Source: Bacteroidota bacterium
GTDB lineage: Bacteria; Bacteroidota; Bacteroidia; Chitinophagales; Chitinophagaceae
Assembly (NCBI GenBank): GCA_046049675.1
Contig: JBJORA010000090.1
Coordinates: 16,114-80,113 of the forward strand
DNA length: 64,000 bases
Reading direction: 5' to 3'
In this document: positions 1 through 64,000 of the stretch, piece by piece
Numbering within the stretch: the stretch's first letter is position 1
How the letters are laid out: every line of letters begins with the position of its first letter
Notes under the pieces: generated by a model
Database searches by the model: none
What the model was told of the DNA's origin: nothing
The model's input: the letters and a program-made list of their open reading frames with translations, nothing else
Program-made: the position numbers and the translations under genes

Positions 1-1
1 T

Positions 2-586
2 GGAGGTGGTTTGACTAAAATATTAATCGATTTGGAACAATCAGGTTTTATTACATCCTATGCTCCTTACAAAAAATTAAAGAAGGATACCTTATATAGA
101 ATATCAGATCCATATGTTTTATTTTACCTAAAATTCTTAAAAAAGAATAGACAGACTTCGTTTGCAGATATTACTAAATCAGCAAACTACAAAGTATGGT
201 GCGGATACGCCTATGAAAATTTATGTATGCAACATATAAATATTATTCAAAATATTTTAGGCTTATCTAAAATACAAACTTTTACTTCGAGTTATTTCTA
301 TAAAGGGAATAAACATGAAAGTGGATTTCAAATAGATTTATTGATAGAAAGGGCGGATAATGTTGTTAATATTTGTGAAGTTAAATACCACAATAAAGCA
401 TATTTAATTACAAAAAAAGACTATGAACATATTAAATACTATATCTCTAAATTTCAAGAAGTAGCGGGAAAGAAAGTAGCAATCCACTATACAATGATTA
501 CTGCAAATGGAATTGTAAAGAATGAATATAGTAATGAAATATTGGACACTGAAATTACATTATCGGAAATAATAGAAGATAAATAG
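2..586 (+). CDS. AAA+ superfamily ATPase, C-terminal (DUF4143-like) part; 5' end lies outside the window
   Basis: The ORF is open to the window edge (GGGLTKILIDLE...). The C-terminal region resembles the COG1373-type ATPase C-domain common in Bacteroidota. Family assigned from recall of sequence style only. Confidence 0.45.
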   Translation, partial: GGGLTKILIDLEQSGFITSYAPYKKLKKDTLYRISDPYVLFYLKFLKKNRQTSFADITKSANYKVWCGYAYENLCMQHINIIQNILGLSKIQTFTSSYFYKGNKHESGFQIDLLIERADNVVNICEVKYHNKAYLITKKDYEHIKYYISKFQEVAGKKVAIHYTMITANGIVKNEYSNEILDTEITLSEIIEDK

Positions 587-594
587 CTTGCGGA

Positions 595-1254
595 ATGTGC
601 CAAAAAAAAGGAGATTCCGCAAGGTATAAAAACTATATAAAAGTGGGAATGTACTTAACACTACATATCAATATTACATTCAAAGAAAGTACACCAAACT
701 GCGTACGAGACTTTTTTACCAAAAGAACGAAGCATGAAGATTTACCAACATTTTTATATGAAATGGATTTAAATTTTGAAAATAAAATAAATCTAACCAC
801 ACCAGATATGTTACTTACAGAGTATGGCGCTAAAACATACACTGACGATAAACCTAATATTAGACTTCGTTTGCAATTCACTCAAGAGTTTGAATTAGAT
901 GCTCTTGCTCCATCTATTTATCCATTTATAACTTTTGTAGTAGCCTTTGCCGAAGATGATTTCATGGCGGGCTATATTAAAAGTGAATTGGAGGATTACG
1001 ATGCATTTGCAATAAAAGATGGCATTGTATATTGGCAGCAAGATCAGCAGATAGCAATTGATGCCGATAAAAAACTAGATTATTTTGAGCTAGTTGCACT
1101 TGGTTGCAAAATACGACTTTGTCAAACAGAGAATGAAGAGCTGGCTAAATTTAAAGCCATCTTTGATAATAATACTAATATTACGAAAGCAAGCGAGCTA
1201 CTCGCGGATACTAGCAAAAGTGTAGAACAAGTGGTTGAACTTTGCTTAAGTTAA
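595..1254 (+). CDS. hypothetical protein
   Basis: 219-aa ORF with no recognisable motif. An alternative start is at ~648 (MYLTLHIN). Confidence 0.4.
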   Translation: MCQKKGDSARYKNYIKVGMYLTLHINITFKESTPNCVRDFFTKRTKHEDLPTFLYEMDLNFENKINLTTPDMLLTEYGAKTYTDDKPNIRLRLQFTQEFELDALAPSIYPFITFVVAFAEDDFMAGYIKSELEDYDAFAIKDGIVYWQQDQQIAIDADKKLDYFELVALGCKIRLCQTENEELAKFKAIFDNNTNITKASELLADTSKSVEQVVELCLS

Positions 1255-1397
1255 TAGTCAATGGATGAATCGCTTTAGCTGCCCAATTCTCGCAAATACT
1301 GCAAATAAACCTTGCCTCTGCTTTCTGCAAAATAATCTAATAGCAACATAATTGAGCATTGAATAACTAAGCCCAAGCCCACACCTTTCCAAAGTGT

Positions 1398-1766
1398 TTA
1401 TGGCTGCATATTAAAAAATAGGATAACTCCTAATAATAAAAGACTAATTTCTAGCCAGCGATAGACAACGAAATTTTTCATCACTCCCTCCATTCGTGGA
1501 ATTTCTTCAGTTTGAATTTTAGTTTTGTCGGTTTGTACAATGCTAGTAACGCGAGCAATATCCTTGGGGCTTCTAAAGTAAACACTTGTACCAACAACTA
1601 ATTGAATTAATGCTACCGCTATTAGTGGATAAGCCATACCTGTAGTGAATGGTAACTTCACTTTTGTAAGATAATATACAGCAAAGCCAATTGCTGTAAC
1701 ACCTACTAAGATAAATAAAAGACTTTCGTATTTTTCTGCATTGAAATACTTTATAATTTGTTGCAT
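1398..1766 (-). CDS. small integral membrane protein (hypothetical)
   Basis: 122 aa with 3 hydrophobic helices (LLFILVGVTAIGFAVYY, AYPLIAVALIQLVVG, ISLLLLGVILFF). Confidence 0.45.
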   Translation of the reverse strand: MQQIIKYFNAEKYESLLFILVGVTAIGFAVYYLTKVKLPFTTGMAYPLIAVALIQLVVGTSVYFRSPKDIARVTSIVQTDKTKIQTEEIPRMEGVMKNFVVYRWLEISLLLLGVILFFNMQP

Positions 1767-2045
1767 ACCGCAAAAGTATCTATTTGTGATATCAAATAAA
1801 ACATTAGAGTAAACTCTATAGTTTGCTTTTGTACCGTTAAACCAATTTTTGCTACACTGATGGTTCGTATCAAATTAAAGTTTTATCAATTGCATTTATA
1901 TATTCTTTAACATATTTCAATACAACACTTATATATACGTGTACGCATTGAGTGTGCATTAAATTTGCAGTTCATCCAAAATTTTGTACGTACATCAGTA
2001 ATGTTTATCTGTTGATGCTAGCACAATTTACTTTTGCTTCGTTAA

Positions 2046-2513
2046 ATGAAAAAAGCAAGAAGTATAGTATTACTGTTGACAATATCTATTGCATTTATGC
2101 ATTGCAAAAAGCAATCATCGCATAGCACAGAAGATGTAGATCCAAGCATGGCTTCGTTTGAAAATATGCGTATACATATTTTTAAGCACAACTGTTTAAG
2201 TTGCCACAATACTGCTACTACAACTGGTTTGGTGCTAGAGGGTGCCGATTTGTATACTAATCTGTTGAACGTTGTGCCTACTAATATAAGTGCAAAGAAC
2301 GCAGGTCTAAAGTTAGTGATGCCAGGTAGTGCAGACAGTAGCTTTTTGTATGCCAAATGCGAGTGGAATACCACACCATTCAAATATGGTGGTCCGATGC
2401 CAAGCGCCACACTACTAAGTGCTGAAGAAGTACTTTTTATAAAGCAATGGATTAATGCTGGTGCGCCCAAAACAGGCGTTGTTGCAGATTACAAATTATT
2501 GCACGGACATTAA
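2046..2513 (+). CDS. c-type cytochrome-like lipoprotein (single CxxCH)
   Basis: Signal peptide followed by Cys (lipobox-like, MHCKK). Heme-binding motif CLSCH. Confidence 0.5.
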   Translation: MKKARSIVLLLTISIAFMHCKKQSSHSTEDVDPSMASFENMRIHIFKHNCLSCHNTATTTGLVLEGADLYTNLLNVVPTNISAKNAGLKLVMPGSADSSFLYAKCEWNTTPFKYGGPMPSATLLSAEEVLFIKQWINAGAPKTGVVADYKLLHGH

Positions 2514-2567
2514 ATTAAAAAAGAATTAAAAGAGAATTAAAAAAGAATTAAAAAAATACACAGTACA

Positions 2568-3494
2568 ATGAAAGGAAAATTAATTATTAGTGCAATCGCA
2601 CTAGTCTCAGTTTTAACTAGTTGCGAAAAACCAATGCCGGATGCAAGTGGAGCACCACCATTTACACCGCTAGAAAAGCCAGCAGCAGGTAGAGGCTTTC
2701 AAATACATATTCCAGTATATTCAATTGCGCCAAATTATGAACGTGAAACTTGGGTGCGTAAAGATCTTGGTAATAAAGAGGAAGTGTATATGGATGGTTT
2801 TGATATGATAGCTAGACCAGGCACACATCATACTATAGCATATAATTTTACTGACAAATCTAATTTACCACCGGCAGATATTATGTACGATCAAAACAGT
2901 CCAAATAATACGCTAAATATAAGGGCTTTTAGTGATGGTGTGCAGTTGTTTCAATCTCCAAGTGCCTCATATAATTTTAGGTTGCCAAAAGGCTTTGCTA
3001 TTAGAATAGCTCCAAATGAAAGCTTTAATATGAATATGCACAACTTTAATAAAACGTCTGAGATACGTTACGGAGAGTTGTACATGAACTTTAATACTGT
3101 ACCCAAAGATTCTGTAAAGCAAATTTTAGATGTAGAATATTTAGCGCCACTTGAAATTGTTTTACCTCCAAATCAAACTACGGTGATGAAGACAGATTTT
3201 ATTATGGATAAGAAAACAATTATTCCTTTAATGCTAAGTCATTATCACAAGCGCGGAAAAGATTTTGAAGTTCGTTTTAAAGGTGGTCCAAGAGATGGTC
3301 AAGTATGCTACAGCTCACAAGATTATGAAAACCCTCTTGTGTCAACATTCAATAATACTCCAATCGTTTTGGAGAAAGGAGAAGGCTTGACATCAATTGT
3401 AAAGTATGTAAACGAATCAAACAGAACCATAAACTTTGGCATTACAAGTGAGGATGAAATGAATTTTCTAATAATTTTTAAGTACAATCCATAG
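2568..3494 (+). CDS. lipoprotein, hypothetical
   Basis: N-terminal MKGKLIISAIALVSVLTSC lipoprotein signal. 308 aa. Confidence 0.5.
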   Translation: MKGKLIISAIALVSVLTSCEKPMPDASGAPPFTPLEKPAAGRGFQIHIPVYSIAPNYERETWVRKDLGNKEEVYMDGFDMIARPGTHHTIAYNFTDKSNLPPADIMYDQNSPNNTLNIRAFSDGVQLFQSPSASYNFRLPKGFAIRIAPNESFNMNMHNFNKTSEIRYGELYMNFNTVPKDSVKQILDVEYLAPLEIVLPPNQTTVMKTDFIMDKKTIIPLMLSHYHKRGKDFEVRFKGGPRDGQVCYSSQDYENPLVSTFNNTPIVLEKGEGLTSIVKYVNESNRTINFGITSEDEMNFLIIFKYNP

Positions 3495-3517
3495 TAAAAT
3501 ACACAAGCAAATAAACA

Positions 3518-4153
3518 ATGAAACAAATATTATTTATTACTTTAATTGCTGCCAGCTTTATAAATGCCAGCGCGCAGGATACAAAGGACAAAGCAAGCAA
3601 AGCACCTTCTAAGGTCACTCTAAGAGGCGATTTTTATCTACCAAGACCATTAGTTGCATTTGTCAATGCCTCCCAGAATGGATTTCATTACCCAACAGAT
3701 TTTGGGTTTACGCTAGGGGCAGAGAGAAACATACGTGCAAAAAAGAATACTCGTATTTATCAATATGGCTTGGTAGGCTTTTACAACCACGTTTACCTTG
3801 AAAGGGTTGGTACTTTGGCTACAGGATTAGGTTTCTATAGAAGAATTTATAAAGGATTTGGCACCAATTTCGAATTTGATGTAGCTTACCATAGAGCTAC
3901 AAGCAGCCATTTAGCTTCACGGCTAGAAAATGGAGAGTGGGTTTCATTTGTAGACAGGTCTGTAAAAACCAATCGCTTTGCTCCTTCAATTGGTGGAAAT
4001 TTAGAATATAACTTCGCTAAAGTAAGAAAACTAGCTCCATTAACTATAGCATTAGGGTACAATGGATGTTTTGTTACACCATTCGACCGGAGGGCTCTTG
4101 TGCCATTTAATGTTTACCATCAGCCACGCTTTGGCGTAAAATGGAAATGGTAG
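3518..4153 (+). CDS. putative outer-membrane beta-barrel protein
   Basis: Signal peptide MKQILFITLIAASFINASA. Alternating hydrophobic pattern. Aromatic C-terminus (...FGVKWKW). Confidence 0.45.
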   Translation: MKQILFITLIAASFINASAQDTKDKASKAPSKVTLRGDFYLPRPLVAFVNASQNGFHYPTDFGFTLGAERNIRAKKNTRIYQYGLVGFYNHVYLERVGTLATGLGFYRRIYKGFGTNFEFDVAYHRATSSHLASRLENGEWVSFVDRSVKTNRFAPSIGGNLEYNFAKVRKLAPLTIALGYNGCFVTPFDRRALVPFNVYHQPRFGVKWKW

Positions 4154-4222
4154 ATAGAAGTATGAAGCCGTACCTTAAATAAGTTACCAACTAAACTATT
4201 TATTAAATCAATTTGTTTAGCC

Positions 4223-4832
4223 ATGTCGGCTAAGAGAGAATTCTATGCTTTAACAAAAAAAGATATTAATAAAATGAAATTAAAAATTCAAATCATTGCA
4301 ATGTTAGCATTAGGTGCTAGCACAGTTTTTACCGCACGTAAAAAAAACGCAATTACAGGTACAGGATCTATTCGTTTAGAGTTTGAAAATTTTGCAAATG
4401 GCAACACCTTAGACTTTACTACTGATTATACCAATGCCAATGGTGAGCAAATGCGCCACTTGTCATAGTGGTGAATTGTTTACAGATAATAGTTTTAGAA
4501 ACAACGGTATTAGCGATAGCAGTAGCTTTGATACAGGTAGAATGCAAATAAGTACTTTCCTTAGTGATAAATATAAATTTAGAGTACCAAGCCTACGTAA
4601 TGTAGCCAAAACACCACCCTATATGCATAATGGCAGCATTGGTACCATTGATAATGTATTAGAGTTTTATAATAGTGGCGTAAAGCAATCGCCAAATTTA
4701 GATACGCTTTTACTACAAAATAGTAAACGTGGCATTCCATTAAGTGCCGATGAAATGGCAAAACTAAAAGCATTTTTACTAACGTTAACAGATGAGGAGT
4801 TCATTAGAAATCCCTTGTTTCAACCTTTTTAG
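4223..4832 (+). pseudogene. di-heme cytochrome c peroxidase (CCP/MauG family) remnant, frameshifted and lacking the N-terminal heme domain
   Basis: Two ORFs overlap in different frames (4223-4468 with a signal peptide; 4434-4832). The second carries CATCH plus the conserved CCP C-domain motifs FRVPSLRN and PYMHNG. Total length ~200 aa versus ~330-350 aa for an intact CCP. Confidence 0.55.
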
Positions 4833-4849
4833 TTTTGGGAGGTTGCCAG

Positions 4850-5650
4850 TTACATTTTAAAGATGTCTGGGTTTAAAAAAGGCTTACCCATTAATGCTTG
4901 TACAAATAGTAATGTGATAAAAACAAAATATCCTATACTAATTATCCATACTAATTTATTGGCAATTCTGCTATCACTAATTTTTTTGGAAATGAAATAA
5001 CCATTTAAGGGAATAATTTGTAAAGCATGTAATCCAAAAAAGTGGGCAACTCTAACATCGCCAAACAATGTACTCCAGTTCACAATTGGCAAGCCTGCTC
5101 CTCCAATTGCACCACCAACATTATGCGAATTGATTGCAGACATATAACCACCTAAAAAACTAAATATTACAAACTGAATTAATCCAATTTGTATAGATAA
5201 CGCAAATGTGTTGTGTATTAAATAACTTGCCTGTTTGATGAATTTTAAAGTCATCCATAATGTAGCCACGGTTAATGATACAATTGTTAGACCCATAAAT
5301 AAGTACAATAAGCCGCCAAACCAATCGCTAACGTTAAAGTGTGATAGTTCTCCCCTAAAAGCTTGTAAGGTTATTGCAAATTGCTCGTAGTACATTACTG
5401 CAAAGGCCAGTACACTATATTTTTTTACACTTTTTTGGTGTTCCCAGAATTGCAATAAGTAGGCCATTGTATAGGCATAAATACACAAACTTGTAGAAAA
5501 TTTTATTGGCTTATACATGGCATTAATACCTAGAACTTCCACTGTATTAAAAAACGAATAAATGAATAATGCAATTGAAAGTAGCAACATGCCATTGCCG
5601 CTTAGTATCAACAACTTGTTTTTAGAATATAGTACTTTGTAAATACTCAT
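4850..5650 (-). CDS. polytopic membrane protein (hypothetical)
   Basis: 266 aa with multiple TM helices. Overlaps the downstream gene by 4 nt (ATGA). Confidence 0.45.
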   Translation of the reverse strand: MSIYKVLYSKNKLLILSGNGMLLLSIALFIYSFFNTVEVLGINAMYKPIKFSTSLCIYAYTMAYLLQFWEHQKSVKKYSVLAFAVMYYEQFAITLQAFRGELSHFNVSDWFGGLLYLFMGLTIVSLTVATLWMTLKFIKQASYLIHNTFALSIQIGLIQFVIFSFLGGYMSAINSHNVGGAIGGAGLPIVNWSTLFGDVRVAHFFGLHALQIIPLNGYFISKKISDSRIANKLVWIISIGYFVFITLLFVQALMGKPFLNPDIFKM

Positions 5651-6075
5651 GGCTTATGCTGTTGATTTGATTGCCAAAATTTGCTAGCACAAAACAGCAC
5701 ATACCCCACTGGCCCAAACATAAATGTAAATGGTAAAATAATAAACCTAAGCCATCGAGGTGATTTACTTTGTTGCAATTGGTATACAATATAAGCACCT
5801 ACAAACAAATCAAAAGCCAAGTAATGAAACCATCCAGCCGTAAGCACTACATCGTTTTGAAACAAGGCCTTTACATTCGCTAATGTGCTAAAGCTATTTG
5901 GATCAAAATCTGATATCCCACTAAAAATTAATACAGTATATACTATACTAAACAATAATACTAATCCATGATTGATAATTAGCTGAGTATATTTATAGCG
6001 AGGCGCAACAAGTAGCAATAGCCAACCCAACAGAATTGCAGCATTACCAAACGAGAAAATCAAAGCAGCGTTCAT
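5647..6075 (-). CDS. DUF4281 (ABA4-like) family membrane protein
   Basis: 142 aa, 4 TM. Motifs LLLVAPR, WFHYLAFDLFVG, ILPFTFMFGPVGYVLF typical of the family (assigned from recall). Confidence 0.5.
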   Translation of the reverse strand: MNAALIFSFGNAAILLGWLLLLVAPRYKYTQLIINHGLVLLFSIVYTVLIFSGISDFDPNSFSTLANVKALFQNDVVLTAGWFHYLAFDLFVGAYIVYQLQQSKSPRWLRFIILPFTFMFGPVGYVLFCASKFWQSNQQHKP

Positions 6076-6077
6076 TA

Positions 6078-6512
6078 TTAATTTATTAGGTTAATTGTTA
6101 TAGTTTTATTTGCTTGTGAGAAGACGAATGCGCAATCGGCAAATGTAGGTGCAGATATCATAGGCTTATAATTATTGCTAAAGCCAAATGGCTCTTTAGG
6201 GTAGCCGACAAAATTGACGTCTAATTTTTGATTACTATTGATATCTTGATATAATGCTAGGGCGTAAGTGCCAAAAGGAATATTTGAAAAAGTAATTTGC
6301 AATTCTTTTTTGGCATTAGGCTGTATTGTGATAGCTCTATACATTTTTGTTTCTGAGGAAAAATTAGTGGATGCGTTGTATAATGCAACTCTAAGCATCG
6401 CATTTTTATTGTTAATATTGTTTACTTTTACTGTAAGCGTTTCACCACTTTGCGCTAATAAAGCAGTGCAATACAAAACAAAGGTTAAGCCTGAAATTAA
6501 CTTTTTCGACAT
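6078..6512 (-). CDS. DUF2141 domain protein (secreted)
   Basis: Signal peptide. Motifs MLRVALYNASTNFS, ALYQDINSNQKLDVNFVGYPKEPFGFSNN match DUF2141 by recall. Confidence 0.5.
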   Translation of the reverse strand: MSKKLISGLTFVLYCTALLAQSGETLTVKVNNINNKNAMLRVALYNASTNFSSETKMYRAITIQPNAKKELQITFSNIPFGTYALALYQDINSNQKLDVNFVGYPKEPFGFSNNYKPMISAPTFADCAFVFSQANKTITINLIN

Positions 6513-6583
6513 AATGCAAATCGGTTTCTAGCAGCAAAGTTGAAGCTTTAATTGTAGAAAAAGATGTCACAAATGTTTCAAAA

Positions 6584-7174
6584 TTATTTTTTGCTTAACT
6601 GACTTCTAATCCTACTTAGCGATTGGCGTTCTATGCCTAGATAACTAGCTAAATGTGTTAGCGATATTCTATTAAACAAATCGTTGTTTTTTGCCACAAA
6701 ATCTAGGTAGCGCTGTTCTGCTGTTTTAAACACAAAGCTATTCAGTCTTTCTTGCTGCATATAGTATACCTCTTGCGTTATTAGCCTGCCATATCTCTCA
6801 ATATTTTTGTACCTATCATACCCAGCTTGCATGTGTTTGTAACTTAGGTTTATAACTGTTGTAGGCTCTATGCACTCGATAGTATATATAGCGGCAGATT
6901 GGCTCATAAAAGAAATAAAGTCTGCGGCGTATTCATTCTCTTTTATAAACCACACATTTACTTCATTATCATTGTCATCTACATAAAATACCCTCATCAA
7001 ACCGCTTAAAACAAAAGCCATGCTATGTTGAATATTGCCACTATTCAAGTAAATATCTTTTGCACCATAGTTGGTAATCGTTAAGTCCGACGCAATAAAT
7101 TCTAATTCTTCGGTACTAATTAATGGACAAATAGTTTTGTAATGATTCAGGTATTGTTGAAAATGTTTATCCAT
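6584..7174 (-). CDS. Crp/Fnr family transcriptional regulator
   Basis: cNMP-binding-like N-domain. C-terminal HTH ISLTHLASYLGIERQSLSRIRSQL. Confidence 0.65.
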   Translation of the reverse strand: MDKHFQQYLNHYKTICPLISTEELEFIASDLTITNYGAKDIYLNSGNIQHSMAFVLSGLMRVFYVDDNDNEVNVWFIKENEYAADFISFMSQSAAIYTIECIEPTTVINLSYKHMQAGYDRYKNIERYGRLITQEVYYMQQERLNSFVFKTAEQRYLDFVAKNNDLFNRISLTHLASYLGIERQSLSRIRSQLSKK

Positions 7175-7620
7175 TTAATAGCATCATTATTTGCGCTAAT
7201 TTAGCGTTTTAATTCAATTCATGAACTATCTAGTATACATAACATTGGCTTTGGCAATGCACGGTACAATCAATTAATAGTAAACATAAATGCTATAAAA
7301 GATAATCCAAGAGCGCAGTTTATCATCTAATGCTGCAGTTTGTCATTGCAACAGGGCATGCAATTTGTATCCACGTTAACTTCACACTTTGCGGTTAGCA
7401 AATTAAAGCAACTGAGAACTAGATAATTGGTATAAAAAGGGTTGCGTAATAAAGTGGTAATTTTCTTCATATTAAAATCCATTAAATTGCTTCTAAGAAA
7501 CAGTTTAGTGGATTTTTAAATTTTGCAATAAACTGTTTGGTAGAATTAAACAGGTACTTTGTAGAAAAACTTCAAGGTAAGGCATTATAAAGATAATTTT
7601 GTAGTATAAATATTTATTTA

Positions 7621-8730
7621 ATGAAAAAGGTAACAATACTTGCATTTATTGCTATGGCTATTTTTGTTTTTGCTTGCCGCAAAACAAACATTAACGAAAA
7701 TAACGACAAGCTAGTAACTCAAGAATGGCTTAAAGATTTGGAAACGCCGTGGCAAATAGTATTTGCACCAGATGGAAGAATATTTTTTACAGAACGTGCA
7801 GGTCGTGTACGCGTTGTAAAAAATGGTATTCTTTCTACTTGGTTAGATGTATCGGGCGTTATAGAAAATGGCGAGTCTGGTTTATTGGGAATTAATTTAG
7901 ATCCTGATTTTATTAATAATGGTTATGTATACATTGCTTACACTTACTCTACACCGCAATGGAAATTTAATAATAGACTAGTACGTTGTGTTGAAGATAA
8001 AATCACTGGTAAGGGCAAGGAAGATAAAATTTATATTGATGACATTAGAGGCCAAGCCAATCACAATGGTGGTCCGATAAAGATAGGTCCCGATGGAAAA
8101 TTGTATTGGACTGTTGGCGATGGGTTTGACAACAATTTACCGCAAGACCTAAATAGTTTGAATGGGAAAATTTTACGTTTAAATTTAGACGGAACAATAC
8201 CAAGTGATAATCCTTTTCCTAATTCATACATCTGGACATATGGCCATAGAAATGTGCAAGGCCTAGCTTGGCAAGAAGGTACGAACAGACTATTTGTAAC
8301 GGAGCATGGTCCAAGTTCGCCAACGGATTGTTGCATAGATGAAATAAACATTATTGAAAAGGGTAAGAACTATGGCTGGCCTGTAATTAAAGGTACACAA
8401 ACTCAAGCTGGAATGGAAAATCCGATTTGGTTAAGTGGTGCAGATAAAACCTGGGCACCTGCAGGAGCAATTTTTATTAAAAATGGTAAATGGAAAGGCT
8501 CTTTTGTATTTGTGGGTTTAAGAGGAGAAACACTTTACAGAGCTGTAATTGACCCTAATGATGCTAGTAAGATTTTACGCGTAGAAGAATACCTAAAGCA
8601 AACTTATGGCCGACTGCGCGATGTAGCAGAAGCGCCTGATGGCACCTTATACATTTGTGTAAGCAATAGAGATGGTCGCGGTGTACCACGTGCTCAAGAC
8701 GATAGAATTATTAAACTGACGATTCAATAA
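7621..8730 (+). CDS. PQQ-dependent sugar dehydrogenase (soluble aldose dehydrogenase family), lipoprotein
   Basis: Signal peptide plus Cys. Beta-propeller motifs; HGPSSPTDCCIDEINIIEKGKNYGWP and GRVRVV blocks typical of the family. Confidence 0.65.
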   Translation: MKKVTILAFIAMAIFVFACRKTNINENNDKLVTQEWLKDLETPWQIVFAPDGRIFFTERAGRVRVVKNGILSTWLDVSGVIENGESGLLGINLDPDFINNGYVYIAYTYSTPQWKFNNRLVRCVEDKITGKGKEDKIYIDDIRGQANHNGGPIKIGPDGKLYWTVGDGFDNNLPQDLNSLNGKILRLNLDGTIPSDNPFPNSYIWTYGHRNVQGLAWQEGTNRLFVTEHGPSSPTDCCIDEINIIEKGKNYGWPVIKGTQTQAGMENPIWLSGADKTWAPAGAIFIKNGKWKGSFVFVGLRGETLYRAVIDPNDASKILRVEEYLKQTYGRLRDVAEAPDGTLYICVSNRDGRGVPRAQDDRIIKLTIQ

Positions 8731-8736
8731 TTTTTT

Positions 8737-9357
8737 ATGAAAAGACTATTTTTATTGCTGACCATTCTTAGCTTCTCTGCTTATGTGGCAGATGCACAAT
8801 GGCGAAAAGTTGAAAAGCTCAAAAAGGACAAGCAGCCTAATATTAAGATTGCATATCAAGGCAGAACTCCAGAACCTGGTTATAGAATTGGAGCAGAGTT
8901 TATACTTAAAAAGAAGAAAGTAACTTACGGCAAGTTTACACGCATCAATGAAAGATTTCTTTCAGCAAATTTGATGTATGCCTATAATGCGGACTTGTAT
9001 AATATTTTTACCTTACATCCAGAGTATACTACAAGAACAACGCACGCTAAATCGGGTATATTTGCCGACTTAAATTTTGGTTTTGGCGGAGGTGGTACTT
9101 TTAATAATGATCAAGCGCCGGTATATATACTTAACCCTGATGGTAGTGAAAGTATAAAGCCAATCAAAAGATATTTTATAATGGCAAGTATTGGTGCTGG
9201 ACTTGGCTACGATTTTAATTACAGATTAAAGAAGCCTATCAAGCTGTACTATAGATTAGGGCTTTCTCCAGTTTATTTTGAGGCTTTTCCTTATCAAGCT
9301 CTACCAAGGCATGAACTAGGTATTATTACAAACCTTAGCTGGTTAAAGAAAAACTAA
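8737..9357 (+). CDS. secreted/outer-membrane protein, hypothetical
   Basis: Signal peptide MKRLFLLLTILSFSAYVADA. Has a degraded paralog at 11197-11529. Confidence 0.45.
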   Translation: MKRLFLLLTILSFSAYVADAQWRKVEKLKKDKQPNIKIAYQGRTPEPGYRIGAEFILKKKKVTYGKFTRINERFLSANLMYAYNADLYNIFTLHPEYTTRTTHAKSGIFADLNFGFGGGGTFNNDQAPVYILNPDGSESIKPIKRYFIMASIGAGLGYDFNYRLKKPIKLYYRLGLSPVYFEAFPYQALPRHELGIITNLSWLKKN

Positions 9358-9388
9358 ACGGGCTTATTAAGAGTTGTAAATTTAATAC

Positions 9389-10465
9389 ATGCAAGCATTA
9401 AACATTGGCGCTAATCCAGCAGTAAGCTTTTTAGTAAATAAGAAATTTACATGGCTAAGGCATGGCGTATTTGCACTTATTCTAGCGATTGTTTACAATT
9501 TGTTGGATCCTGAAGAAATAAGAAAATTTGCAGAACTGTATAATACGCCTTACACAATTTTGTATTTTGGTTTTATCATTCAATATATTTTTTCATTAGG
9601 ACTGATTTACTTCAATATTTATTTTTTATACCCTAGATTTTTTTTAAGAGGACAAGTCAATAAATATTTCGCAGGTGTTCTAGTAGCAGGTGCAATATTT
9701 TTTTTGGTTGCATTTTTTATACACAAGAGTTACGTAACACAATATGGCGCTAAAGAAGAAAAAGGTATAGACTTTTCATTTTCTTCATTCATAAATGTTA
9801 CACTATTTCCAATTATATTTTTATTGGCAACTACAGGTTACAAGATATTTAAGCAATGGATAGCAGATCAAAACAAATTTGCAGAAATGCAAAAAGAAAA
9901 GTTAATCACTGAATTGCAACAACTAAAAAGTCAAGTAAATCCGCATTTTTTGTTCAATACCCTAAATAATTTAAACGTGTTAATTGGCACCAATCCTACA
10001 AAAGCTTCTGAGATAGTATTAGGACTTTCTGATGTACTGCGTTATCAAATTTATGATAGCCAACATGAGTTAGTATTATTATCAAAAGACATAGAAATTA
10101 TAAAAGAGTTTTTAGAAATTGAAAAAATTAGAAGAGACAATCTGGAATACAAAATACATGCTGCACCTAATATTGCTAGCCTAAGGGTTCCTCCCTTGTT
10201 GTTCACAAATTTTGTAGATAATAGTATAAAGCATAGTATTAGCCGTGCAAAGTCTTCAATAAATATTTCCTTTTATACCGAAGACGAATACTTGTATTTT
10301 AATATAAGCAACACTAAACCTTCGGTAAGTATTGAAAAAATTCAGGGAGGATTAGGATTAGTAAATATTAAAAAAAGACTAGACCTATTGTACGGAGATA
10401 AGCATACATTGCAAATAAGAGACGAGGAAAATACATATACTGTAACACTAAAGATCCCAGTATGA
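9389..10465 (+). CDS. sensor histidine kinase (LytS/YehU-type, His_kinase PF06580-like)
   Basis: N-terminal TM region. Motifs LQQLKSQVNPHFLFNTLNNLNVLI and an ATPase domain. Overlaps the response regulator gene by 4 nt. Confidence 0.7.
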   Translation: MQALNIGANPAVSFLVNKKFTWLRHGVFALILAIVYNLLDPEEIRKFAELYNTPYTILYFGFIIQYIFSLGLIYFNIYFLYPRFFLRGQVNKYFAGVLVAGAIFFLVAFFIHKSYVTQYGAKEEKGIDFSFSSFINVTLFPIIFLLATTGYKIFKQWIADQNKFAEMQKEKLITELQQLKSQVNPHFLFNTLNNLNVLIGTNPTKASEIVLGLSDVLRYQIYDSQHELVLLSKDIEIIKEFLEIEKIRRDNLEYKIHAAPNIASLRVPPLLFTNFVDNSIKHSISRAKSSINISFYTEDEYLYFNISNTKPSVSIEKIQGGLGLVNIKKRLDLLYGDKHTLQIRDEENTYTVTLKIPV

Positions 10466-11184
10466 ATAGTATAATAATAGATGACGAACCTTTAGCAAGG
10501 CAAGGGCTAGAGATGCAGTTGAAGAATTTTACTGAAGTTAATTTAATACAATCCTTTAGTAATGCATTAGATGCAGTGCCATTGATTCAGCAGGGTAATA
10601 TTGACTTAATATTTTTAGATATTAATATGCCCGAAATTAACGGATTAGACTTTGCAAAAAAACTTACTAATAGTCCGCTGATAATTTTTGCAACTGCATA
10701 TCCACAATACGCTTTAGATAGTTACGAATTAGATGCTATTGATTATTTATTAAAACCAATACGTATTGAACGCCTAACAAAGGCAATCAATAAAGCTTGT
10801 AGTCACCTAGAACTACTAAGCAATAATAAAGAAGAGCATAAAATTGAATCTGTAGATGATGAAACAGTATTTATAAAAGCAGATAGAAAGTATATTAAAG
10901 TAAGCCTGAAGGATATTTTATTTATAGAAGGCCTTAAAGATTATGTGGTTATTTATACTAAAGAGAAAAAAATCATCACAGCAATGAATCTAAAGGCAAT
11001 TTACAGCAATCTGCCAACGAAGCTTTTTTCAAGAATAAGCAAATCTCACATTGTAAACTTACAACAGATAACAGTAATAGATACTTATTCCATTTTTATT
11101 GGCGAGCATGAGTTGCCTTTAAGTGCCAATCATAAAGAAGAATTTATGCAAATGCATATTTATAAAAGAACATTAAAAAAATAA
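10462..11184 (+). CDS. LytTR-family response regulator
   Basis: Receiver domain (IIIDDEP...DLIFLDINMP). C-terminal LytTR DNA-binding domain. Confidence 0.7.
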   Translation: MNSIIIDDEPLARQGLEMQLKNFTEVNLIQSFSNALDAVPLIQQGNIDLIFLDINMPEINGLDFAKKLTNSPLIIFATAYPQYALDSYELDAIDYLLKPIRIERLTKAINKACSHLELLSNNKEEHKIESVDDETVFIKADRKYIKVSLKDILFIEGLKDYVVIYTKEKKIITAMNLKAIYSNLPTKLFSRISKSHIVNLQQITVIDTYSIFIGEHELPLSANHKEEFMQMHIYKRTLKK

Positions 11185-11196
11185 ATGTAAAATGAA

Positions 11197-11529
11197 AAGG
11201 AATGCATTAGTACTAGTATTAATTGTAGTTTCACAGATGTGTAATGCACAAAAAAGAAATTAGCAGTCTCCAAACAAATAAGCAAAACACCTGATATTAA
11301 AGCTGCTTATTTAGGCAGTATTAAATATCCTGCTTTTAAATTGGGCATAGAAATTCCAAGATATGCCAAAGAAAAAAAAATTACTAAAAAATCGGGCGCG
11401 ACCAAAGTGAAACTGAAGGAGCGTTTTCTTACAGCAAACCTAAGCACGTATCGTCACAAAACGTACCATACTAACTTGATGATTTTAGGAGAATGGAATT
11501 GGCGTCTGACGGCGAAAAGTGGCAAGTAG
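11197..11529 (+). pseudogene. degraded paralog of the 8737-9357 gene (multiple frameshifts/stops)
   Basis: MKRNALVLVLIVVSQMCNAQ signal, then the same block as 8737-9357 in another frame (KEKKITKKSGATKVKLKERFLTANL vs KKKKVTYGKFTRINERFLSANL). Interrupted by stops. Confidence 0.55.
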
Positions 11530-12086
11530 ACGGTGCGCATAATTATGATCGCAATGATAGCTTAACAAGAGCGATGTTGTTGACCACAGGCGAGCAACAA
11601 ATTGCTTTACAAAAAAATATAGACAAATGGCAACCTATTGTTGATTATTGCAAAGCGCATCCTCATAACGAAAGTGCAGAAGTAGCTTTTCAGTTAAATA
11701 GATATGCCAGCCAAGCAGAAGCATACATAAGCGAAGTGTATCCATCTAACATTAGTTTAAATAGTATATTAACTAATCCGCCTCATGATATGTCGGTTAC
11801 ATCTTTGATAAGTAATAATTATAATAGTGCGCTTATCCAACGTTTTGATAGACAAGCTTATGATAAGCCAAATACACCAAATTTTTATAAACTTAAATTA
11901 CCAACTTTATTATTATGGGGTAAGTACGACTTTATTTGTCCAACAGGATTGATGAGTGATATAAAATCAAATATTTCAAGTACTGATGTTTCAGAAAAAA
12001 TATTCGAACATTCTGGACACTCGCCAATGGGTAATGAAGATGTTTTGTTTTGGACGACACTGGTGGATTGGGTGAAACTGCATTAG
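11493..12086 (+). pseudogene. alpha/beta-hydrolase C-terminal fragment (no nucleophile elbow)
   Basis: The C-terminal ...LLLWGKYDFICP...FEHSGHSPM is typical of the alpha/beta hydrolase fold. There is no GxSxG. A stop lies immediately upstream in frame. Fused directly to the OMP-paralog remnant. Confidence 0.45.
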
Positions 12087-12134
12087 TCTTTTGATAATAT
12101 TCGAACTAATGATGACATCAAAGTCAAAAAATAA

Positions 12135-12167
12135 TTTGGAGAAATGAAATCTTAGCATTTACCTTTG
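12135..12167 (+). promoter_or_regulatory. Bacteroidota-type promoter (-33 TTTG 12135-12138; -7 TAccTTTG 12160-12167)
   Basis: TTTG-N21-TAnnTTTG spacing, ~20 nt upstream of the riboswitch P1. Confidence 0.45.
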
Positions 12168-12187
12168 CCTCAGTTCTTACAAATAAT

Positions 12188-12294
12188 TCTTATTCAGAAA
12201 GACCGAGGGATTTGACCCTATGACGTCTTGACAACCTCCCATTTTACATGGAAAGGTGCCAAATTCAACTCCAAGCAATTGGAGAAAAATAAGT
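12188..12294 (+). ncRNA. SAM-I (S-box) riboswitch
   Basis: P1 CUUAUUC...GAAAAAUAAG. Conserved GAGGGA, UGACCC, GCAACC-like and GGUGCCAAAUUC elements. Lies upstream of a Met-biosynthesis PLP enzyme. Confidence 0.75.
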
Positions 12295-12332
12295 TAGAAA
12301 AATAGCAAATACAGTATACTAAAATATATTGA

Positions 12333-12367
12333 AAAGCTCTTCTAACTTGTTGGAAGAGCTTTTTTTA
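12333..12367 (+). terminator. riboswitch expression-platform intrinsic terminator
   Basis: Stem AAGCTCTTC / GAAGAGCTT with a 10-nt loop, followed by TTTTTTT. Confidence 0.7.
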
Positions 12368-12459
12368 TGCTCCTACAGCAAGTAGAATATTTCTCTTGTG
12401 CTTTGTGAATATGAGTTATCAAACTAAATATTTAATAACATACAAAGCAAAATTTACAA

Positions 12460-13626
12460 ATGCAAGAGATAACAAAATTGCTACACAGTATTCCTGTAGA
12501 TCCGCTAACAGGGGCTATTTGCACGCCCATTTACCAAACAAGCACCTTCGTGCAAAATGCGCCAGGCGTGCACAAGGGCTACGATTATGCACGTAGCAAT
12601 AATCCGACACGTAAAGTTTTAGAAGACTTAATCGCCACCCTAGAAAATGGTGCAAGCGGCTATGCTTTTGCAAGCGGATTGGCTGCAATTGATGCGGTAA
12701 TAAAGTTATTAAATGCAGGAGATGAAATAGTAGCGGTAGACGATATTTATGGCGGCGCTTTTAGATTGTTTACGCACATCTACGAAAAGTTTGGCATTAC
12801 TGTAAACTATGTAGACGCAACAGATGCTGTTAATGTAGCCAATGCTATTACCGACAAAACAAAACTTATTTGGCTAGAAAGCCCAACAAATCCTACGCTA
12901 AAAATTGCTGATATACGTGCTATTGCTGCAATTGCAAAAGCAAGTAGTGCTTTGCTATGTGTAGACAATACGTTTGCATCGCCTGCCGCACAAAAGCCCA
13001 TTACGCTTGGTGCAGATATTGTCATTCATTCTGCTACAAAATATTTATCTGGCCACAGCGATGTTATTGCTGGCTTGGTGGTAACGCGTACAGCAGAGCT
13101 TGGAGAAAAAATAAAATTCATACAAAATGCTAGTGGCGCTATACTCGGGCCTTGGGATTCGTGGTTGGCTATACGCGGCATAGAAACATTGCCTTTGCGC
13201 ATTAAACAACATTCAGACACTGCAGCAAAAATTGCAGCTTATTTACAAAGCAATGAGCTTGTAAAAAATGTGTACTATCCCGGCTTGGCAACGCACAAAA
13301 ACCACGATATCGCAAAGCAACAGCAGACATACTTTGGTGGCATTATTTCCTTTGATTTGGTCGTAGATGATAAAGCACTTGCTACACAAATTGTAAGCAG
13401 TACCCAGTACTTTAAGCTAGCAGAAAGTTTAGGTGGTGTAAAAAGCCTTATCTGTTTACCCTGCGAAATGACCCATAAATCTATCCCACAAGAAAAGCGT
13501 TATGCTAGCGGTATTACAAATAGTTTAATTAGACTATCAGTCGGTTTAGAAGATGCTGATGATTTAATAGGCGACTTGCAAGCAGTTTTAGAAAAAGTTG
13601 AACAAACCTTACTTGTAAAGCAATAA
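12460..13626 (+). CDS. Cys/Met-metabolism PLP-dependent enzyme (cystathionine gamma-synthase/beta-lyase family)
   Basis: PLP-lysine block SATKYLSGHSDVIAGLVV. Length 388 aa. Preceded by a SAM riboswitch. Confidence 0.75.
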   Translation: MQEITKLLHSIPVDPLTGAICTPIYQTSTFVQNAPGVHKGYDYARSNNPTRKVLEDLIATLENGASGYAFASGLAAIDAVIKLLNAGDEIVAVDDIYGGAFRLFTHIYEKFGITVNYVDATDAVNVANAITDKTKLIWLESPTNPTLKIADIRAIAAIAKASSALLCVDNTFASPAAQKPITLGADIVIHSATKYLSGHSDVIAGLVVTRTAELGEKIKFIQNASGAILGPWDSWLAIRGIETLPLRIKQHSDTAAKIAAYLQSNELVKNVYYPGLATHKNHDIAKQQQTYFGGIISFDLVVDDKALATQIVSSTQYFKLAESLGGVKSLICLPCEMTHKSIPQEKRYASGITNSLIRLSVGLEDADDLIGDLQAVLEKVEQTLLVKQ

Positions 13627-14883
13627 TTGAATTTAAGCATGGAAAGAATTAAATTAGATATCGGCCTTTTTGGCTTTGGTTGCGTAGGCTACGGCTTGTA
13701 CCAAGTATTGGCGCAAACACCTAGCATCAATGCGCACATCAAAAATTTCTGCGTAAAGGATAGAAACAAGCAACGCCAAATTGATGCGCACAATTTTGTA
13801 TTTGATAAAGACATCATTCTCAACGATGATAGTATAAATGTAGTAGTTGAATTGATTGACGATGCGGATGAGGCTTTTGCAATAGTAAAAACAGCATTAC
13901 AAAAGGGTAAGGCGGTAGTAAGTGCAAACAAGAAAATGATAGCAGAACATTTTGAAGAATTACAATTACTGCAACAAAAGCACAACGTACCACTCTTGTA
14001 CGAAGGATCTGTTTGTGCTAGTATTCCCATCATTCGTAATCTAGAAGAGTACTACAACAACGATCTTTTGGAATCTCTTGAGGGCATTGTAAATGGATCT
14101 ACGAATTACATACTTACAAAAACGGCTACAGAAAATTTAAGTTATGCCGATGCTTTGCAGCAAGCGCAAGCTAATGGTTATGCAGAAAGTAATCCAATAC
14201 TAGATACTGGTGGTTATGATGCAAAGTATAAGCTACTCATATTGTTGGCGCATGCATTTGGCTTAGTACTTAAGCCAGAAGACATTTTTAATATTGGCAT
14301 CAATCATATTAATAATTTGCAATTGAAGTATGCCAAGGAGAACGGCTATAAGATAAAGCTAGTTGCACAAGCATTTAAGACAAGCCATGATTCGATTTGC
14401 GCATTTGTGGCACCCAAATTTGTGGCACCTAACGAAAAGCTATATCAGGTAGACGATGTATTTAATGGTGTAGTACTACAAACAGTCTTTGCAGAAAGTC
14501 AATTCTTTGTTGGCAAAGGTGCAGGTGCTTATCCAACAGCATCAGCAGTACTAAGTGACATTAGTGCTTTGGGTTACAACTACCAATACGAGTATCATAA
14601 GATAAGGTACAATAATTCTAGCCATGCGAGTGCAGCAGCAGTAAATTTAAGCGTATTGTTGAGTGCAAAAGTGGATGAGCTAAATGCAATCAAATCGTAT
14701 GTTGCTTGCATTAAAGAGACTTTTATAAACCAAACTCTGGGTTACGTGATTGCAGAAATAGATTTAGCCTCCTTGCAACTTATCACCAGCGAATTTGCAT
14801 GTAGTGCGATTGTATTCGAGGTGCTAGAAAATGAAACTACTGATAAGCTTGCCTCGAAAAAAGAAAGCGCATGTATTGCTTAA
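13627..14883 (+). CDS. hom: homoserine dehydrogenase
   Basis: NAD-binding LFGFGCVGYGL. Motifs NGSTNYILTKTATENLSYADALQQAQANGYAESNPILDTGGYDAKYKLLIL. Start codon overlaps the upstream stop. Confidence 0.7.
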   Translation: MNLSMERIKLDIGLFGFGCVGYGLYQVLAQTPSINAHIKNFCVKDRNKQRQIDAHNFVFDKDIILNDDSINVVVELIDDADEAFAIVKTALQKGKAVVSANKKMIAEHFEELQLLQQKHNVPLLYEGSVCASIPIIRNLEEYYNNDLLESLEGIVNGSTNYILTKTATENLSYADALQQAQANGYAESNPILDTGGYDAKYKLLILLAHAFGLVLKPEDIFNIGINHINNLQLKYAKENGYKIKLVAQAFKTSHDSICAFVAPKFVAPNEKLYQVDDVFNGVVLQTVFAESQFFVGKGAGAYPTASAVLSDISALGYNYQYEYHKIRYNNSSHASAAAVNLSVLLSAKVDELNAIKSYVACIKETFINQTLGYVIAEIDLASLQLITSEFACSAIVFEVLENETTDKLASKKESACIA

Positions 14884-14961
14884 GCTTGCATATGAGAATA
14901 TCTTTTTCAGCATGTAATAGCCAGATTAGTAATTATTAACTTAAATTGCTGCAAGCATTTT

Positions 14962-15429
14962 ATGTATCAGGACTTAGTAGCCGTATTAGGCAAGCACATT
15001 GATAGCAAGGAGTTTCAAGCTATGCTCCAGAAACACTTTCCGGACTTTAAGAAATTTGATAAAAACAAAGAATACAAAGACAAAAAAACAAAAGTGGTAT
15101 TAAGGATAGATTGCCTCACAGCACACGATGATACTGCAAAGACTTCCGAAGACCCAAAAGACTATCAATATTTTATTGCCTTCTTTTTTGGTAAAGACGA
15201 AAGCGAAATGCCATTTGGCATTACGAGCAAAGATGATGAAGCAACGATTATACAAAAGGCAGGCATGCCAACACATCATAATAAAAAGATGGATGGGGGC
15301 ATCTTTGGCAATGTGAACGACCTACACTACCACATTGATAATTATAAAATGTTGGTATCCCTTGATCCAGAAACAGGTAAGCAGTATAATATTGGCATTA
15401 ATTTGCGCTTAAAGGGAATGAAGTTTTAG
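14962..15429 (+). CDS. hypothetical protein
   Basis: 155-aa ORF, no motif recognised. Confidence 0.4.
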   Translation: MYQDLVAVLGKHIDSKEFQAMLQKHFPDFKKFDKNKEYKDKKTKVVLRIDCLTAHDDTAKTSEDPKDYQYFIAFFFGKDESEMPFGITSKDDEATIIQKAGMPTHHNKKMDGGIFGNVNDLHYHIDNYKMLVSLDPETGKQYNIGINLRLKGMKF

Positions 15430-15445
15430 GCTAAGTATATGTATC

Positions 15446-17674
15446 ATGAGAGAGAGCTATAGATATCTATATTGCTGGGTTAGCGTATTCTGCATTTGTA
15501 GCAATGTGGTATTGGCACAAAATACCAAACTGCCTGTCATGGAAATGATATTTGGACCCACAGCCAGCAATGCAGTTGTGGGCAATGGTGGACTAACAGT
15601 GGGTTTGAGCAAGTATGGCGAGGCTGTGAGTATGCGTTGGCCCTGTAGTAATTATTACGATCAATTAAACTTCGCAACTATTCATCCCGTACCAGCTTGG
15701 AATAAAGTAGAATGGTACGATAGGCATTTGAATGCAAAAGAATTTGATGGCGCTTACTGTGGCTTGTCGTTTACACAAAATGGCAAACAAGTCATTACTT
15801 GGTTGAGAGACAAAACATGGACCGCAACACAATCATACTTACAAAACGATGCTGCTGTTGTACTTACTAAATACGTGCATAGCGGTTTAGGTTTAGAAAT
15901 TGTGTGTACAGATTTTGTATTGCCCAATAGTGATGTGTATTGTAGAAATTTCAAATTAGAAAAAAGCAATCCAGCCATAAGTAATATCCAACTATTGACC
16001 ATGAGTAATATGGCTATGTGCAATACCCTTAAGCCTAATGATCCTGCAAGCGATTGGGCCGATGATAGTAAAAATGGTTATGTGAGTTTTTTAGATAAAG
16101 ACAATGATGCTTCGGTTTCTTTCGTGCTAAATGAAAGTAGTGCAAGGTTTAAGCAATTGCCTACAAAAAGCAATGTATCCAATTTTGCAAATGCAGTAAA
16201 AACAAGCTATACCAAGGATGAAACAGTAATTGCAAAAGCATCTCCCAACTTGGATGTTTTCTGTGCTATTAGCGCAAACAAAAAAGCGATAAAGCACTAC
16301 TTGTGCAATAGCAACGAATTTAAGTTAACGCAATTAAACAAGCATAAAGACTATGTTGCCGGCAATAGTATTACATTAAGCACCTATGATCTTTCGCTTA
16401 GTGAAAATGTTCAACTGTTTTATTCATTTGCTGGTAGTTATACAAATAGTATCACACAATTAGCTGAGGCGAAAAGTAAATCGTTTGAAAGTTTATTGCA
16501 AGCAACATTAAGCTATTGGCAACAAAAAATGGCTAAAGCTAAATTGCCAAATGTGCCCGATGCAAAAATGAAAACCACCTTGCAACGCATTTTAATTAAT
16601 ACACTTTTAGCAACAAACAAAGGCAATGGCATAGGCAGTAGCGTTGGTGAAACCCAACCACCCTATACCATGATTTGGGTGCGCGATGCTGCCATAATGG
16701 GGTATATGCTAGACTGTGCGGGCTTTACGCAAGAGGCAGAAGACAATGTAAATTTTATTGCGCGCACACAGCGTAAGCAAGATGGACAAGATTGCCGAAA
16801 GCCCAGTAATAATGAGTGTTACAAAGGTACATGGAGTCAATGCTATTTTGCCAACGGCATACCAAGTTGGGATTATGATTTTGAAGTAGATGAAGTTGGA
16901 TGGGGCATTTGGGCTATGTATACGCATAGTTTATTTTTAGAAGGGCAAAATAAAAAAGCGTATCTGAAACCATTTGAACAAAATATTATTGATGCTGCAG
17001 ATTTTTTAGTGCGCTTTAAAGATGACAATGGTTTACAGAAAAAAGCGCGTGAAGATGATTTGCTTTGGGAAAGCCAAACCATATTGGGTGCTTCTACTAC
17101 TGTAATCGGATTAAAGAGTGCAATTGCAGCATTAAAAATTATTAATCCTACACATATAAAAATTGCAACCTATACAGCACGTTTGCAAGAATTAGAAAAT
17201 GCCATTATTAAAGAATTTTGGAATAGCAATAAACAAGAATTAGGCGAAGCTGTGTATGGTAATTTTGGTCCACGGGGTTTAATTATTTGGCCAGCTCAAT
17301 TTTTACCAATGTCTGATAACAAAATGCAAGCACAAGCAAAAACCATTAGCAAACAGATGGAACCTTTTTTCAATAAAGAATCTTCTGCAATGAATAAAGA
17401 ATGGTGGTATCTAGGTAAAGCCACTACTGCAATGGCAGCTGTAGATAATAACGAAACAAAGACACTTACTAAGCAATACTTGGGCATTTTACTAAAAGAT
17501 GTATGTACACAAGACACTTATATTTATGGCGAAACGCCTATGCTTCGTAAAAATATCGCTGGCAAATGGTACTACGACAACCGCGTAGGCCAACCGAGTA
17601 ATCATCCAGCGGCTTGGATATACATGACGGCAGAATTGTTATATGGCAATACTCATCCAGAATTGTATAAATAA
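15446..17674 (+). CDS. secreted glycoside hydrolase, GH15 (glucoamylase-like) family candidate
   Basis: Signal peptide. WVRDAA and DDLLWESQ blocks resemble GH15 catalytic-region motifs. 742 aa. Confidence 0.4.
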   Translation: MRESYRYLYCWVSVFCICSNVVLAQNTKLPVMEMIFGPTASNAVVGNGGLTVGLSKYGEAVSMRWPCSNYYDQLNFATIHPVPAWNKVEWYDRHLNAKEFDGAYCGLSFTQNGKQVITWLRDKTWTATQSYLQNDAAVVLTKYVHSGLGLEIVCTDFVLPNSDVYCRNFKLEKSNPAISNIQLLTMSNMAMCNTLKPNDPASDWADDSKNGYVSFLDKDNDASVSFVLNESSARFKQLPTKSNVSNFANAVKTSYTKDETVIAKASPNLDVFCAISANKKAIKHYLCNSNEFKLTQLNKHKDYVAGNSITLSTYDLSLSENVQLFYSFAGSYTNSITQLAEAKSKSFESLLQATLSYWQQKMAKAKLPNVPDAKMKTTLQRILINTLLATNKGNGIGSSVGETQPPYTMIWVRDAAIMGYMLDCAGFTQEAEDNVNFIARTQRKQDGQDCRKPSNNECYKGTWSQCYFANGIPSWDYDFEVDEVGWGIWAMYTHSLFLEGQNKKAYLKPFEQNIIDAADFLVRFKDDNGLQKKAREDDLLWESQTILGASTTVIGLKSAIAALKIINPTHIKIATYTARLQELENAIIKEFWNSNKQELGEAVYGNFGPRGLIIWPAQFLPMSDNKMQAQAKTISKQMEPFFNKESSAMNKEWWYLGKATTAMAAVDNNETKTLTKQYLGILLKDVCTQDTYIYGETPMLRKNIAGKWYYDNRVGQPSNHPAAWIYMTAELLYGNTHPELYK

Positions 17675-17680
17675 ATTAAA

Positions 17681-18229
17681 ATGAAAAAAGTTACACTATT
17701 ACCGCAAATTGGTGTGCATATTGAAGGCCTTGGTCAACTAAACTTTGGCGACAATAAAGAACAAGTATTTAAGCTACTTGGCGAACCAAGTTTTGTTTGC
17801 TCAGAAAAACGCTTTGAGTTTAAAGACTATGGTTGCTTTATTGACTTTAAGAAAAGCGATAACACATTTGAATGCGCCGAATTTTGGAATGATGGCAAGG
17901 ATAATGCAGCTCAAGTATATATTTATGATATTGAGGTGCTACAAAATGAAGCCATGCCTATAAAGAAACTACTTCAAGAAAAAAACAATAAAGAGGAAGC
18001 AAAGGATGGTTGGTATATAAATATTGATGTAATCTACGCTGGAGGTAGTCAGCACACGATGCTTAATTATATTGAAGAACTGAAGAAAGATGGGCAATTT
18101 GAAGGTATAGCGCAAGAACAAGCCCTTATTGATTTAGAGAAAGCCAAATACTTTTCTGCTTTTGGCATTGGCTACAAAGGTTATTGTAAAGATGGACTAG
18201 CGGAGATTGACATGCTTATGCTTAAGTAA
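17681..18229 (+). CDS. hypothetical protein
   Basis: 182 aa, no motif recognised. Confidence 0.4.
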   Translation: MKKVTLLPQIGVHIEGLGQLNFGDNKEQVFKLLGEPSFVCSEKRFEFKDYGCFIDFKKSDNTFECAEFWNDGKDNAAQVYIYDIEVLQNEAMPIKKLLQEKNNKEEAKDGWYINIDVIYAGGSQHTMLNYIEELKKDGQFEGIAQEQALIDLEKAKYFSAFGIGYKGYCKDGLAEIDMLMLK

Positions 18230-18274
18230 TATTTGAACTTTGCAGAACTCTGCTGCTAGGCTTACCTTTAATAG

Positions 18275-18397
18275 ATCGCAAAGTTTACTTTTACGCAATA
18301 AACTATTATTTTTGAGTATGATAACGGTGCCCTTATGCAGCCTAATGAGACGGATCGTGGAACACTTAATTGACTCAATTGGCCACGCTGCTGCATC
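18275..18397 (+). repeat. R2 intergenic repeat copy A (hairpin GCAAAG..CTTTTNGC + TAttTTTG + TATGATAAC + ..ATTGACTCAATT..)
   Basis: Aligns with the copies at 24828, 53031, 58317 and weaker ones at 26411 and 28163. Lies 40 nt upstream of the 18440 gene. Confidence 0.6.
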
Positions 18398-18439
18398 AAT
18401 CAGTATTCTTTGGTGGTATTTTAATAAAACGACACAGCT

Positions 18440-19309
18440 ATGGGAACATGGGGAATAGCCATAAAAGACAATGACGCATTTGCCGACATTTACAGCGAAT
18501 TCTTCGACCAATATAATAAAGGTGGACAACCTGAAATTATTGCCAAGAAAATCATAGACGACAATTGGGAAATTCTTGAAATAGAAGAAGAAAAGAATAG
18601 CTTATGGTTTGCTCTTGCTTTGGCTCAATGGGAGACAAAGTCGCTAGACCCCAAAGTATTATCGACAGTTGAGGATATAATTACATCAGGTGCTGATTTG
18701 AAAATTTGGCTTGATCTTGGAGCAAGTGAACAAGACATTAAAAAACGAAAAATTGCACTTGACAAATTTCTCGAAAAAATCAAGTTAGAAAGACCAAAGG
18801 CTAAACCAAGAAAAAAGGAAAAATTAAAATCGCCAATTTTCGCAACAGGAGACTGTTTAGTTTTTAGATTAACAAATGGAAATTATGGCGGCGCAGTCGT
18901 TTTGGCGACAGACATTAATCCTGAGACAGCATACAATTTGATAGCTACAACAAGACTAAATCAAAGTCATAAACCGACACTTGAGGACTTCGAAAATGCT
19001 GAAGTTCTAATTTGCAATTTCGGTCAATGGCAAGACAGCGTAGCGGTAACTTGGTATATGCCCGACTTATTTTATAAAGACTATGTAGAAATTTACGAGA
19101 ACATTGGAAAAATGTCTGTAGATCTAAAGTACGACACAAAGAATTATGAGGGCAAAGCCTATTTGTTTGAACCTACTTATACGTCAGGCTGGACTATGAA
19201 TACTGTGGCACAAAATCAATTCGAATCTGAAATAGCGAAGTCGAAACCGACAAAGACTATAACGATAAGACAGCTAACTAAAAAAGAGAAATGGTGGAAA
19301 GTATTCTAG
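18440..19309 (+). CDS. DUF4259-like protein
   Basis: N-terminus MGTWGIAIKDNDAFADIYSEFFDQY resembles the DUF4259 signature (recall). Confidence 0.4.
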   Translation: MGTWGIAIKDNDAFADIYSEFFDQYNKGGQPEIIAKKIIDDNWEILEIEEEKNSLWFALALAQWETKSLDPKVLSTVEDIITSGADLKIWLDLGASEQDIKKRKIALDKFLEKIKLERPKAKPRKKEKLKSPIFATGDCLVFRLTNGNYGGAVVLATDINPETAYNLIATTRLNQSHKPTLEDFENAEVLICNFGQWQDSVAVTWYMPDLFYKDYVEIYENIGKMSVDLKYDTKNYEGKAYLFEPTYTSGWTMNTVAQNQFESEIAKSKPTKTITIRQLTKKEKWWKVF

Positions 19310-19540
19310 GACAAAGGCTCTATATCTTAAGCTCCCATAATTGGCTGGCATAGAAACCACATCCAACAATTTTTTGATCTTTAAGAAAAGACACTTTCAA
19401 GTGGCAAACATAAACATTCTGAACCCTAAAGTCCACTATAATTATTATGGCAAGGCATTATTTTACGTAATAAATTATTCTCTTGAGAAGAACAAAATTG
19501 CTAGTATCTATTGTCAGCAGGTGGATCATCCAACTATTGG

Positions 19541-19570
19541 TTGGCGCAATTGGCAGCTCAATTGCGCCAA
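19541..19570 (+). promoter_or_regulatory. perfect 12-bp inverted repeat TTGGCGCAATTG-N6-CAATTGCGCCAA
   Basis: Read directly in the sequence, 180 nt upstream of the giant helicase gene. Candidate operator. Confidence 0.4.
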
Positions 19571-19751
19571 GTACTATTCGCTAGAAATGCATGCAATAGC
19601 TACACTCTCGGTACTACACTTCTGCATTATTAAGCAACGACTAGAATAATTTTTTGGCAGTTAAACAACTCTATAAGACCTGTGCTAATTCAATTTTTAA
19701 AATACATCATGTTTGGAATAAATTTCGCAATAATGACTATTTTAGAGCAGT

Positions 19752-22700
19752 ATGAACTCAATTGCATTCGTTGACACCGAGATTGAGCCAAAAAGCCGAA
19801 AGATTCTTGACATTGGAAGTGTCAAGGACGACGGTAGTTCTTTTCATTCAAATTCCGTTACTGACTTTATAAAGTTTCTTAGCGGCACACAGTTCATTTG
19901 CGGACACAATATATTGTATCATGACTTACAGTACATTCAGAAAGCCGTTTCAGATGCAAATGTAAATTCAGATAACGTCATTGACACTTTGTATCTCTCT
20001 CCTCTTTTGTTTCCAACAAGACCCTATCATGCTTTACTCAAGGACGACAAACTTCAAACAGAAGACTCTAATAATCCGCTTAACGATTCCATAAAAGCCA
20101 AGGATCTTTTCTTTGACGAAGTTTCTAACTTCAACCAATCAGACGAGAAACTAAAAAAGCTTTTCTATTTACTATTATACGACAAAAAGGAGTTCAACGC
20201 CTTTTTTCGTTTCATTGCATATACTTGCAGCGACACAGACACTGAAGATTTTATTCGCAAAACATTTGATTCGGTTATTTGCGAACATGCTAACCTTTCA
20301 AAAATAATTTCGGAGCACCCGATTGAATTAGCTTACTGCTTAGCTCTCATAAATTGCAATAACCGATATTCAATAACACCACCTTGGATTTTAAGAAACT
20401 ATCCCAAAGTTGAATGCTTAATGTTTTTGCTAAGAAACAATCCTTGTATCACTGGTTGTAAGTATTGCGATAAAGCATTTGATATTCACAAAGCACTAAA
20501 GGAAAATTTCGGCTATGATGCTTACAGAACTTATGCAGGAGAGCCACTTCAGGAGAACGCAGTTCAAGCAGCAGTTGACAACAAATCTCTATTAGCAGTA
20601 TTTCCTACTGGTGGTGGCAAGTCAATTACTTTTCAAGTTCCTGCATTGATGGCTGGTGAAAACTCAAAAGGTTTAACAGTGGTGATTTCTCCTTTGCAAT
20701 CGCTAATGAAAGACCAGGTTGACAATCTAGAAAAGATAGGAATCACTACTGCTGTTACAATAAACGGTTTGCTTGACCCCATTGAAAGAGCAAAATCTAT
20801 TGAAAGAGTTCAAGATGGTTCAGCATGTCTCCTTTATATTTCTCCTGAATCTTTGCGATCAAAGACCACTGAAAGAATTCTTTTAGGAAGAAAAATTGTT
20901 CGCTTTGTTATTGACGAAGCACACTGCTTTTCTTCATGGGGCCAAGATTTCAGAGTAGATTATTTATACATCGGCGATTTCATCAAATCAATTCGGGAAA
21001 GTAAAAATCTTGAAGAACAAATTCCAGTTTCATGCTTTACTGCAACTGCAAAGCAAAAAGTCATTGAAGACATTTGTGCATACTTCAAAGAAAAGTTGGG
21101 AATCAAATTGGAAATATTCCCCTCCAAAGCGACAAGAACAAACTTGCAATACAGAGTTTTTGAAAAAGGCAACGATGAAGAAAAGTATAACGCAGTTCGC
21201 GATTTAATTGAAGAGAAAAATTGCCCGACAATTATTTATGTTTCAAGAACCAAACGAGCAAGAACCCTTGCAGAAAGATTAAAGGAAGATGGATTTGATG
21301 CAAGAGCATTTCATGGCAAAATGGAAAGCCAAGAGAAAACAGCGAATCAAGATGCTTTTATTTCTGGAGCGGTTCAAATAATGGTGGCGACCTCTGCTTT
21401 TGGGATGGGCGTTGATAAGAAGGATGTTGGAATGGTCATTCACTATGAAATTTCTGACTCACTCGAAAACTATGTTCAGGAGGCAGGCAGAGCAGGGCGA
21501 GATCAAAACATAAAAGCAGACTGTTATGTTTTGTTTAACGAAGAAGACCTCGGCAAACATTTTATCTTGTTGAATCAAACTAAGATCAATATACATGAGA
21601 TCAAGCAAATTTGGAACGCACTGAAGTACCTTACAAAATTCAAATCGAGTGTTCAAAAATCTGCTTTGGAAATCGCAAGAGCGGCAGGTTGGGACGATAG
21701 CTTGCACGAGATAGAAACAAGAGTTACAACTGCAATTGCTGCATTGGAAGAAGCAGGCTATGTGAAAAGAAAACAAAACATGCCAAGAGTTTTCGCCAAT
21801 AGTATTTTATCAAAGACGGCACAAGAAGCGATTGATAAAATTATGCGTTCGCAAAAATTCAGCGAGGATCAAAAAATGGCTGCAACAAGAATTGTCAAAG
21901 CCCTCTTTTCAAGTAAAAGCAGAAAACAAACAAAATCTGATGAAGCTGAATCAAGAGTTGATTACATCTCTGATAATTTGGGCATTGATATTAAGAATGT
22001 CATAGCAGTAGTTAATCTGTTACGTGACGAAAATATTTTGGCAGATGCAAAAGATTTAACTGCATTCATCAAAAGAGGTGAGAATAAAAATCGTTCACTT
22101 GCAATTGTTCATAGCTATGGCCTAATAGAAAACTTCCTTTGTCCATTGTTTGGCGAACAAGAAAAATCATTCCATATTAAGCAGCTAAACGAACAAGCAG
22201 AAGCCGCTGGATGTAGAGATGTTTCACCAACAAAAATAAAAACGATCATCAATTTTTGGGCGATTAAGAATTGGATAAAGCGACACAACAAAGATTATTC
22301 GAAGAATCAAATTGTTGCAATTAGTTGCCAACCAATAGAAGAACTAAGAAAAAGATTAGAGAAGCGACACATTTTAGCGGAGTTTGTTGTTAACTATTTA
22401 TATAAAAAGAGCAATATAATTCTTGAAGAAGTCGAAGCAGAAAAAGATGAAGTATTAGTAGAATTTTCCGTTCTAGAATTACAAGCGGCATTTGAAAAGC
22501 AACCCCAAGAGTTGTTTGCTTTTAAGGCAAGCATGGAAGACATTGAAGATACCTTGTTTTATCTATCACGAATAGAAGCAATAGGGATTGAAGGCGGCTT
22601 CCTTGTTGTGTACAATAAACTTTCAATTGATAGAATTGAACAGAATAATAGGGTTCAATATAAAGACCAGGATTATCAAGCGCTAAAACAGTATTACGAA

Positions 22701-24578
22701 CATAAGGTTCAGCAGATTCACATCGTTGGCGAGTATGCCAAGAAAATGATTGATGATACCACTGGAGCACTACAATTTGTTGACGACTATTTTCAATTAA
22801 ACTTTCCTTCTTTCTTAACTAAATACTTTAAAGCAAGAGAGTATGAAATAGGAAGAAACATAACGCCACAGAAACACAGGCAACTTTTTGATTCTTTATC
22901 GGAGGTTCAGCGAAACATTATTGACGACAAAGATTCAAGATACATTGTTGTTGCAGCTGGACCAGGAAGCGGCAAGACAAGAGTTCTGGTGCACAAATTA
23001 GCTTCATTGCTTTTGATGGAAGACGTTAAGCATGAGCAATTGCTGATGCTAACCTTTTCTAGAGCAGCAGCAACTGAATTCAAGAAAAGGCTGATTGAAC
23101 TAATAGGCAATGCAGCAAACTTCATCGACATAAAAACCTTTCACTCTTATTGTTTTGACCTCTTGGGCAAGGTTGGAACAATTGACACAGCAGATAGAAT
23201 TATCAAAGCCACGGTAGCGAAAATAAGAAATAACGAGGTTGAGGTGAGCAGAATTACAAAAACAGTTTTGGTGATTGATGAAGCACAGGATATGGACCAC
23301 GAGGAATTTGAGCTGATAAGCGTACTCATGGAAAAGAATGATGAAATGAGAGTAATTGCAGTAGGAGATGATGACCAAAATATTTATGAATGGAGGGGAG
23401 CCGATTCGAAATACTTGGTAAGCTTTATTATAGATAAAAAGGCAACGAAATACGAGCTCATCAAAAATTACAGAAGTAAAAGTAATTTGGTTTCATTTGC
23501 TAACCAATTTGTAAGGACAATTGATGGGCGCCTTAAAGAAATCCCGATTGAAGCACAACAAACTGACAATGGGAAAATTAAGATTGTTCATTACAAAAAT
23601 GGAAACCTCATTGCTCCCCTTATTGACGACATACTTTCAACTGACCTTTCAGGTACAACATGCATCTTGACACACAAGAACGAGGAAGCATTTCAAGTAG
23701 CAGGACTTCTGACCAAATACGGACACCAAGCTAAGTTGATTCAGAGCAACGATAGTTTTAGCTTATATAATCTGATAGAGATACGTTACTTTTTGGATGA
23801 GTTGAGATTAGACGATGATGTATTTATTATTAGCGACGATGTTTGGGAGAGCGCGAAAAGACAATTGATACACAGATACAAAGCAAGTTCAAAGTTTGAA
23901 ATTTGTTACAACCTTATTAGGGATTTTGAAAGCACAAACACCAAAAAGAAATACAAGTCGGACTTTGAAGTTTTCATCCGTGAATCAAAGTTGGAAGATT
24001 TTATAAGCACTAGTGGAGATACAATATTTGTTTCTACAATTCACAAGGCAAAAGGAAGAGAATTTGACAACGTGTTCTTATTGCTTGAAAATTTTGATGC
24101 AAGAGAAGCTGAAAAGAAGCGACAACTGTATGTGGCAATGACAAGGGCAAAGCAAAGGCTGACGATTCATTTGAATGGAAATTATCTTGACAATTTGAAG
24201 ACGGAAGAATTAGAGCGGATTGAAAATAATAGCACATTCCAAGCGCCAAGCGGTTTGGTTTTACACCTTTCGCACAAGGATTTAAAGTTGGGATACTTTG
24301 AGTATGTGCAGAAACGAGTAAATGCATTGACAAGCGGAGATTCACTTAGTATATCTGATGAAGGTTGTAAAAACGAAAAAGGCGAATTAGTATTAAAGTT
24401 CTCAAAAAGATTTCTTGAAAGATTAGTAGTTGCAAAGAAGAGGGGTTATGAGTTGAAAGATGCTAAAGTGAATTTCATTGTCTATTGGAAAAATGAGGAT
24501 AAAGGGATTGAAGTAAAAATTGCCCTTCCAGAATTGCATTTTGAACACGCAAATACAGTAAATGCGCAAGTTGACTAG
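19752..24578 (+). CDS. 1608-aa fusion protein: DnaQ-like 3'-5' exonuclease + RecQ-family helicase + UvrD/PcrA-like SF1 helicase
   Basis: Exo motifs FVDTE...GHNILYHD. RecQ Walker A PTGGGKS, DEAH VIDEAHCFSSWGQDFR, and ATSAFGMGVDKKDVGMVIHYEISDSLENYVQEAGRAGRD. UvrD Walker A AAGPGSGKT, DEAQD, GDDDQNIYEWRGA, VAMTRAK. Confidence 0.8.
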   Translation: MNSIAFVDTEIEPKSRKILDIGSVKDDGSSFHSNSVTDFIKFLSGTQFICGHNILYHDLQYIQKAVSDANVNSDNVIDTLYLSPLLFPTRPYHALLKDDKLQTEDSNNPLNDSIKAKDLFFDEVSNFNQSDEKLKKLFYLLLYDKKEFNAFFRFIAYTCSDTDTEDFIRKTFDSVICEHANLSKIISEHPIELAYCLALINCNNRYSITPPWILRNYPKVECLMFLLRNNPCITGCKYCDKAFDIHKALKENFGYDAYRTYAGEPLQENAVQAAVDNKSLLAVFPTGGGKSITFQVPALMAGENSKGLTVVISPLQSLMKDQVDNLEKIGITTAVTINGLLDPIERAKSIERVQDGSACLLYISPESLRSKTTERILLGRKIVRFVIDEAHCFSSWGQDFRVDYLYIGDFIKSIRESKNLEEQIPVSCFTATAKQKVIEDICAYFKEKLGIKLEIFPSKATRTNLQYRVFEKGNDEEKYNAVRDLIEEKNCPTIIYVSRTKRARTLAERLKEDGFDARAFHGKMESQEKTANQDAFISGAVQIMVATSAFGMGVDKKDVGMVIHYEISDSLENYVQEAGRAGRDQNIKADCYVLFNEEDLGKHFILLNQTKINIHEIKQIWNALKYLTKFKSSVQKSALEIARAAGWDDSLHEIETRVTTAIAALEEAGYVKRKQNMPRVFANSILSKTAQEAIDKIMRSQKFSEDQKMAATRIVKALFSSKSRKQTKSDEAESRVDYISDNLGIDIKNVIAVVNLLRDENILADAKDLTAFIKRGENKNRSLAIVHSYGLIENFLCPLFGEQEKSFHIKQLNEQAEAAGCRDVSPTKIKTIINFWAIKNWIKRHNKDYSKNQIVAISCQPIEELRKRLEKRHILAEFVVNYLYKKSNIILEEVEAEKDEVLVEFSVLELQAAFEKQPQELFAFKASMEDIEDTLFYLSRIEAIGIEGGFLVVYNKLSIDRIEQNNRVQYKDQDYQALKQYYEHKVQQIHIVGEYAKKMIDDTTGALQFVDDYFQLNFPSFLTKYFKAREYEIGRNITPQKHRQLFDSLSEVQRNIIDDKDSRYIVVAAGPGSGKTRVLVHKLASLLLMEDVKHEQLLMLTFSRAAATEFKKRLIELIGNAANFIDIKTFHSYCFDLLGKVGTIDTADRIIKATVAKIRNNEVEVSRITKTVLVIDEAQDMDHEEFELISVLMEKNDEMRVIAVGDDDQNIYEWRGADSKYLVSFIIDKKATKYELIKNYRSKSNLVSFANQFVRTIDGRLKEIPIEAQQTDNGKIKIVHYKNGNLIAPLIDDILSTDLSGTTCILTHKNEEAFQVAGLLTKYGHQAKLIQSNDSFSLYNLIEIRYFLDELRLDDDVFIISDDVWESAKRQLIHRYKASSKFEICYNLIRDFESTNTKKKYKSDFEVFIRESKLEDFISTSGDTIFVSTIHKAKGREFDNVFLLLENFDAREAEKKRQLYVAMTRAKQRLTIHLNGNYLDNLKTEELERIENNSTFQAPSGLVLHLSHKDLKLGYFEYVQKRVNALTSGDSLSISDEGCKNEKGELVLKFSKRFLERLVVAKKRGYELKDAKVNFIVYWKNEDKGIEVKIALPELHFEHANTVNAQVD

Positions 24579-24827
24579 GTTTAATAACTGTACCAGACCT
24601 AGTATGAGTGAACTGGAAATAGCACGAAATAGGCGGCAACCGTGCTCCTATTGGCCTTCGTCACTAACCCACTAAGTTGTTTGCAATATCTGCGGCGGCG
24701 GATTAGATTTAATGCTATCGCATAGGTGTATCACTCGCCAGTAGTGTTGGGTGAGCTGTATGGTGTTTGCAAGTAAGCCATTACAACTACTACGTGGCAT
24801 CTACTTAGTTAACTGCAAAAGCTAAAA

Positions 24828-24947
24828 CAATTATTTTGGCAAAGCCTGCTTTTGCGTAACAATTTATTATTTTTGATGATGATAACAATGCTCGCAGATA
24901 TAAGCTTCTTCGAACACGTGATTGACTCAATTCGCAATGCTAGCCCG
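24828..24947 (+). repeat. R2 intergenic repeat copy B
   Basis: CAATTATTTTGGCAAAGCCTGCTTTTGCG...TTATTATTTTTGATGATGATAAC...GATTGACTCAATT. Confidence 0.6.
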
Positions 24948-25180
24948 TAAAGCAATGTAGGCTGGTCGTAAGCATATCAACAAAGGGCAATGCAAAGTCG
25001 AAACAATTACAACATTGCTAGCAGCGTTATAATTCTAAACTAAGGATTCTTACTTACTTTTGTTTTTGAAAAAAGAAACCACTTCTCACATAGGAGCTGC
25101 GCATATATACTTAATGTGGGCCGCACCTTACCCACACTTTAAGCACAACTACAAATTCAAGAAATTAGATATACAGATAT

Positions 25181-25771
25181 ATGGACATAAAGTATATTGA
25201 GAAGAACTACGAAAGCATGCCCGATAGCGAAATTATTAGAATTGCGACGACAGATGCTCATGGATTGCGACCAGAAGTTTTTGGAATTATTGAGAAAGAA
25301 ATCAAGAAACGAAATCTTAATCCTGACATCTTAAAGGGTGCACTTGCGCAAAACAAGGAATATTCATCTGAGGAAATAGAAGACTATTCAAAACTGTTGA
25401 GAGATTTACCTTGTCCCATTTGTGGCAATACACACGAAAAACTAAATGGGACAGTGTCCTATACAGTGCAAAGTTTTATAGTTTTTACCTCATATGGAAG
25501 TGAGCCAACAATTGCTTGTCCAGACTGTCTCGACAAGAAAAATAATGACGCAATGCTTTCAACGGCTTTACTTGGTTGGTGGGGAATTCCTTCGGGAATT
25601 TTAAAGACGCCACTATATATTTATAGAAACTATAAAGCTAAACAAGAAAACAGAATTGACGCTTCAAATAGTGCCCTGCTTTCGTTTGTACTCGACAACA
25701 TTGGAGAAATCGAAACATACAAAGAAGACAAACAAAAACTTAAAGCAATCATAAAGCCGAAGAAATACTAA
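25181..25771 (+). CDS. hypothetical protein with a zinc-ribbon-like CPICG...CPDC
   Basis: 196 aa. The Cys pairs are visible. Confidence 0.4.
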   Translation: MDIKYIEKNYESMPDSEIIRIATTDAHGLRPEVFGIIEKEIKKRNLNPDILKGALAQNKEYSSEEIEDYSKLLRDLPCPICGNTHEKLNGTVSYTVQSFIVFTSYGSEPTIACPDCLDKKNNDAMLSTALLGWWGIPSGILKTPLYIYRNYKAKQENRIDASNSALLSFVLDNIGEIETYKEDKQKLKAIIKPKKY

Positions 25772-25919
25772 CCAGTCGCCAATGCGGCTCATCCTAAAGG
25801 TGAACACTTCAAAACGACAGGCAGCAGAGCTAATATTTAGTTTCGAACTATGAACGACACACATTCGTGGTAAGCAGAATATTTGACAATTTAAGTAAAC
25901 ATAGGATAGCGATTTAATT

Positions 25920-26381
25920 TTGAGTACACAGCAAGACATAAGTGATGTTTTTTCGATGCTTCATGATGGAGTAATTGAAAGTTGGACAGGTAGTAAAGAA
26001 AAACTATTACTAAAAATTAGCTGCTTGTACTTAGCAGAACTCATAAACAAAGACTTTGAATACTTTTATGTAGAGATAGCAGAAGTGCAAAAAATTGAAC
26101 TTGATACGTGGATTAATCCAATTGAAGACGGCCCACAAATATTAACAGAACTATCAGATATTTTTAAAGCCGAATTGGAGATACTCTCAGCTGAGAATAA
26201 AGATAGCGGGGTTGTGATAACATGCAATCAACCATTTAGGGAGATAAATTATAGTGGCGGTCATCTTACCTTAAACTGTACATCAGTCAAAGTATTTAAG
26301 CAAGACAGAAATGAACTGACAATTAAGGCATTAAAAGAGCTATGTACACAATATTGGGACAGCTTTAGGAAAAGAATATAG
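25920..26381 (+). CDS. hypothetical protein
   Basis: 153-aa ORF. Confidence 0.35.
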   Translation: MSTQQDISDVFSMLHDGVIESWTGSKEKLLLKISCLYLAELINKDFEYFYVEIAEVQKIELDTWINPIEDGPQILTELSDIFKAELEILSAENKDSGVVITCNQPFREINYSGGHLTLNCTSVKVFKQDRNELTIKALKELCTQYWDSFRKRI

Positions 26382-26552
26382 TTAACCACAAAAGCCACCA
26401 TAGTTATTTTGGCAACGCGTGCGTTTACACAAACTCTATAATCCAGCCCTTCGGCAAAACCAAAAGATATGTCTTTTCACCTATTTTTTGGGCAGTCTAA
26501 AAATATTTACTACTTTTGTTAACCTATTTCGTTAATAATATTTATCTTTTCA

Positions 26553-26885
26553 TTGGAAATAAGTTATAGAAACAAAAAACTTGAAAAGCAATTGACAGAT
26601 CCAAAAGAGATGGTAAAATCCTTTGGTCAGTTGGCTCGTAAGGTAAATCAAAGACTAAAAGATTTAGGTGATGCGGACGATTTATCAATTATGAGAAGTA
26701 TTCCGGCTGCAAGATGCCACGAACTAGTAGGCGATCGCAAAGGTGAATTAGCGGTAGACGTTTCAAGCAACTACCGACTGATTTTTGAGCCAGTCCATGA
26801 TCCAATACCCAAAAAAGATGATGGCGGTTTGAATTGGGAGGAAGTCACCAAAATTCAGATTAATGAAATAGAAGACTACCATTAA
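26553..26885 (+). CDS. higB: type II toxin, HigB-type (RelE/ParE superfamily, plasmid-killer family)
   Basis: C-terminal block ELVGDRKGELAVDVSSNYRLIFEPV...INEIEDYH matches the HigB signature (GDRKG...I.DYH). Confidence 0.65.
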   Translation: MEISYRNKKLEKQLTDPKEMVKSFGQLARKVNQRLKDLGDADDLSIMRSIPAARCHELVGDRKGELAVDVSSNYRLIFEPVHDPIPKKDDGGLNWEEVTKIQINEIEDYH

Positions 26886-26910
26886 AACAGATAGAACTTA
26901 GGTAAACACA

Positions 26911-28002
26911 ATGGCAACAAAATTAGAAATAGCAAAATCGTTACTCTCGCCTCCCGGCGATACTATTCAGGAGCATATTGATTTTATTGGAATGAGCCAA
27001 GCTGAACTTGCAGAAAGAATGGGCAGACCAAAGGAAAAAATCAATGATGTAATTAAAGGAAGAGAACCAATTTCTACTGCAACAGCTTTTCAATTGGAAA
27101 AAGTTTTAGGTATCTCTGCAAGTTTTTGGTTGAATAGAGAGAAGACATACCGTAAAGAGCTCTATGAATTACAACAACAGGAAGAACTAGAAAGGCAAAA
27201 AGGATGGTTGTGTGCATTTCCAATAAATGAGATGCGAAAATATGCATGGATACCTGATACAAAAGAGAAGCATACTTCGGTGGACAATTTATTAAAATTC
27301 TTTAGTGTAGCATCAACTGAAGAATGGGAAAGGATTTATGTGGATGAAGAAGTTTCTGTTGCATTCAAAATCTCACTGGCTCACACCAAAAGCCCTCATG
27401 CTATTTCAGCATGGTTGCGTAAGGGTGAGATACAAGCTAAGGAAATAGACGTTGCGGAATTTGATAAAAAGAAATTCAAAGAAGCTATGGCAGAAATCAA
27501 AGAAGTGGCCTTTTTGATGCCTGACAATTACACAAAACAATTACGCAATATCTGCGCCAAATGTGGCGTCGCGGTTGTATTAACTCAAAACTTGCCAAAA
27601 GCACCAATAAGTGGAGCAACACGTTGGTTTCATAACAAACCAATCATTCAATTATCTGGTCGCTTTAGGACCAATGACCATTTTTGGTTTACTTTTTTCC
27701 ATGAAGCGGCACATATCATTTTGCACGGCAAAAAAGACATCTTTTTGGAAAATGTAGAAGGCACAGAAACAGACCAAGAAAAAGAGGAAGAAGCTAATGC
27801 ATTTGCTGCTAAAATATTGCTGACTGAAAATGAACTACAACAGATTATTGATGCAGCTCCATTGACCGAAAAAATGATTTATGAGTTTGCAAATAAATTC
27901 AGAACACCACCAGGTGTAATTATAGGCAGATTACAACATTTAAAACTCATTCCATTTCATATCGGCAATAGTTTCAGGCGAAAAATTGATTTATTTAGCT
28001 AA
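26911..28002 (+). CDS. XRE-family HTH antitoxin fused to an ImmA/IrrE-type (COG2856) HExxH metallopeptidase domain
   Basis: N-terminal HTH (GMSQAELAERMGRPKEKINDVIKG). C-terminal HEAAHIILH. Immediately downstream of higB. Confidence 0.65.
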   Translation: MATKLEIAKSLLSPPGDTIQEHIDFIGMSQAELAERMGRPKEKINDVIKGREPISTATAFQLEKVLGISASFWLNREKTYRKELYELQQQEELERQKGWLCAFPINEMRKYAWIPDTKEKHTSVDNLLKFFSVASTEEWERIYVDEEVSVAFKISLAHTKSPHAISAWLRKGEIQAKEIDVAEFDKKKFKEAMAEIKEVAFLMPDNYTKQLRNICAKCGVAVVLTQNLPKAPISGATRWFHNKPIIQLSGRFRTNDHFWFTFFHEAAHIILHGKKDIFLENVEGTETDQEKEEEANAFAAKILLTENELQQIIDAAPLTEKMIYEFANKFRTPPGVIIGRLQHLKLIPFHIGNSFRRKIDLFS

Positions 28003-28322
28003 GAATTGTAGAAGTTTATTTCCGCTATTAATTGCACAGTAGAAATTAAAGATGTGCATAAAAGGCAATGACTTTCAGTTGTAGGCTTAGCCGACTAGTT
28101 GTATTGCATAACGGTAATTTCTCCCGAGACTAGCTGCGCAAAATGTAGTGTGCAAATAGCCAAAAACTTTAGCAGATTTTGAAAAATAAATAGTAATACA
28201 TTCGCTACAAATGAAAAGAAAAACGCTTAATTTTGAGTTGGTCCACATCTGATTGATGCCGTTCGAACAGCAGCTGCAGTAAGCATCATTCGCTATACAT
28301 CACTTTAAAAGACACTTCTACT

Positions 28323-28991
28323 ATGACTGACACTTTTTTGACATTTAAGAAGTTTAACGATGTTGAGATTGCAAATGAAATCGTTGAACTATTAAAAGCG
28401 AAACAAATTGACTTTCATATTGACGAAGATTACAAGCAGTTTTCTAACCCTCTTTTGAGCGATAATGCAGTCGACCATAGAGTTTGTCTAAAACTACGAG
28501 CGGAAGATTTTGTTAAAGCCCAAAGTGTTATAGATGAGTATTATAGAGACATTGCTGATTCAATAGGAAAGGATTATTTTTTGTATAAATACACCGATAA
28601 CGACTTATTCGACATTTTAACTAAGCCAGACGAATGGGGCGAACTCAACTGTCAGTTAGCTCAAAAAATACTTGTGGAAAGAGGCCATGATATTAACCCC
28701 GAAACAATTAAACAACATATTGAACAAATAACGACAGAAGATGCAAAACCAGAAGTAGCTGGAAAAATTTATATCTTTTTAGGCTATGTCGTCGCAATAC
28801 TTGGCGGCTTACTTGCCATTATGTATGGCGAACACTTAGTAAGTTCTAAAAAAACCATGCGCGATGGTACACAAGTCTATACTTATAGGGAAGAAGATAG
28901 AAAGCATGGCAAAAGAATTTTTAGAATTGGTATTGTGTTTTTGATTATTGGCTTGATTCTGTTTATTTACATTAAATTAAGGCAGCTTTGA
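28323..28991 (+). CDS. DUF2007-like N-domain protein with C-terminal TM helices
   Basis: N-terminus resembles DUF2007. Two C-terminal hydrophobic helices. Confidence 0.35.
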   Translation: MTDTFLTFKKFNDVEIANEIVELLKAKQIDFHIDEDYKQFSNPLLSDNAVDHRVCLKLRAEDFVKAQSVIDEYYRDIADSIGKDYFLYKYTDNDLFDILTKPDEWGELNCQLAQKILVERGHDINPETIKQHIEQITTEDAKPEVAGKIYIFLGYVVAILGGLLAIMYGEHLVSSKKTMRDGTQVYTYREEDRKHGKRIFRIGIVFLIIGLILFIYIKLRQL

Positions 28992-29130
28992 TATTAAGGC
29001 TTTGTAACTGCTGCTAACAGGCGTTGTGTACTTAACAGCTAAGAGATATAATTGATAGTGTTTTATGTGGCATTACGTACAAAGATGATAATCCCATTGC
29101 AACGAACTTCACACTGAGCCGTTGTAAGGT

Positions 29131-30144
29131 TTAAATGGCATACCACCCACCCATCTCACCAATCCTCTTCGCAATTTTCTTCTTCAATAGCCTCGGTGCA
29201 AGAACTTTCAGTTGTTCGCCAAAGCCGAGCAGCTCGCGTTCTAGCTCAAAGTTATGGACCACGCATATCTTAAAGATCGTGCCGTCTTCGTCTTGCTTGA
29301 GTACTTCTTGGCTAGGGTGTAGTGGTTTGGTTAGCACGTAGGGCGCGTCGCTTTTTCGTATCCAGAATACAATATTTTGTGCGCGGTCTTTTTCTGTTTT
29401 GGTTACCCCAATGGTATCGGCATAGTATTCGTCAAAGGGTTTGCCTTTGTAGGGCACAAACTTTTCTTTTTCGTTTATGGTAAAAGACTCAATGCGGTCT
29501 AGGGCAAGTGTAATGAGTATATCGCCTTTCTTTGGCTTGCAAATTAAGAACCAACGGTTACGATATTCTTTGAGCAGGTAGGGAAAGTATATGCCTTCTG
29601 TACCTTGTTTTGCCTTGAAGGATTTGTACACAATGTTTAGCGTGGTACGATTGGCAATGGCCTGGTACAAGGGATTGATAAAATCTAAACCTTTTAGCAG
29701 TGGGTTGCTTTCAAATTGTACATAGTTGTGTTTAGCGCCTGCAGTTTGTTCTATACTATTTTCAAGCTTGGTAATCATTTCACTCATTTCGGTGAAGTGG
29801 GCAAAACCGCTAAACTGTTTAAGCACTTGCACGATGCCTTTTAGTTTACCAAGATCGCCTTCGTTGAGCTGCGACTTAAAAATGCTATAGTCTTTGTCGT
29901 CGTAAGTATAGTAGCGTTTGTTTACAACAACGATGGGCGCATTATAGCCAAGGGTATCGCTGCGCATCACTTGTATATCTTGCTGTATGGTGCGTTTGGC
30001 AATACCGGTATGTTTGCCTTCAAAGTCGTAGAGCGCATCTGCTACGGCATCTATTAGGTCTTCTAGTGTCCATTTGCGCAATCTATTTTGCAGACACTTA
30101 TCTATGGTTTTATAGCGCAGTAATGCTTGTTTGTTTGTAGCCAT
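29131..30144 (-). CDS. WYL-domain transcriptional regulator (HTH + WYL; BrxR/CapW-like architecture)
   Basis: 337 aa. N-terminal wHTH. Central WYL-like region (LLKEYRNRWFLIC...). This family typically flanks defense systems. Confidence 0.6.
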   Translation of the reverse strand: MATNKQALLRYKTIDKCLQNRLRKWTLEDLIDAVADALYDFEGKHTGIAKRTIQQDIQVMRSDTLGYNAPIVVVNKRYYTYDDKDYSIFKSQLNEGDLGKLKGIVQVLKQFSGFAHFTEMSEMITKLENSIEQTAGAKHNYVQFESNPLLKGLDFINPLYQAIANRTTLNIVYKSFKAKQGTEGIYFPYLLKEYRNRWFLICKPKKGDILITLALDRIESFTINEKEKFVPYKGKPFDEYYADTIGVTKTEKDRAQNIVFWIRKSDAPYVLTKPLHPSQEVLKQDEDGTIFKICVVHNFELERELLGFGEQLKVLAPRLLKKKIAKRIGEMGGWYAI

Positions 30145-39622: not shown

Positions 39623-39836
39623 TTGCGACACTTGCCGCGAATTAATTTTGTTGCGAGCCTTGGGTTTTGGATAACAAGTTGCTATTTATTTCCAACAAAC
39701 AGGACATCATGCTGAGTACTCATCAATCATGACATCATATCTGATAAAACCTAATTCAACAATGCTCCAACATGAGCAAAATCGGTAACAAACGTTAGAA
39801 ATATGCTCAATAAATATTCACTAATTTTGAAGACTG

Positions 39837-40208
39837 TTGAAAGTAACACTTTCCATATTATTGACAATACTAATACTGGCACAAAACTGTGGCCTGGTAT
39901 TGTATTCGTTTAATCACCACCACCACTGCAGTACGCAAAATGCTTGTAGTACCCACGAAGCAAGTTGTATTCCAGCCAACGACGATTGTAGTATTGCACA
40001 AAAGCTAAAAGATTTTGGCAAGCAAGCAAACAATAAAGATGGCGAAAAGCAATTTTGTGCAGTAGAATACATTTTTGTAGAGGACCAATTTGTTTTTACG
40101 CATAGAGAAATAGGCTTGGCCGAAGAAAGCAACACATTTAATTGCTGTACTGCTGATAAACTGCTGTGGCAAGTCAAAAACGTGCCATATCCCCCGCCGA
40201 ATTGCTAG
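39837..40208 (+). CDS. small secreted Cys/His-rich protein (HHHHC; 10 Cys)
   Basis: Signal peptide. Lies 46 nt upstream of the TonB-dependent receptor. Confidence 0.4.
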   Translation: MKVTLSILLTILILAQNCGLVLYSFNHHHHCSTQNACSTHEASCIPANDDCSIAQKLKDFGKQANNKDGEKQFCAVEYIFVEDQFVFTHREIGLAEESNTFNCCTADKLLWQVKNVPYPPPNC

Positions 40209-40253
40209 CTAATACTTGTAGCTAATATTCCATCCATTTATTAAAGCAATTAT

Positions 40254-42584
40254 TTGTTGAAACAATTTATTTTAATTTGTTTCTGTTTTTTATTTTGTAA
40301 AACAGAAACACTTATTGCGCAGTGCAATTTATCTATCAATGCTACTGTGCTAAACAATACGAGCCAGCATGCCTTGCCAATGGCCGCTGTATATCTATAC
40401 AAAGCCGATAGCCTAGTTGCTAATGCTAGCAGTAGTAGTTTTACTTTTACAGGCCTTTGCAAAGGCGAATACGAAGTACTGATAACTGCCAACGGTTATG
40501 ACAGTTTGTGGCAACATATAGACCTGATTAGCAATTGGCGAAGTGTTTTATACATGACTCCTAAGTCTAAAATGCTTAATGGTGTGCAAGTCAAAGCAAC
40601 GAGCTACAACAAGCAAAATATTGCGTTAACTACAGAAAAGATAGAATCAGCCAAAGGATTAAATATTGCAGAGCTACTTTCTAGAATCAATGGCGTACAA
40701 TTGTTGCAAACGGGTTCAAATATTAGCAAGCCAGTCATTAATGGACTTTCTGGCAATAGAATTGTGTTGGTCAATAACGGCATACGTTTAGAAAGTCAGC
40801 AGTGGGGCAACGATCACGCGCCTGAGATTGATGCATTTGCTGTACAGCAAGTAAAAGTAGTATATGGTGCAGAATTATTGAAGTACAGCGGCGATGCCAT
40901 TGGCGGATTAGTATTGATGGATAAAAATCCAATTGTGAGTGATTCGCATTTTCATGGTAAGCTACAATGGATGGCTAATACCAATAATAGAATGTTGGCG
41001 ATGCATTATAGCACAGAAGGTCTTGTAGGCAAATCCAAAGGCAGTGCAATTCGTTGGCAAACAAGTATTAGAAAAGCAGGTGATAGCAAAACGCCAGAGC
41101 ATAATTTAAGCAATGTCGGTTTTTCTGAAATTTCTACTAGTGTAGAGTTGTATAAAGAAAAAGCAGGCAAGCGAATAACGTATGCATCATCTGTATTTGC
41201 ATCCAAGCTGGGCGTGTTTGCCGGATCGCATGTAGGTAATATTACCGATTTAGAGCAAATCTTAAAAACTGGTGAAGTGCCTGATTTTATAAAGAATAGG
41301 CCATTTACTTATAAGATTCAACGGCCTAATCAAGAAGTATTGCATGGCAGTGCCAGAAGAAATGTTGTGACACAATGGCGTAGTAAAACAAGCATAGAAA
41401 ATAATATGACTGCACAATGGAACTATAGAGCCGAGTACGACAGAAAGCGATTTACCAGCAGTAGCAATGCGCCGCAATTGTCCTTGCATCTCGTTACCAT
41501 CGCACAAGATGTACATGTAAAAACAAACCGTCAAAAGCTAACGCATCATTACGGTGTGCAACATTGGCTACAAATTAATAGATACCAATCCAGATTGTTT
41601 ATTCCTAATTACAATTTGTATCACTTTGCACCCTATTATTTTGCGCAATACAAAAGGAATACAACGTTTGTAGAAGCAGGGCTAAGGCTGGATAATAGAT
41701 ACCAATGGCATATCAATAGCAATAGAGATAGAACTTGGCAAAATAGATTGTTCAATAGTATCAATGGTTCTATCAATGCAGGGGCCACGTGGAAGCATCA
41801 TTTTGCTAGCATTCATTTTTCTGCATCTACCAGAGCACCAAACATGAACGAATTGTATAGCGACGGTTTGCATCACGGTGCATCGCGTATCGAAAAGGGA
41901 GATACTTTATTGAAACAAGAAAAGGCATTTAGCATCGGGCTCATTCATAAAATAGAAACGAAAAGTCTAAATGCTTCTACGCTTATTAATTATAAGATCA
42001 TCAATAATTTTATTTACTTAAATCCAAGTTTCCCTGCACAATTAACGATTCGTGGCGCATTTCCTTTATTTACTTTTCAGCAAACAGATGCTATATTATT
42101 TTCTGTAAACCATCAAACAGAATATACGATTAATGCGCATTGGAAGTGGAATGCTTCGTTTAGTCTACTGTATGCATGGGATGCATTGCAACAACAGTGG
42201 CTATCGCAAATGCCTGCTAATAATGGCGCTATAAGTATTCAGTACAAAATACCAGATATGGCTTTATTTAAAAACAACCGTATCGCTTTAGAAGCCACCT
42301 ACTTTGCACAGCAAAAACGTATTCCTGCAACAGGTAATATTCCAAGGGTAACTGCAGTGGGCGATACCGTTTGGCAGTCTGATTATATCTTACCGCCAGC
42401 TAGCTACAACTTATTTAATGCGCAATTGTACACAAGTGTCACTTTGCGCAAAAAACAAATTCCAATTATTTTTTCTGCTCAGCACATATTCAACACCACT
42501 TATAGGAATTACTTAAATGCCTTTAGATATTTTAGTGATGAAGCTGGCAGAACCTTTTCCATTAGAGCACAATACAATTTTTAA
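40254..42584 (+). CDS. TonB-dependent outer-membrane receptor
   Basis: Signal peptide. N-terminal CarbopepD_reg-like region. Plug domain. Terminal aromatic (...AQYNF). Confidence 0.7.
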   Translation: MLKQFILICFCFLFCKTETLIAQCNLSINATVLNNTSQHALPMAAVYLYKADSLVANASSSSFTFTGLCKGEYEVLITANGYDSLWQHIDLISNWRSVLYMTPKSKMLNGVQVKATSYNKQNIALTTEKIESAKGLNIAELLSRINGVQLLQTGSNISKPVINGLSGNRIVLVNNGIRLESQQWGNDHAPEIDAFAVQQVKVVYGAELLKYSGDAIGGLVLMDKNPIVSDSHFHGKLQWMANTNNRMLAMHYSTEGLVGKSKGSAIRWQTSIRKAGDSKTPEHNLSNVGFSEISTSVELYKEKAGKRITYASSVFASKLGVFAGSHVGNITDLEQILKTGEVPDFIKNRPFTYKIQRPNQEVLHGSARRNVVTQWRSKTSIENNMTAQWNYRAEYDRKRFTSSSNAPQLSLHLVTIAQDVHVKTNRQKLTHHYGVQHWLQINRYQSRLFIPNYNLYHFAPYYFAQYKRNTTFVEAGLRLDNRYQWHINSNRDRTWQNRLFNSINGSINAGATWKHHFASIHFSASTRAPNMNELYSDGLHHGASRIEKGDTLLKQEKAFSIGLIHKIETKSLNASTLINYKIINNFIYLNPSFPAQLTIRGAFPLFTFQQTDAILFSVNHQTEYTINAHWKWNASFSLLYAWDALQQQWLSQMPANNGAISIQYKIPDMALFKNNRIALEATYFAQQKRIPATGNIPRVTAVGDTVWQSDYILPPASYNLFNAQLYTSVTLRKKQIPIIFSAQHIFNTTYRNYLNAFRYFSDEAGRTFSIRAQYNF

Positions 42585-42627
42585 CAACAACAACAAGTAA
42601 ATCATCAATACAAACATTTTAAGAGAA

Positions 42628-43182
42628 ATGAGAAACAGAATTAAAATGACCATTGCAAGTGCACTTGCGCTTATGGCTATTGTTAGTACAGGCTGCGACA
42701 AACACGATGAAGAAGAAGAGCTAATAACTACCTTAAAGCTCACAGTAGTAAACAAAGCTACAGGTGCGGTTACTACTGCAACTTTTGCAGACCCTGATGG
42801 CGACGGCGGTAATGCTCCCACAAAATTCGACACACTACGATTAAGTAGCGGTGCAAATTACGAAACAACAGTAAGCCTCTATGATGAAAGTACAGCGAAT
42901 GTTGTAGATCTAACTACAGAGATTGCAACAGAGGCGAATGATCATCAATTTTACTATTCCACTACAGCTAGCGGCGTATCAATTGCAACAACCGATACAG
43001 ATGCCAATGGTTTACCTCTAGGGCTAAAGGCAAATGTAAGCACTTCAAGTGCTAGCACTGGTAGATTGCAGATTAAATTAAAGCATAAGCCAGATGGACT
43101 AAAGAAGGCTGGCGATTCAGACGCGGTTGGAGAAACCGATATTGAATTACCACTAGGCGGATTTTATGTAGTCGTACAATAA
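42628..43182 (+). CDS. lipoprotein, hypothetical (TonB-receptor partner)
   Basis: Lipobox IVSTGC. Thr/Ala-rich. Confidence 0.45.
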   Translation: MRNRIKMTIASALALMAIVSTGCDKHDEEEELITTLKLTVVNKATGAVTTATFADPDGDGGNAPTKFDTLRLSSGANYETTVSLYDESTANVVDLTTEIATEANDHQFYYSTTASGVSIATTDTDANGLPLGLKANVSTSSASTGRLQIKLKHKPDGLKKAGDSDAVGETDIELPLGGFYVVVQ

Positions 43183-43234
43183 TTGCAAGCGTCTACACAA
43201 TTTGTTCTCACAGAAAAAATAATGGATTAAAAAT

Positions 43235-43265
43235 GGAATACGATAAAAAGTATTCCATTTTTTTA
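43235..43265 (+). terminator. intrinsic terminator
   Basis: GGAATAC-gataaaaa-GTATTCC followed by ATTTTTTTT. Confidence 0.55.
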
Positions 43266-43425
43266 TGCTGGATTGTAAGTTAATACAAGGTGTCAGGTAC
43301 TTGGCCGTCTTTTTCGTACATATCAAATTCAGAAAATTGTTAATTTTAATTTCAAAAATGTATGAAGAACAACAAATTCATCATTGAGCACAATTTTATA
43401 AAGACCACAACATATTTCAAAACGA

Positions 43426-44157
43426 ATGGGAAAATTGAAAATTTTACTAGTACTTACTTTTATTTCAGCACAAGCTTGTGCACAACAATTAGATAGTATT
43501 CAAGCTAGATTTGCTGAGCGAGTTTGTAACTGTATTGGAGAAATAGCCGAATATGAAGACTTGAAACCTAAGATAGATAGATGTTATAAAGATACATTCA
43601 ACTTTATTTTTAATAATTCAACACCAGAAGAAGTTAAATTTTACCTCGGTGAGGGAAATTTACAAAAGATTGGAATGAAGCTAGAGTATTATCTAAAATC
43701 ACAATGTCCTTCAGTTAGAAAAGTGATTCAAGAATACATAAAACCTAAGAAAAGTGAAGGCAGCTATCCAACTAATTTAGATGAAAAAAAATTAGAAGCT
43801 AAACGCAAGGATATAGATGACTTGGAAGGAAAAATTGTAGCATTCGACGCTGAGATAGTTAAAGTTAATAGATCAAACCCAGAGAGGATATTTCTTGAAG
43901 TAAAACTACAAAATGGAGAAAAGCTGTGGGTTGGAGACATGACAAATAGCGAATTGAATATCGAAGGAAATAAAAGAAGATTTTTGGGATATTTTGTTAC
44001 GACTGAAAAAGATGATCAAGAACAAACGGAAATGGGTTACTATATAATTTCCTTTGCATCATATGAAAAGATCACTGACAATTTAGTAATGTATCCTGGC
44101 ACTGAAAAACAGATATATGAATGGGCAAATGGAAAGGTACCTAAATCTAAAAAATAG
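43426..44157 (+). CDS. secreted hypothetical protein (cassette gene)
   Basis: Signal peptide MGKLKILLVLTFISAQACA. Confidence 0.45.
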   Translation: MGKLKILLVLTFISAQACAQQLDSIQARFAERVCNCIGEIAEYEDLKPKIDRCYKDTFNFIFNNSTPEEVKFYLGEGNLQKIGMKLEYYLKSQCPSVRKVIQEYIKPKKSEGSYPTNLDEKKLEAKRKDIDDLEGKIVAFDAEIVKVNRSNPERIFLEVKLQNGEKLWVGDMTNSELNIEGNKRRFLGYFVTTEKDDQEQTEMGYYIISFASYEKITDNLVMYPGTEKQIYEWANGKVPKSKK

Positions 44158-44178
44158 AAATGCGGCAGCTAAGAGCGA

Positions 44179-44240
44179 TTTGCCAGAACTAACCGACAAA
44201 TGCGCGTTCTCCAATACTTCAGAACTACCTTTGCAAAGCC
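44179..44240 (+). repeat. R1 intergenic repeat copy 1 (TTGCCaaa..GCTGGCtAACC..CTTCAcAGCTAcCTTTGnaAaGCC)
   Basis: Aligns with the copies at 44987, 45995/46148, 48340, 54599 and 55568. Confidence 0.55.
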
Positions 44241-44278
44241 GGCAAACCTAGAGTGTAACTTCCGAAAACCTCAATACA

Positions 44279-44968
44279 ATGAAAATACTTCTAATATTGC
44301 TTTGCACGTTTACAACTATTCAAAATTGTTTTTGTCAGAAACTTGAAGGAGAGTTTACGAATAGCCGGGATTTATCAATTTACCTTAGGCAAGAATATGT
44401 TGTTTTACATCACAACCCAGAGGTTTGTTGCAATCCAGCAACATGGGATACCGGAACCTACAGAATAGTAAATGATACGTTGAAACTGGCTTTTGGCGAA
44501 ATCAAAAGCAGTATTAGATATAATTTGACCTTCAATAGAAATGGATTTCATACGCGCAATAGAATAAATAAATTAGTTAGAATTAATTTTAAAATGCCAG
44601 ACAGTTATTATGGCAAAGAAAAATATCAATATGACAGTTTAAATTTTGACAAAAGCAACCTCTTTTTTTACGACATAAAGGGACGTAAAGTAGATAGTCT
44701 AACCATTAATCCCTGGTATAACTCAGAAGCATATGAAATAATTGTTCCTAAATCAACAAATAGAATTAGGGTCAACTTTGGGAAAGGAATTAAAAACGAA
44801 TATGTTTTACCAAAAGGCTTTAATGAATTTAATATTACAGTTAATTTAAATCGAACAGGCACATACGGCAGACAGCGCTATACTAGGGAATTCGCGATAG
44901 TGCAAACGAATGACACGCTATCAATGAAAGACATTTATGGTTTGCAAGGATACGCAAAAATTAAATGA
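44279..44968 (+). CDS. secreted hypothetical protein (cassette gene)
   Basis: Signal peptide. Confidence 0.45.
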   Translation: MKILLILLCTFTTIQNCFCQKLEGEFTNSRDLSIYLRQEYVVLHHNPEVCCNPATWDTGTYRIVNDTLKLAFGEIKSSIRYNLTFNRNGFHTRNRINKLVRINFKMPDSYYGKEKYQYDSLNFDKSNLFFYDIKGRKVDSLTINPWYNSEAYEIIVPKSTNRIRVNFGKGIKNEYVLPKGFNEFNITVNLNRTGTYGRQRYTREFAIVQTNDTLSMKDIYGLQGYAKIK

Positions 44969-44986
44969 GCTGGGCCTGCACACAAC

Positions 44987-45050
44987 TTGCCTAAAGTGGC
45001 TGGCTAACCCAAAATATCCAACGCTTCACAGCTATCTTTGTAAGGTCGCC
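44987..45050 (+). repeat. R1 intergenic repeat copy 2
   Basis: TTGCCTAAAGTGGCTGGCTAACCC...GCTTCACAGCTATCTTTGTAAGG. Confidence 0.6.
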
Positions 45051-45072
45051 AACCACTAGGCGCAATTCACGA

Positions 45073-45972
45073 ATGCTAAACATGACAAGGGCACTAATTT
45101 TTGCATTAATTTTATTGAACATTTCATGTGATGATAGCACGAAAAGCAGCCTCAAACAAGAATATCAAAAACAAAAAATGATAAAGAATAAGGAGAACAT
45201 ACTGAAAGAATTAGATAGCGTCTTCAAAGAAATAAGTGACACGTATGGAGGAAAAGAAAGTCACTCGAACATAAAGTATAATTTCTTCTTAGACTTAGAA
45301 CATGGTTATGTAGAAACAGCGGGAAGTAAAATTCACCTTTTTGGTGATGAGAAAAATTGGGCCATCGTCTTTGAAAAAATTGGGTATCACAATAGAGCAT
45401 TTCAAATACAATCAGAACTGAACTTTATTGGGAATTGTATAAACTATAAAAAAGAAAACCATGGCTATGGCGATGAATATACTAACACAGAAGATATTGC
45501 TTTAATTGATAACGAAGAATTAGAGAAAATCCAATTACCTGAAAACGAAGAAGAAGATTGCTTTGAAATGATTGATCCAACTATAGATAAGGTGAAAATT
45601 AGAAATTCAATAATTAGCATAAAAATAGAACAAGACGAATTTGCAAAGCTTCATATGAACTTAGTAGACGAAAATAATCCGAAAGGCTACATTAGTTTTG
45701 GCAATTTCGCAAGGTACTTATATGCCAAGCAACCGAATGAACTCAGTGCGAATCAAAGCGAAATAAGAAAGCAATTACCGAATAACATTCCATTTATAAT
45801 GACAATTGACAAATTCCACTACAAATCAAGCTACGAACCCAAAAACAAACCAAGCACCCAAGAAACCTATAACTTAATTGCAGACGTTTTAGTTTCGCTA
45901 AATAAGGAACTGTGGAAGCCAAAAGAAATAGTAAATAATGATTGGTACAATTGGGAATCAGGACATTTATAG
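45073..45972 (+). CDS. lipoprotein, hypothetical (cassette gene)
   Basis: Lipobox LLNISC. Confidence 0.45.
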   Translation: MLNMTRALIFALILLNISCDDSTKSSLKQEYQKQKMIKNKENILKELDSVFKEISDTYGGKESHSNIKYNFFLDLEHGYVETAGSKIHLFGDEKNWAIVFEKIGYHNRAFQIQSELNFIGNCINYKKENHGYGDEYTNTEDIALIDNEELEKIQLPENEEEDCFEMIDPTIDKVKIRNSIISIKIEQDEFAKLHMNLVDENNPKGYISFGNFARYLYAKQPNELSANQSEIRKQLPNNIPFIMTIDKFHYKSSYEPKNKPSTQETYNLIADVLVSLNKELWKPKEIVNNDWYNWESGHL

Positions 45973-45994
45973 CAAGACCTGCCCCTTACGCGTT

Positions 45995-46168
45995 TGTGCA
46001 AAAGCAGCTGGCAAACGCCCGTTTTTTCCGCAGTGCATAGCTGCACGCATTAAGCACCAAGCGCAGTAGGCAGTCATAAAATAAAAGCAAAAAATAATTA
46101 ACGGCGCTTACCAAAAGCAGCATGCTACCACGCTCAATCTAAGGCCTCATAACTATCTTTGTAAAGCC
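45995..46168 (+). repeat. R1 repeat copy 3, split by a ~125-bp insertion carrying the hairpin GTGCA-TAGC-TGCAC
   Basis: Upstream half TTGTGCAAAAGCAGCTGGCAAACGCCC at 45995. Core CATAACTATCTTTGTAAAGCC at 46148. Confidence 0.45.
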
Positions 46169-46219
46169 ACTAGACATTGTGGGCAATTTTGGTAGAGCAT
46201 GCGCAAATGACAACACAAA

Positions 46220-47170
46220 ATGAAAAACTCGAAACTTAGAACTTTACTTATCGGACTTATTGGAGGCGTAGCTTACGCATTTGTAGCAATGCTAATCGTA
46301 ACACATTTTCACAGCAATGTTTCCGTTGCATACATATTTGTTTTGCCCATTGTTTTAGGCGCTATTCCTGTTTTGTTTTCTACAAAAGAGCAGCTGAGTG
46401 CCTATAAAACGTATCTACTCTTACCTTGGTTTATCACGTTCACCTTTTTTCTGCTAAGCTATGTATCAGGTTTTGAAGGTATGATTTGCCTTGCTATTAT
46501 CGTTGCACCATTTCTTTTACTTGGCACATTGGGCGCCTTTATATTTAGGCTTATTAAACTTAGAAGCAAGGGCCCTGGCACAAAGCTGTATGTTTCATTA
46601 CTCATACCATTGATAATACTCGGCATTGAAACCAATTTTCAAGCAAGCAACCATATTCATACGGTTTCAACAACAATTGATATTAGCGCCGACAAGTCTA
46701 AAATATGGGAAAATGTAAAGAATGTAAAAGACATTAAAGCTGACGAAATTGAAACACACTTTGTTCATTTAATTGGAGTACCTAAACCGCTGAACGGTCA
46801 ACTAGACAAAGAAGAAATTGGCGGAATACGTCATATCACCTGGGAGAAAGGAATCAAATTTGAAGAAAGAATAACAAGTTGGCAAGATGAAATAGGTTTT
46901 AGCTACGACATAGATGTTGACCCAAATTCAATTCCGCCAAAAACACTAGACGAGCACGTCATGATTGGCGGTAGATATTTTGACGTTTTGAAGGGTAGTT
47001 ACAAGATTGATCAATTGGATGACACAAAAAGCAAAGTAACGCTAACTTGTACTTACCGCGTCACAACAAACTTAAATTTGTATAGCAAGCTATGGGCAGA
47101 CTTTATACTTAACGACTTTAACGAAATGATTTTGGAAGTAATAAAGAAGAGAAGTGAAAAAGTTAATTGA
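46220..47170 (+). CDS. membrane protein with C-terminal SRPBCC (START/polyketide-cyclase-like) domain
   Basis: 4 N-terminal TM helices. C-terminal domain pattern typical of SRPBCC. Confidence 0.4.
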   Translation: MKNSKLRTLLIGLIGGVAYAFVAMLIVTHFHSNVSVAYIFVLPIVLGAIPVLFSTKEQLSAYKTYLLLPWFITFTFFLLSYVSGFEGMICLAIIVAPFLLLGTLGAFIFRLIKLRSKGPGTKLYVSLLIPLIILGIETNFQASNHIHTVSTTIDISADKSKIWENVKNVKDIKADEIETHFVHLIGVPKPLNGQLDKEEIGGIRHITWEKGIKFEERITSWQDEIGFSYDIDVDPNSIPPKTLDEHVMIGGRYFDVLKGSYKIDQLDDTKSKVTLTCTYRVTTNLNLYSKLWADFILNDFNEMILEVIKKRSEKVN

Positions 47171-47678
47171 CAAAAGCACTTGCAACAACGAGGAAACAAA
47201 GATGCACACACAAGACATCATCAGCGAATTGACCTTATCTGGAAAGCTGTCAACAGACACGATTCGAGAAATTGAAGAGAATGGAAGTTTAAGACAAGAC
47301 ATAGTGGAATACTTCAACAAAAACAGGAATAGGAAATTTTGTCTTGAATTCTTAAATGTGTTAAGTGAACTAAGGAAAAATTCTGATGTAGGACTTTCTG
47401 GAGATAGTTTAATGCTTGCTTGTTATATACTTGGAAAACATAGTCATATTGAAGACTGCTTAAAAATTTGGGAAACCAAAAGACTAGACTTTGATACATA
47501 CTGCTCTATTGACATTCAATTAGTAGCATTTGCAGGAGCGCAAGAAACTATTGAGTACTTAAAAAATCAAACTTCCGAAGAAGCTAAAGCAGCAGCGGAA
47601 TATATGATTGGTTGTTCTAAAGCAGGGGACTTCAAAGATCTAGAAACTTATTTTAATGAAACACCTTGGTTTGTATGA
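47154..47678 (+). CDS. hypothetical protein (start may be 47202)
   Basis: 174-aa ORF. Confidence 0.35.
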   Translation: MKKLIDKSTCNNEETKMHTQDIISELTLSGKLSTDTIREIEENGSLRQDIVEYFNKNRNRKFCLEFLNVLSELRKNSDVGLSGDSLMLACYILGKHSHIEDCLKIWETKRLDFDTYCSIDIQLVAFAGAQETIEYLKNQTSEEAKAAAEYMIGCSKAGDFKDLETYFNETPWFV

Positions 47679-48313
47679 CAATTCAAACAATAAATTATTT
47701 TGAACAAAACAAAAACATTCCACAACATGGACAAGTGATTCTCGGGCAACAAACAGAAGAGTTAATTGTGGTATACCAGGCCTATAATAAGCGAATTGCC
47801 GACTATGCAACGTCAAATCAAAAACTCGGAGGAACCCATTTTAGTTATAATAGAATGTCTTGGATAAAACCAAACTTTCTGTGGATGATGTACAGATGTG
47901 GTTGGGCCGAAAAAGAAAATCAAGAAAACGTAATTGCTATTTGGATAAAGAAGTCCGACTTTGAAACAATTCTTGAAAACGCAGTTTATTCGTCGTTCCA
48001 AGAGAATGTTTATCAAAATAGAGAGCAATGGCAAAGTCAACTAGCGCAGCAAGAAGTAAGGATTCAATGGGATCCCGATCACGACCCGTACGGCAATAAA
48101 CTTGAAAGAAGAGCAATCCAATTAGGACTGAAGGGCAAAATTCTGAAAGCATTTGGAGAAGAGATGATATACAAAATTGAAAACATTACAGACTTCGTCA
48201 AAACTCAAAAGCAGTTTGTAGACAAAAATGAAATTGAAAAACTAATTGTACCCACAGAAACAATCTTCAAGACAAGCAAGCCGTTGCTGAATGAAAAAAT
48301 TGGAATAAGTTGA
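47666..48313 (+). CDS. DUF4291 family protein
   Basis: LIVVYQAY...RMSWIKPNFLWMMYRCGW matches the DUF4291 signature from recall. Confidence 0.5.
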   Translation: MVCMTIQTINYFEQNKNIPQHGQVILGQQTEELIVVYQAYNKRIADYATSNQKLGGTHFSYNRMSWIKPNFLWMMYRCGWAEKENQENVIAIWIKKSDFETILENAVYSSFQENVYQNREQWQSQLAQQEVRIQWDPDHDPYGNKLERRAIQLGLKGKILKAFGEEMIYKIENITDFVKTQKQFVDKNEIEKLIVPTETIFKTSKPLLNEKIGIS

Positions 48314-48339
48314 TGAACAGCGGTTAGCAGCGTTGTCTA

Positions 48340-48396
48340 AAAATTGCGAGGCAAATTCAAATTTTCTGTGGCGTCACAGCTACCTTTGCCAAGGCC
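48340..48396 (+). repeat. R1 repeat copy 4
   Basis: GCGTCACAGCTACCTTTGCCAAGGCC. Confidence 0.55.
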
Positions 48397-48434
48397 CTAA
48401 TAGTCATATACTAGCACGAAACAACCACCTGAAA

Positions 48435-49172
48435 ATGAAATACACAAAAGACGACATATTGCAAATGCTTATTGCAGAATACAAATATTGCATTGCATTT
48501 GACCTTGGTGTACTTAAAGACAAAGACATCAATTACGAAAGTTCAATACTTGAATGGCTAGATACATTTGATTTAGTTGACACAATACGTTTGGCAAAAA
48601 TTTACCACAGAAAATTTAACTTAAGTAGACCTCTTTCAGAATTAGAGAATCTTCTGGAAGACCAGGAGAATACTACGATATCTGATTTTTGTGAATACAT
48701 TGCAGCAAATGCCGAAAGAGAAAAAATTGATCCAATTAAACTTTTGGGAAGGAATTGCACAAGTGCCGCGATATTTAGAGCACTGAAAAATAAATTAGCA
48801 GCAATTGGTATAGATACAAAAGGCTTAAAACCAAGTAGTGAAATCAATCCATTTTTTCTAAAATATGGTGGACAATTATTTAGTGAAGTTAATAGACTTG
48901 CACCAGGAACATGGACAGAATTTGATTTCAAACCAAACAAAATGTCGAGGCTAGGAAGAAATATATTGTTCCTAGGCGTTCTATTACTAATTTGTAGGTG
49001 TTGCTTTGGCAAGTTTCAATGGCAATTAACTTTACCAATAATAATTGGCATTGTACTTAGTTACATCGGCGATAAAAACCAACCAGAAAGATTAAGCATC
49101 AATGGCTTTAAGAATTTCAGACAACTTATTCTTGCAATAGAAAGAAATTTAAGTGAAGCAGGTGTATGCTAG
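48435..49172 (+). CDS. hypothetical protein (cassette gene), C-terminal TM segment
   Basis: ATG at 48435 immediately follows the R1 copy. The ORF track's 48333 start would overlap the repeat. Confidence 0.4.
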   Translation: MKYTKDDILQMLIAEYKYCIAFDLGVLKDKDINYESSILEWLDTFDLVDTIRLAKIYHRKFNLSRPLSELENLLEDQENTTISDFCEYIAANAEREKIDPIKLLGRNCTSAAIFRALKNKLAAIGIDTKGLKPSSEINPFFLKYGGQLFSEVNRLAPGTWTEFDFKPNKMSRLGRNILFLGVLLLICRCCFGKFQWQLTLPIIIGIVLSYIGDKNQPERLSINGFKNFRQLILAIERNLSEAGVC

Positions 49173-49231
49173 TACCTGCAGCTTAGAGACATCAGCGAGA
49201 TAATACAACTTCTGATTGACACAACTTCTAT

Positions 49232-50041
49232 GTGAACTGCATTAGTCAGTATCATTTGCAAGTAGAGATTCAAAATCTTTGGAGAATGAAGCAATTCTAT
49301 GAAACCTACAATGGATTGCCAAAACTCTCACCACTGGTGAGAGAAATTAGTTGGACAAATAATTTACTAATCCTATCCAGGACAAAGACTTTAGAAGAAA
49401 AGGAGTTCTACTTAAAGATTTGTAAGCATGAGAATTATAGCAAACGAGAATTGGACAGGCAAATAACTTCTAGTCTGTACGAAAGAACGATGTTGGGAGA
49501 CGTTAACATTTCCAATTTAACCAGAGAAATTTATCCTAACGCGGCAAATGCTTTTAAGGACAGCTATTTATTTGACTTCTTAAACCTGCCTGAACAACAC
49601 AATGAAAAGGATTTACAAAGAGGATTAATCGCGCAAATGAAGGACTTTATTCTTGAATTAGGCAAGGACTTCATATTTATTGCTGAGGAATTTAAAGTAG
49701 AGGTTGGCAATAGTGATTTCTATATTGACTTACTATTTTATCATAGAGGTTTACAATGTCTGGTTGCTTTTGAACTAAAAACAACCAAATTCAAACCTGA
49801 GCACTTAGGACAAATAAATTTTTATTTGGAAGCATTGGACCGTGATGTAAAGAAAAATAATGAAAATCCGAGCATTGGAATTTTACTTTGCAAGGATAAA
49901 GACAATGAAGTTGTTGAATATGCAATGAGCAGAAACATGTCTCCGACAATGGTAGCAGAGTACAAAACCCAACTCCCAGACAAAAAGCTATTGCAAGCAA
50001 GGTTACACGAAATATTCGAAGCGGGTGAAAGCAAAGCATAG
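49232..50041 (+). pseudogene. DUF1016/YhcG-like PD-(D/E)XK nuclease family gene, 5'-truncated (~100 aa missing), GTG-initiated ORF
   Basis: Begins mid-family at NLWRMKQFYETY. The C-terminus retains the PD-(D/E)XK-like core (DLLFYH...ELK). Confidence 0.45.
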
Positions 50042-50120
50042 CAAGGAGATTTAGGCAATGTTGGCGTTTTCCTAATTTATGCTGCGTTTAGATTAAAAAT
50101 GCGCTTAAGCAGACTACCCC

Positions 50121-52541
50121 CTACCTCTTGACCCACTTCAACACCTTCGTTTCCAATCGATTTTTTACCTCAATAAAGTAAATTCCGTTTTCAAAATTCG
50201 CAATTGGTATTTTGCTATTGCCATTTGAAACACTCATTTGTAAAAGAACAGCCCCATTCACATCCATCATTTTCACCTCGCTAATTTCAGTTAATCCAGC
50301 AATTGAAATAAAGCTAGTCGCAGGATTTGGCAATATTTCTAATTTACTACTAACCAAACCCTCAACCAAAACAGTATTACTTGCTAATGCTCTACCAGAA
50401 GGCATATCAACATACACAAGCTTAAAATATTTTTGAATAGAAATAGGCTGCAAATAATTGTAAGATTCGGCGGACGGATTCAAAACTACTTTTTCTGTAT
50501 AATTGTTGCCGTCTTCGCTAATGAGTAATTCCTTCGCGATTGTATTTTTTGAAAGTGTCCAGTCAAAGCGATAGTAATTGTTGATAACACTAGCTTTAAG
50601 TTCAATAGCATTTGTATTCAAAGGCGATAGATACAGGGGCAATATTTTTACCGCGGTGTTTGCAAGACCATACTGGCTATTATTAATAAATGTATTACCA
50701 ACAGTTGTAAGGCTAGTAAATAGTCCGTTGGTGGTAACTTGTCTTGCGGCGCAATTGTCCCTATCCCAGCTCCAAGCTAGCCAGCCAATATCTGCCTGTT
50801 TAGCAAATTTTAAGATGCTATCTAGTAAAATCACATCACTGCAATCGCTTGTAGCAGCAACCTCTCCTAGCACAAAGGGATAGCTACTATTTTGCATACT
50901 CGTAATTCTATTTTTTAAGATGGTACTTGTATTGGTGGGCAGTGGCCAATAGGTGTGCACACTAAAAATAATATTGTGCAAGGGATCAATATTGTTCAAA
51001 TGCGAAGCTACGCTATTGCTAAGTATAGCAGTTTCGTTGCCACCACAATCTGGCGCATCTATCATAATAGGATAATTGAAACCATAAGTGCTTCTTAGCT
51101 GCGTAATAATATTACCATAAATATTTTTATAGGCTGTGGGGCTTCCGCCAAGCCAACCCCATGCGCTACTACCGAGGGCTTCGTTGGCATAGTTCACAAT
51201 AATATAGCCTTGGTATTTGTTGAGAATATTAAGCATATTGGGATTTGTCCACCAACTTAGCAATGCGGTTAGACCAGCAGAATCTTGTGTACAGGTTTGG
51301 TCGTGCAATTCTGGAATCACAATCATGCCCGCTTGCACACATTTGCTGATGGCACTATCTAGCAAAGCCCAATTGGTATAGTGTGGCGCACCACCACCGT
51401 TGACATACCACACTAAGCGAACGGCATTTGCATTGCTTAATGCGATTTGGCTAATGCGCAATTCTGTACTATCCCAGCCCCAATTATACGGTGCGTAGTT
51501 TACACCTCTTAATACAACGGTGTCGCCCATAGGACCTAAAATGTACTTACCAGCAGTATGTATATACAAGCCATTATTTGGACCAGCTATGCCACCAATA
51601 ATACTACCATTTACGGGTAAACTTGTTGTGGTACTGCACGCAGGAGCTGTGGCTAAATTATATTGGTTACAAAAATCCCAGATCGCCTGTGCTGGCTTGT
51701 AACCAGCTGCTACAGGCCATCCGTGGCCGCCGCCAACCATGCGTATGAGAAAAACTTCTTTAGTACTTGCACTCGCAGGGCCACTGCAAAATGTAAGTTT
51801 TTTTACAGCACCAACTGTTACTGTACCAGGTACATTTGTTGTACTTGTATAAGTATTATTGCCGCAACCATAATTGGCAAAAAAACTAAAAGGCCATTCT
51901 CCCCAAGCCGCGGGTGTATGATCGCCATCGGGATAGCTTACCGTAAAATCGGCATCGCCATGTATATGATAGATAGGCACTTTTGTGTAAGACGCCGAAG
52001 TGAATATGGTATTGAGCGCAGCATTATCGCCCCAGCAACTGCCTGCAACGGGAGCAATGCCCGCTATTTTACTTGGTAATTGCAGTGCTAAGTTATAGCA
52101 CATATACGCACCACCGCTATGGCCAGTTGCATATACTTTAGAAGCATTAATATTATACGTACTGCACAGATGCGCGGTTAAATCGCTAAAGAACTGTACA
52201 TCATCTACAGCACTAGCATTGCCAGTACCAGCATCGCCAGCTACAAAATCTACATACTTATTCCATAGCCCACCTGCTTGGTGAGAACTTGGATACACTG
52301 CCATAAAATTATTTTGATCTGCCACGCTATCAAAGCCACTATAACTTTTAATGCCTGCGCCAGTACCACCATCGCCGTGCAGTACATACATTACAGGCAA
52401 ATTGCTGGCTACACTAGTGCCTGCACTATGAATAATAAATTTGCGCCATACACCGCCACTCATAATGCTATCAGTGATATTGACGGCAAGTAGGCTAGTG
52501 CTGTACATGAAACTTAAGAATAGCAGGTACAATTTTTTCAT
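50121..52541 (-). CDS. secreted tri-modular enzyme: esterase/PHB-depolymerase-like alpha/beta hydrolase + GH5 glycoside hydrolase + T9SS C-terminal sorting domain
   Basis: MKKLYLLFLSF signal at 52541. LHGDGGTG...GHSGG esterase block. GH5-like NEALG.../GEV blocks. C-terminal Por-secretion sorting domain. Confidence 0.6.
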   Translation of the reverse strand: MKKLYLLFLSFMYSTSLLAVNITDSIMSGGVWRKFIIHSAGTSVASNLPVMYVLHGDGGTGAGIKSYSGFDSVADQNNFMAVYPSSHQAGGLWNKYVDFVAGDAGTGNASAVDDVQFFSDLTAHLCSTYNINASKVYATGHSGGAYMCYNLALQLPSKIAGIAPVAGSCWGDNAALNTIFTSASYTKVPIYHIHGDADFTVSYPDGDHTPAAWGEWPFSFFANYGCGNNTYTSTTNVPGTVTVGAVKKLTFCSGPASASTKEVFLIRMVGGGHGWPVAAGYKPAQAIWDFCNQYNLATAPACSTTTSLPVNGSIIGGIAGPNNGLYIHTAGKYILGPMGDTVVLRGVNYAPYNWGWDSTELRISQIALSNANAVRLVWYVNGGGAPHYTNWALLDSAISKCVQAGMIVIPELHDQTCTQDSAGLTALLSWWTNPNMLNILNKYQGYIIVNYANEALGSSAWGWLGGSPTAYKNIYGNIITQLRSTYGFNYPIMIDAPDCGGNETAILSNSVASHLNNIDPLHNIIFSVHTYWPLPTNTSTILKNRITSMQNSSYPFVLGEVAATSDCSDVILLDSILKFAKQADIGWLAWSWDRDNCAARQVTTNGLFTSLTTVGNTFINNSQYGLANTAVKILPLYLSPLNTNAIELKASVINNYYRFDWTLSKNTIAKELLISEDGNNYTEKVVLNPSAESYNYLQPISIQKYFKLVYVDMPSGRALASNTVLVEGLVSSKLEILPNPATSFISIAGLTEISEVKMMDVNGAVLLQMSVSNGNSKIPIANFENGIYFIEVKNRLETKVLKWVKR

Positions 52542-53030
52542 ATGTATAAAGTTTAGTGTTGAGTCTGTGTTTACATTAATCGACCACCTATTGTAAAAGT
52601 ACTTGCTTAAATTTATTTCTACCAAGGTTTATAGCTTATCCTGATGATACCGGCATTGATACCACCGAAATTGCCCTTTCGTAAAATGCTGTAATGCGTG
52701 TTGAGTAAAGTACAATTATTCATATGGATATAGGCGCTGGAACCATATGCGGATAATACGTTTTAAATGCAAGTTTTTCACAGGGTAAAATTAGAAGTAT
52801 TGCATACTGTAAAGAGTGGCAATAAGTAAACGGCGTGCTTTAGTAAGTGTGCCACACTGTGTGTGGGAAGCAAGGCATATACAATGAAGTTTGTGTGTGC
52901 AGTACGTTTTGATGGTACTTTAGTAGGACTATCGTTTTAGAAGGCCTATGTAGGAGGACTTGGTGTTAGTATAGTGTGCTAAGTACGAAGGCTTGGTATT
53001 TTTGCTGAAGCAATAAAAGAATAATTTACA

Positions 53031-53128
53031 TCGCAAAGCACGGTTTTGTGCTAGAAATTATTATTTTTGAATATGATAACAAGGCCCGAAAGCAATCCGC
53101 AGATGTGTATCGTCAATCACCTAATCTT
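53031..53128 (+). repeat. R2 intergenic repeat copy C
   Basis: CATCGCAAAGCACGGTTTTGTGCTAGAAATTATTATTTTTGAATATGATAAC... Confidence 0.6.
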
Positions 53129-53180
53129 TAGGCGTAAATAAAAAAATCTAGCATGAACATTCACAAATTATAGAATTCAG

Positions 53181-53750
53181 ATGATGAGATTATTTTTAAT
53201 AGTATTCATAAGTATAATTTTAATTTTTCCTCAAAGCATCTATGCCAAGAAAAAAAAGAAGCGAGTTTCTACATTAGAAAGTTTACGCTATGACAGCAAA
53301 ACTGACAAAACAACTTATTTAGTAGTTCCGTTTGGAAAGATTAACTTAAAGGGTAATTGGACAGAAGTAAAAGATAAAAATCCCCCCTATGGGAAACTTG
53401 TAAAAAACGCTCAAGGAGTAGAAATACTATTGGACTTATTAGATTGTAGTTTTTCCTTCAATGATACTGACAAAGTAAAGAATTATCAATTTGTTGAACG
53501 CTATTATAACTGGGAAAAAGCATACTTCGAAAAAAGTCCTGAGCTAAAAACAGAAGTAATTGAAAGAGATTCAATAAACAATTTTATGATTTACCGAATC
53601 AATGGAAAAATTAAAAATGAAGACTACGATACCTATGTCTTTGTAACTGAAAAAGACTGTAATGTAATGACTTTATTGATTAGTAATTACGTCAACATTT
53701 CTCGTGAAGAAAAGATAAGGCTCTTTAAAGAGATTTACAATACAGAATAG
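53181..53750 (+). CDS. secreted hypothetical protein
   Basis: Signal peptide. Confidence 0.45.
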   Translation: MMRLFLIVFISIILIFPQSIYAKKKKKRVSTLESLRYDSKTDKTTYLVVPFGKINLKGNWTEVKDKNPPYGKLVKNAQGVEILLDLLDCSFSFNDTDKVKNYQFVERYYNWEKAYFEKSPELKTEVIERDSINNFMIYRINGKIKNEDYDTYVFVTEKDCNVMTLLISNYVNISREEKIRLFKEIYNTE

Positions 53751-53869
53751 CCTGCGCTCATCACGCGCTTTACGAAATTGTTGTCTTCAATTATTTTTTT
53801 AGCTACAGCAACTTTGTAAAGCACTAGTAGCTTGCCCTAATAAAAGAAAATTCAAAAAATAATCCTCAA

Positions 53870-54508
53870 ATGAGCATAAAGTATACGACAGAAGATGGCA
53901 AGTTAATTAGTGAATATGAAGCCAATCAAATAGGTACATATATTAAAACAATTAGCCCTAGCAAAAATTCAAAAATTGAAGAATCCTACTATGAAAATAA
54001 GTTATCTGATGTTTGTTATTACACCGACCTAAATGAAAGTATAGAAAGCGCAAAACATAGTTTAGCAGAACTGCATTATCAAAATTTTTATATAATTCAA
54101 AAAATACAGAGAGGAGAAAATTTGCTAATAAGTACAATTAGCTATCAGGATGGAATTGAAGCAGTAACAGGTAAGGAACTATATAATAGGTCTAATCAGC
54201 TATTAGCATATGTAAATAATTACAGTTCAAAAAGTAATTTTATTAAAATTGGTAATACTAAAAAATATATATACACAACTGAAAATTATTATGAAGAACC
54301 TGAATTCTTTCTTGCTTATGAACCTAATTTCATTGCTCATTATAAAAGCGATGGAAATTTAGACTATATTGAAGGGCCTTTTGACGGCATAGATGACCAA
54401 GATGTAGAATACCACCGTTTTGCCACTATTGAAGAATTGCAAAAATTTCTTGATTGGTATGAAGGTAATAAGGAATCAGCGGAATTCTATTTTTATGCTC
54501 AGTTTTAA
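53870..54508 (+). CDS. hypothetical protein
   Basis: 212-aa ORF. Confidence 0.4.
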   Translation: MSIKYTTEDGKLISEYEANQIGTYIKTISPSKNSKIEESYYENKLSDVCYYTDLNESIESAKHSLAELHYQNFYIIQKIQRGENLLISTISYQDGIEAVTGKELYNRSNQLLAYVNNYSSKSNFIKIGNTKKYIYTTENYYEEPEFFLAYEPNFIAHYKSDGNLDYIEGPFDGIDDQDVEYHRFATIEELQKFLDWYEGNKESAEFYFYAQF

Positions 54509-54598
54509 AGTGAGTAATTACTAAGAGTGACGTATTAATAAGTGCTAAGGTGAAAATCAAGCAAATATTTAGATTTATCAAAATACAGTATATAGCAG

Positions 54599-54660
54599 CT
54601 TGCCAAAAATAGCTGGCAAACCTGCAATTTCTAGATCTTCACAAGTACCTTCGACAAGCC
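54599..54660 (+). repeat. R1 repeat copy 5
   Basis: CTTGCCAAAAATAGCTGGCAAACC...CTTCACAAGTACCTTCGACAAGCC. Confidence 0.5.
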
Positions 54661-54706
54661 GCCAAACGTTAGTGGCAATTACGCGAGACCCACAAGAATA
54701 AAGACA

Positions 54707-55174
54707 ATGGAAATAAATTATATCAAAGGCGATGCTACTAATCCAATTGGAGAAGGAAATAAAATAATTGTGCATATTTGTAATGATATTGGTGGCTGGG
54801 GAAAAGGATTTGTTATGGCAATTTCTAAACGCTGGAAACAACCTGAACATCAATATAGAGAATGGTTTAAAGCAAAAGATAATTTTAGCCTTGGACAAGT
54901 TCAATTTGTGCTAGTAGAAGAAACACTTTGGGTTGCTAACTTGATTGGACAGCACAAGATTAATAAAGACGAAAATGGAAACGCACCAATTCGTTATGAA
55001 GCAATTTTTCAAGGACTTGAACAAGTAGCTCAATTTGCTTTAGAAAGAGACGCGACTATTCATATGCCAAGAATCGGTTGTGGACTTGCAGGTGGCTCGT
55101 GGGAGAATATAGAGCCTTTAATAAACTCGACATTAATGTCAAAAAACATTCAAGTAACTGTTTACGACTTTTAA
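54707..55174 (+). CDS. TARG1(C6orf130)/DarG-type macrodomain protein (ADP-ribosyl hydrolase)
   Basis: IKGDATNP...IVHICNDIGGWGKGFVMAISKRW and MPRIGCGLAGGSWENIEPLI...IQVTVYDF align block-by-block with human TARG1 (recall). Confidence 0.6.
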   Translation: MEINYIKGDATNPIGEGNKIIVHICNDIGGWGKGFVMAISKRWKQPEHQYREWFKAKDNFSLGQVQFVLVEETLWVANLIGQHKINKDENGNAPIRYEAIFQGLEQVAQFALERDATIHMPRIGCGLAGGSWENIEPLINSTLMSKNIQVTVYDF

Positions 55175-55175
55175 T

Positions 55176-55532
55176 ATGTGGACACCTATCACTTTAATAG
55201 AATTATTCGACCAAATTCAAAAAACCGAAACTGACCTAAATGGTGAATTAAGGAATTTTTGGCAACTAATTAGAATTGAGCCGAAGAAATGGTCAGAACT
55301 AACATACGGAAACGAAGGAAATGGATTTTGGGTTGTTGCAATTTGTGGTCAAAAAATAATTTGGTATAACGATATCGAAGATGGCTTTAATATTTCTAAT
55401 TATACAAATTATGGACAGATAGACGGTTATTTTTGTAATCAAGAAGAATTAAGCTGGGCAATTAGGAGATTATATGAATTAATTATATTTGGTGGACAAA
55501 TACAGGGACAAGCAGGACCTCCATCAAATTAG
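55176..55532 (+). CDS. hypothetical protein (translationally coupled to the macrodomain gene)
   Basis: Start lies 2 nt after the upstream stop. Confidence 0.4.
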   Translation: MWTPITLIELFDQIQKTETDLNGELRNFWQLIRIEPKKWSELTYGNEGNGFWVVAICGQKIIWYNDIEDGFNISNYTNYGQIDGYFCNQEELSWAIRRLYELIIFGGQIQGQAGPPSN

Positions 55533-55567
55533 AAATATAAAAAACAAACAATAGCCACCACCAACGC

Positions 55568-55626
55568 TTTGCTAAAGATAGCTAGCTAACCCGCATTATC
55601 CAGCGCTTCGCAGCTACCTTTGACAG
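55568..55626 (+). repeat. R1 repeat copy 6
   Basis: TTTGCTAAAGATAGCTAGCTAACCCGCATTATCCAGCGCTTCGCAGCTACCTTTGACAG. Confidence 0.6.
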
Positions 55627-55646
55627 TAGTCTAGCACTAGCAGTTA

Positions 55647-56156
55647 ATGAACCTTAAAATACTAAAAGAATTGAAATTTGAAATAGTTAAGACACTAATA
55701 CCACTTGTAACTATGTTCTTAATAGGTTGCTACGGCGTAAATTCCGAAACCTCACAAATTGGAAATATAAATTCAAGTTGTTTAACAAAAAATGCTTGGA
55801 AAGAAATGCAGAATGAATACGCAATAGAAAAAATTACCGATTCAACATTTCAAGAAGGGCTGAAACATGTTGAAAACCATTTTATTAAACCTGCGTATGT
55901 AATTTATTTTCAAGACGAACCAAAAGAGATTGTAGGTTTCGACGCAACTGCTATAAGAGTTGTTTACAATCCAAAAATTGCTGCTTTTGGTGTTGACGGT
56001 TTAAGCCCACAATTGAGTGACAAAGAACAAATAAGAATTAGAAATCGAGTTTTAGAAGTAATTAGAGAATATGCGTGTGAAGAGGGCAAGGAAGCAATGA
56101 CAAAAGAAATGAACGAGCCTGCTATTTTTAGTAAAGCGTATTATGAAAAAAATTGA
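55647..56156 (+). CDS. lipoprotein, hypothetical
   Basis: TM/signal then Cys (LIGCYG). Confidence 0.4.
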   Translation: MNLKILKELKFEIVKTLIPLVTMFLIGCYGVNSETSQIGNINSSCLTKNAWKEMQNEYAIEKITDSTFQEGLKHVENHFIKPAYVIYFQDEPKEIVGFDATAIRVVYNPKIAAFGVDGLSPQLSDKEQIRIRNRVLEVIREYACEEGKEAMTKEMNEPAIFSKAYYEKN

Positions 56157-56326
56157 ATATTGAAGTCAAGAAGAAAAGCAATAAGTGCTTTGCTTTTACA
56201 CAACAGGTTTGTTCTGGGTCAATTATATTTTTTACTTTTATAAAGTTTCCTGCGGGCAGATAGTTTGCTTTTCAATCTACAACTGCATAAAATGATGGAA
56301 CCATATCTGCTACATATAAACACTAA

Positions 56327-57040
56327 ATGAATATGAAACATTTCGACATTAGGCTTGGCGTTTACTTAATAATAGTTTTTATTATTATCACGCCAACGGG
56401 AACTATTCTTCATGAACTGGGCCATTATACAGTAGCTAAATATTTTAATCATGAAACATCGATTAATTATAAAAGAACTAGTACTTCGAAGAAGCAGTTG
56501 ATTGATTATTTTATGGAGACTCAAAACAAGTATGCCGATGAATTAAAGAACGACATAGATTTTCCAGGTAAGCAAGAGTATATAGATGCTAAAAAGAAAT
56601 ATGGAAAAGAAAACATGTTTATACTGCTTGGAGGACCTCTTCAAACGATGCTAACAGGCACGATAGGCTACATAATCCTATTTAGGTTTAGAAAACGATT
56701 TATAAATAGAGAACGAGTAAATATTGGAGGTTGGATTTTTGTTTTTATCGCACTATTTTGGCTTAGACAAATTTTCAATTTATTGTCTGTTATTCTGATT
56801 TATATGAAAGATGGAGAACTCCCAACGGCAGGCGACGAAGTTAGGCTTGCACTGTACTTTAACATTAACCCCTTGTCGATTCAATTAACGACAGGCTTAA
56901 TAGGAGTACTAATCTTAATTTCAATTTTGAGGCTTCTCCCCAAACGAATTGTAGGCACATTTTTGATTTCAGGATTCATTGGCGCACTTTTGGGATATTA
57001 TCTTTGGTTTGTACAAATCGGAAAATACATTTTGCCGTAA
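56327..57040 (+). CDS. polytopic membrane protein with intramembrane HExxH (M50-like putative metalloprotease)
   Basis: TGTILHELGHYTVAKYF in the first TM helix. ~6 TM. Confidence 0.35.
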   Translation: MNMKHFDIRLGVYLIIVFIIITPTGTILHELGHYTVAKYFNHETSINYKRTSTSKKQLIDYFMETQNKYADELKNDIDFPGKQEYIDAKKKYGKENMFILLGGPLQTMLTGTIGYIILFRFRKRFINRERVNIGGWIFVFIALFWLRQIFNLLSVILIYMKDGELPTAGDEVRLALYFNINPLSIQLTTGLIGVLILISILRLLPKRIVGTFLISGFIGALLGYYLWFVQIGKYILP

Positions 57041-57189
57041 GCAATACTTAGCACCACACAACAGCGTTTTTACAAAATCGTGACCTGAATTGTAAATCAA
57101 AAATAATTATTCTTGCTTACATTTGTTTGTAAATAAAACAAGTGCTTCTTGCATAACAACTACGTCACTTCCGCGCTAACGGTAATTTT

Positions 57190-57696
57190 ATGACACTACC
57201 TTATATTGACATATATGTTTTGACAAGCAATCGCGAAAGACGAACACTTGAGAAATTTTTAGATGAATATACAGATAGAGAATCCATTGAAGACATGCAT
57301 GATAGCGAAATCAATATGCTACCTAAAGATAGATCTTATCTGGAAGTAAATAGCGAAGACTACATATGGATTAAGGCGGAAACGCTTACCAATTGCATTG
57401 ATATTGGACTTTCTAATCCAAGCAATTGCTTTACACTTTATTTAAGATCAAAACACAGAGAAATTAACTTAGTCATTCTAAGCTTTACACAAGATGGAAA
57501 ATTAATAGTTGGGCTTTCAATCTTTGAATATATAGATGCAGAACAAACAATAGACAATTACAAATTTGCAAAAGAACTAAAAGACGAGATGTATAGAAAT
57601 TATAATGGCAGTTTGGCATACTTTGGACTTGAGGCTTCTCCTGCACACACAGAAGAGGAATTCAAAAAGCAGACGCTGACTTTCATTAATAACTAG
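57190..57696 (+). CDS. hypothetical protein
   Basis: 168-aa ORF. Confidence 0.4.
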   Translation: MTLPYIDIYVLTSNRERRTLEKFLDEYTDRESIEDMHDSEINMLPKDRSYLEVNSEDYIWIKAETLTNCIDIGLSNPSNCFTLYLRSKHREINLVILSFTQDGKLIVGLSIFEYIDAEQTIDNYKFAKELKDEMYRNYNGSLAYFGLEASPAHTEEEFKKQTLTFINN

Positions 57697-57700
57697 CACT

Positions 57701-58195
57701 TTGGCAATGGGCATAATTAAAGTGGCAAAAGACGACAAGTCTATACATAGCATTTGCATTGCTTCAATTAAGCGAAGCACAATGAAACCCCATGACTTCA
57801 AATGGACTAATTTTTATGAATCTAATTCTGACTTTCAATATTCAGGATTGCAACTTGACTTCATAGAAGATGAACTAATGATTTGCTCAACAATTATTGA
57901 TACAGACAATTACAGTATTCTAACAACAAGGCGCCTACTAACGAAACTTGAAGGACAATTAAGCATAGAGTATATTCAAGGGGCAATTGATAAAATGTAC
58001 GGAGACTTTAAAGGCTATCAAACCAAGGGTTTTACGTTTGGAAAAGTACAGGTTGAAAACGGCAATGAAATAAAATACTTTATTGAAACTGGAAAAGCTT
58101 CAATGATAATGATACGCGCAGTAAGAACCGTAATTACAATAACGCAAATGTCAATTAATAAAGTTGACGATGATACAAGAAGTGAAAACAAATAA
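57701..58195 (+). CDS. hypothetical protein
   Basis: 164-aa ORF. Confidence 0.4.
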   Translation: MAMGIIKVAKDDKSIHSICIASIKRSTMKPHDFKWTNFYESNSDFQYSGLQLDFIEDELMICSTIIDTDNYSILTTRRLLTKLEGQLSIEYIQGAIDKMYGDFKGYQTKGFTFGKVQVENGNEIKYFIETGKASMIMIRAVRTVITITQMSINKVDDDTRSENK

Positions 58196-58316
58196 AATGA
58201 ACTGCCTTGTTACGACGTGCCTTATTGCTTGCCATGTGTTTTGTTATAGTATTTTTTGTCTTGTTCGATGTTGCGAATCTGCTGCTACGATAGGTAGTTG
58301 GCCTCGCTTCCACTAC

Positions 58317-58442
58317 AATTATTTTAGCAAAGTGTGCTTTTGTGCCAGAAATTATTACTTTTGAATATATTAGCAGCGCCTGCAGCTTCTCAGCAACAAC
58401 GCATCTTTCAACAATGGCTTAGTTCAATTAGCATCGCAACCC
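58317..58442 (+). repeat. R2 intergenic repeat copy D
   Basis: CAATTATTTTAGCAAAGTGTGCTTTTGTGCCAGAAATTATTACTTTTGAATATATTAGC... Confidence 0.6.
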
Positions 58443-58524
58443 TGTCAATCATCATTCTCTGGCTATAGTGCAGCGAAATTGAAGAATTCAATAGAAATTA
58501 TGATAAACCAAACAACTTAACCAA

Positions 58525-59124
58525 ATGAGAATAGAACCAATTGTAGAATTTCTAACAGAAGGCGTACTTATTATCGCAAACATTACGAAATGCAAGGAAT
58601 ACTATGCCGACAAGGAATTTGACTATGCCTACCCTGAGGGATTATCCGATTTATTAATAAATGGCGTCATTCACATTATAACGACCGAGGAACACGTAGA
58701 AGAAATTCATTTTATTTTTGACAATGAAGCCTTTGAGTTCACAGAAATAGATAGGCGTGGAAAGACATGGCTGCACAGTGAATCATACAATTATATGAAG
58801 GTCGACGAAGGAGATGAAGTACGATTGATTTCTCATGCTGATTTCACGCAAATGTGCAACAATCACAAGGGCGATCTAGAGGCCCAAATTGATAGTGCGT
58901 TGAGGATTAGAAATATTTTGAATCCTAATTATCCCATTGATAAAGAAACTTACTTAAAAGAAAATTTTCCAATTTTAGATTTCCCTGCTGGGCAATGGAG
59001 AGTAAATGTTTACTCAAAAACATATGATGGTGGACTATTGCCAGACTTCGCCTTTCATTTACAAAAAATGGATACTGTTGAATTAGAAAAAATTACCCTA
59101 GAGCCAATTGAAATCTTCGGATAG
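58525..59124 (+). CDS. hypothetical protein
   Basis: 199-aa ORF. Confidence 0.4.
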   Translation: MRIEPIVEFLTEGVLIIANITKCKEYYADKEFDYAYPEGLSDLLINGVIHIITTEEHVEEIHFIFDNEAFEFTEIDRRGKTWLHSESYNYMKVDEGDEVRLISHADFTQMCNNHKGDLEAQIDSALRIRNILNPNYPIDKETYLKENFPILDFPAGQWRVNVYSKTYDGGLLPDFAFHLQKMDTVELEKITLEPIEIFG

Positions 59125-59198
59125 AAGAATTGTACAGATGGCAGCGGCGATTGTTATACAAAGTATTGACACTAGCATAGCACAAGCAATTAGATTGT

Positions 59199-59621
59199 AT
59201 GGACTGGATTGTAGAAAAAATATTTCTTTTGACCTTGTTCTTTAGGTCTGAAGCTAATACCGAATTGCTTTCATCTTCTGATTCATCCAAGATTGTTGAC
59301 GTTTATTCGTACTGTTGTAGCGAAGAAAAGGAAATAATATTATTTAATGACTCAACATTTAATTATTACTGGGGCAACAACCACAATGCTGCAACATTGT
59401 ACTCATCTGGTACTTATCGAAGAACAGATTCGTCAATAATTCTCCAAAATAAAATGCAGTACAGACGAAGAAAACAATATCAAAAGGTTTACCAACCTAA
59501 CGAGTACGTCTTAAGAAATGATACAATTTTCTTGTACAACATCAAAGACACATCGAAGATGGAAGAATGGGAAATTAGACACTCGAAACTTATAAGGAAT
59601 TTGAATAGGGAAAAAGTGTAA
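59199..59621 (+). CDS. hypothetical protein
   Basis: 140-aa ORF. Confidence 0.35.
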   Translation: MDWIVEKIFLLTLFFRSEANTELLSSSDSSKIVDVYSYCCSEEKEIILFNDSTFNYYWGNNHNAATLYSSGTYRRTDSSIILQNKMQYRRRKQYQKVYQPNEYVLRNDTIFLYNIKDTSKMEEWEIRHSKLIRNLNREKV

Positions 59622-59673
59622 CTGCCGCTGCCGAGGTTTTGCGCTCTTGCTGCTTTTGTAGTAGATTTGACCA

Positions 59674-64000: not shown

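Follow-up and report, generated by a model that had tools for sequence, protein, structure and literature searches.

A dispersed intergenic repeat with a predicted promoter at the 5' boundary of gene cassettes in a Bacteroidota bacterium

Results

The R2 repeat family

The window analysed here, i.e. the whole stretch of 64,000 nt of Bacteroidota DNA, contains two chromosomal cassette arrays, which span ~15-29 kb and 53-60.5 kb, and a repeat of ~170 bases, named R2, that occurs five to seven times. Five copies are full and two are half copies; all are located on the + strand, in intergenic regions and upstream of unrelated genes (Table 1). A first-pass annotation had listed four strong and two weak copies, all preceding + strand genes of unrelated function. 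The four strong copies and the lack of relationship between the genes hold, as there is no paralogy among the proteins encoded downstream. However, a full copy (copy 2, labelled 19417) had been missed, and the two weak ones, 26411 and 28163, are half copies.

The proposal that R2 constitutes a dispersed intergenic family proved correct by several approaches. An ungapped family of 71 nt, 62-75% identical to the reference copy, is found at 18266, 24827, 53021 and 58315, and the 23-nt core TTATTATTTTTGANTATGATAAC occurs three times with at most one mismatch, compared to 0.02 occurrences expected. When the window was compared with itself by BLAST, the R2 pairs were the sole significant dispersed repeat (E 5e-4 to 3e-7), and a profile built from five copies aligned over 118-169 nt per copy. 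The copies are 60-80% identical to each other and have fairly sharp ends, with identities of 36-45% in the flanks. Similarity hence covers ~170 nt and is not limited to an AT-rich promoter box.

Two conserved blocks can be distinguished. Block I consists of a GCAAAG dyad, a TAnnTTTG box and ATGATAAC (70-73% identity); it is followed by a variable stretch of ~27 nt (42% identity) and by Block II, which is ~60 nt long, shows 61-63% identity and ends with ATTC.CT.G. The near-palindrome ATTGACTCAAT, reported before for two copies, is indeed present at 18369 and 24921. The half copies act as separable modules.

Table 1. Positions of the R2 copies, their elements and neighbouring sites in the window
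Feature	Position	Strand	Remarks
R2 copy 1	18266..18413	+	upstream of DUF4259-type cassette gene 18440-19309
Copy 1, GCAAAG	18278-18283	+	
Copy 1, -7 box	18307-18314	+	TATTTTTG
Copy 1, ATGATAAC	18318-18325	+	
Copy 1, Block II	18354-18413	+	with ATTGACTCAAT at 18369
R2 copy 2 (19417)	19424..19584	+	upstream of 1608-aa helicase gene 19752-24578
Copy 2, -7 box			degenerate, TATTCTCTTG
Copy 2, Block II	19525-19584	+	perfect 12-bp palindrome, 19541-19552 with 19559-19570
R2 copy 3 (24828)	24806..24965	+	upstream of gene 25181-25771
Copy 3, local hairpin	24808-24860		TGCAAAAGC with GCTTTTGCG
Copy 3, GCAAAG	24839-24844		
Copy 3, -7 box	24868-24875		
Copy 3, ATGATAAC	24879-24886		
Copy 3, Block II	24906-24965		
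Second TAnnTTTG box	25055		closer to gene 25181-25771 than the copy 3 box
R2 half copy (26411)	26379..26426	+	5' part only, 79% identical to 24806-24853; followed by unrelated sequence, then HigB's own promoter
HigB promoter	26511		canonical; TACTTTTG, TTG 20 nt upstream
R2 half copy (28163)	28228..28296	+	3' part only, upstream of gene 28323-28991; no GCAAAG dyad
Half copy 28163, -7 box	28228-28235		TAATTTTG, joined to Block II; ~45 nt between them deleted
R2 copy (53031)	53009..53126	+	between divergent genes, heading the second array and preceding gene 53181-53750; Block II cut off after ~17 nt
Copy 53031, GCAAAG	53033-53038		
Copy 53031, -7 box	53062-53069		
Copy 53031, ATGATAAC	53073-53080		
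R2 copy (58317)	58301..58462	+	upstream of gene 58525-59124; ATATTAGC in place of ATG
Copy 58317, GCAAAG	58327-58332		
Copy 58317, -7 box	58356-58363		TACTTTTG
Copy 58317, Block II	58403-58462		
attC-type site (R1)	53754..53840	+	second array; covariance model, E 0.03
attC-type site (R1)	54585..54677	+	best model match in the window, 23.5 bits, E 2e-4
attC-type site (R1), weak	44165..44287	+	covariance model, weak match
Copies related to 44165-44287 by alignment	44969-45072, 46100-46195, 55562-55646		

Block I contains a predicted promoter

TAnnTTTG is the -7 box recognised by sigma-A in Bacteroidota, and in flavobacteria it occupies positions -12 to -5 (PMC9723704). It is present, as TATTTTTG, TACTTTTG or TAATTTTG, in five of the six R2 copies that include the region, and is degenerate in copy 19417. 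In this window the density of the box in intergenic DNA is 4.4 times that in coding DNA, and R2 accounts for five of its 22 intergenic occurrences on the + strand. All R2 copies are oriented toward the downstream gene, and the position of copy 53031 between divergent genes rules out that R2 is the 3' element of a preceding gene. The box and the uniform orientation both fit the earlier suggestion of a shared promoter-leader module. Given the positions that the box occupies, transcription would start at or beside the conserved ATGATAAC, from where it would run into the downstream cassette gene or genes.

None of the R2 boxes has a TTG at the canonical distance of 17-21 nt upstream: three copies have one at 13 nt and the remaining copies have none. 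In two other promoters of this window, those of the SAM riboswitch and of HigB, the spacing is 21 and 20 nt, respectively. The 5' UTRs predicted from the R2 boxes are long (87-305 nt); the median in Flavobacterium psychrophilum is 24 nt (PMC9723704). Promoter function, moreover, leaves the conservation of Block II unexplained.

The genes downstream of R2 belong to mobile, attC-bounded cassettes

A covariance model built here from 14 Bacteroidota sites (alignment A6), which is not the attC model of IntegronFinder, detects a set of repeats that the first-pass annotation had called R1, as well as further sites in other loci; the R1 repeats are attC-type sites. In the sites on which the model was built, 14 of 17 pairs show compensatory changes. 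Around R2, at least two attC-type sites on one strand bound unrelated ORFs, and the cassettes associated with R2 recur in other genomes in different contexts, again bounded by attC-type sites, as in a cassette array or CALIN. Neither an adjacent intI, the mark of a complete integron, nor a XerD-family recombinase heading the array, as in rAID-1, was found in the scanned ORFs of the window and its flanks: no Pfam match to an integrase or recombinase was obtained for ~60 window ORFs (those at 4223-4468, 6584-7174, 7621-8730, 8737-9357 and 9389-10465 excluded), nor is one found among the listed genes 7 kb before and 7.5 kb beyond the window.

The DUF4259-type gene and a 196-aa gene have homologues of 60-87% identity in several classes of Bacteroidota; in L024, L027, L041-L047 and L050 these homologues have attC-type sites on both sides. 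In other genomes the same cassettes begin within ~30 nt of an attC-type site and do not have R2. As R2 was absent upstream of the cassette homologues at 12 homologous loci, the possibility that it travels together with its cassette was rejected. The DUF4259 cassette becomes homologous to its counterparts in other genomes at ATTTTAA, 9-10 nt past the last conserved base of R2, where the other genomes show ACG/TTATAGGGC (the slash marks the boundary). A 222-aa gene was considered as a second cassette junction and discarded, because its homologues are too distant (at most 52% identity) to set a boundary. In genome L024, five cassette genes are preceded, in the position equivalent to that of R2, by a repeat particular to that genome; it is unrelated to R2, is clearly attC-like and has the ends AACATCCGT...ACGGATGTT. 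Some of the genes in the R2 region are defence-like: a DpdF/GajB-like helicase is encoded downstream of an R2 copy, and DarG-like and PD-Lambda-2-like proteins are encoded nearby.

R2 outside the window

Searches of the GTDB representative genomes and JGI metagenome contigs with a 21-base R2 pattern, strict enough for relatives with ~80% similar copies to escape it, returned chance or coding matches only. A looser pattern retrieved only phage coding sequence from IMG/VR, and BLAST against plasmids and phages retrieved nothing. As far as these searches reach, the family appears to be confined to one uncultured lineage, so that comparison is limited to five to seven sequences.

Discussion

The cassettes downstream of R2 are mobile and flanked by attC-type sites, and elsewhere they are not accompanied by R2. 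R2 is therefore most likely a promoter module particular to this lineage, located at the 5' boundaries of cassettes. Because the same cassettes in other genomes start at an attC-type site without R2, R2 would here supply the expression signal that they lack. We consider a repeated, lineage-specific promoter-plus-leader module at the 5' boundary of mobile gene cassettes to be the best explanation, and hold it with middling confidence. Duplication or recombination within the arrays most likely gave rise to the several copies, and the unit that spread may have been a short promoter cassette without an ORF. The right end of R2 abuts the start of the DUF4259 cassette and the half copies are split at the would-be left junction, as such a cassette might show, but a Block II hairpin is present in copy 19417 only and the junction sequences are degenerate. 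Block II ends exactly where the next cassette starts and could be a remnant, or a recognition part, of the junction.

An alternative that we regard as unlikely is that R2 is the regulated promoter of a small regulon, in which defence-type cassettes are co-regulated by a dimeric factor from the same region, such as the WYL/WCX protein (29131-30144) or the HTH-M78 protein (26911-28002), through binding to dyads in Block I (GCAAAG-N5-CTTTTGC, which overlaps the -33 region) and/or Block II (TTGAC.CAATTG-N6-CAATTG.GTCAA). WYL regulators frequently control defence or repair genes, and several of the genes downstream of R2 are defence-like. The Block I dyad is located where a -33 element is lacking, and the register of the Block II dyad pairs 67% of the cells, against 17-43% when it is slid. 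However, the dyads are not well preserved. That of Block I pairs equally well in a shifted register and is missing from copy 28163; copy 53031 does not have the greater part of Block II, whose palindrome is perfect in copy 19417 only and does not fold in the other four copies. In addition, the motif ATTGACTCAATTG (at most one mismatch) is confined to R2 and is absent upstream of the regulator itself and from the RNA-repair operon, so that a regulon extending to either of these was rejected.

The view that R2 is, or recently was, a promoter followed by a leaderless small ORF, i.e. a micro-protein or leader peptide duplicated along with its promoter, seems to us rather improbable. The predicted peptide (MIT...IVEHLIDSIG.AAASISIL...) has ~25-46 aa and a hydrophobic tail. 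In three copies an ATG is located 4 nt past the -7 box, which coincides with the predicted transcription start, and leaderless mRNAs are known in flavobacteria, where they make up about 5.5% of mRNAs (PMC9723704). One frame stays open across Block II in each of the five copies and encodes similar peptides; it has the fewest stops and the top BLOSUM62 score (0.99, against 0.34-0.81), and one of the indels measures 9 nt. Although convincing by eye, this frame failed the tests that we applied: the differences are distributed 92/76/85 over codon positions 1/2/3, which means that there is no excess at the third position, and its BLOSUM advantage is not significant when compared with column shuffles (p about 0.12). 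Moreover, the stop positions vary among the copies, with nucleotide homology extending beyond them; three of the six aligned copies (19417, 28163 and 58317) no longer have the start codon, and a six-frame search of the window gave no further peptide of this kind.

Equally doubtful is that R2 is itself the recombination site of a cassette-moving enzyme, either an attC variant whose central region is long or a platform similar to attI. The first-pass annotation had raised a recombination junction, and the part of this idea that stands is the location: R2 lies at cassette boundaries, where other genomes have an attC, and its terminal conserved bases adjoin the start of the DUF4259-type cassette. 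The repeat in the equivalent position in L024 is attC-like. In sequence, ATGATAAC-RR-TGCCC is similar to TATAAC-AG-CACC, the 5' end of attC, and the end of Block II is similar to the attC 3' end, but this alignment reaches 2 bits and is not significant; MAFFT also gave a short match between the 5' part of R2 and the attC 3' end, to which the HMM and covariance model scans give no support. Copy 24828 forms a local hairpin, GTTAAC-TGCAAAAGC...GCTTTTGCG-TAAC (z -2.3), but the local hairpins differ from copy to copy. The part of the idea that fails is the fold. End-to-end complementarity is no better than in shuffles for any copy (duplex energies of the 5' flank with the 3' end, z from -1.6 to +0.5), whole spacers also fold no better than shuffles, and neither the attC covariance model nor the end HMMs have a match on R2; the end pairing and these scans led us to reject R2 as a long attC. 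Also against this interpretation, the scanned window ORFs and the flanks contain no recombinase gene.

A combined reading, to which we attach a small probability, is that R2 is a new kind of platform for both expression and capture, in which the promoter is joined to a recognition site in duplex DNA (Block II, ending at the cassette junction), and a putative recombinase, different from a classical IntI that acts on folded attC, would place incoming cassettes immediately behind the promoter; the leaderless micro-ORF might then be translated. Very improbable is a MITE-like miniature non-autonomous element inserted at several intergenic sites: R2 is dispersed, ~170 nt long and fairly sharply ended, with copies 60-80% identical, but it has neither terminal inverted repeats nor target-site duplications, it always faces the same way with respect to the genes, the half copies break at an internal point and no relative is present in the public collections searched. 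The absence of flanking inverted repeats common to the copies also led us to reject an invertible promoter.

Finally, a structured leader RNA at the 5' end, be it riboswitch-like or an attenuator, and a DNA cruciform, both hinted at by the first-pass annotation, are barely credible and have been largely refuted: against the perfect 12-bp palindrome of copy 19417 (z -5.2) and the short A/T-rich complementary runs on either side of the GCAAAG motif, RNAalifold found 0 consensus pairs, two R2 leaders fold worse than shuffled sequence (z +1.9 and +2.2), three explicitly tested helices show no covariation and are matched by shuffles, and no Rfam 15 family matched R2, whether at the gathering threshold or with E relaxed to 10. 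The compensatory changes reported for the GCAAAG...CTTTTGC hairpin come down to one double-sided cell in a poorly aligned copy, a result equalled by 238 of 500 shuffles, and the register slid by +2 pairs as well; the fold itself (-0.6 to -6.6 kcal/mol) uses other pairs in every copy and shuffles are no worse.

Returning to the promoter-plus-leader module, the closest parallel may be found in integron arrays, for which internal promoters borne by cassettes and ORF-less promoter cassettes have been documented in Vibrio and Treponema (PMC8618304). Like these, R2 is short, non-coding, repeatable, located inside an attC-bounded array and oriented with the cassettes, and its predicted promoter would express downstream cassettes that do not have their own. 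It differs in that its left boundary is not a clean G/TT junction, its predicted promoter is of the Bacteroidota TAnnTTTG type, no integron integrase is seen within the scanned window ORFs and flanks and, as its hairpins are copy-specific, it has no demonstrable attC of its own. The surroundings of R2 fit attC-type arrays, with the AAC...GTT core, imperfect palindromes with compensatory changes and cassettes common to distant genomes, whereas R2 itself neither folds nor scores as attC and adjoins or separates such sites. R2 also recalls the Pc promoter and attI platform of integrons, as it combines a promoter predicted to read into the array with a junction where cassettes begin, and copy 53031 heads an array; however, it occurs several times inside arrays and is not adjoined by intI. 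The rAID-1 clusters of Bacteroidales likewise group small, unrelated, horizontally acquired genes that all face one way, and the repeats between these genes have been called reminiscent of integrons (bioRxiv 10.1101/471110). Such clusters are defined by an adjacent XerD-family recombinase and by immunity genes, neither of which was found in the stretch examined here.

R2 opens no new mechanism and seems to be an unremarkable part of an integron-like cassette array, albeit one specific to its lineage. Promoterless mobile cassettes require an expression signal and, if our interpretation is right, R2 shows how one lineage of Bacteroidota copies a promoter module of the phylum-specific TAnnTTTG type in front of its cassettes, including those with defence-type genes. 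The literature on integrons of Bacteroidota is thin, and a module of this kind would aid the annotation of cassette arrays in this phylum and the prediction of which cassettes are expressed.

The R2 repeats form a conserved family

The existence of R2, an intergenic repeat of ~170 nt, as a dispersed family is well founded. A repeat search of the window found an ungapped 71-nt family at 18266, 24827, 53021 and 58315, a 23-nt core is present three times where 0.02 occurrences are expected, and a sensitive self-BLAST of the window gave no significant dispersed repeat other than pairs of R2 copies. A fifth full copy, upstream of the gene for a 1608-aa helicase, came to light on alignment. Two copies listed as weak in the first-pass annotation are both related to R2, but each is only half of it: one is the 5' part alone, and the other has the TAnnTTTG box fused to the 3' block with ~45 nt deleted. 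The flanks of the window on its contig (7 kb and 7.5 kb) contain no additional copy, and the family consists of five to seven sequences, all on one contig. Because conservation is blockwise across R2, the similarity is more than that of an AT-rich box: pairwise identity is 70-73% in the 5' Block I (GCAAAG dyad, box and ATGATAAC) and 61-63% in the 3' Block II (~60 nt, with the end ATTC.CT.G), compared with 42% in a variable stretch of ~27 nt and 36-45% in the flanks.

Positions of the repeats, structured elements and genes discussed
Feature	Position	Remark
R2, full copies	18266-18413, 19424-19584, 24806-24965, 53009-53126, 58301-58462
R2, half copies	26379-26426, 28228-28296	5' part; box and 3' block
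Perfect 12-bp palindrome	19541-19570	TTGGCGCAATTG-GCAGCT-CAATTGCGCCAA; one R2 copy only
R1 site	54585-54677	covariance model match, E 2e-4
R1 site	53754-53840	covariance model match, E 0.03
R1 site	44165-44287	weak covariance model match
Further R1 sites	44969-45072, 46100-46195, 55562-55646
L024 repeat (other genome)	7036-7434, 7864-7972, 13230-13531, 13908-14304, 16198-16303	complementary ends AACATCCGT...ACGGATGTT
SAM riboswitch	12187-12295	78 bits; 5' of O-acetylhomoserine sulfhydrylase / homoserine dehydrogenase genes
WYL/WCX regulator	29131-30144	- strand; divergent from and adjoining RNA-repair operon
RNA-repair operon	31454-38121	SPFH/Band 7, T4 Rnl1-like ligase, Hen1 methyltransferase, Pnkp ligase domain, Pnkp kinase-phosphatase, RlaP nucleotidyltransferase
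Gp49/HTH toxin-antitoxin-like pair	38298-38994	after RNA-repair operon
1608-aa fusion	19752-24578	DpdF/PsyrT-like DEAD helicase + GajB-like UvrD helicase
HigB-like + PD-Lambda-2_B-like HTH-M78 protein	26553-28002
PDC-S02 (YhcG nuclease) protein	49232-50041
DarG-like macro domain protein	54707-55174

Mobile cassettes and attC-type sites

The 289-aa DUF4259-type gene behind R2 copy 1 (18266-18413) has ~1000 homologues which, among the matches listed, are 66-87% identical and occur in Flavobacterium, Pedobacter, Chitinophagaceae, Chryseobacterium, Kapabacteria and Paludibacter; copy 3 (24806-24965) is followed by a 196-aa gene with the same pattern. Since such conservation spans classes, it indicates horizontal spread of both genes. 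In other genomes, their homologues lie among small + strand genes arranged in runs and parted by 125-135-nt repeats of the form GCCCTATAAC-AGCACCTACCC-AAAA-GGCGGGG...CCCGCC-CTTCG-GGGTAG-CTGC-AAAACG/TTATAGGGC, written in brief as TATAAC-AGCACC...CTTCG...GCTGCAAAACG/TTAT (loci L024, L027, L034, L041-L047 and L050 of other Bacteroidota genomes; alignment A6). Fourteen sites align well, with a 17-pair stem and compensatory changes at 14 of the 17 pairs, and, having AAC...GTT cores, these repeats are attC-type cassette recombination sites. Distant Bacteroidota share this family, and the proteins of the cassettes that it flanks show 60-87% identity between classes.

A covariance model built from the 14 aligned sites finds further sites in the other-genome loci and matches three sites of R1, the other repeat family of the window. 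The R1 family thus consists of attC-type recombination sites, and the window holds integron-like cassette arrays. No integrase was found in the 7- and 7.5-kb flanks or in Pfam scans of ~60 window ORFs (all but 4223-4468, 6584-7174, 7621-8730, 8737-9357 and 9389-10465); arrays in which no integrase is seen correspond to CALIN in the terms of PMC4889954. The R1 sites may double as promoters, because their TAyCTTTG box aligns with the CTTCG that is conserved in the Bacteroidota attC-type family.

R2 as a proposed promoter-plus-leader module

The simplest reading of R2, suggested previously and adopted here with moderate confidence, is that of a promoter-plus-leader module. Its best-conserved part is the TAnnTTTG box, the Bacteroidota sigma-A -7 box, which in Flavobacterium psychrophilum occupies -12 to -5 (PMC9723704). 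Intergenic DNA of the window is 4.4-fold enriched in this box, and both the SAM riboswitch and HigB have it in front of them, together with a canonical TTG 20-21 nt further upstream. All R2 copies are oriented towards the gene that follows; one of them lies between divergent genes. Cassettes in other genomes have only ~30 nt from attC to the start codon, too little to accommodate their own promoter; R2, copied before cassettes, would supply both promoter and leader. We read it as the Bacteroidota counterpart of the cassette-borne or ORF-less-cassette promoters of large chromosomal integrons (PMC8618304), and of the intergenic repeats found in rAID-1 clusters (10.1101/471110); it is a lineage-specific form of an already known kind of element. 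It should be noted, however, that the predicted leaders are long (87-305 nt), which counts against a promoter, that a -33 element at the canonical distance is missing from R2, and that the conservation of Block II is not accounted for by this reading.

R2 is absent from all 12 homologous loci compared, and is therefore a property of this lineage and not of the cassettes. Locus L024, from another Bacteroidota genome, has its own ~185-nt repeat directly upstream of five cassette genes; this repeat is unrelated to R2 and, sitting where R2 sits here, is its lineage-specific counterpart.

Alternative readings

The proposal of a recombination junction fits the position of R2, at a cassette boundary in attC-type arrays, but not R2 itself, which has no end pairing and is unmatched by the attC covariance model and end HMMs. 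The DUF4259 cassette is homologous to other genomes from ATTTTAA..ACGACACAG..ATG onwards. Directly before ATTTTAA, the other genomes have ACG/TTATAGGGC, whereas the window has the Block II end, ATTC/TTTGGTGGT; R2 thus ends at the 5' boundary of this cassette. Of the cassette's own attC downstream, only a degenerate start (GCTCTATATC) can be recognised, and nucleotide homology of the 196-aa cassette is confined to the coding sequence. The L024 repeat has clearly complementary ends and R2 does not; duplex tests of the R2 5' flank against its 3' end stayed at shuffle level, whole R2 spacers fold no better than shuffles, and local hairpins are copy-specific. MAFFT sets R2's ...TTATTTTGGCAAAGCC beside R1's TACCTTTGCAAAGCC, and ATGATAAC-RR-TGCCC resembles the attC 5' end; both matches are short, have no statistical support and can be regarded as leads only.

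A small ORF in the leader (peptide MIT...IVEHLIDSIG.AAASISIL) is a minor possibility: one frame reads as a peptide in all R2 copies, and in three of them an ATG coincides with the predicted transcription start, but differences number 92/76/85 over codon positions 1/2/3, stop positions vary between copies while nucleotide homology extends beyond them, and the frame's higher BLOSUM score does not differ significantly from that of column shuffles (p ~0.12).

The covarying GCAAAG hairpin described in the first-pass annotation, and the structured leader suggested there, are rejected, as shuffle, RNAalifold and Rfam tests were negative. Folding energies of the six short 'hairpins' are -0.6 to -6.6 kcal/mol, no better than those of shuffles, and the pairs differ in each. 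On the alignment, the helix has one double change, in a badly aligned copy, equalled by 238 of 500 shuffles, and its register slid by two columns pairs equally well because A-runs face T-runs. For the whole element, RNAalifold gives no consensus pair, two leaders fold worse than their own shuffles (z +1.9 and +2.2), and Rfam gave no match even at E up to 10. An extended 23-bp dyad of copy 53031 (53009-53126) was likewise discarded, being not common to the copies (52% of cells paired vs 39-46% in slid registers). The imperfect Block II dyad TTGAC.CAATTG-N6-CAATTG.GTCAA is register-specific (67% paired vs 17-43% slid) and shows no covariation in the alignment; it forms a real hairpin in copy 19417 (19424-19584) only, with 12 perfect pairs (z -5.2), and at the register of that palindrome the other copies have 4-7 of 12 Watson-Crick pairs (up to 9 with G-T included).

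Genomic surroundings

Two by-products, the well-supported attC-type family across Bacteroidota and a strongly structured stretch beside the RNA-repair operon, may outweigh R2. The latter, 30240-30640 within the 1.3-kb spacer 30145-31453, folds far better than shuffles (z -6.0), with a long imperfect hairpin at ~30395-30580 between the divergent regulator and operon; it has no Rfam match and may be a non-coding RNA tied to the repair system.

The window has a G+C content of 31-43%, encodes a type IX secretion sorting domain protein and is rich in TAnnTTTG boxes, which marks it as DNA of a member of the Bacteroidota. By exact protein match it corresponds to positions 6976-70975 of JGI metagenome contig Ga0451720_0000028 (109.6 kb; NCBI locus tags RL660_). 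Its left part holds housekeeping genes, including a methionine operon with the SAM riboswitch in front, whose promoter (TACCTTTG at 12160, TTG 21 nt upstream) shows from within the window what a canonical promoter looks like in this organism. Two runs (~15-29 kb and 53-60.5 kb) consist of small + strand genes that are unrelated to one another and for the most part uncharacterised. Several cassettes are of defence type: the 1608-aa DpdF/GajB-like helicase fusion, the HigB-like gene with the PD-Lambda-2_B-like HTH-M78 protein, the PDC-S02 protein and the DarG-like macro domain protein. The WYL regulator and the RNA-repair operon lie between the two runs, as does another series of + strand genes.

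Follow-up and report, generated by a model that had tools for sequence, protein, structure and literature searches.

Organisation of the locus

The window analysed here, a 64,000-nucleotide stretch of a Bacteroidota contig, contains on its plus strand a 1608-residue open reading frame (ORF) at positions 19752–24578. The frame begins with ATG, is intact, and has its sole stop codon at the end (24576–24578). At the local base composition, where stops are expected at ~7% of codons, an open run of 1608 codons would arise by chance with a probability of about 1e-50. An identical protein is already on record (P0001), annotated as a single gene in two public assemblies. A sequence-only reading of this DNA had proposed that exonuclease, RecQ-like and UvrD-like cores are joined in one unbroken chain, and this was confirmed by the ORF, by Pfam matches, by catalytic motifs and by a structure model. 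All of the domains described below are encoded on the plus strand.

The same reading had drawn attention to several elements around the gene. R2 repeats do bracket it, at 18278–18330 and 24839–24891 (77% identical over 53 nt), and are members of a four-copy intergenic family with further copies at ~19395–19505 and ~26368–26478. The R2 core, however, was absent from 83 other loci and was found in this genome only; as it does not travel with the gene, the repeat was rejected as part of the system. A perfect 12-bp inverted repeat is present upstream (19541–19552 / 19559–19570), but it too is local to this genome and has no link to the gene family. Other loci share DNA homology with this one over the ORF only, beginning at the ATG and stopping near position 24545, ~30 nt short of the stop codon. 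The upstream gene (18440–19309), which had been described as DUF4259-like, gave no Pfam match even at E ≤ 5; it is local to this genome and has no link to the family. A 102-residue ORF at 19341–19649 was left uncalled by the gene callers in the two public assemblies, which carry the same sequence.

Promoter and terminator signals were also considered. For the R2 repeat, a sigma-54 promoter was rejected on account of misfitting spacing, as judged by comparison with the consensus by eye. Against the Bacteroidota −33/−7 promoter consensus, likewise compared by eye, a −7-like TATTTTTG was seen in only two of the four copies. Sigma-70 and terminator scans performed no better than on shuffled sequences.

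The N-terminal exonuclease module

Residues 1–105 (19752–20066) were predicted to form a compact DnaQ-fold (DEDD-type) 3′–5′ exonuclease core. For the N-terminal 245 residues, no exonuclease Pfam family was found even at E ≤ 10, phmmer gave no match to PDB sequences, and a profile search reached an E value of only 1.2. Sequence searches of this module yielded nothing useful; the exonuclease was identified by structure prediction only. The AlphaFold model of residues 1–245 (pLDDT 88.3) displayed an RNase H-like exonuclease fold, with the S. aureus DinG exonuclease as its best structural match at 17% sequence identity.

Residues D8 and E10 of ExoI, and D58 of ExoII (GHNxxxHD, a motif aligned to a TREX1 homologue), showed no variation among 40 close or 76 distant relatives, and H93 and D112 were likewise invariant in 76 diverse family representatives (37–65% identical). 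The ExoIII motif appears non-canonical, with H93 and D112 lying 18 residues apart versus the usual H-x4-D. The canonical spacing does occur in H93-x4-D98, but D98 is not conserved family-wide among the 76 representatives. The loop around H93 (residues 93–104) was modelled at low confidence, with pLDDT below 50. D112, at the start of helix 109–129, is the probable fourth acidic residue.

D112 lies in the helical domain that follows (residues 106–245, 20067–20486), together with four invariant cysteines, C177 and C232-x3-C236-x2-C239. This cysteine set probably binds a metal. It precedes the RecQ-like core; just past that core there is one cysteine only, and hence no Cys4 site.

The two helicase cores and the linker

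The RecQ-like SF2 helicase core occupies residues 246–620 (20487–21611) and was recognised by Pfam, TIGR00614, the DpdF and PsyrT models, and its motifs. Pfam placed DEAD at residues 265–440 and Helicase_C at 477–584, and the TIGR00614 recQ_fam score of 270.4 bits exceeded the cut-off of 219.8. Across 74 full-length relatives, motifs TGGGKS (286), DEAHC (388), TATA (430) and QEAGRAGRD (576) were 97–100% conserved; key sites are the Walker A K290, DEAH 388–391 and the arginine-finger motif at 576–584. Scores for the RecQ equivalogs fell below their cut-offs (TIGR01389, 309.8 versus 640.2; NF008279, 236.8 versus 1015), and Pfam found neither RQC nor HRDC domains anywhere in the protein.

A conserved linker (residues 621–1044, 21612–22883) follows, in which helix-and-strand units resembling winged-helix domains were predicted. 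The 426-residue linker gave nothing useful in Pfam and no PDB sequence match, and no nuclease fold was detected within residues 621–1044. Its assignment as a winged-helix array is tentative, of moderate confidence, because the pLDDT of the linker model is only 64.

The UvrD/PcrA-like SF1 helicase core spans residues 1045–1480 (22884–24191), as identified by Pfam, the GajB and PcrA models, and motifs. Pfam matched UvrD-helicase/AAA_19 at residues 1051–1213 and UvrD_C at 1361–1474, with UvrD_C_2 also matched (PF00580, 5e-34; PF13361, 1.7e-22; PF13538, 1.8e-13). Motifs GPGSGKT (1070), DEAQD (1176), GDDDQNIY (1205), NYRS (1239) and VAMTRAK (1461) were essentially invariant in the 74 full-length relatives, and the key sites comprise the Walker A K1075, DEAQD 1176–1180 and motifs III–VI. 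Scores were again far below the SF1 equivalog cut-offs, at 129.1 versus 911 for PcrA, 121.8 versus 1144 for UvrD and 97.3 versus 951 for Rep. The C-terminal domain (residues 1481–1608, 24192–24575) is the least conserved part of the protein (conservation 0.49–0.60), and no Pfam match was found in the C-terminal 132 residues at E ≤ 10.

Distribution of the family

Copies with 67–86% identity were found in at least 386 of 185,579 species genomes, a lower bound reflecting narrow search patterns. Carriers of these close copies belong to the Flavobacteriales, Chitinophagales, Cytophagales, Bacteroidales and Saprospiraceae. Full-length proteins of greater divergence are present in Lachnospiraceae/Ruminococcus (Firmicutes) and Mycoplasmatota, as well as in Campylobacterota, Proteobacteria and Cyanobacteria, some of them on plasmids. 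The N-terminal profile matched 1523 representatives of 50%-identity clusters, the top matches being either full-length (~1600 residues) or shorter, fragment-like entries. The fusion is therefore common in databases, and the earlier suggestion that a fusion of motors from two superfamilies is unusual was not upheld.

Identity across orders was above that expected from vertical descent, and the genomic context differed at every locus. These data support the view that the gene is accessory, patchily distributed and horizontally spread as a single gene, and is not a core repair gene.

Gene neighbourhoods

To characterise the surroundings of the family, 1081 ORFs (≥70 residues) within 10 kb of the gene at 81 loci were clustered. 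No conserved partner gene emerged, and no neighbour was common to more than 11 of the 81 loci, in agreement with the earlier proposal of a stand-alone gene. An HNH nuclease gene (HNH_2) adjoins the gene start at 7–8 of the 81 loci (~10%); seven loci, scattered over the protein tree, show a 4-nt overlap between it and the start codon. Counted as an immediate neighbour, HNH was present at 8–9 loci. A tblastn search upstream of the window gene revealed no HNH remnant. Other immediate neighbours include McrBC, PDC-S41, PDC-S13, AbiO, AbiE, MADS, SoFic and a type I methylase.

Clear defence genes were present in seven of 12 annotated 10-kb contexts. These held, respectively, a type I restriction–modification (RM) system; an MmeI-like RM system with HNH and a deaminase; SIR2, a KAP NTPase and TerB; PLD-SNF2, an MmeI-like RM system and SLATT; Fic and Gp49/HTH; GmrSD and HsdR; and, in the studied window, a PD-Lambda-2_B-like gene with HigB and WYL genes. 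Three of the 12 contexts were mostly housekeeping or without a recognisable defence gene, and a fourth was ambiguous. Control ORFs lying 6.5–10 kb away also held Dnd, Cas1, Kiwa and MADS genes; as this control contains defence genes itself, it is uninformative as a background for enrichment.

Comparison with known systems

The best HMM matches of the protein were to defence helicases, namely DpdF (325 bits, 1e-97), PsyrT (275 bits) and GajB (149 bits), each of which covers part of the chain. Models of DpdF and PsyrT/RqlH match residues 243–732 and leave the exonuclease and the UvrD half uncovered, and the NCBIfam DpdF model NF041063 scored 221.1 bits against a cut-off of 550. No dpd genes were found near the window gene or recurring across the 81 loci, nor did a PsyrA/RqlI-like partner recur across them. 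The SF1 half matched GajB models of the Gabija system at 6e-44. GajB works with GajA, an ATPase–TOPRIM nuclease; GajA was absent from the window and did not figure among the 25 commonest neighbour families. PADLOC-DB v2 contained no full-length model of this protein.

Among helicase–nuclease machines, RecBCD and AddAB likewise combine two ATP-driven motors and a nuclease for DNA processing, and RecBCD also destroys foreign linear DNA. Those enzymes are built from several subunits, pair two SF1 motors that run in opposite directions, use a PD-(D/E)xK nuclease and are under Chi control, whereas here one polypeptide combines an SF2 motor with an SF1A-type motor and a DEDD exonuclease. WRN shares the exonuclease and RecQ helicase, but its nuclease is of the DEDDy type, it carries RQC and HRDC domains, neither of which Pfam detected here, and it is without a UvrD-like motor. 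The WRN-like fusion in this family probably arose independently. DinG of S. aureus and B. subtilis joins a DEDDh exonuclease to an SF2 helicase. Its motor is XPD/DinG-type rather than RecQ-type, and it is without a second SF1 motor or a long winged-helix linker. DinG is also a vertically inherited repair gene.

Proposed function and alternative explanations

The best explanation of these observations, to which we give about half of our confidence, is that the protein is a self-contained nuclease–helicase of a horizontally spreading accessory family whose role is most likely directed against invading phage or plasmid DNA. We infer this role from genomic context, and likewise infer the substrates, the polarity of the motors, the cooperation of the modules and the protective effect. 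The winged-helix array would bind a DNA end, gap or fork, and the RecQ-like SF2 and UvrD-like SF1 motors would unwind the DNA in an ATP-driven manner. The freed 3′ strand could then be fed to the protein's own N-terminal 3′–5′ exonuclease, so that the target DNA would be degraded or its replication blocked. In some genomes, the HNH endonuclease encoded just upstream may make the first cut. By family analogy both motors would move 3′–5′, and cooperation in the style of RecB and RecD would thus be impossible. An identity of 67–86% over 1600 residues is, moreover, unusually tight for a defence gene and counts against the defence reading.

A fuller form of this proposal, which we put at somewhat less than an even chance, is that the family represents a previously unrecognised single-gene immune system spread across many phyla. 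It would combine SF2 and SF1 motors, a winged-helix array, a DEDD exonuclease with unusual placement of the active-site histidine, and a Cys4 centre (Zn or Fe-S) in a one-chain shredder of phage or plasmid DNA, with HNH as an optional component.

Alternatively, the protein could be an accessory repair or replication-stress enzyme, a counterpart of WRN or DinG that acts at stalled forks, flaps and R-loops of the host chromosome and has no immune role. The resemblance of the N-terminal module to the DinG exonuclease would fit such a role, and B. subtilis DinG is reported to act as a 3′–5′ exo(ribo)nuclease and to mitigate replication stress (PMC12525004). Classic repair helicases make up the RecQ and UvrD families, sequence conservation is very high, and some copies lie among housekeeping genes. 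We nevertheless consider this explanation unlikely. The patchy occurrence of the gene, the cross-order identity higher than expected from vertical descent and the ever-changing contexts are at odds with it, as are the wide margins by which the RecQ, UvrD, PcrA and Rep equivalog cut-offs were missed, the lack of RQC or HRDC by Pfam, and the seven of 12 contexts that are defence islands.

More doubtful still is that the gene belongs to mobile elements and serves the element itself, in replication, establishment after transfer, exclusion of competitors or the countering of host defences. In eleven plasmid records, originating from Bacteroides, Aliarcobacter, Allochromatium, Cereibacter, Rhizobium and cyanobacteria, a match extends over 80% or more of the protein. 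On the Aliarcobacter plasmid pACIB a full-length relative adjoins parAB and rep, and in a Bacteroides finegoldii plasmid record a relative lies near ssb, parA and parG. The ambiguous context mentioned above might be read in the same way, as the gene is found there with DUF6155 and Bro-N between alpha-2-macroglobulin gene fragments and a pbpC-like penicillin-binding-protein gene. Of the 81 loci, however, the majority lie on chromosomes, with no integrase, transposase or conjugation gene recurring beside the giant gene; the exonuclease–RecQ–UvrD architecture occurred in none of 50,697 phage records; and, since homology ends with the ORF, no element boundaries are visible.

That the protein is the toxin of a PsyrTA/RqlHI-type toxin–antitoxin pair, restrained by an adjacent antitoxin, is very improbable: the PsyrT model does match residues 246–710 at 2.3e-82, and there is a precedent in RqlH, reported to be a genotoxic RecQ-like helicase held back by RqlI (PMC4670107), but no neighbour of ≥70 residues was conserved over the 81 loci and no partner gene family appeared in any of the 12 contexts inspected.

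Helicase–nuclease proteins are central to DNA repair and bacterial immunity. Those already known couple a nuclease to one motor (WRN, DinG, Cas3) or bring two motors together as distinct subunits (RecBCD, AddAB). In literature searches, no single polypeptide with motors of two superfamilies and an exonuclease was found described, nor was any published account of this family or architecture, and the family is apparently unstudied. Because the family is large, strongly conserved and easily cloned as a single gene, a defence or plasmid-exclusion phenotype is directly testable with point mutants in each of the three active sites, the outcome of which would reveal how two motors that probably share one polarity work together. 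Were the repair role to prove true, the protein would be a bacterial WRN analogue that travels between genomes.

Integrity and domain content of the giant gene

The giant open reading frame (19752–24578, forward strand) started with ATG and translated into 1608 aa with a sole, terminal stop. Stops are expected at ~7% of random codons at the window's local base composition, and arithmetic from this composition put the chance of so long an open run at the order of 1e-50. The protein was identical to a 1608-aa product recorded in a Bacteroidota metagenome-assembled genome, and two public assemblies called the ORF as one gene. Relatives at 75–87% identity fell into over 120 clusters, nearly all of ~1600 aa; one was a 1520-aa partial. 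The fusion is therefore not a frameshift or assembly artefact, confirming the single frame described in the sequence-only reading.

The proposed content of exonuclease, RecQ and UvrD modules was likewise borne out. The RecQ-like half matched Pfam DEAD (residues 265–440) and Helicase_C (477–584), scoring above the RecQ-family subfamily cut-off (TIGR00614, 270.4 vs 219.8) and below the RecQ equivalog cut-off (309.8 vs 640.2). The UvrD-like half matched UvrD-helicase/AAA_19 (1051–1213) and UvrD_C (1361–1474), and fell far below the PcrA, UvrD and Rep equivalog cut-offs. Across 74 full-length relatives, the motifs of both helicase cores were 95–100% conserved, bar one or two peripheral positions. 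The last 128 residues were the least conserved part of the protein and matched no Pfam family.

Conservation of the exonuclease was assessed in 76 diverse full-length representatives, 37–65% identical in the N-terminal region. Residues D8, E10, H52, N53, D58, D78, T79, H93, K97, P109 and D112 were invariant; on this basis D8, E10, D58 and D112 are most likely the DEDD acidic set, with H93 as the histidine. The H93–D112 spacing is unusual (H-x18-D), and the intervening segment was a low-confidence loop in the structure model. C177, C232, C236 and C239 were invariant in the same representatives, and their codons (20280–20282 for C177, 20445–20468 for C232–C239) lie upstream, not downstream, of the RecQ-like core. 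The last three form a CxxxCxxC pattern (C232-x3-C236-x2-C239). Together the four cysteines probably constitute a metal-binding set, for Zn or Fe-S.

Distribution of the family

Scanning a single genome per species gave 386 genomes with relatives; as the search patterns were narrow, this count is a minimum. Identity over the full length was 67–86% in the best 80, whose hosts included Flavobacterium, Ferruginibacter and other Chitinophagaceae, Arcicella, Emticicia, Odoribacter and other Bacteroidales, and Saprospiraceae. A few of the taxon names (Asaia, Bifidobacterium and Brocadia among them) probably stem from mis-binned contigs. When the N-terminal module was used as a profile, 1523 matches emerged among 50%-identity cluster representatives, with 312 below 1e-30; those at the top were either full-length proteins of ~1600 aa or shorter, fragment-like entries. 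Named family members include Lachnospiraceae/Ruminococcus and Mycoplasmatota. The sole name given to the protein in the sources is 'RecQ family ATP-dependent DNA helicase'.

Genomic neighbourhood

At the DNA level, the window resembled other loci from the ATG, or at most ~40 nt upstream of it, to near 24545. When ORFs within 10 kb of the giant gene were called and clustered at 81 loci, no conserved neighbour was found. The only recurring one was an HNH_2 (PF13391) endonuclease gene, directly upstream in ~10% of relatives. At seven loci (L001, L016, L034, L037, L059, L075 and L079) its last 4 nt overlap the start of the giant ORF, which suggests co-translation; in an eighth, L040, it lies 27 nt upstream. 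The HNH_2-bearing loci were scattered over the giant-protein tree, so the pairing was repeatedly gained or kept. The window held no HNH remnant.

Genes adjoining the family elsewhere included McrBC, a Schlafen-like helicase (PDC-S41), AbiO, AbiE, MADS, SoFic and a type I methylase. Clear defence genes were present in 7 of 12 annotated contexts, a figure without usable background, as a control set 6.5–10 kb away likewise contained defence genes. Besides the window, these contexts comprised type I RM with HNH; SIR2, KAP NTPase and TerB; SLATT, PIN, PLD-SNF2 and MmeI-like RM; Fic and Gp49/HTH; GmrSD and HsdR; and a Flavobacterium luteum locus (L088) with MmeI-like RM, HNH, a deaminase and, directly upstream of the family member, a second giant helicase (4576–9423, 1615 aa, AAA_11/AAA_12 and MTES_1575 domains). 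The remaining five were mostly housekeeping, plasmid-core or ambiguous. At one of these five (L086, 4300–18844), the giant gene, DUF6155 and Bro-N lay between fragments of an alpha-2-macroglobulin gene and a pbpC-like penicillin-binding-protein gene, which looks like insertion into that operon.

In the window itself, a HigB-like toxin gene (PF05015) and then a gene for an HTH and M78 peptidase protein matching PD-Lambda-2_B (2.6e-37) occupy 26553–28002, at a distance of two genes downstream from the giant gene, and possibly form a defence or toxin–antitoxin module. A WYL/WCX-domain regulator lies at the region's edge on the opposite strand (29131–30144); these three genes place the window among the seven contexts. 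None of six genes around the giant gene, at 14962–19309 and 25181–26381 (155, 742, 182, 289, 196 and 153 aa), showed a significant match in Pfam or PADLOC; for the 182-aa product the sole hit was BamE, below threshold. The 289-aa gene is the upstream neighbour previously called DUF4259-like; as it has no Pfam match, that label is unsupported. Farther out, adjacent genes with T4-type RNA ligase (PF09511) and Hen1 N-terminal (PF22032) domains (~32592–34938) resemble, by domain content, a bacterial RNA repair cassette, and a SAM riboswitch (RF00162, 12187–12295, 77.9 bits) precedes genes for a Cys/Met-metabolism PLP enzyme and homoserine dehydrogenase.

The R2 repeats said to bracket the giant gene are real: four intergenic copies of ~60–110 nt (18236–18345, 19395–19505, 24795–24905 and 26368–26478), each upstream of a transcription unit. 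Their core, TGGCAANGCNTGCNTTTNCNNAA, occurred three times against 0.05 expected by chance, and at none of 83 loci of other genomes; the repeat therefore belongs to the window's genome and has no link to the gene family. A sigma-54 element was rejected as its identity, since the spacing does not fit, and the Bacteroidota -7-like TATTTTTG was present in only two copies. A 102-aa ORF (19341–19649), omitted by gene callers, overlaps one copy. The perfect 12-bp inverted repeat (19541–19570; TTGGCGCAATTG / CAATTGCGCCAA, 6-nt spacer) also exists. It precedes the giant gene by ~180 nt, in a flank not conserved in relatives. No T-run follows it, and it could be an operator.

Proposed role

A single chain with three intact catalytic modules, the lack of an obligatory partner, horizontal spread and frequent defence-island placement lead us to infer, with about even confidence, a self-contained nuclease-helicase acting against invading DNA. 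The protein would bind such DNA via its tentative winged-helix array and unwind it with one or both motors (SF2 and SF1A-type, both 3′–5′ by family analogy), and its own exonuclease would degrade the 3′ strand. HNH would serve as an optional endonuclease partner. The defence-effector interpretation thus stands in part, on the absence of a conserved partner and the frequent island placement; the repeats and the DUF4259 link do not contribute.

An accessory WRN- or DinG-like repair enzyme would be the next candidate, though an unlikely one. The closest known proteins include Firmicutes DinG (exonuclease and SF2 motor) and WRN (exonuclease and RecQ). A factor serving mobile elements seems less probable still. 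In 11 plasmid records a match spanned 80% or more of the protein (Bacteroides and Phocaeicola at 50% identity, Aliarcobacter at 34%, and Allochromatium, Cereibacter, Rhizobium, Nostoc and Scytonema at 27–29%), and the architecture was found in none of 50,697 phage records. PsyrT is, with DpdF and GajB, among the closest defence helicases, and a PsyrT-like toxin is very improbable.

RecBCD/AddAB also combine two motors and a nuclease, but on separate subunits. Membership tests placed the giant protein outside the DinG, WRN, RecBCD/AddAB, DpdF, PsyrT and GajB systems. PADLOC-DB v2 held no full-length model, and the architecture was undescribed in the full-text literature searched. The protein belongs among the nuclease-helicases, and its family is large and can be cloned as a single gene.

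Follow-up and report, generated by a model that had tools for sequence, protein, structure and literature searches.

A chromosomal array of small accessory genes separated by a hairpin-family repeat with a promoter-like box in a Bacteroidota bacterium

Genes and repeats of the array

The window, the whole 64,000-nt stretch of DNA analysed here, from an uncultured Bacteroidota bacterium, contains a run of unrelated small accessory genes on one strand with a conserved repeat (R1) between them. The first-pass annotation had recognized this cassette-type architecture, which is supported, and had confined it to positions 43426-56156. The array is real but that end is too short, since it runs from about 43.4 to 60.5 kb. 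A TonB receptor gene and a lipoprotein gene lie immediately 5′ of it. The first array gene has no upstream element, and a terminator-like hairpin is found at 43229-43265. The genes are as follows.

43426-44157, + strand: first array gene (243 aa, secreted, no family match)
44279-44968, + strand: cassette gene (229 aa, secreted, no family match)
45082-45972, + strand: cassette gene for a DUF7003 lipoprotein
46220-48313, + strand: three-gene cassette (316-aa membrane protein; 158-aa protein, 47202-47678; DUF4291 protein, 47675-48313)
48435-49172, + strand: cassette gene (245 aa, C-terminal membrane segment, no family match)
49232-52625, mixed strands: array interruption, with a truncated DUF1016/YhcG nuclease gene (49232-50041, +) and an esterase+GH5+T9SS-tail gene (50121-52625, -)
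53181-54508, + strand: two single-gene cassettes (189 aa, secreted; 212 aa; no family match)
54707-55532, + strand: two-gene cassette (macrodomain protein, 54707-55174; 118-aa partner, 55176-55532)
55647-60483, + strand: seven further genes in five or six cassettes, whose boundaries are only degenerate elements or R2 (lipoprotein of 169 aa, membrane protein of 237 aa, then 168, 137, 199, 140 and 254 aa)

As first annotated, a DUF4291 gene and a DUF1016 gene are present (Pfam), the latter truncated at its N-terminus; the macrodomain is TARG1/ALC1/DarG-like, and several array products have signal or lipoprotein-type N-termini. The "SRPBCC" label given to 46220-47170 was not reproduced, with zero Pfam matches even at E ≤ 5. 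The DUF7003 protein has a confident AF2 model with no fold match in PDB, and its homologues elsewhere sit in ordinary gene contexts from which the elements are absent.

Six R1 copies of about 90 nt had been reported. All six are real; they span 44168-55654 on the + strand, each 5′ of a + strand gene. They are listed below, from the left box through the 3′ tail, together with weaker elements and a second repeat, R2.

44168-44259, + strand: R1 copy c1, left box GCTAAG, -7-like TACCTTTG at 44226-44233, right box CTAGAG
44981-45066, + strand: R1 copy c2, left box CACAAC, TATCTTTG at 45033-45040, right box ACTAGG
45985-46078, + strand: degenerate extra element (CTTACGCGTTTGTGCAAAAGCAGCTGGCAAAC...) directly 3′ of the stop codon of 45082-45972, assigned by eye, weak in nhmmer (E 0.016, 0.9)
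46097-46187, + strand: R1 copy c3, left box ATTAAC, TATCTTTG at 46154-46161, right box ATTGTG, inner helix TTAC:GTAA
48323-48421, + strand: R1 copy c4, left box GTTAGC, TACCTTTG at 48381-48388, right box ACTAGC
53033-53086, + strand: R2, a second promoter-like repeat of the array, hairpin plus TTTG...TATTTTTG
53751-53869, + strand: c7, degenerate R1-like intergenic element 5′ of gene 53870, assigned by eye
54591-54679, + strand: R1 copy c5, TACCTTCG at 54646-54653, right arm GCCGCCAAACGTTAGTGGCAAT
55560-55654, + strand: R1 copy c6, left box ACCAAC, TACCTTTG at 55615-55622
57055-57189, + strand: degenerate long-type element (CACACAACAGCGTTTTTACAAAATCG ... CTTCCGCGCTAACGGTAAT), left arm weakly matched by non-window profiles (E 0.1-0.34)
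60488-60536, + strand: left-arm remnant ACGCAACAGCCCTTACCAAAAG, weak in nhmmer (E 0.029, 0.09)

Each R1 copy matches the six-copy profile at E 1e-18 to 1e-23, which is circular for those six. With the same profile no copy was found in the remaining 47 kb, the next-best match in the 64 kb having E 0.016. A degenerate pattern, GCTRGCWAAC-N20-CARSTAYCTTYG, matched three R1 copies against 0.00 expected (100 shuffles). The copies do lie directly 5′ of genes, as had been claimed: all six end 0-40 nt ahead of an ATG (44279, 45073, 46220, 48435, 54707 and 55647). A TTG at 48333 was considered as the fourth of these starts and rejected in favor of the ATG at 48435. The spacing between the 3′ end of R1 and the next ATG is tight, while 9 to 124 nt separate R1 from the preceding stop codon. 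In c6 the right box, GTTAATG, shares bases with the ATG of gene 55647.

Additional degenerate copies, read by eye, are distributed over the ~17-kb array. The element at 45985-46078 and c3 bracket, by eye, a spacer without an ORF and hence a candidate empty cassette. A profile search gave no significant match for c7. R2 has a second copy at 58327-58380 with 80% identity. The remnant at 60488-60536 lies 3′ of the last + strand gene, the next gene being on the - strand.

The reported Bacteroidota -7-type box TAnnTTTG is indeed part of R1: it is exact in five of six copies, 32-66 nt 5′ of the ATG, the exception being c5 with TACCTTCG. R1 is best conserved in its box-bearing centre rather than at the ends. 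The box stands at a plausible distance from the start codon, and R1 may have promoter activity. Because its centre CTTCACAGCTAYCTTTG supplies a predicted -7 box 5′ of the next gene, transcription of each cassette is probably independent.

A wider family of imperfect palindromes

Judged by its sequence, R1 is a short, partly decayed local form of an imperfect-palindrome family found across Bacteroidota. From 5′ to 3′, family elements consist of YTAAC, 1-2 nt, an inner helix, a variable centre, the other strand of the inner helix, a 5-nt bulge (AAAAC) and GTTAG-N3-CAAT. A profile made solely of elements from outside the window matches the right arm of c5 (E 2.8e-5), the only window copy that it finds, and an R1 copy on metagenome contig L006 (E 1.2e-8), which precedes an unrelated RibD_C-type gene adjacent to an IS3. 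In a joint alignment, R1 and the family have the 5′ and 3′ arms in common.

The hairpin is real in the wider family, and its inner helix is kept by covariation. In an alignment of the arms of 23 sequences, 74% of cells pair versus 70% after shuffling, and none of 500 shuffles reaches 74%; double-change pairs number 12 against 6.8 expected (0/500 shuffles), and slid controls pair at 23-43%. Copies in a related array, L012, fold with z of -3.3 to -5.6. The window R1 copies are poor hairpins (z -0.1 to -3.4); RNAalifold gives no consensus structure for them, and with an 18-bp arm model they fare no better than shuffles. The end-box GTT is retained only in c5 and c6. Since most copies lack the GTT/AAC end boxes, the array is probably frozen.

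L012 carries six copies between co-oriented accessory genes, including those for beta-lactamase and PhzF, and family elements are placed likewise in L017. Two other loci, L014 and L048, have one or two copies each, some truncated and those of L048 diverged. Cargo of the related arrays (beta-lactamase, PhzF, GNAT, DinB, OsmC and methyltransferase genes) is of a general accessory kind. In L017 an element lies between a core gene and the first cassette; in L012 and the window an element or remnant stands 3′ of the last. The loop of one L017 element contains an IS110-family element; attC and REP hairpins are known targets of this family. In phage-like contigs the element is inverted relative to the genes and the next ATG always lies ~25 nt from it; many unrelated contigs of this kind (GC 27-47%) carry 105-nt copies that are nearly identical. 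In one of them, L033, elements flank methyltransferase genes. The repeat is not just a promoter: by its arms it is homologous to a hairpin family that also occurs 3′ of last cassettes and inverted in phage-like contigs.

The pair of macrodomain and partner genes, with the same GTTAGTGGCAAT junction, is also present in L012/L013 and L017/L018. This is the one cassette shared, and the cross-array comparison is confined to it. In the three arrays GTTAGTGGCAAT and the leader are identical, and 5′ of GTTAG the sequences are unrelated, L017 having an entirely different palindrome there. The tail 3′ of GTTAG is cassette-specific and moves along with the macrodomain cassette. The breakpoint falls where a crossover of the attC type (G|TTRRRY) would be expected.

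No recombinase was found among the window ORFs scanned, in line with the first reading: Pfam gave zero Phage_integrase matches among 60 window ORFs (nearly all those of at least 110 aa), and phmmer with two tyrosine recombinases as queries found none in the window. Within ±10 kb of four other arrays no integrase was found, except an IS91-linked one in L017.

Alternative explanations

The resemblance to rAID-type clusters proposed at first holds for the cassette-type array and its repeat, and fails for the recombinase and the immunity content, neither of which was found. Under that proposal, the genes would be orphan immunity factors against contact-dependent toxins, gathered by a XerD-like recombinase that is encoded outside the window or has been lost. 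Ross et al. likened the rAID-1 repeats to integron attC sites (10.1101/471110), and rAID-1 is described with integron-like intergenic repeats (10.1101/471110; PMC12247911); because the attC resemblance of R1 matches theirs, the analogy is a good lead. Both arrays belong to the same phylum and share co-oriented short genes (here 100-300 codons), low GC and conserved intergenic motifs, several array products are secreted or lipoproteins, and the macrodomain could neutralise ADP-ribosylating toxins. However, the motifs were likened by description only, and low GC is uninformative in a genome that is itself ~36% GC. Among the ORFs scanned in the 43 kb upstream and ~5 kb downstream there is no 5′ XerD-like recombinase, the gene that defines rAID-1. 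Except for the TARG1/DarG-type macrodomain, no product matched Imm, SUKH or other immunity profiles (E ≤ 5), T6SS immunity included, or PADLOC profiles, there are no T6SS genes within the window, and the related arrays bear general accessory cargo. The host, which carries T9SS cargo, is from an unsampled lineage of Bacteroidota outside the Bacteroidales. A toxin-immunity array is not proven, and we consider it the least probable of the explanations weighed here.

A MITE/REP-like selfish palindrome, that is, a non-autonomous mobile hairpin amassed in a permissive region without mobilising the genes, is unlikely, albeit the least so of the three alternatives. Its arms look like terminal inverted repeats, many matches lie close to contig ends, as expected of multi-copy repeats, and both the IS within one copy and the near-identical copies in unrelated phage-like contigs, in both orientations to genes across contexts, would fit. 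Such a repeat would hardly be missing from all 47 kb of the window beyond the array, or appear roughly once at each gene boundary and always in the same orientation inside each array. Nor does it account for a tail that travels with the macrodomain cassette, or for the conserved asymmetry of the spacers (1 nt vs 5 nt), which inverted repeats bound by a transposase do not need. An informal look at the flanks found no target-site duplication.

More doubtful than the selfish palindrome is a purely regulatory module, in which R1 would be a promoter with a palindromic operator or leader serving stationary genes and spread by duplication or gene conversion. The box in five of six copies (-32 to -66 from the ATG), its place in the best-conserved block, the tight spacing to the ATG beside the variable one to the prior stop, and the operator-like TTGCCA-N8-TGGCAA of c5 all speak for it. 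But a -33 TTTG is absent at the usual spacing, the arms are homologous to box-less elements (L012 type, CCGCCTTCG), and the phage copies with homologous arms point away from genes. A remnant follows the last gene with no + strand gene beyond it, the first gene has no element, the R1 copy of L006 precedes an unrelated gene beside IS3, and the cassette breakpoint is located at GTTAG.

An integron-like array

Several features of the array are like those of integron cassettes and attC clusters (CALIN). Each boundary between its compact, co-oriented cassettes has a single structured imperfect palindrome, one candidate empty cassette occurs, and cassette-specific sequence begins directly after GTTAG. 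Family elements end in ..TAAC and GTTAG.., and have a covarying inner helix, a variable centre and a bulge on one arm. As in attC arrays, there is an IS110-family insertion in one element and accessory cargo without assigned function. Because conserved end boxes, a helix kept only as pairing, an asymmetric bulge and a free centre make up the attC layout, the element seems designed for recombination. In contrast to integrons, no IntI was seen beside any of five arrays. The family spacers are 1-2 nt and 5 nt (about 5 and 5 in canonical attC), a CAAT tail is kept after R′, most window copies fold poorly and lack AAC/GTT, and classical attC sites are not promoters whereas R1 bears a promoter-like box. 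The element orientation in phage-like contigs is also not what simple cassette exchange with chromosomal arrays would predict. The single cassette shared across arrays and the element-free contexts of DUF7003 homologues count against the integron-like reading as well.

The closest published look-alike is attC1 of the Polaribacter phage P12002L, in which attC1 and attC2 were predicted by HattCI; attC2 recombined with attI1 under IntI1, while attC1 showed no recombination with IntI1 (PMC9892861), which speaks against the integron-like reading. The sequence of attC1 is CCTAAC-AA-helix...helix-TAGCC-GTTAGCAACAAT, and that of attC2 ends in ..GTTAGGCACAAT; the end boxes, 5-nt bulge and CAAT tail are those of the family. 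The P12002L elements have the same placement and orientation to genes as those of IMG/VR phage-like contigs, and flank methyltransferase genes like the L033 elements. Neither the element profile nor blastn gave a significant match to the P12002L attC sites.

The window array is also like the PeSLs, promoter-stem-loop mobile regulatory cassettes of T4-type phages, in which a repeat of promoter and hairpin lies beside small variable ORFs and may help genes to be shuffled as modules. PeSLs differ in acting via homologous recombination between repeats and in having sigma-70 early promoters. We know of no conserved TAAC/GTTAG end boxes in them.

Taken together, there is about an even chance that this is a cassette array of integron-like type without an integrase, in which the boundary element acquired a -7 box (five of six copies). 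The ~43.4-60.5 kb region would then be a chromosomal array of ~14 compact cassettes, each with one to three co-oriented accessory genes. These would have entered by site-specific recombination at or beside GTTAG, with the recombinase presumably encoded elsewhere; the recombination, like any role of the cargo, is what we infer. The outcome would be n cassettes with n+1 flanking elements, an attC-like cluster with no integrase nearby (CALIN-like). In the copies here the centre CTTCACAGCTAYCTTTG is the part that stayed conserved, and through it each next gene has a predicted -7 box of its own.

The array and its repeat copies

The window corresponds to positions 6976-70975 of the JGI metagenome contig Ga0451720_0000028 and has a GC content of ~36% (0.31-0.43 in 2-kb bins). 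About 20 small + strand genes form the array (~43.4-60.5 kb; GC 0.33-0.37), with a TonB-dependent receptor and a lipoprotein gene on its 5′ side and NmrA-like and M16 peptidase genes on its 3′ side. The flanking TonB receptor has its nearest relative, 77% identical, on a 3.5-kb contig, and the next one is 37% identical; the host lineage is essentially unsampled. The run of + strand genes is broken at a single place. Apart from the six copies of R1, the ~90-nt repeat, the following features were located:

49178-49190: left-box remnant (GCAGCTTAGAGAC) directly ahead of the break
49232-52625: the break, where a DUF1016/YhcG nuclease gene truncated at the N-terminus is followed by a - strand gene encoding esterase, GH5 and T9SS-sorting domains (GC 0.41, higher)
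45985-46187: two elements side by side, with no ORF between them
53033-53086 and 58327-58380: the two copies of R2 (80% identity), preceding genes 53181 and 58525
60488-60536: weak left-arm remnant after the last + strand gene, the next gene being on the opposite strand

The six R1 copies are present where the first-pass annotation had seen them, and each does stand directly ahead of a + strand gene, its 3′ end being 0-40 nt from the ATG. Within the 64 kb of genome that is visible, all copies lie in the array and on a single strand. A profile built from them found no comparable match in the other 47 kb of the window, and a degenerate R1 pattern matched three copies, with 0.00 expected by chance. 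The first gene of the array has no element upstream.

Pfam recovered both the DUF4291 protein and the truncated DUF1016/YhcG nuclease named earlier, and additionally DUF7003. The product of 54707-55174, previously described as a TARG1/DarG-type macrodomain, is indeed related to the ALC1, TARG1/OARD1 and DarG macrodomains and is close to BT1257 (2fg1, E 4e-65). The remaining array products were assigned to no family and matched no Imm, SUKH or defence-system profile; several have signal-peptide or lipoprotein N-termini. The AlphaFold model of DUF7003 is confident (pLDDT 84) and matched no PDB fold, and PDB sequence searches with DUF4291 and with the 118-aa protein encoded next to the macrodomain returned nothing.

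Upstream of the array, the 19-39 kb region looks like a defence or stress island. It contains an RNA-repair operon (29131-38121) encoding SPFH/Band7, T4-type RNA ligase, Hen1, a Pnkp divided between two genes (ligase and kinase-phosphatase), and an RlaP nucleotidyltransferase, with a divergent WYL/WCX regulator (29131-30144, - strand). Around it (19752-28002 and 38298-38693) are encoded a 1608-aa fusion of DEAD/ResIII and UvrD-type helicases, an HTH_3-IrrE/M78 protein and a Gp49/HigB-like toxin. Further upstream, a SAM riboswitch (RF00162, 77.9 bits; 12187-12295) precedes a cystathionine gamma-synthase-type gene (12460-13626), which is followed by a homoserine dehydrogenase gene (13627-14883).

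A structured element family and the place of R1 in it

Scanning 185,579 species genomes with the exact R1 pattern gave four chance hits, none in Bacteroidota; viral contigs gave none and metagenomes one true copy (L006), flanked by an IS3 and a RibD_C-type gene. By these counts, R1 itself is rare. On L006, short tandem repeats resembling GTTTTAGCCTTGAAAAG occur at 240-480, 5′ of the IS3 that abuts this copy. Further same-strand arrays came from a search with the macrodomain protein: L012 (Ga0485174_0001606), L014, L017 (Ga0558716_05524) and L048 (GCA_963852545.1). Among their cargo are beta-lactamase, PhzF, GNAT, DinB, OsmC and methyltransferase genes. Between the genes of L012 lie elements of 110-160 nt, each of whose two ends aligns with the corresponding end of R1. 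A profile of non-window members matched the right arm of copy c5 (E 2.8e-5) and the L006 copy (E 1.2e-8). Since this profile was built solely from non-window members, the link between R1 and the family is not circular; for the remaining five window copies, clear homology to c5 and L006 is the sole tie to the family. Short arm-only profiles had no statistical power in 64 kb. No Rfam family was found for R1 or for the phage-type element at either gathering or E-value thresholds. R1 is very probably a member of this structured element family.

Two other repeats were seen in such arrays. The Saprospiraceae contigs L014, L015 and L016 carry a different repeat of 165-250 nt in five copies (e.g., at L014 1433, 8284, 13857, 17615 and 19160); it is unrelated to R1, has a TTATATTTG box and an AAACGTTTAAAAACG motif, and stands ahead of + strand genes within a same-strand array. 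The L048 array, which begins with the macrodomain cassette, contains a ~545-nt tandem repeat in roughly 3.7 copies (15792-17837).

In the family, the outer helix P1 pairs GCTAAC with GTTAGC. The 5′ arm continues with 1-2 nt and the 5′ strand of P2; the centre is made up of the inner helix P3 and a loop that varies; and the 3′ arm consists of the 3′ strand of P2 and a 5-nt bulge (AAAAC and variants), followed by the tail GTTAG-N3-CAAT. P2 covaries (GCGGTTTTGC:GCAAAGCCGC, TGCATTGGC:GCCAATGC, GGTATTGC:GCAATACC, CTACAAG:CTTGTAG, and TTAC:GTAA in window copy c3). In an arms-only alignment of 23 sequences, the same from which the structure was derived, 74% of cells pair versus 70% in shuffles, and 12 pairs show double changes versus 6.8 expected, each value being reached by none of 500 shuffles; slid controls pair at 23-43%. 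The L012 copies fold far better than shuffles (z down to -5.6). The window copies fold poorly: P2 is kept, P3 is lost and the end boxes are mostly degenerate, and RNAalifold gave no consensus structure for seven R1 copies. An 18-bp long-range arm model for R1 performed no better than shuffles and was dropped.

For comparison, the attC end boxes are RYYYAAC (R″) and GTTRRRY (R′). None of the 19 non-window arm sequences lacks the AAC triplet (GCTAAC in nine; also GGTAAC, ACTAAC, TATAAC, GCCAAC and CCTAAC), and GTT is present in 16 of them, mostly as GTTAG. Window R1 retains AAC in three of six copies and GTT in two. By covariation and folding, the family has the imperfect palindrome, conserved L-box structure and variable centre of attC sites, features that are weak in the window copies.

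The best conserved part of R1 is its centre. The block before the 3′ strand of P2 reads CCGCCTTCG in the wider family and CTAYCTTTG in R1, which creates a -7 box. Housekeeping-sigma promoters of Bacteroidota have TAnnTTTG at -7 and TTTG at -33, about 19 nt upstream. The -7 box previously noted in R1 is exact in five of six copies, 32-66 nt before the ATG, and no -33 TTTG occurs in R1 at the usual spacing. A conserved centre with decayed recombination-type ends would fit an element that this lineage has co-opted as a promoter of cassettes, and we consider the chances evenly divided that R1 acts as one. If the element does double as a promoter, this would account for the expression of cassettes that lie far from an array promoter. 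A scan for sigma-70 promoters and intrinsic terminators found no enrichment, and it ruled out R1 as a hairpin-plus-T-run terminator. R2 combines a short hairpin with TTTG...TATTTTTG and is promoter-like in looks; the centre of the long elements of the L012/L036 type is similar to the GTTTTGTGCTnnGAAA of R2.

Cassette boundaries and phage-borne elements

The macrodomain gene and its 118-aa partner recur as a pair in the window and at two other places, L012/L013 and L017/L018. At the upstream junction, GTTAGTGGCAAT is identical in all three arrays and is followed by a related leader, while the sequence 5′ of GTTAG is divergent (in L017, an unrelated palindrome) and the triplet after GTTAG differs in other family elements. 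This combination suggests that the tail belongs to the cassette and that crossover took place at GTTAG or right beside it. It is likewise at G|TTRRRY that crossover occurs in integrons, and the boundary observed here falls at the G|TT of R′ with a resolution of a few bases, for one cassette in three arrays. L017 has a full element directly between a core gene and the first cassette, and L012 has one behind the last cassette. Insertion sequences also occur in the L017 array (11235-14620 and 19446-20555): one of the IS110 family occupies the loop of an element, a second IS110 copy lies further along, and an IS91-type transposase with its integrase cuts another element at the left box, CCACTAA|.

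Macrodomain proteins from Saprospiraceae, Chitinophagaceae, Niabella, Pedobacter and Flavobacterium share 75-85% identity, and the macrodomain gene is usually followed by one for a 106-123-aa partner. This distribution suggests that the two genes (54707-55532 in the window, and homologues) form a horizontally mobile module, possibly one of ADP-ribosylation reversal plus a partner. DUF7003 was considered as a second shared cassette and rejected, its homologues (57% and 46% identity) being in ordinary contexts without elements.

A 20-nt right-arm motif retrieved 22 IMG/VR contigs with 1-5 full elements each; blastn of this phage-type element gave no match in INPHARED phages or PLSDB plasmids. 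In the phage-like contigs, the stop of the upstream gene overlaps the GTTAG side of the element, and the distance from the TAAC side to the next ATG is constant at ~25 nt. Elements of the same architecture flank methyltransferase genes in Polaribacter phage P12002L, although they have no sequence-level match to the family profile. Two of them are P12002L_attC1 and attC2 of PMC9892861 (supplementary primer table). The former (CCTAAC-AA-helix...helix-TAGCC-GTTAGCA) was a prediction of HattCI alone and did not recombine, and the latter, ending in GTTAGGC followed by ACAAT in the genome, recombined with attI1 under IntI1 (PMC9892861). Others have therefore read elements that share these end boxes, bulge and tail as attC sites, with mixed experimental support. 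At L030 7003-9056, two small ORFs, each flanked by a 105-nt phage-type element, lie between a tmRNA gene (8890-9056) and the gene for a tyrosine integrase of 268 aa, an arrangement that resembles moron-type cargo at the end of a prophage.

Recombinase, rAID-1 clusters and integron-like readings

The array had been proposed to be a rAID-type cluster of orphan immunity genes without a recombinase in the window. The latter statement holds for the ORFs scanned: among 60 window ORFs (nearly all those of at least 110 aa), Pfam detected no tyrosine or serine recombinase and no Phage_integrase hit, and phmmer with IntI1 and with the L017 integrase found no match. Neither method placed an IntI next to the array, and downstream of it no recombinase appears up to about 65.2 kb. 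rAID-1 requires a XerD-like tyrosine recombinase directly 5′ of the array, at least 44% identical to BF9343_RS08045, and the scanned window ORFs contain no such gene upstream. It also requires at least two co-directional downstream genes with GC of at most 41%. The array has about 20 at 0.33-0.37, a value that is uninformative because nearly the whole window is below 41% GC. As to immunity content, no homologues of T6SS or polymorphic-toxin immunity proteins were found in the array: Pfam gave no Imm or SUKH at E<=0.01, nor at E<=5 for ten unmatched proteins rescanned, and the sole return from NCBIfam and PADLOC was the DarG-type macrodomain. Since no other product matches an immunity or defence profile, the orphan-immunity label depends on the macrodomain. 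The array has a conceptual likeness to rAID-1, whose authors noted integron-like intergenic repeats (10.1101/471110; PMC12247911); membership fails on both recombinase and immunity content.

In its working, the feature is most like a CALIN, a cluster of attC sites without an integrase. Because no IntI adjoins it, the array is CALIN-like at most, and it fails as an integron on the same ground. A simple integron reading is further opposed by the opposite orientation of the element to the genes in phage-like contigs, by the asymmetric spacers of the family as compared with canonical attC, and by there being only one cassette that could be compared between arrays, with DUF7003 homologues elsewhere in ordinary contexts lacking elements. 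Across five arrays, no integrase is within reach except the IS91-linked one, and the integrases encoded at two other loci, L025 and L030, are of the ordinary short phage type, not IntI. A selfish repeat would also fit, with near-identical 105-nt copies in many unrelated contigs speaking for it; MITEs or REPs, however, would be dispersed in both orientations through ordinary intergenic regions, whereas the window copies are confined to the array and to one strand, in the 64 kb visible. Against this background, we give an even chance to the array being an integrase-less, partly fossil, integron-like cassette array with a non-canonical, promoter-bearing boundary element, full mechanism included. 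That the element family recombines is slightly less probable than that it does not.

A broader possibility is that Bacteroidota and their phages have a gene-cassette system of their own, with an attC-like but non-canonical boundary element (YTAAC...5-nt bulge...GTTAG-N3-CAAT). A recombinase acting in trans, rather than a neighbouring IntI, would recombine at this element, which in some lineages would also bring every cassette its own promoter, and the window would be a fossil array of such a system. This joint reading is unlikely as a whole. In IntegronFinder surveys integrons are nearly absent from Bacteroidota (PMC9024848), and an own system of this kind, if real, would explain their near-absence from standard searches of the phylum. 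Same-strand arrays of small accessory genes are common in Bacteroidota. If their boundaries are formed by an attC-like element that is specific to the phylum and found in phages too, a large route of gene capture and exchange would have been overlooked, its cargo in the related arrays including beta-lactamase, methyltransferase and macrodomain genes. The finding provides a sequence and structure model for comparison with the rAID clusters of gut Bacteroidales, and even if R1 is simply a decayed repeat, it would still be of use for marking islands of accessory genes in unsampled Bacteroidota.

Follow-up and report, generated by a model that had tools for sequence, protein, structure and literature searches.

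The window, by which we mean the whole 64-kb stretch of DNA that was analyzed, carries a tightly packed pair of genes on its plus strand. The first (54707-55174, ATG start, 155 aa) is predicted to encode a macrodomain ADP-ribosyl hydrolase of the SCO6735/Bt_1257 subclass of the ALC1-like class, and the second (55176-55532, ATG start, 118 aa) encodes an acidic, aromatic-rich protein of an uncharacterized family; we refer to them as macro and partner, respectively. The macro stop codon TAA (55172-55174) is followed by a single T and then by the partner ATG, giving a TAA-T-ATG junction at 55172-55178 on the plus strand. The same stop-N-ATG layout is kept in other genomes with differing stop codons (TAA, TGA, and TAG), and the two genes form a translationally coupled operon unit. 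A preliminary description of this DNA had claimed both open reading frames (ORFs) and the tight coupling of the 118-aa ORF downstream of macro; the ORFs are present at exactly the positions it gave, with a one-base spacer between them. The two protein sequences occur unchanged in a Bacteroidota metagenome-assembled genome (RL660_2333 and RL660_2334). A minus-strand ORF (54578-54904) that overlaps the macro gene was without support and was disregarded.

When the macro protein was compared with PDB sequences using phmmer, it matched Bt_1257 of Bacteroides thetaiotaomicron (PDB 2FG1/2AFC) with an E value of 4e-65 and ~65% identity, gapless over 154 residues, and SCO6735 of Streptomyces coelicolor (PDB 5E3B) over its full length with an E value of 2e-56; the SCO6735 alignment is collinear throughout, with one 2-residue and one 1-residue indel. 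The macro domain of CHD1L/ALC1 followed at 5e-14. TARG1/OARD1 chains matched residues 87-154 only (E value of 1.5e-6), a block that contains MPRIGCGLAGGSWENIEPLI...VTVYDF, and the TARG1-like blocks noticed in the preliminary description are therefore real. The macro chains of DarG reached an E value of about 5e-3, and structures of ADP-ribose-1''-phosphate phosphatases gave a weak match to the macro N terminus. Among profiles, the NCBIfam DarG equivalog scored 39 bits against a cutoff of 250, with profile positions 13 to 147 of 338 matched, and the PADLOC DarG model scored 41 bits. The Pfam check that had been proposed for this protein gave a score below threshold (Macro, PF01661; 13.2 bits against a cutoff of 22), while the PDB sequences returned macrodomains and not an unrelated fold. 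Despite the Pfam score, the full-length matches to 2FG1 and 5E3B, which lie far beyond chance, assign a macrodomain fold to the protein at the level of sequence, and they uphold its description as a stand-alone macrodomain. Its homologues fall into at least 7996 clusters.

SCO6735 and Bt_1257 represent an ALC1-like subclass that lacks both the Lys84/Asp125 dyad of TARG1 and Lys80 of DarG; in this subclass, Gln85 is required, since the SCO6735 Q85A variant is dead, and Val or Ile occupies position 25 (PMC9411070). In the macro protein, Gln82 (within IGQH, residues 80 to 83) aligns with SCO6735 Gln85, at the position of TARG1 Lys84 and DarG Lys80, and Ile24 (within VHICND) aligns with SCO6735 Val25 (within AHVCND). 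The loops read GWGKG (residues 30 to 34) and PRIGCGLAGG (residues 121 to 130), and in our own alignment of the common PRIGCGL block, Ala128 takes the position of TARG1 Asp125. These alignments, together with the full-length collinearity expected of a subclass that has an extra mobile loop, place macro in the ALC1-like subclass of SCO6735 and Bt_1257. Strictly speaking, it is neither a TARG1 nor a DarG enzyme, because it has Gln82 in place of the catalytic Lys and Ala128 in place of the TARG1 Asp, and because its DarG equivalog score falls far below the cutoff. The label "TARG1/DarG-type" used previously holds for the ALC1-like class, which also contains both of these enzymes, but not for the strict type, given the Gln at the catalytic position and the lack of the TARG1 Asp and of the DarG C-terminal domain. 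As an enzyme, macro is ordinary: it is a further member of a subclass that is already characterized and structurally solved.

The partner is a genuine conserved gene. Its homologues make up 162 clusters at 90% identity, almost all from Bacteroidota, and the family comprises 521 representatives at 50% identity, a few of them from Proteobacteria and Leptospirales. Nine alignment columns are at least 90% conserved, and the motif GxGFWVVAxxGxxxIWYNDIExGFNxSxY is nearly invariant across the family, which is aromatic rich and uniformly acidic (median pI of 4.67; 4.4 for the window protein). No member of a 71-sequence set matched any Pfam family, and the partner had no match in NCBIfam, PADLOC, or the PDB sequences, nor any phage homologue in 50,697 phage records. 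An AlphaFold2 model computed from a 70-sequence alignment was confident (pLDDT of 89.9, pTM of 0.84) and predicted an alpha2-beta4/5-alpha arrangement, in which two helices come first, then a sheet of four to five strands, and finally a helix at the C terminus; this model matched no known fold and showed neither an ADP-ribosyltransferase nor a nuclease fold. Some family members are fused to ankyrin repeats, others follow a DUF7684 domain, and ~20 representatives precede a C-terminal domain of ~190 aa without an assigned family. The latter domain, found in 290-aa fusions, was considered as a possible macrodomain and rejected (BLASTP E value of 1.2, no PDB match).

As a candidate immunity protein of a polymorphic toxin, the partner was not found directly downstream of a toxin domain and did not belong to a known Imm/SUKH family. 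Large ORFs upstream of the partner in other genomes were evaluated as toxins and dismissed, as they encode an IS110-type transposase, an F420-dehydrogenase-like protein, and an AAA ATPase. The high conservation of the partner, together with the lack of toxin neighbors, argues against a classical immunity protein.

The operon is bracketed by copies of a ~100-nt repeat, which nhmmer detected six times in the window, always on the plus strand and directly upstream of genes. One copy (54592-54690, E value of 4e-25) lies directly upstream of macro, and another (55561-55650, E value of 6e-20) begins 29 nt after the partner stop codon and extends into the ATG of the next gene at 55647. Three more precede a gene at 44279-44968 (repeat at 44170-44270, E value of 1.7e-22), a DUF7003 gene at 45073-45972 (repeat at 44977-45073, E value of 1.6e-23), and a three-gene unit at 46220-48313 that ends in a DUF4291 gene (repeat at 46098-46199, E value of 2e-23); a weak partial copy (48331-48398, E value of 4e-6) is situated just after DUF4291 and is followed, after ~37 nt, by an internal ATG (48435). 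Five copies could be aligned with a mean column identity of 67%. Every copy contains TA(C/T)CTT(T/C)G 24 to 58 nt before the downstream ATG: TACCTTCG at 54646-54653, 53 nt before the macro ATG; TACCTTTG at 55615, 24 nt before the ATG at 55647; and TACCTTTG again at 48381 in the weak partial copy. These boxes fit the Bacteroidetes -7 promoter consensus, TAnnTTTG or TAnnTT(T/C)G, known from Bacteroides promoters.

The preliminary description had placed the pair in a cassette array, and an integron/attC reading of the repeat was therefore considered. The five copies yielded no consensus hairpin (RNAalifold, -0.34 kcal/mol), single copies folded as single-stranded DNA on both strands gave z scores between -0.05 and -2.5, integron R''/R' cores were absent, and GTTRRRY was not conserved in the five-copy alignment. 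No IntI, XerD-like, or other tyrosine recombinase was present among the ORFs scanned in the 64-kb window, and the repeat had no significant match in 83 other loci scanned. Since we found no consensus structure, core, or recombinase, we rejected the attC reading and interpret the repeat as a shared promoter/leader. The copy at 54592-54690 is likely the promoter/leader of the macro-partner operon, and the copy at 55561-55650 marks the end of the unit. The surroundings are thus better described not as a cassette array but as an accessory stretch in which several of the small genes have a promoter-bearing repeat in common.

We then examined how regularly the two genes occur together. The partner had 314 genome hits, and among the 80 best species-representative loci that encode it, a macro gene within 4 kb was found in 3: directly upstream of the partner in Pedobacter psychrodurus (L069) and, in reversed order, ~90 nt downstream of it in two Flavobacterium loci (L070 and L079). 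Other neighbors of the partner were heterogeneous (AraC, IMPase, RibD_C, DUF4279, RDD, DUF7832, and an IS110-family transposase), with no toxin in the genome loci examined and no ADP-ribose genes nearby in loci L001 to L083. Genes tightly linked to the partner elsewhere were unrelated housekeeping or DUF genes. In the metagenome sample, which is biased to close relatives, the partner followed macro at an identical stop-N-ATG junction in 8 of 61 loci that had a close macro homologue and room downstream. The junction was also seen in L069 and in further pairs, L081 to L087, and the layout was kept across pairs even where partner identity dropped to 46%. The only precomputed ParE_toxin match belonged to L087, where it fell on a gene ~370 nt downstream of the pair.

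A neighbor-joining tree of macro sequences, rough as such trees are, separated two classes of genomic context. The first is a large clade whose members lie within NAD/ADP-ribose islands. Of 69 metagenome loci with close macro homologues, 26 had a Pfam-confirmed gene for KptA/Tpt1 at a distance of no more than 3 kb; by the same measure, NADAR was present in 21, NamPT in 19, a metallophosphatase in 15, ARH in 12, and DUF4291 in 5. The second clade contains the window macro and is without such neighbors, except for L125, which has KptA; here, the partner accompanies 10 of 15 distinct macros. In several members, an overlapping 87-aa gene for an Xre-type helix-turn-helix (HTH) protein precedes macro, and downstream of the pairs come runs of small genes, among them those for DUF4265 and leucine-rich repeat proteins, with Imm33 upstream in one case. 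In L097, the partner has decayed while HTH and macro remain. In the equally rough partner tree, the paired partners are scattered. Whether the partner is conserved, a check suggested in the preliminary description, hence has a two-sided answer: it is a conserved companion of the sub-clade of the window macro, but not of either family as a whole.

Elsewhere in the window, a DUF4291 gene (47666-48313, plus strand, 215 aa; Pfam PF14124, E value of 1.3e-67) is the only other ADP-ribose-related gene that we found. DUF4291 is predicted to be an atypical ADP-ribosyltransferase and has been reported to co-occur with Macro domains (PMC12522546). It lies 6.4 kb upstream of macro, with a minus-strand gene between them, and its operon is preceded by the ~100-nt repeat; a link between DUF4291 and macro in the window is at most suggestive. 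Macro itself is located among small, mostly unannotated genes. The presence of an RNA-repair operon (Rnl, Hen1, PNKP, and RlaP; 31454-38121), a gene for a WYL regulator (29131-30144), a pair resembling HigB/HigA, and a large fusion protein with a helicase gives the wider region a flavor of conflict and repair. An Rfam scan of the whole window matched only a SAM riboswitch (12187-12295), and no phage genes were seen in the window.

What macro may do can be judged from SCO6735. This enzyme removes the thymidine-ADP-ribose made by DarT faster than DarG or TARG1 does, and it protects E. coli and S. coelicolor from DarT (PMC9411070, PMC11833690). It also acts on Glu-linked protein ADP-ribose and inhibits DarT by binding, and a shield role against DarT-like exotoxins has been proposed for it (PMC9411070, PMC11833690). 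Because so close a homologue reverses DarT marks and protects cells, protection against ADP-ribosylating toxins is plausible for macro. The earlier suggestion of immunity against an ADP-ribosyltransferase toxin could accordingly be retained as plausible by analogy with SCO6735 (PMC9411070). The accompanying statement that no DarT-like gene is adjacent agrees with our scans, in which none of the neighboring ORFs matched DarT/DUF4433 in Pfam, NCBIfam, or PADLOC.

We propose that the 155-aa protein would be an active hydrolase of the SCO6735/Bt_1257 type, which would hold ADP-ribose in the cleft between the GWGKG and GCGLAGG loops and employ Gln82, together with Ile24, instead of the TARG1 and DarG Lys. 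Judging from SCO6735, it would detach ADP-ribose from thymidine in single-stranded DNA, and probably also from Glu/Asp-linked proteins. Its most likely role would be that of a repair or resistance enzyme that works on its own and removes the marks left by ADP-ribosylating toxins, DarT-like or other, that either come in from outside or are encoded by the cell itself. Macro and the 118-aa acidic protein would be transcribed together from the promoter-bearing repeat and coupled in translation, and the pair, often with the Xre-type HTH gene in front, would have been passed on and transferred as one module in a single macro sub-clade. For the partner, our favored guess is a non-enzymatic accessory that could bind a toxin or its target and so provide a second protective layer, comparable to the DarT-binding part of DarG or to the occluding mode of Tri1. 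This guess of a binding or neutralizing role draws on the acidity of the partner, its fusion partners, its context, and very weak fold echoes. We assign a probability of roughly 55% to the reading in which macro is an active SCO6735-type hydrolase that acts as a stand-alone protective eraser and is coexpressed with an accessory protein; that no recognizable Imm-family gene is present in the array of the window counts against a protective role.

The association of most close macro homologues with NADAR/KptA/ARH/NamPT islands points in another direction, to NAD/ADP-ribose metabolism or RNA-end repair and not to toxin resistance. Macro could process small derivatives of ADP-ribose, for instance the ADP-ribose-1''-phosphate that Tpt1/KptA produces in RNA-end healing, or reverse Tpt1-type ADP-ribosylation of phosphate ends, with the partner being unrelated. 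KptA, Macro, and NADAR have been linked in RNA repair (PMC9503650), the window carries the Rnl/Hen1/PNKP/RlaP operon, and the weak N-terminal match to ADP-ribose-1''-phosphate phosphatase structures would also fit. Yet a tblastn search with representatives from the metagenome loci detected no KptA, NADAR, ARH, or NamPT in the 64-kb window, and the window macro belongs to the other clade, which is devoid of such neighbors apart from KptA in L125 and is mostly accompanied by the partner. SCO6735 is inactive on 5'-phosphate-linked ADP-ribose according to the Results of PMC11833690, although the Discussion of the same paper says otherwise. We consider this metabolic or RNA-repair role unlikely. 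Similarly doubtful, in our view, is a merely positional coupling, in which two independent orphan immunity-like genes were packed together in a gene-dense island and hitchhike as a pair. Such packing would account for the 77 of 80 partner loci that lack macro, for the heterogeneous neighbors of the partner and the scatter of paired partners in its tree, and for L097, where the partner decayed but macro and HTH were retained. It does not sit well with a junction preserved despite differing stop codons and partner divergence to 46% identity, with the retention of the partner by 10 of 15 macros of one clade, or with the independent, reversed arrangement in Flavobacterium. By our own estimate, if a 5-Mb genome is assumed to hold roughly one such macro, 80 loci would be expected to show ~0.13 co-occurrences within 8 kb, compared to the 3 observed.

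The compact, coupled HTH-macro-partner layout resembles toxin-antitoxin operons, and the pair could function in this way, or in abortive infection, if the partner were a small toxin, macro its antidote, and the Xre HTH protein the regulator; in Flavobacterium, the partner comes right after a putative toxin-antitoxin pair, whose ParE was assigned by eye from sequence. A toxin, however, could not tolerate being alone in 77 of 80 genomic loci, and the confident partner model has neither an ADP-ribosyltransferase nor a nuclease fold, nor does the partner match PADLOC, making this arrangement very improbable. Least credible to us is that the unit is an integron cassette or a phage- or mobile-element-borne antidefense factor directed against DarTG-like systems. 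The repeats do flank the unit, repetitive intergenic sequences are also a feature of the rAID-1 arrays of Bacteroidales (bioRxiv 10.1101/471110), and SCO6735-like macros occur in 1388 phage records, with ~50% identity in Streptomyces phages. However, we found no IntI or XerD-like recombinase in the window, its repeats have a promoter box at a fixed position instead of a consensus hairpin or R''/R' cores, and a scan of 83 other loci did not return the repeat. The antidefense role entertained in the preliminary description likewise found no support for the pair, as phage homologues of the partner and phage genes at the locus were both absent.

Returning to a protective hydrolase with a coexpressed accessory, we see the pair as a testable lead and not as a new kind of system. 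According to proposals in the literature, macrodomains of the SCO6735 type that stand alone would shield bacteria from toxins that ADP-ribosylate DNA (PMC9411070, PMC11833690). Here, a macro sub-clade has left the NAD/ADP-ribose islands and travels as a compact module with a conserved partner among immunity-like genes, thus offering a concrete pair with which protection could be probed. The new element is modest: a clade-specific, translationally coupled module that includes an unannotated family whose model matches no known fold. That family, with its 521 representatives, may belong to ADP-ribosylation biology. It is a speculative extension, which we think improbable as a whole, that the partner is a fold-novel component of ADP-ribosylation conflict systems and assembles with an SCO6735-type macro, and in many cases with an Xre regulator too, into a mobile resistance module of two layers, in which macro would erase the mark while the partner would block the transferase or guide the eraser; elsewhere, the partner would act as an orphan inhibitor. 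Should the partner prove to be unrelated, the locus would amount to no more than a further Bt_1257 homologue.

The pair was also compared with rAID-1 (recombinase-associated acquired interbacterial defense) arrays of Bacteroidales, in which an XerD-family recombinase heads a series of orphan immunity genes with repetitive intergenic sequences (bioRxiv 10.1101/471110). Repetitive intergenic sequences are present in the window; neither a recombinase nor a recognizable Imm-family gene was found in it. The combination of enzymatic reversal with a binding component is known from Tri1, which counteracts Tre1, and from DarG with its macro and binding domains; the likeness is one of concept only, since Tri1 is an ARH-fold enzyme, and the would-be second layer of the window is a separate protein for which no toxin is known. 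Another comparison is with FmTARG1 of Fusobacterium mortiferum, also a stand-alone ALC1-class macrodomain among immunity-like small genes, which sits in an operon of DUFs with an Imm51 gene (PMC6397177); FmTARG1, however, is a true TARG1-type enzyme and has different neighbors.

With TARG1/OARD1 itself, macro shares the C-terminal block MPRIGCGL...WE...TVY, but the Lys84/Asp125 dyad is replaced by Gln82/Ala128, and phmmer detected no similarity in the N-terminal half. DarG belongs to the same macrodomain class, would be expected to perform the same chemistry on DNA, and gave the weak profile matches of 39 and 41 bits; it is ~340 aa long, has a C-terminal DarT-binding domain and a catalytic Lys, and always resides beside DarT, none of which applies to the 155-aa macro. 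SCO6735 resembles macro in the Gln at the catalytic position (Gln85 versus Gln82) and in being encoded by a stand-alone gene without DarT, whereas it comes from a different phylum and is a conserved chromosomal gene that has a DNA-damage-inducible promoter, adjoins a permease, and lacks a coupled small partner. Bt_1257 of B. thetaiotaomicron, a macrodomain solved by structural genomics for which we found no published activity, is ~65% identical to macro and shares its size, its loops, its active-site Gln and Ile, and its phylum.

An intergenic repeat of ~100 nt occurs in six copies on the forward strand of the window (44170-44270, 44977-45073, 46098-46199, 48331-48398, 54592-54690 and 55561-55650), with a mean column identity of 67% across the five strong copies. 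A gene lies downstream of every copy (6/6), and each copy carries a TAnnTT(T/C)G box 24 to 58 nt 5' of the ATG. No conserved hairpin was found in the repeat, nor was the repeat found in the 83 other loci scanned. These copies could possibly define a common regulon or represent a promoter-carrying mobile repeat. A second repeat, 54 nt long and containing TTTG and TAnnTTTG-like boxes, is present in two forward-strand copies (53033-53086 and 58327-58380; 80% identity) that precede genes 53181 and 58525. These copies are spaced 5.3 kb apart, and the block between them includes the macrodomain gene and its translationally coupled 118-aa partner.

Within the partner family, the partner domain is recurrently fused to a C-terminal domain of ~190 aa, as in the representative sequences P0278, P0295 and P0340 and about 17 others, giving proteins of 284 to 304 aa. 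The ~190-aa domain is marked by RQTTYWE, HFSGK and GWR motifs and had no Pfam or PDB match; in another representative, P0263, ankyrin repeats take its place. At two loci of one lineage (L084-L085), a gene for a 508-aa reverse transcriptase (RVT_1) lies ~560 nt downstream of the macrodomain-partner pair.

Elsewhere in the window, a complete-looking RNA-repair operon (31454-38121, forward strand) comprises genes for an SPFH/Band7 protein, a T4-type RNA ligase, a Hen1 methyltransferase, a PNKP ligase domain, a PNKP kinase-phosphatase and an RlaP nucleotidyltransferase. Upstream of it are a divergent WYL/WCX regulator gene (29131-30144, reverse strand) and a gene for an IrrE-like HTH-peptidase (26911-28002, forward strand). 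The remaining features are all on the forward strand. A 1,608-aa protein (19752-24578), in which a DEAD/Helicase_C module is fused to a UvrD-type helicase, has an unusual double-helicase architecture; its gene adjoins these repair and regulator genes. A Gp49 (HigB-like) toxin and HTH_3 antitoxin pair is located at 38298-38994, and a SAM riboswitch (12187-12295; 77.9 bits) precedes genes for a Cys/Met PLP enzyme and a homoserine dehydrogenase.

Around close homologues of the macrodomain gene, an island of NADAR, macrodomain, KptA/Tpt1, ARH, metallophosphatase and NamPT genes recurs in many Bacteroidota (metagenome loci L089-L157; for example, L115, L123, L129 and L131), with the macrodomain gene typically 12 to 18 nt upstream of KptA. 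These islands sometimes include DUF4291. In our window, three overlapping forward-strand genes (46220-48313) form one unit that encodes a membrane protein (316 aa), a protein without a match (174 aa) and a DUF4291 protein. The DUF4291 protein contains QAY and WIK, motifs reported for a protein predicted to be an atypical ADP-ribosyltransferase (PMC12522546).
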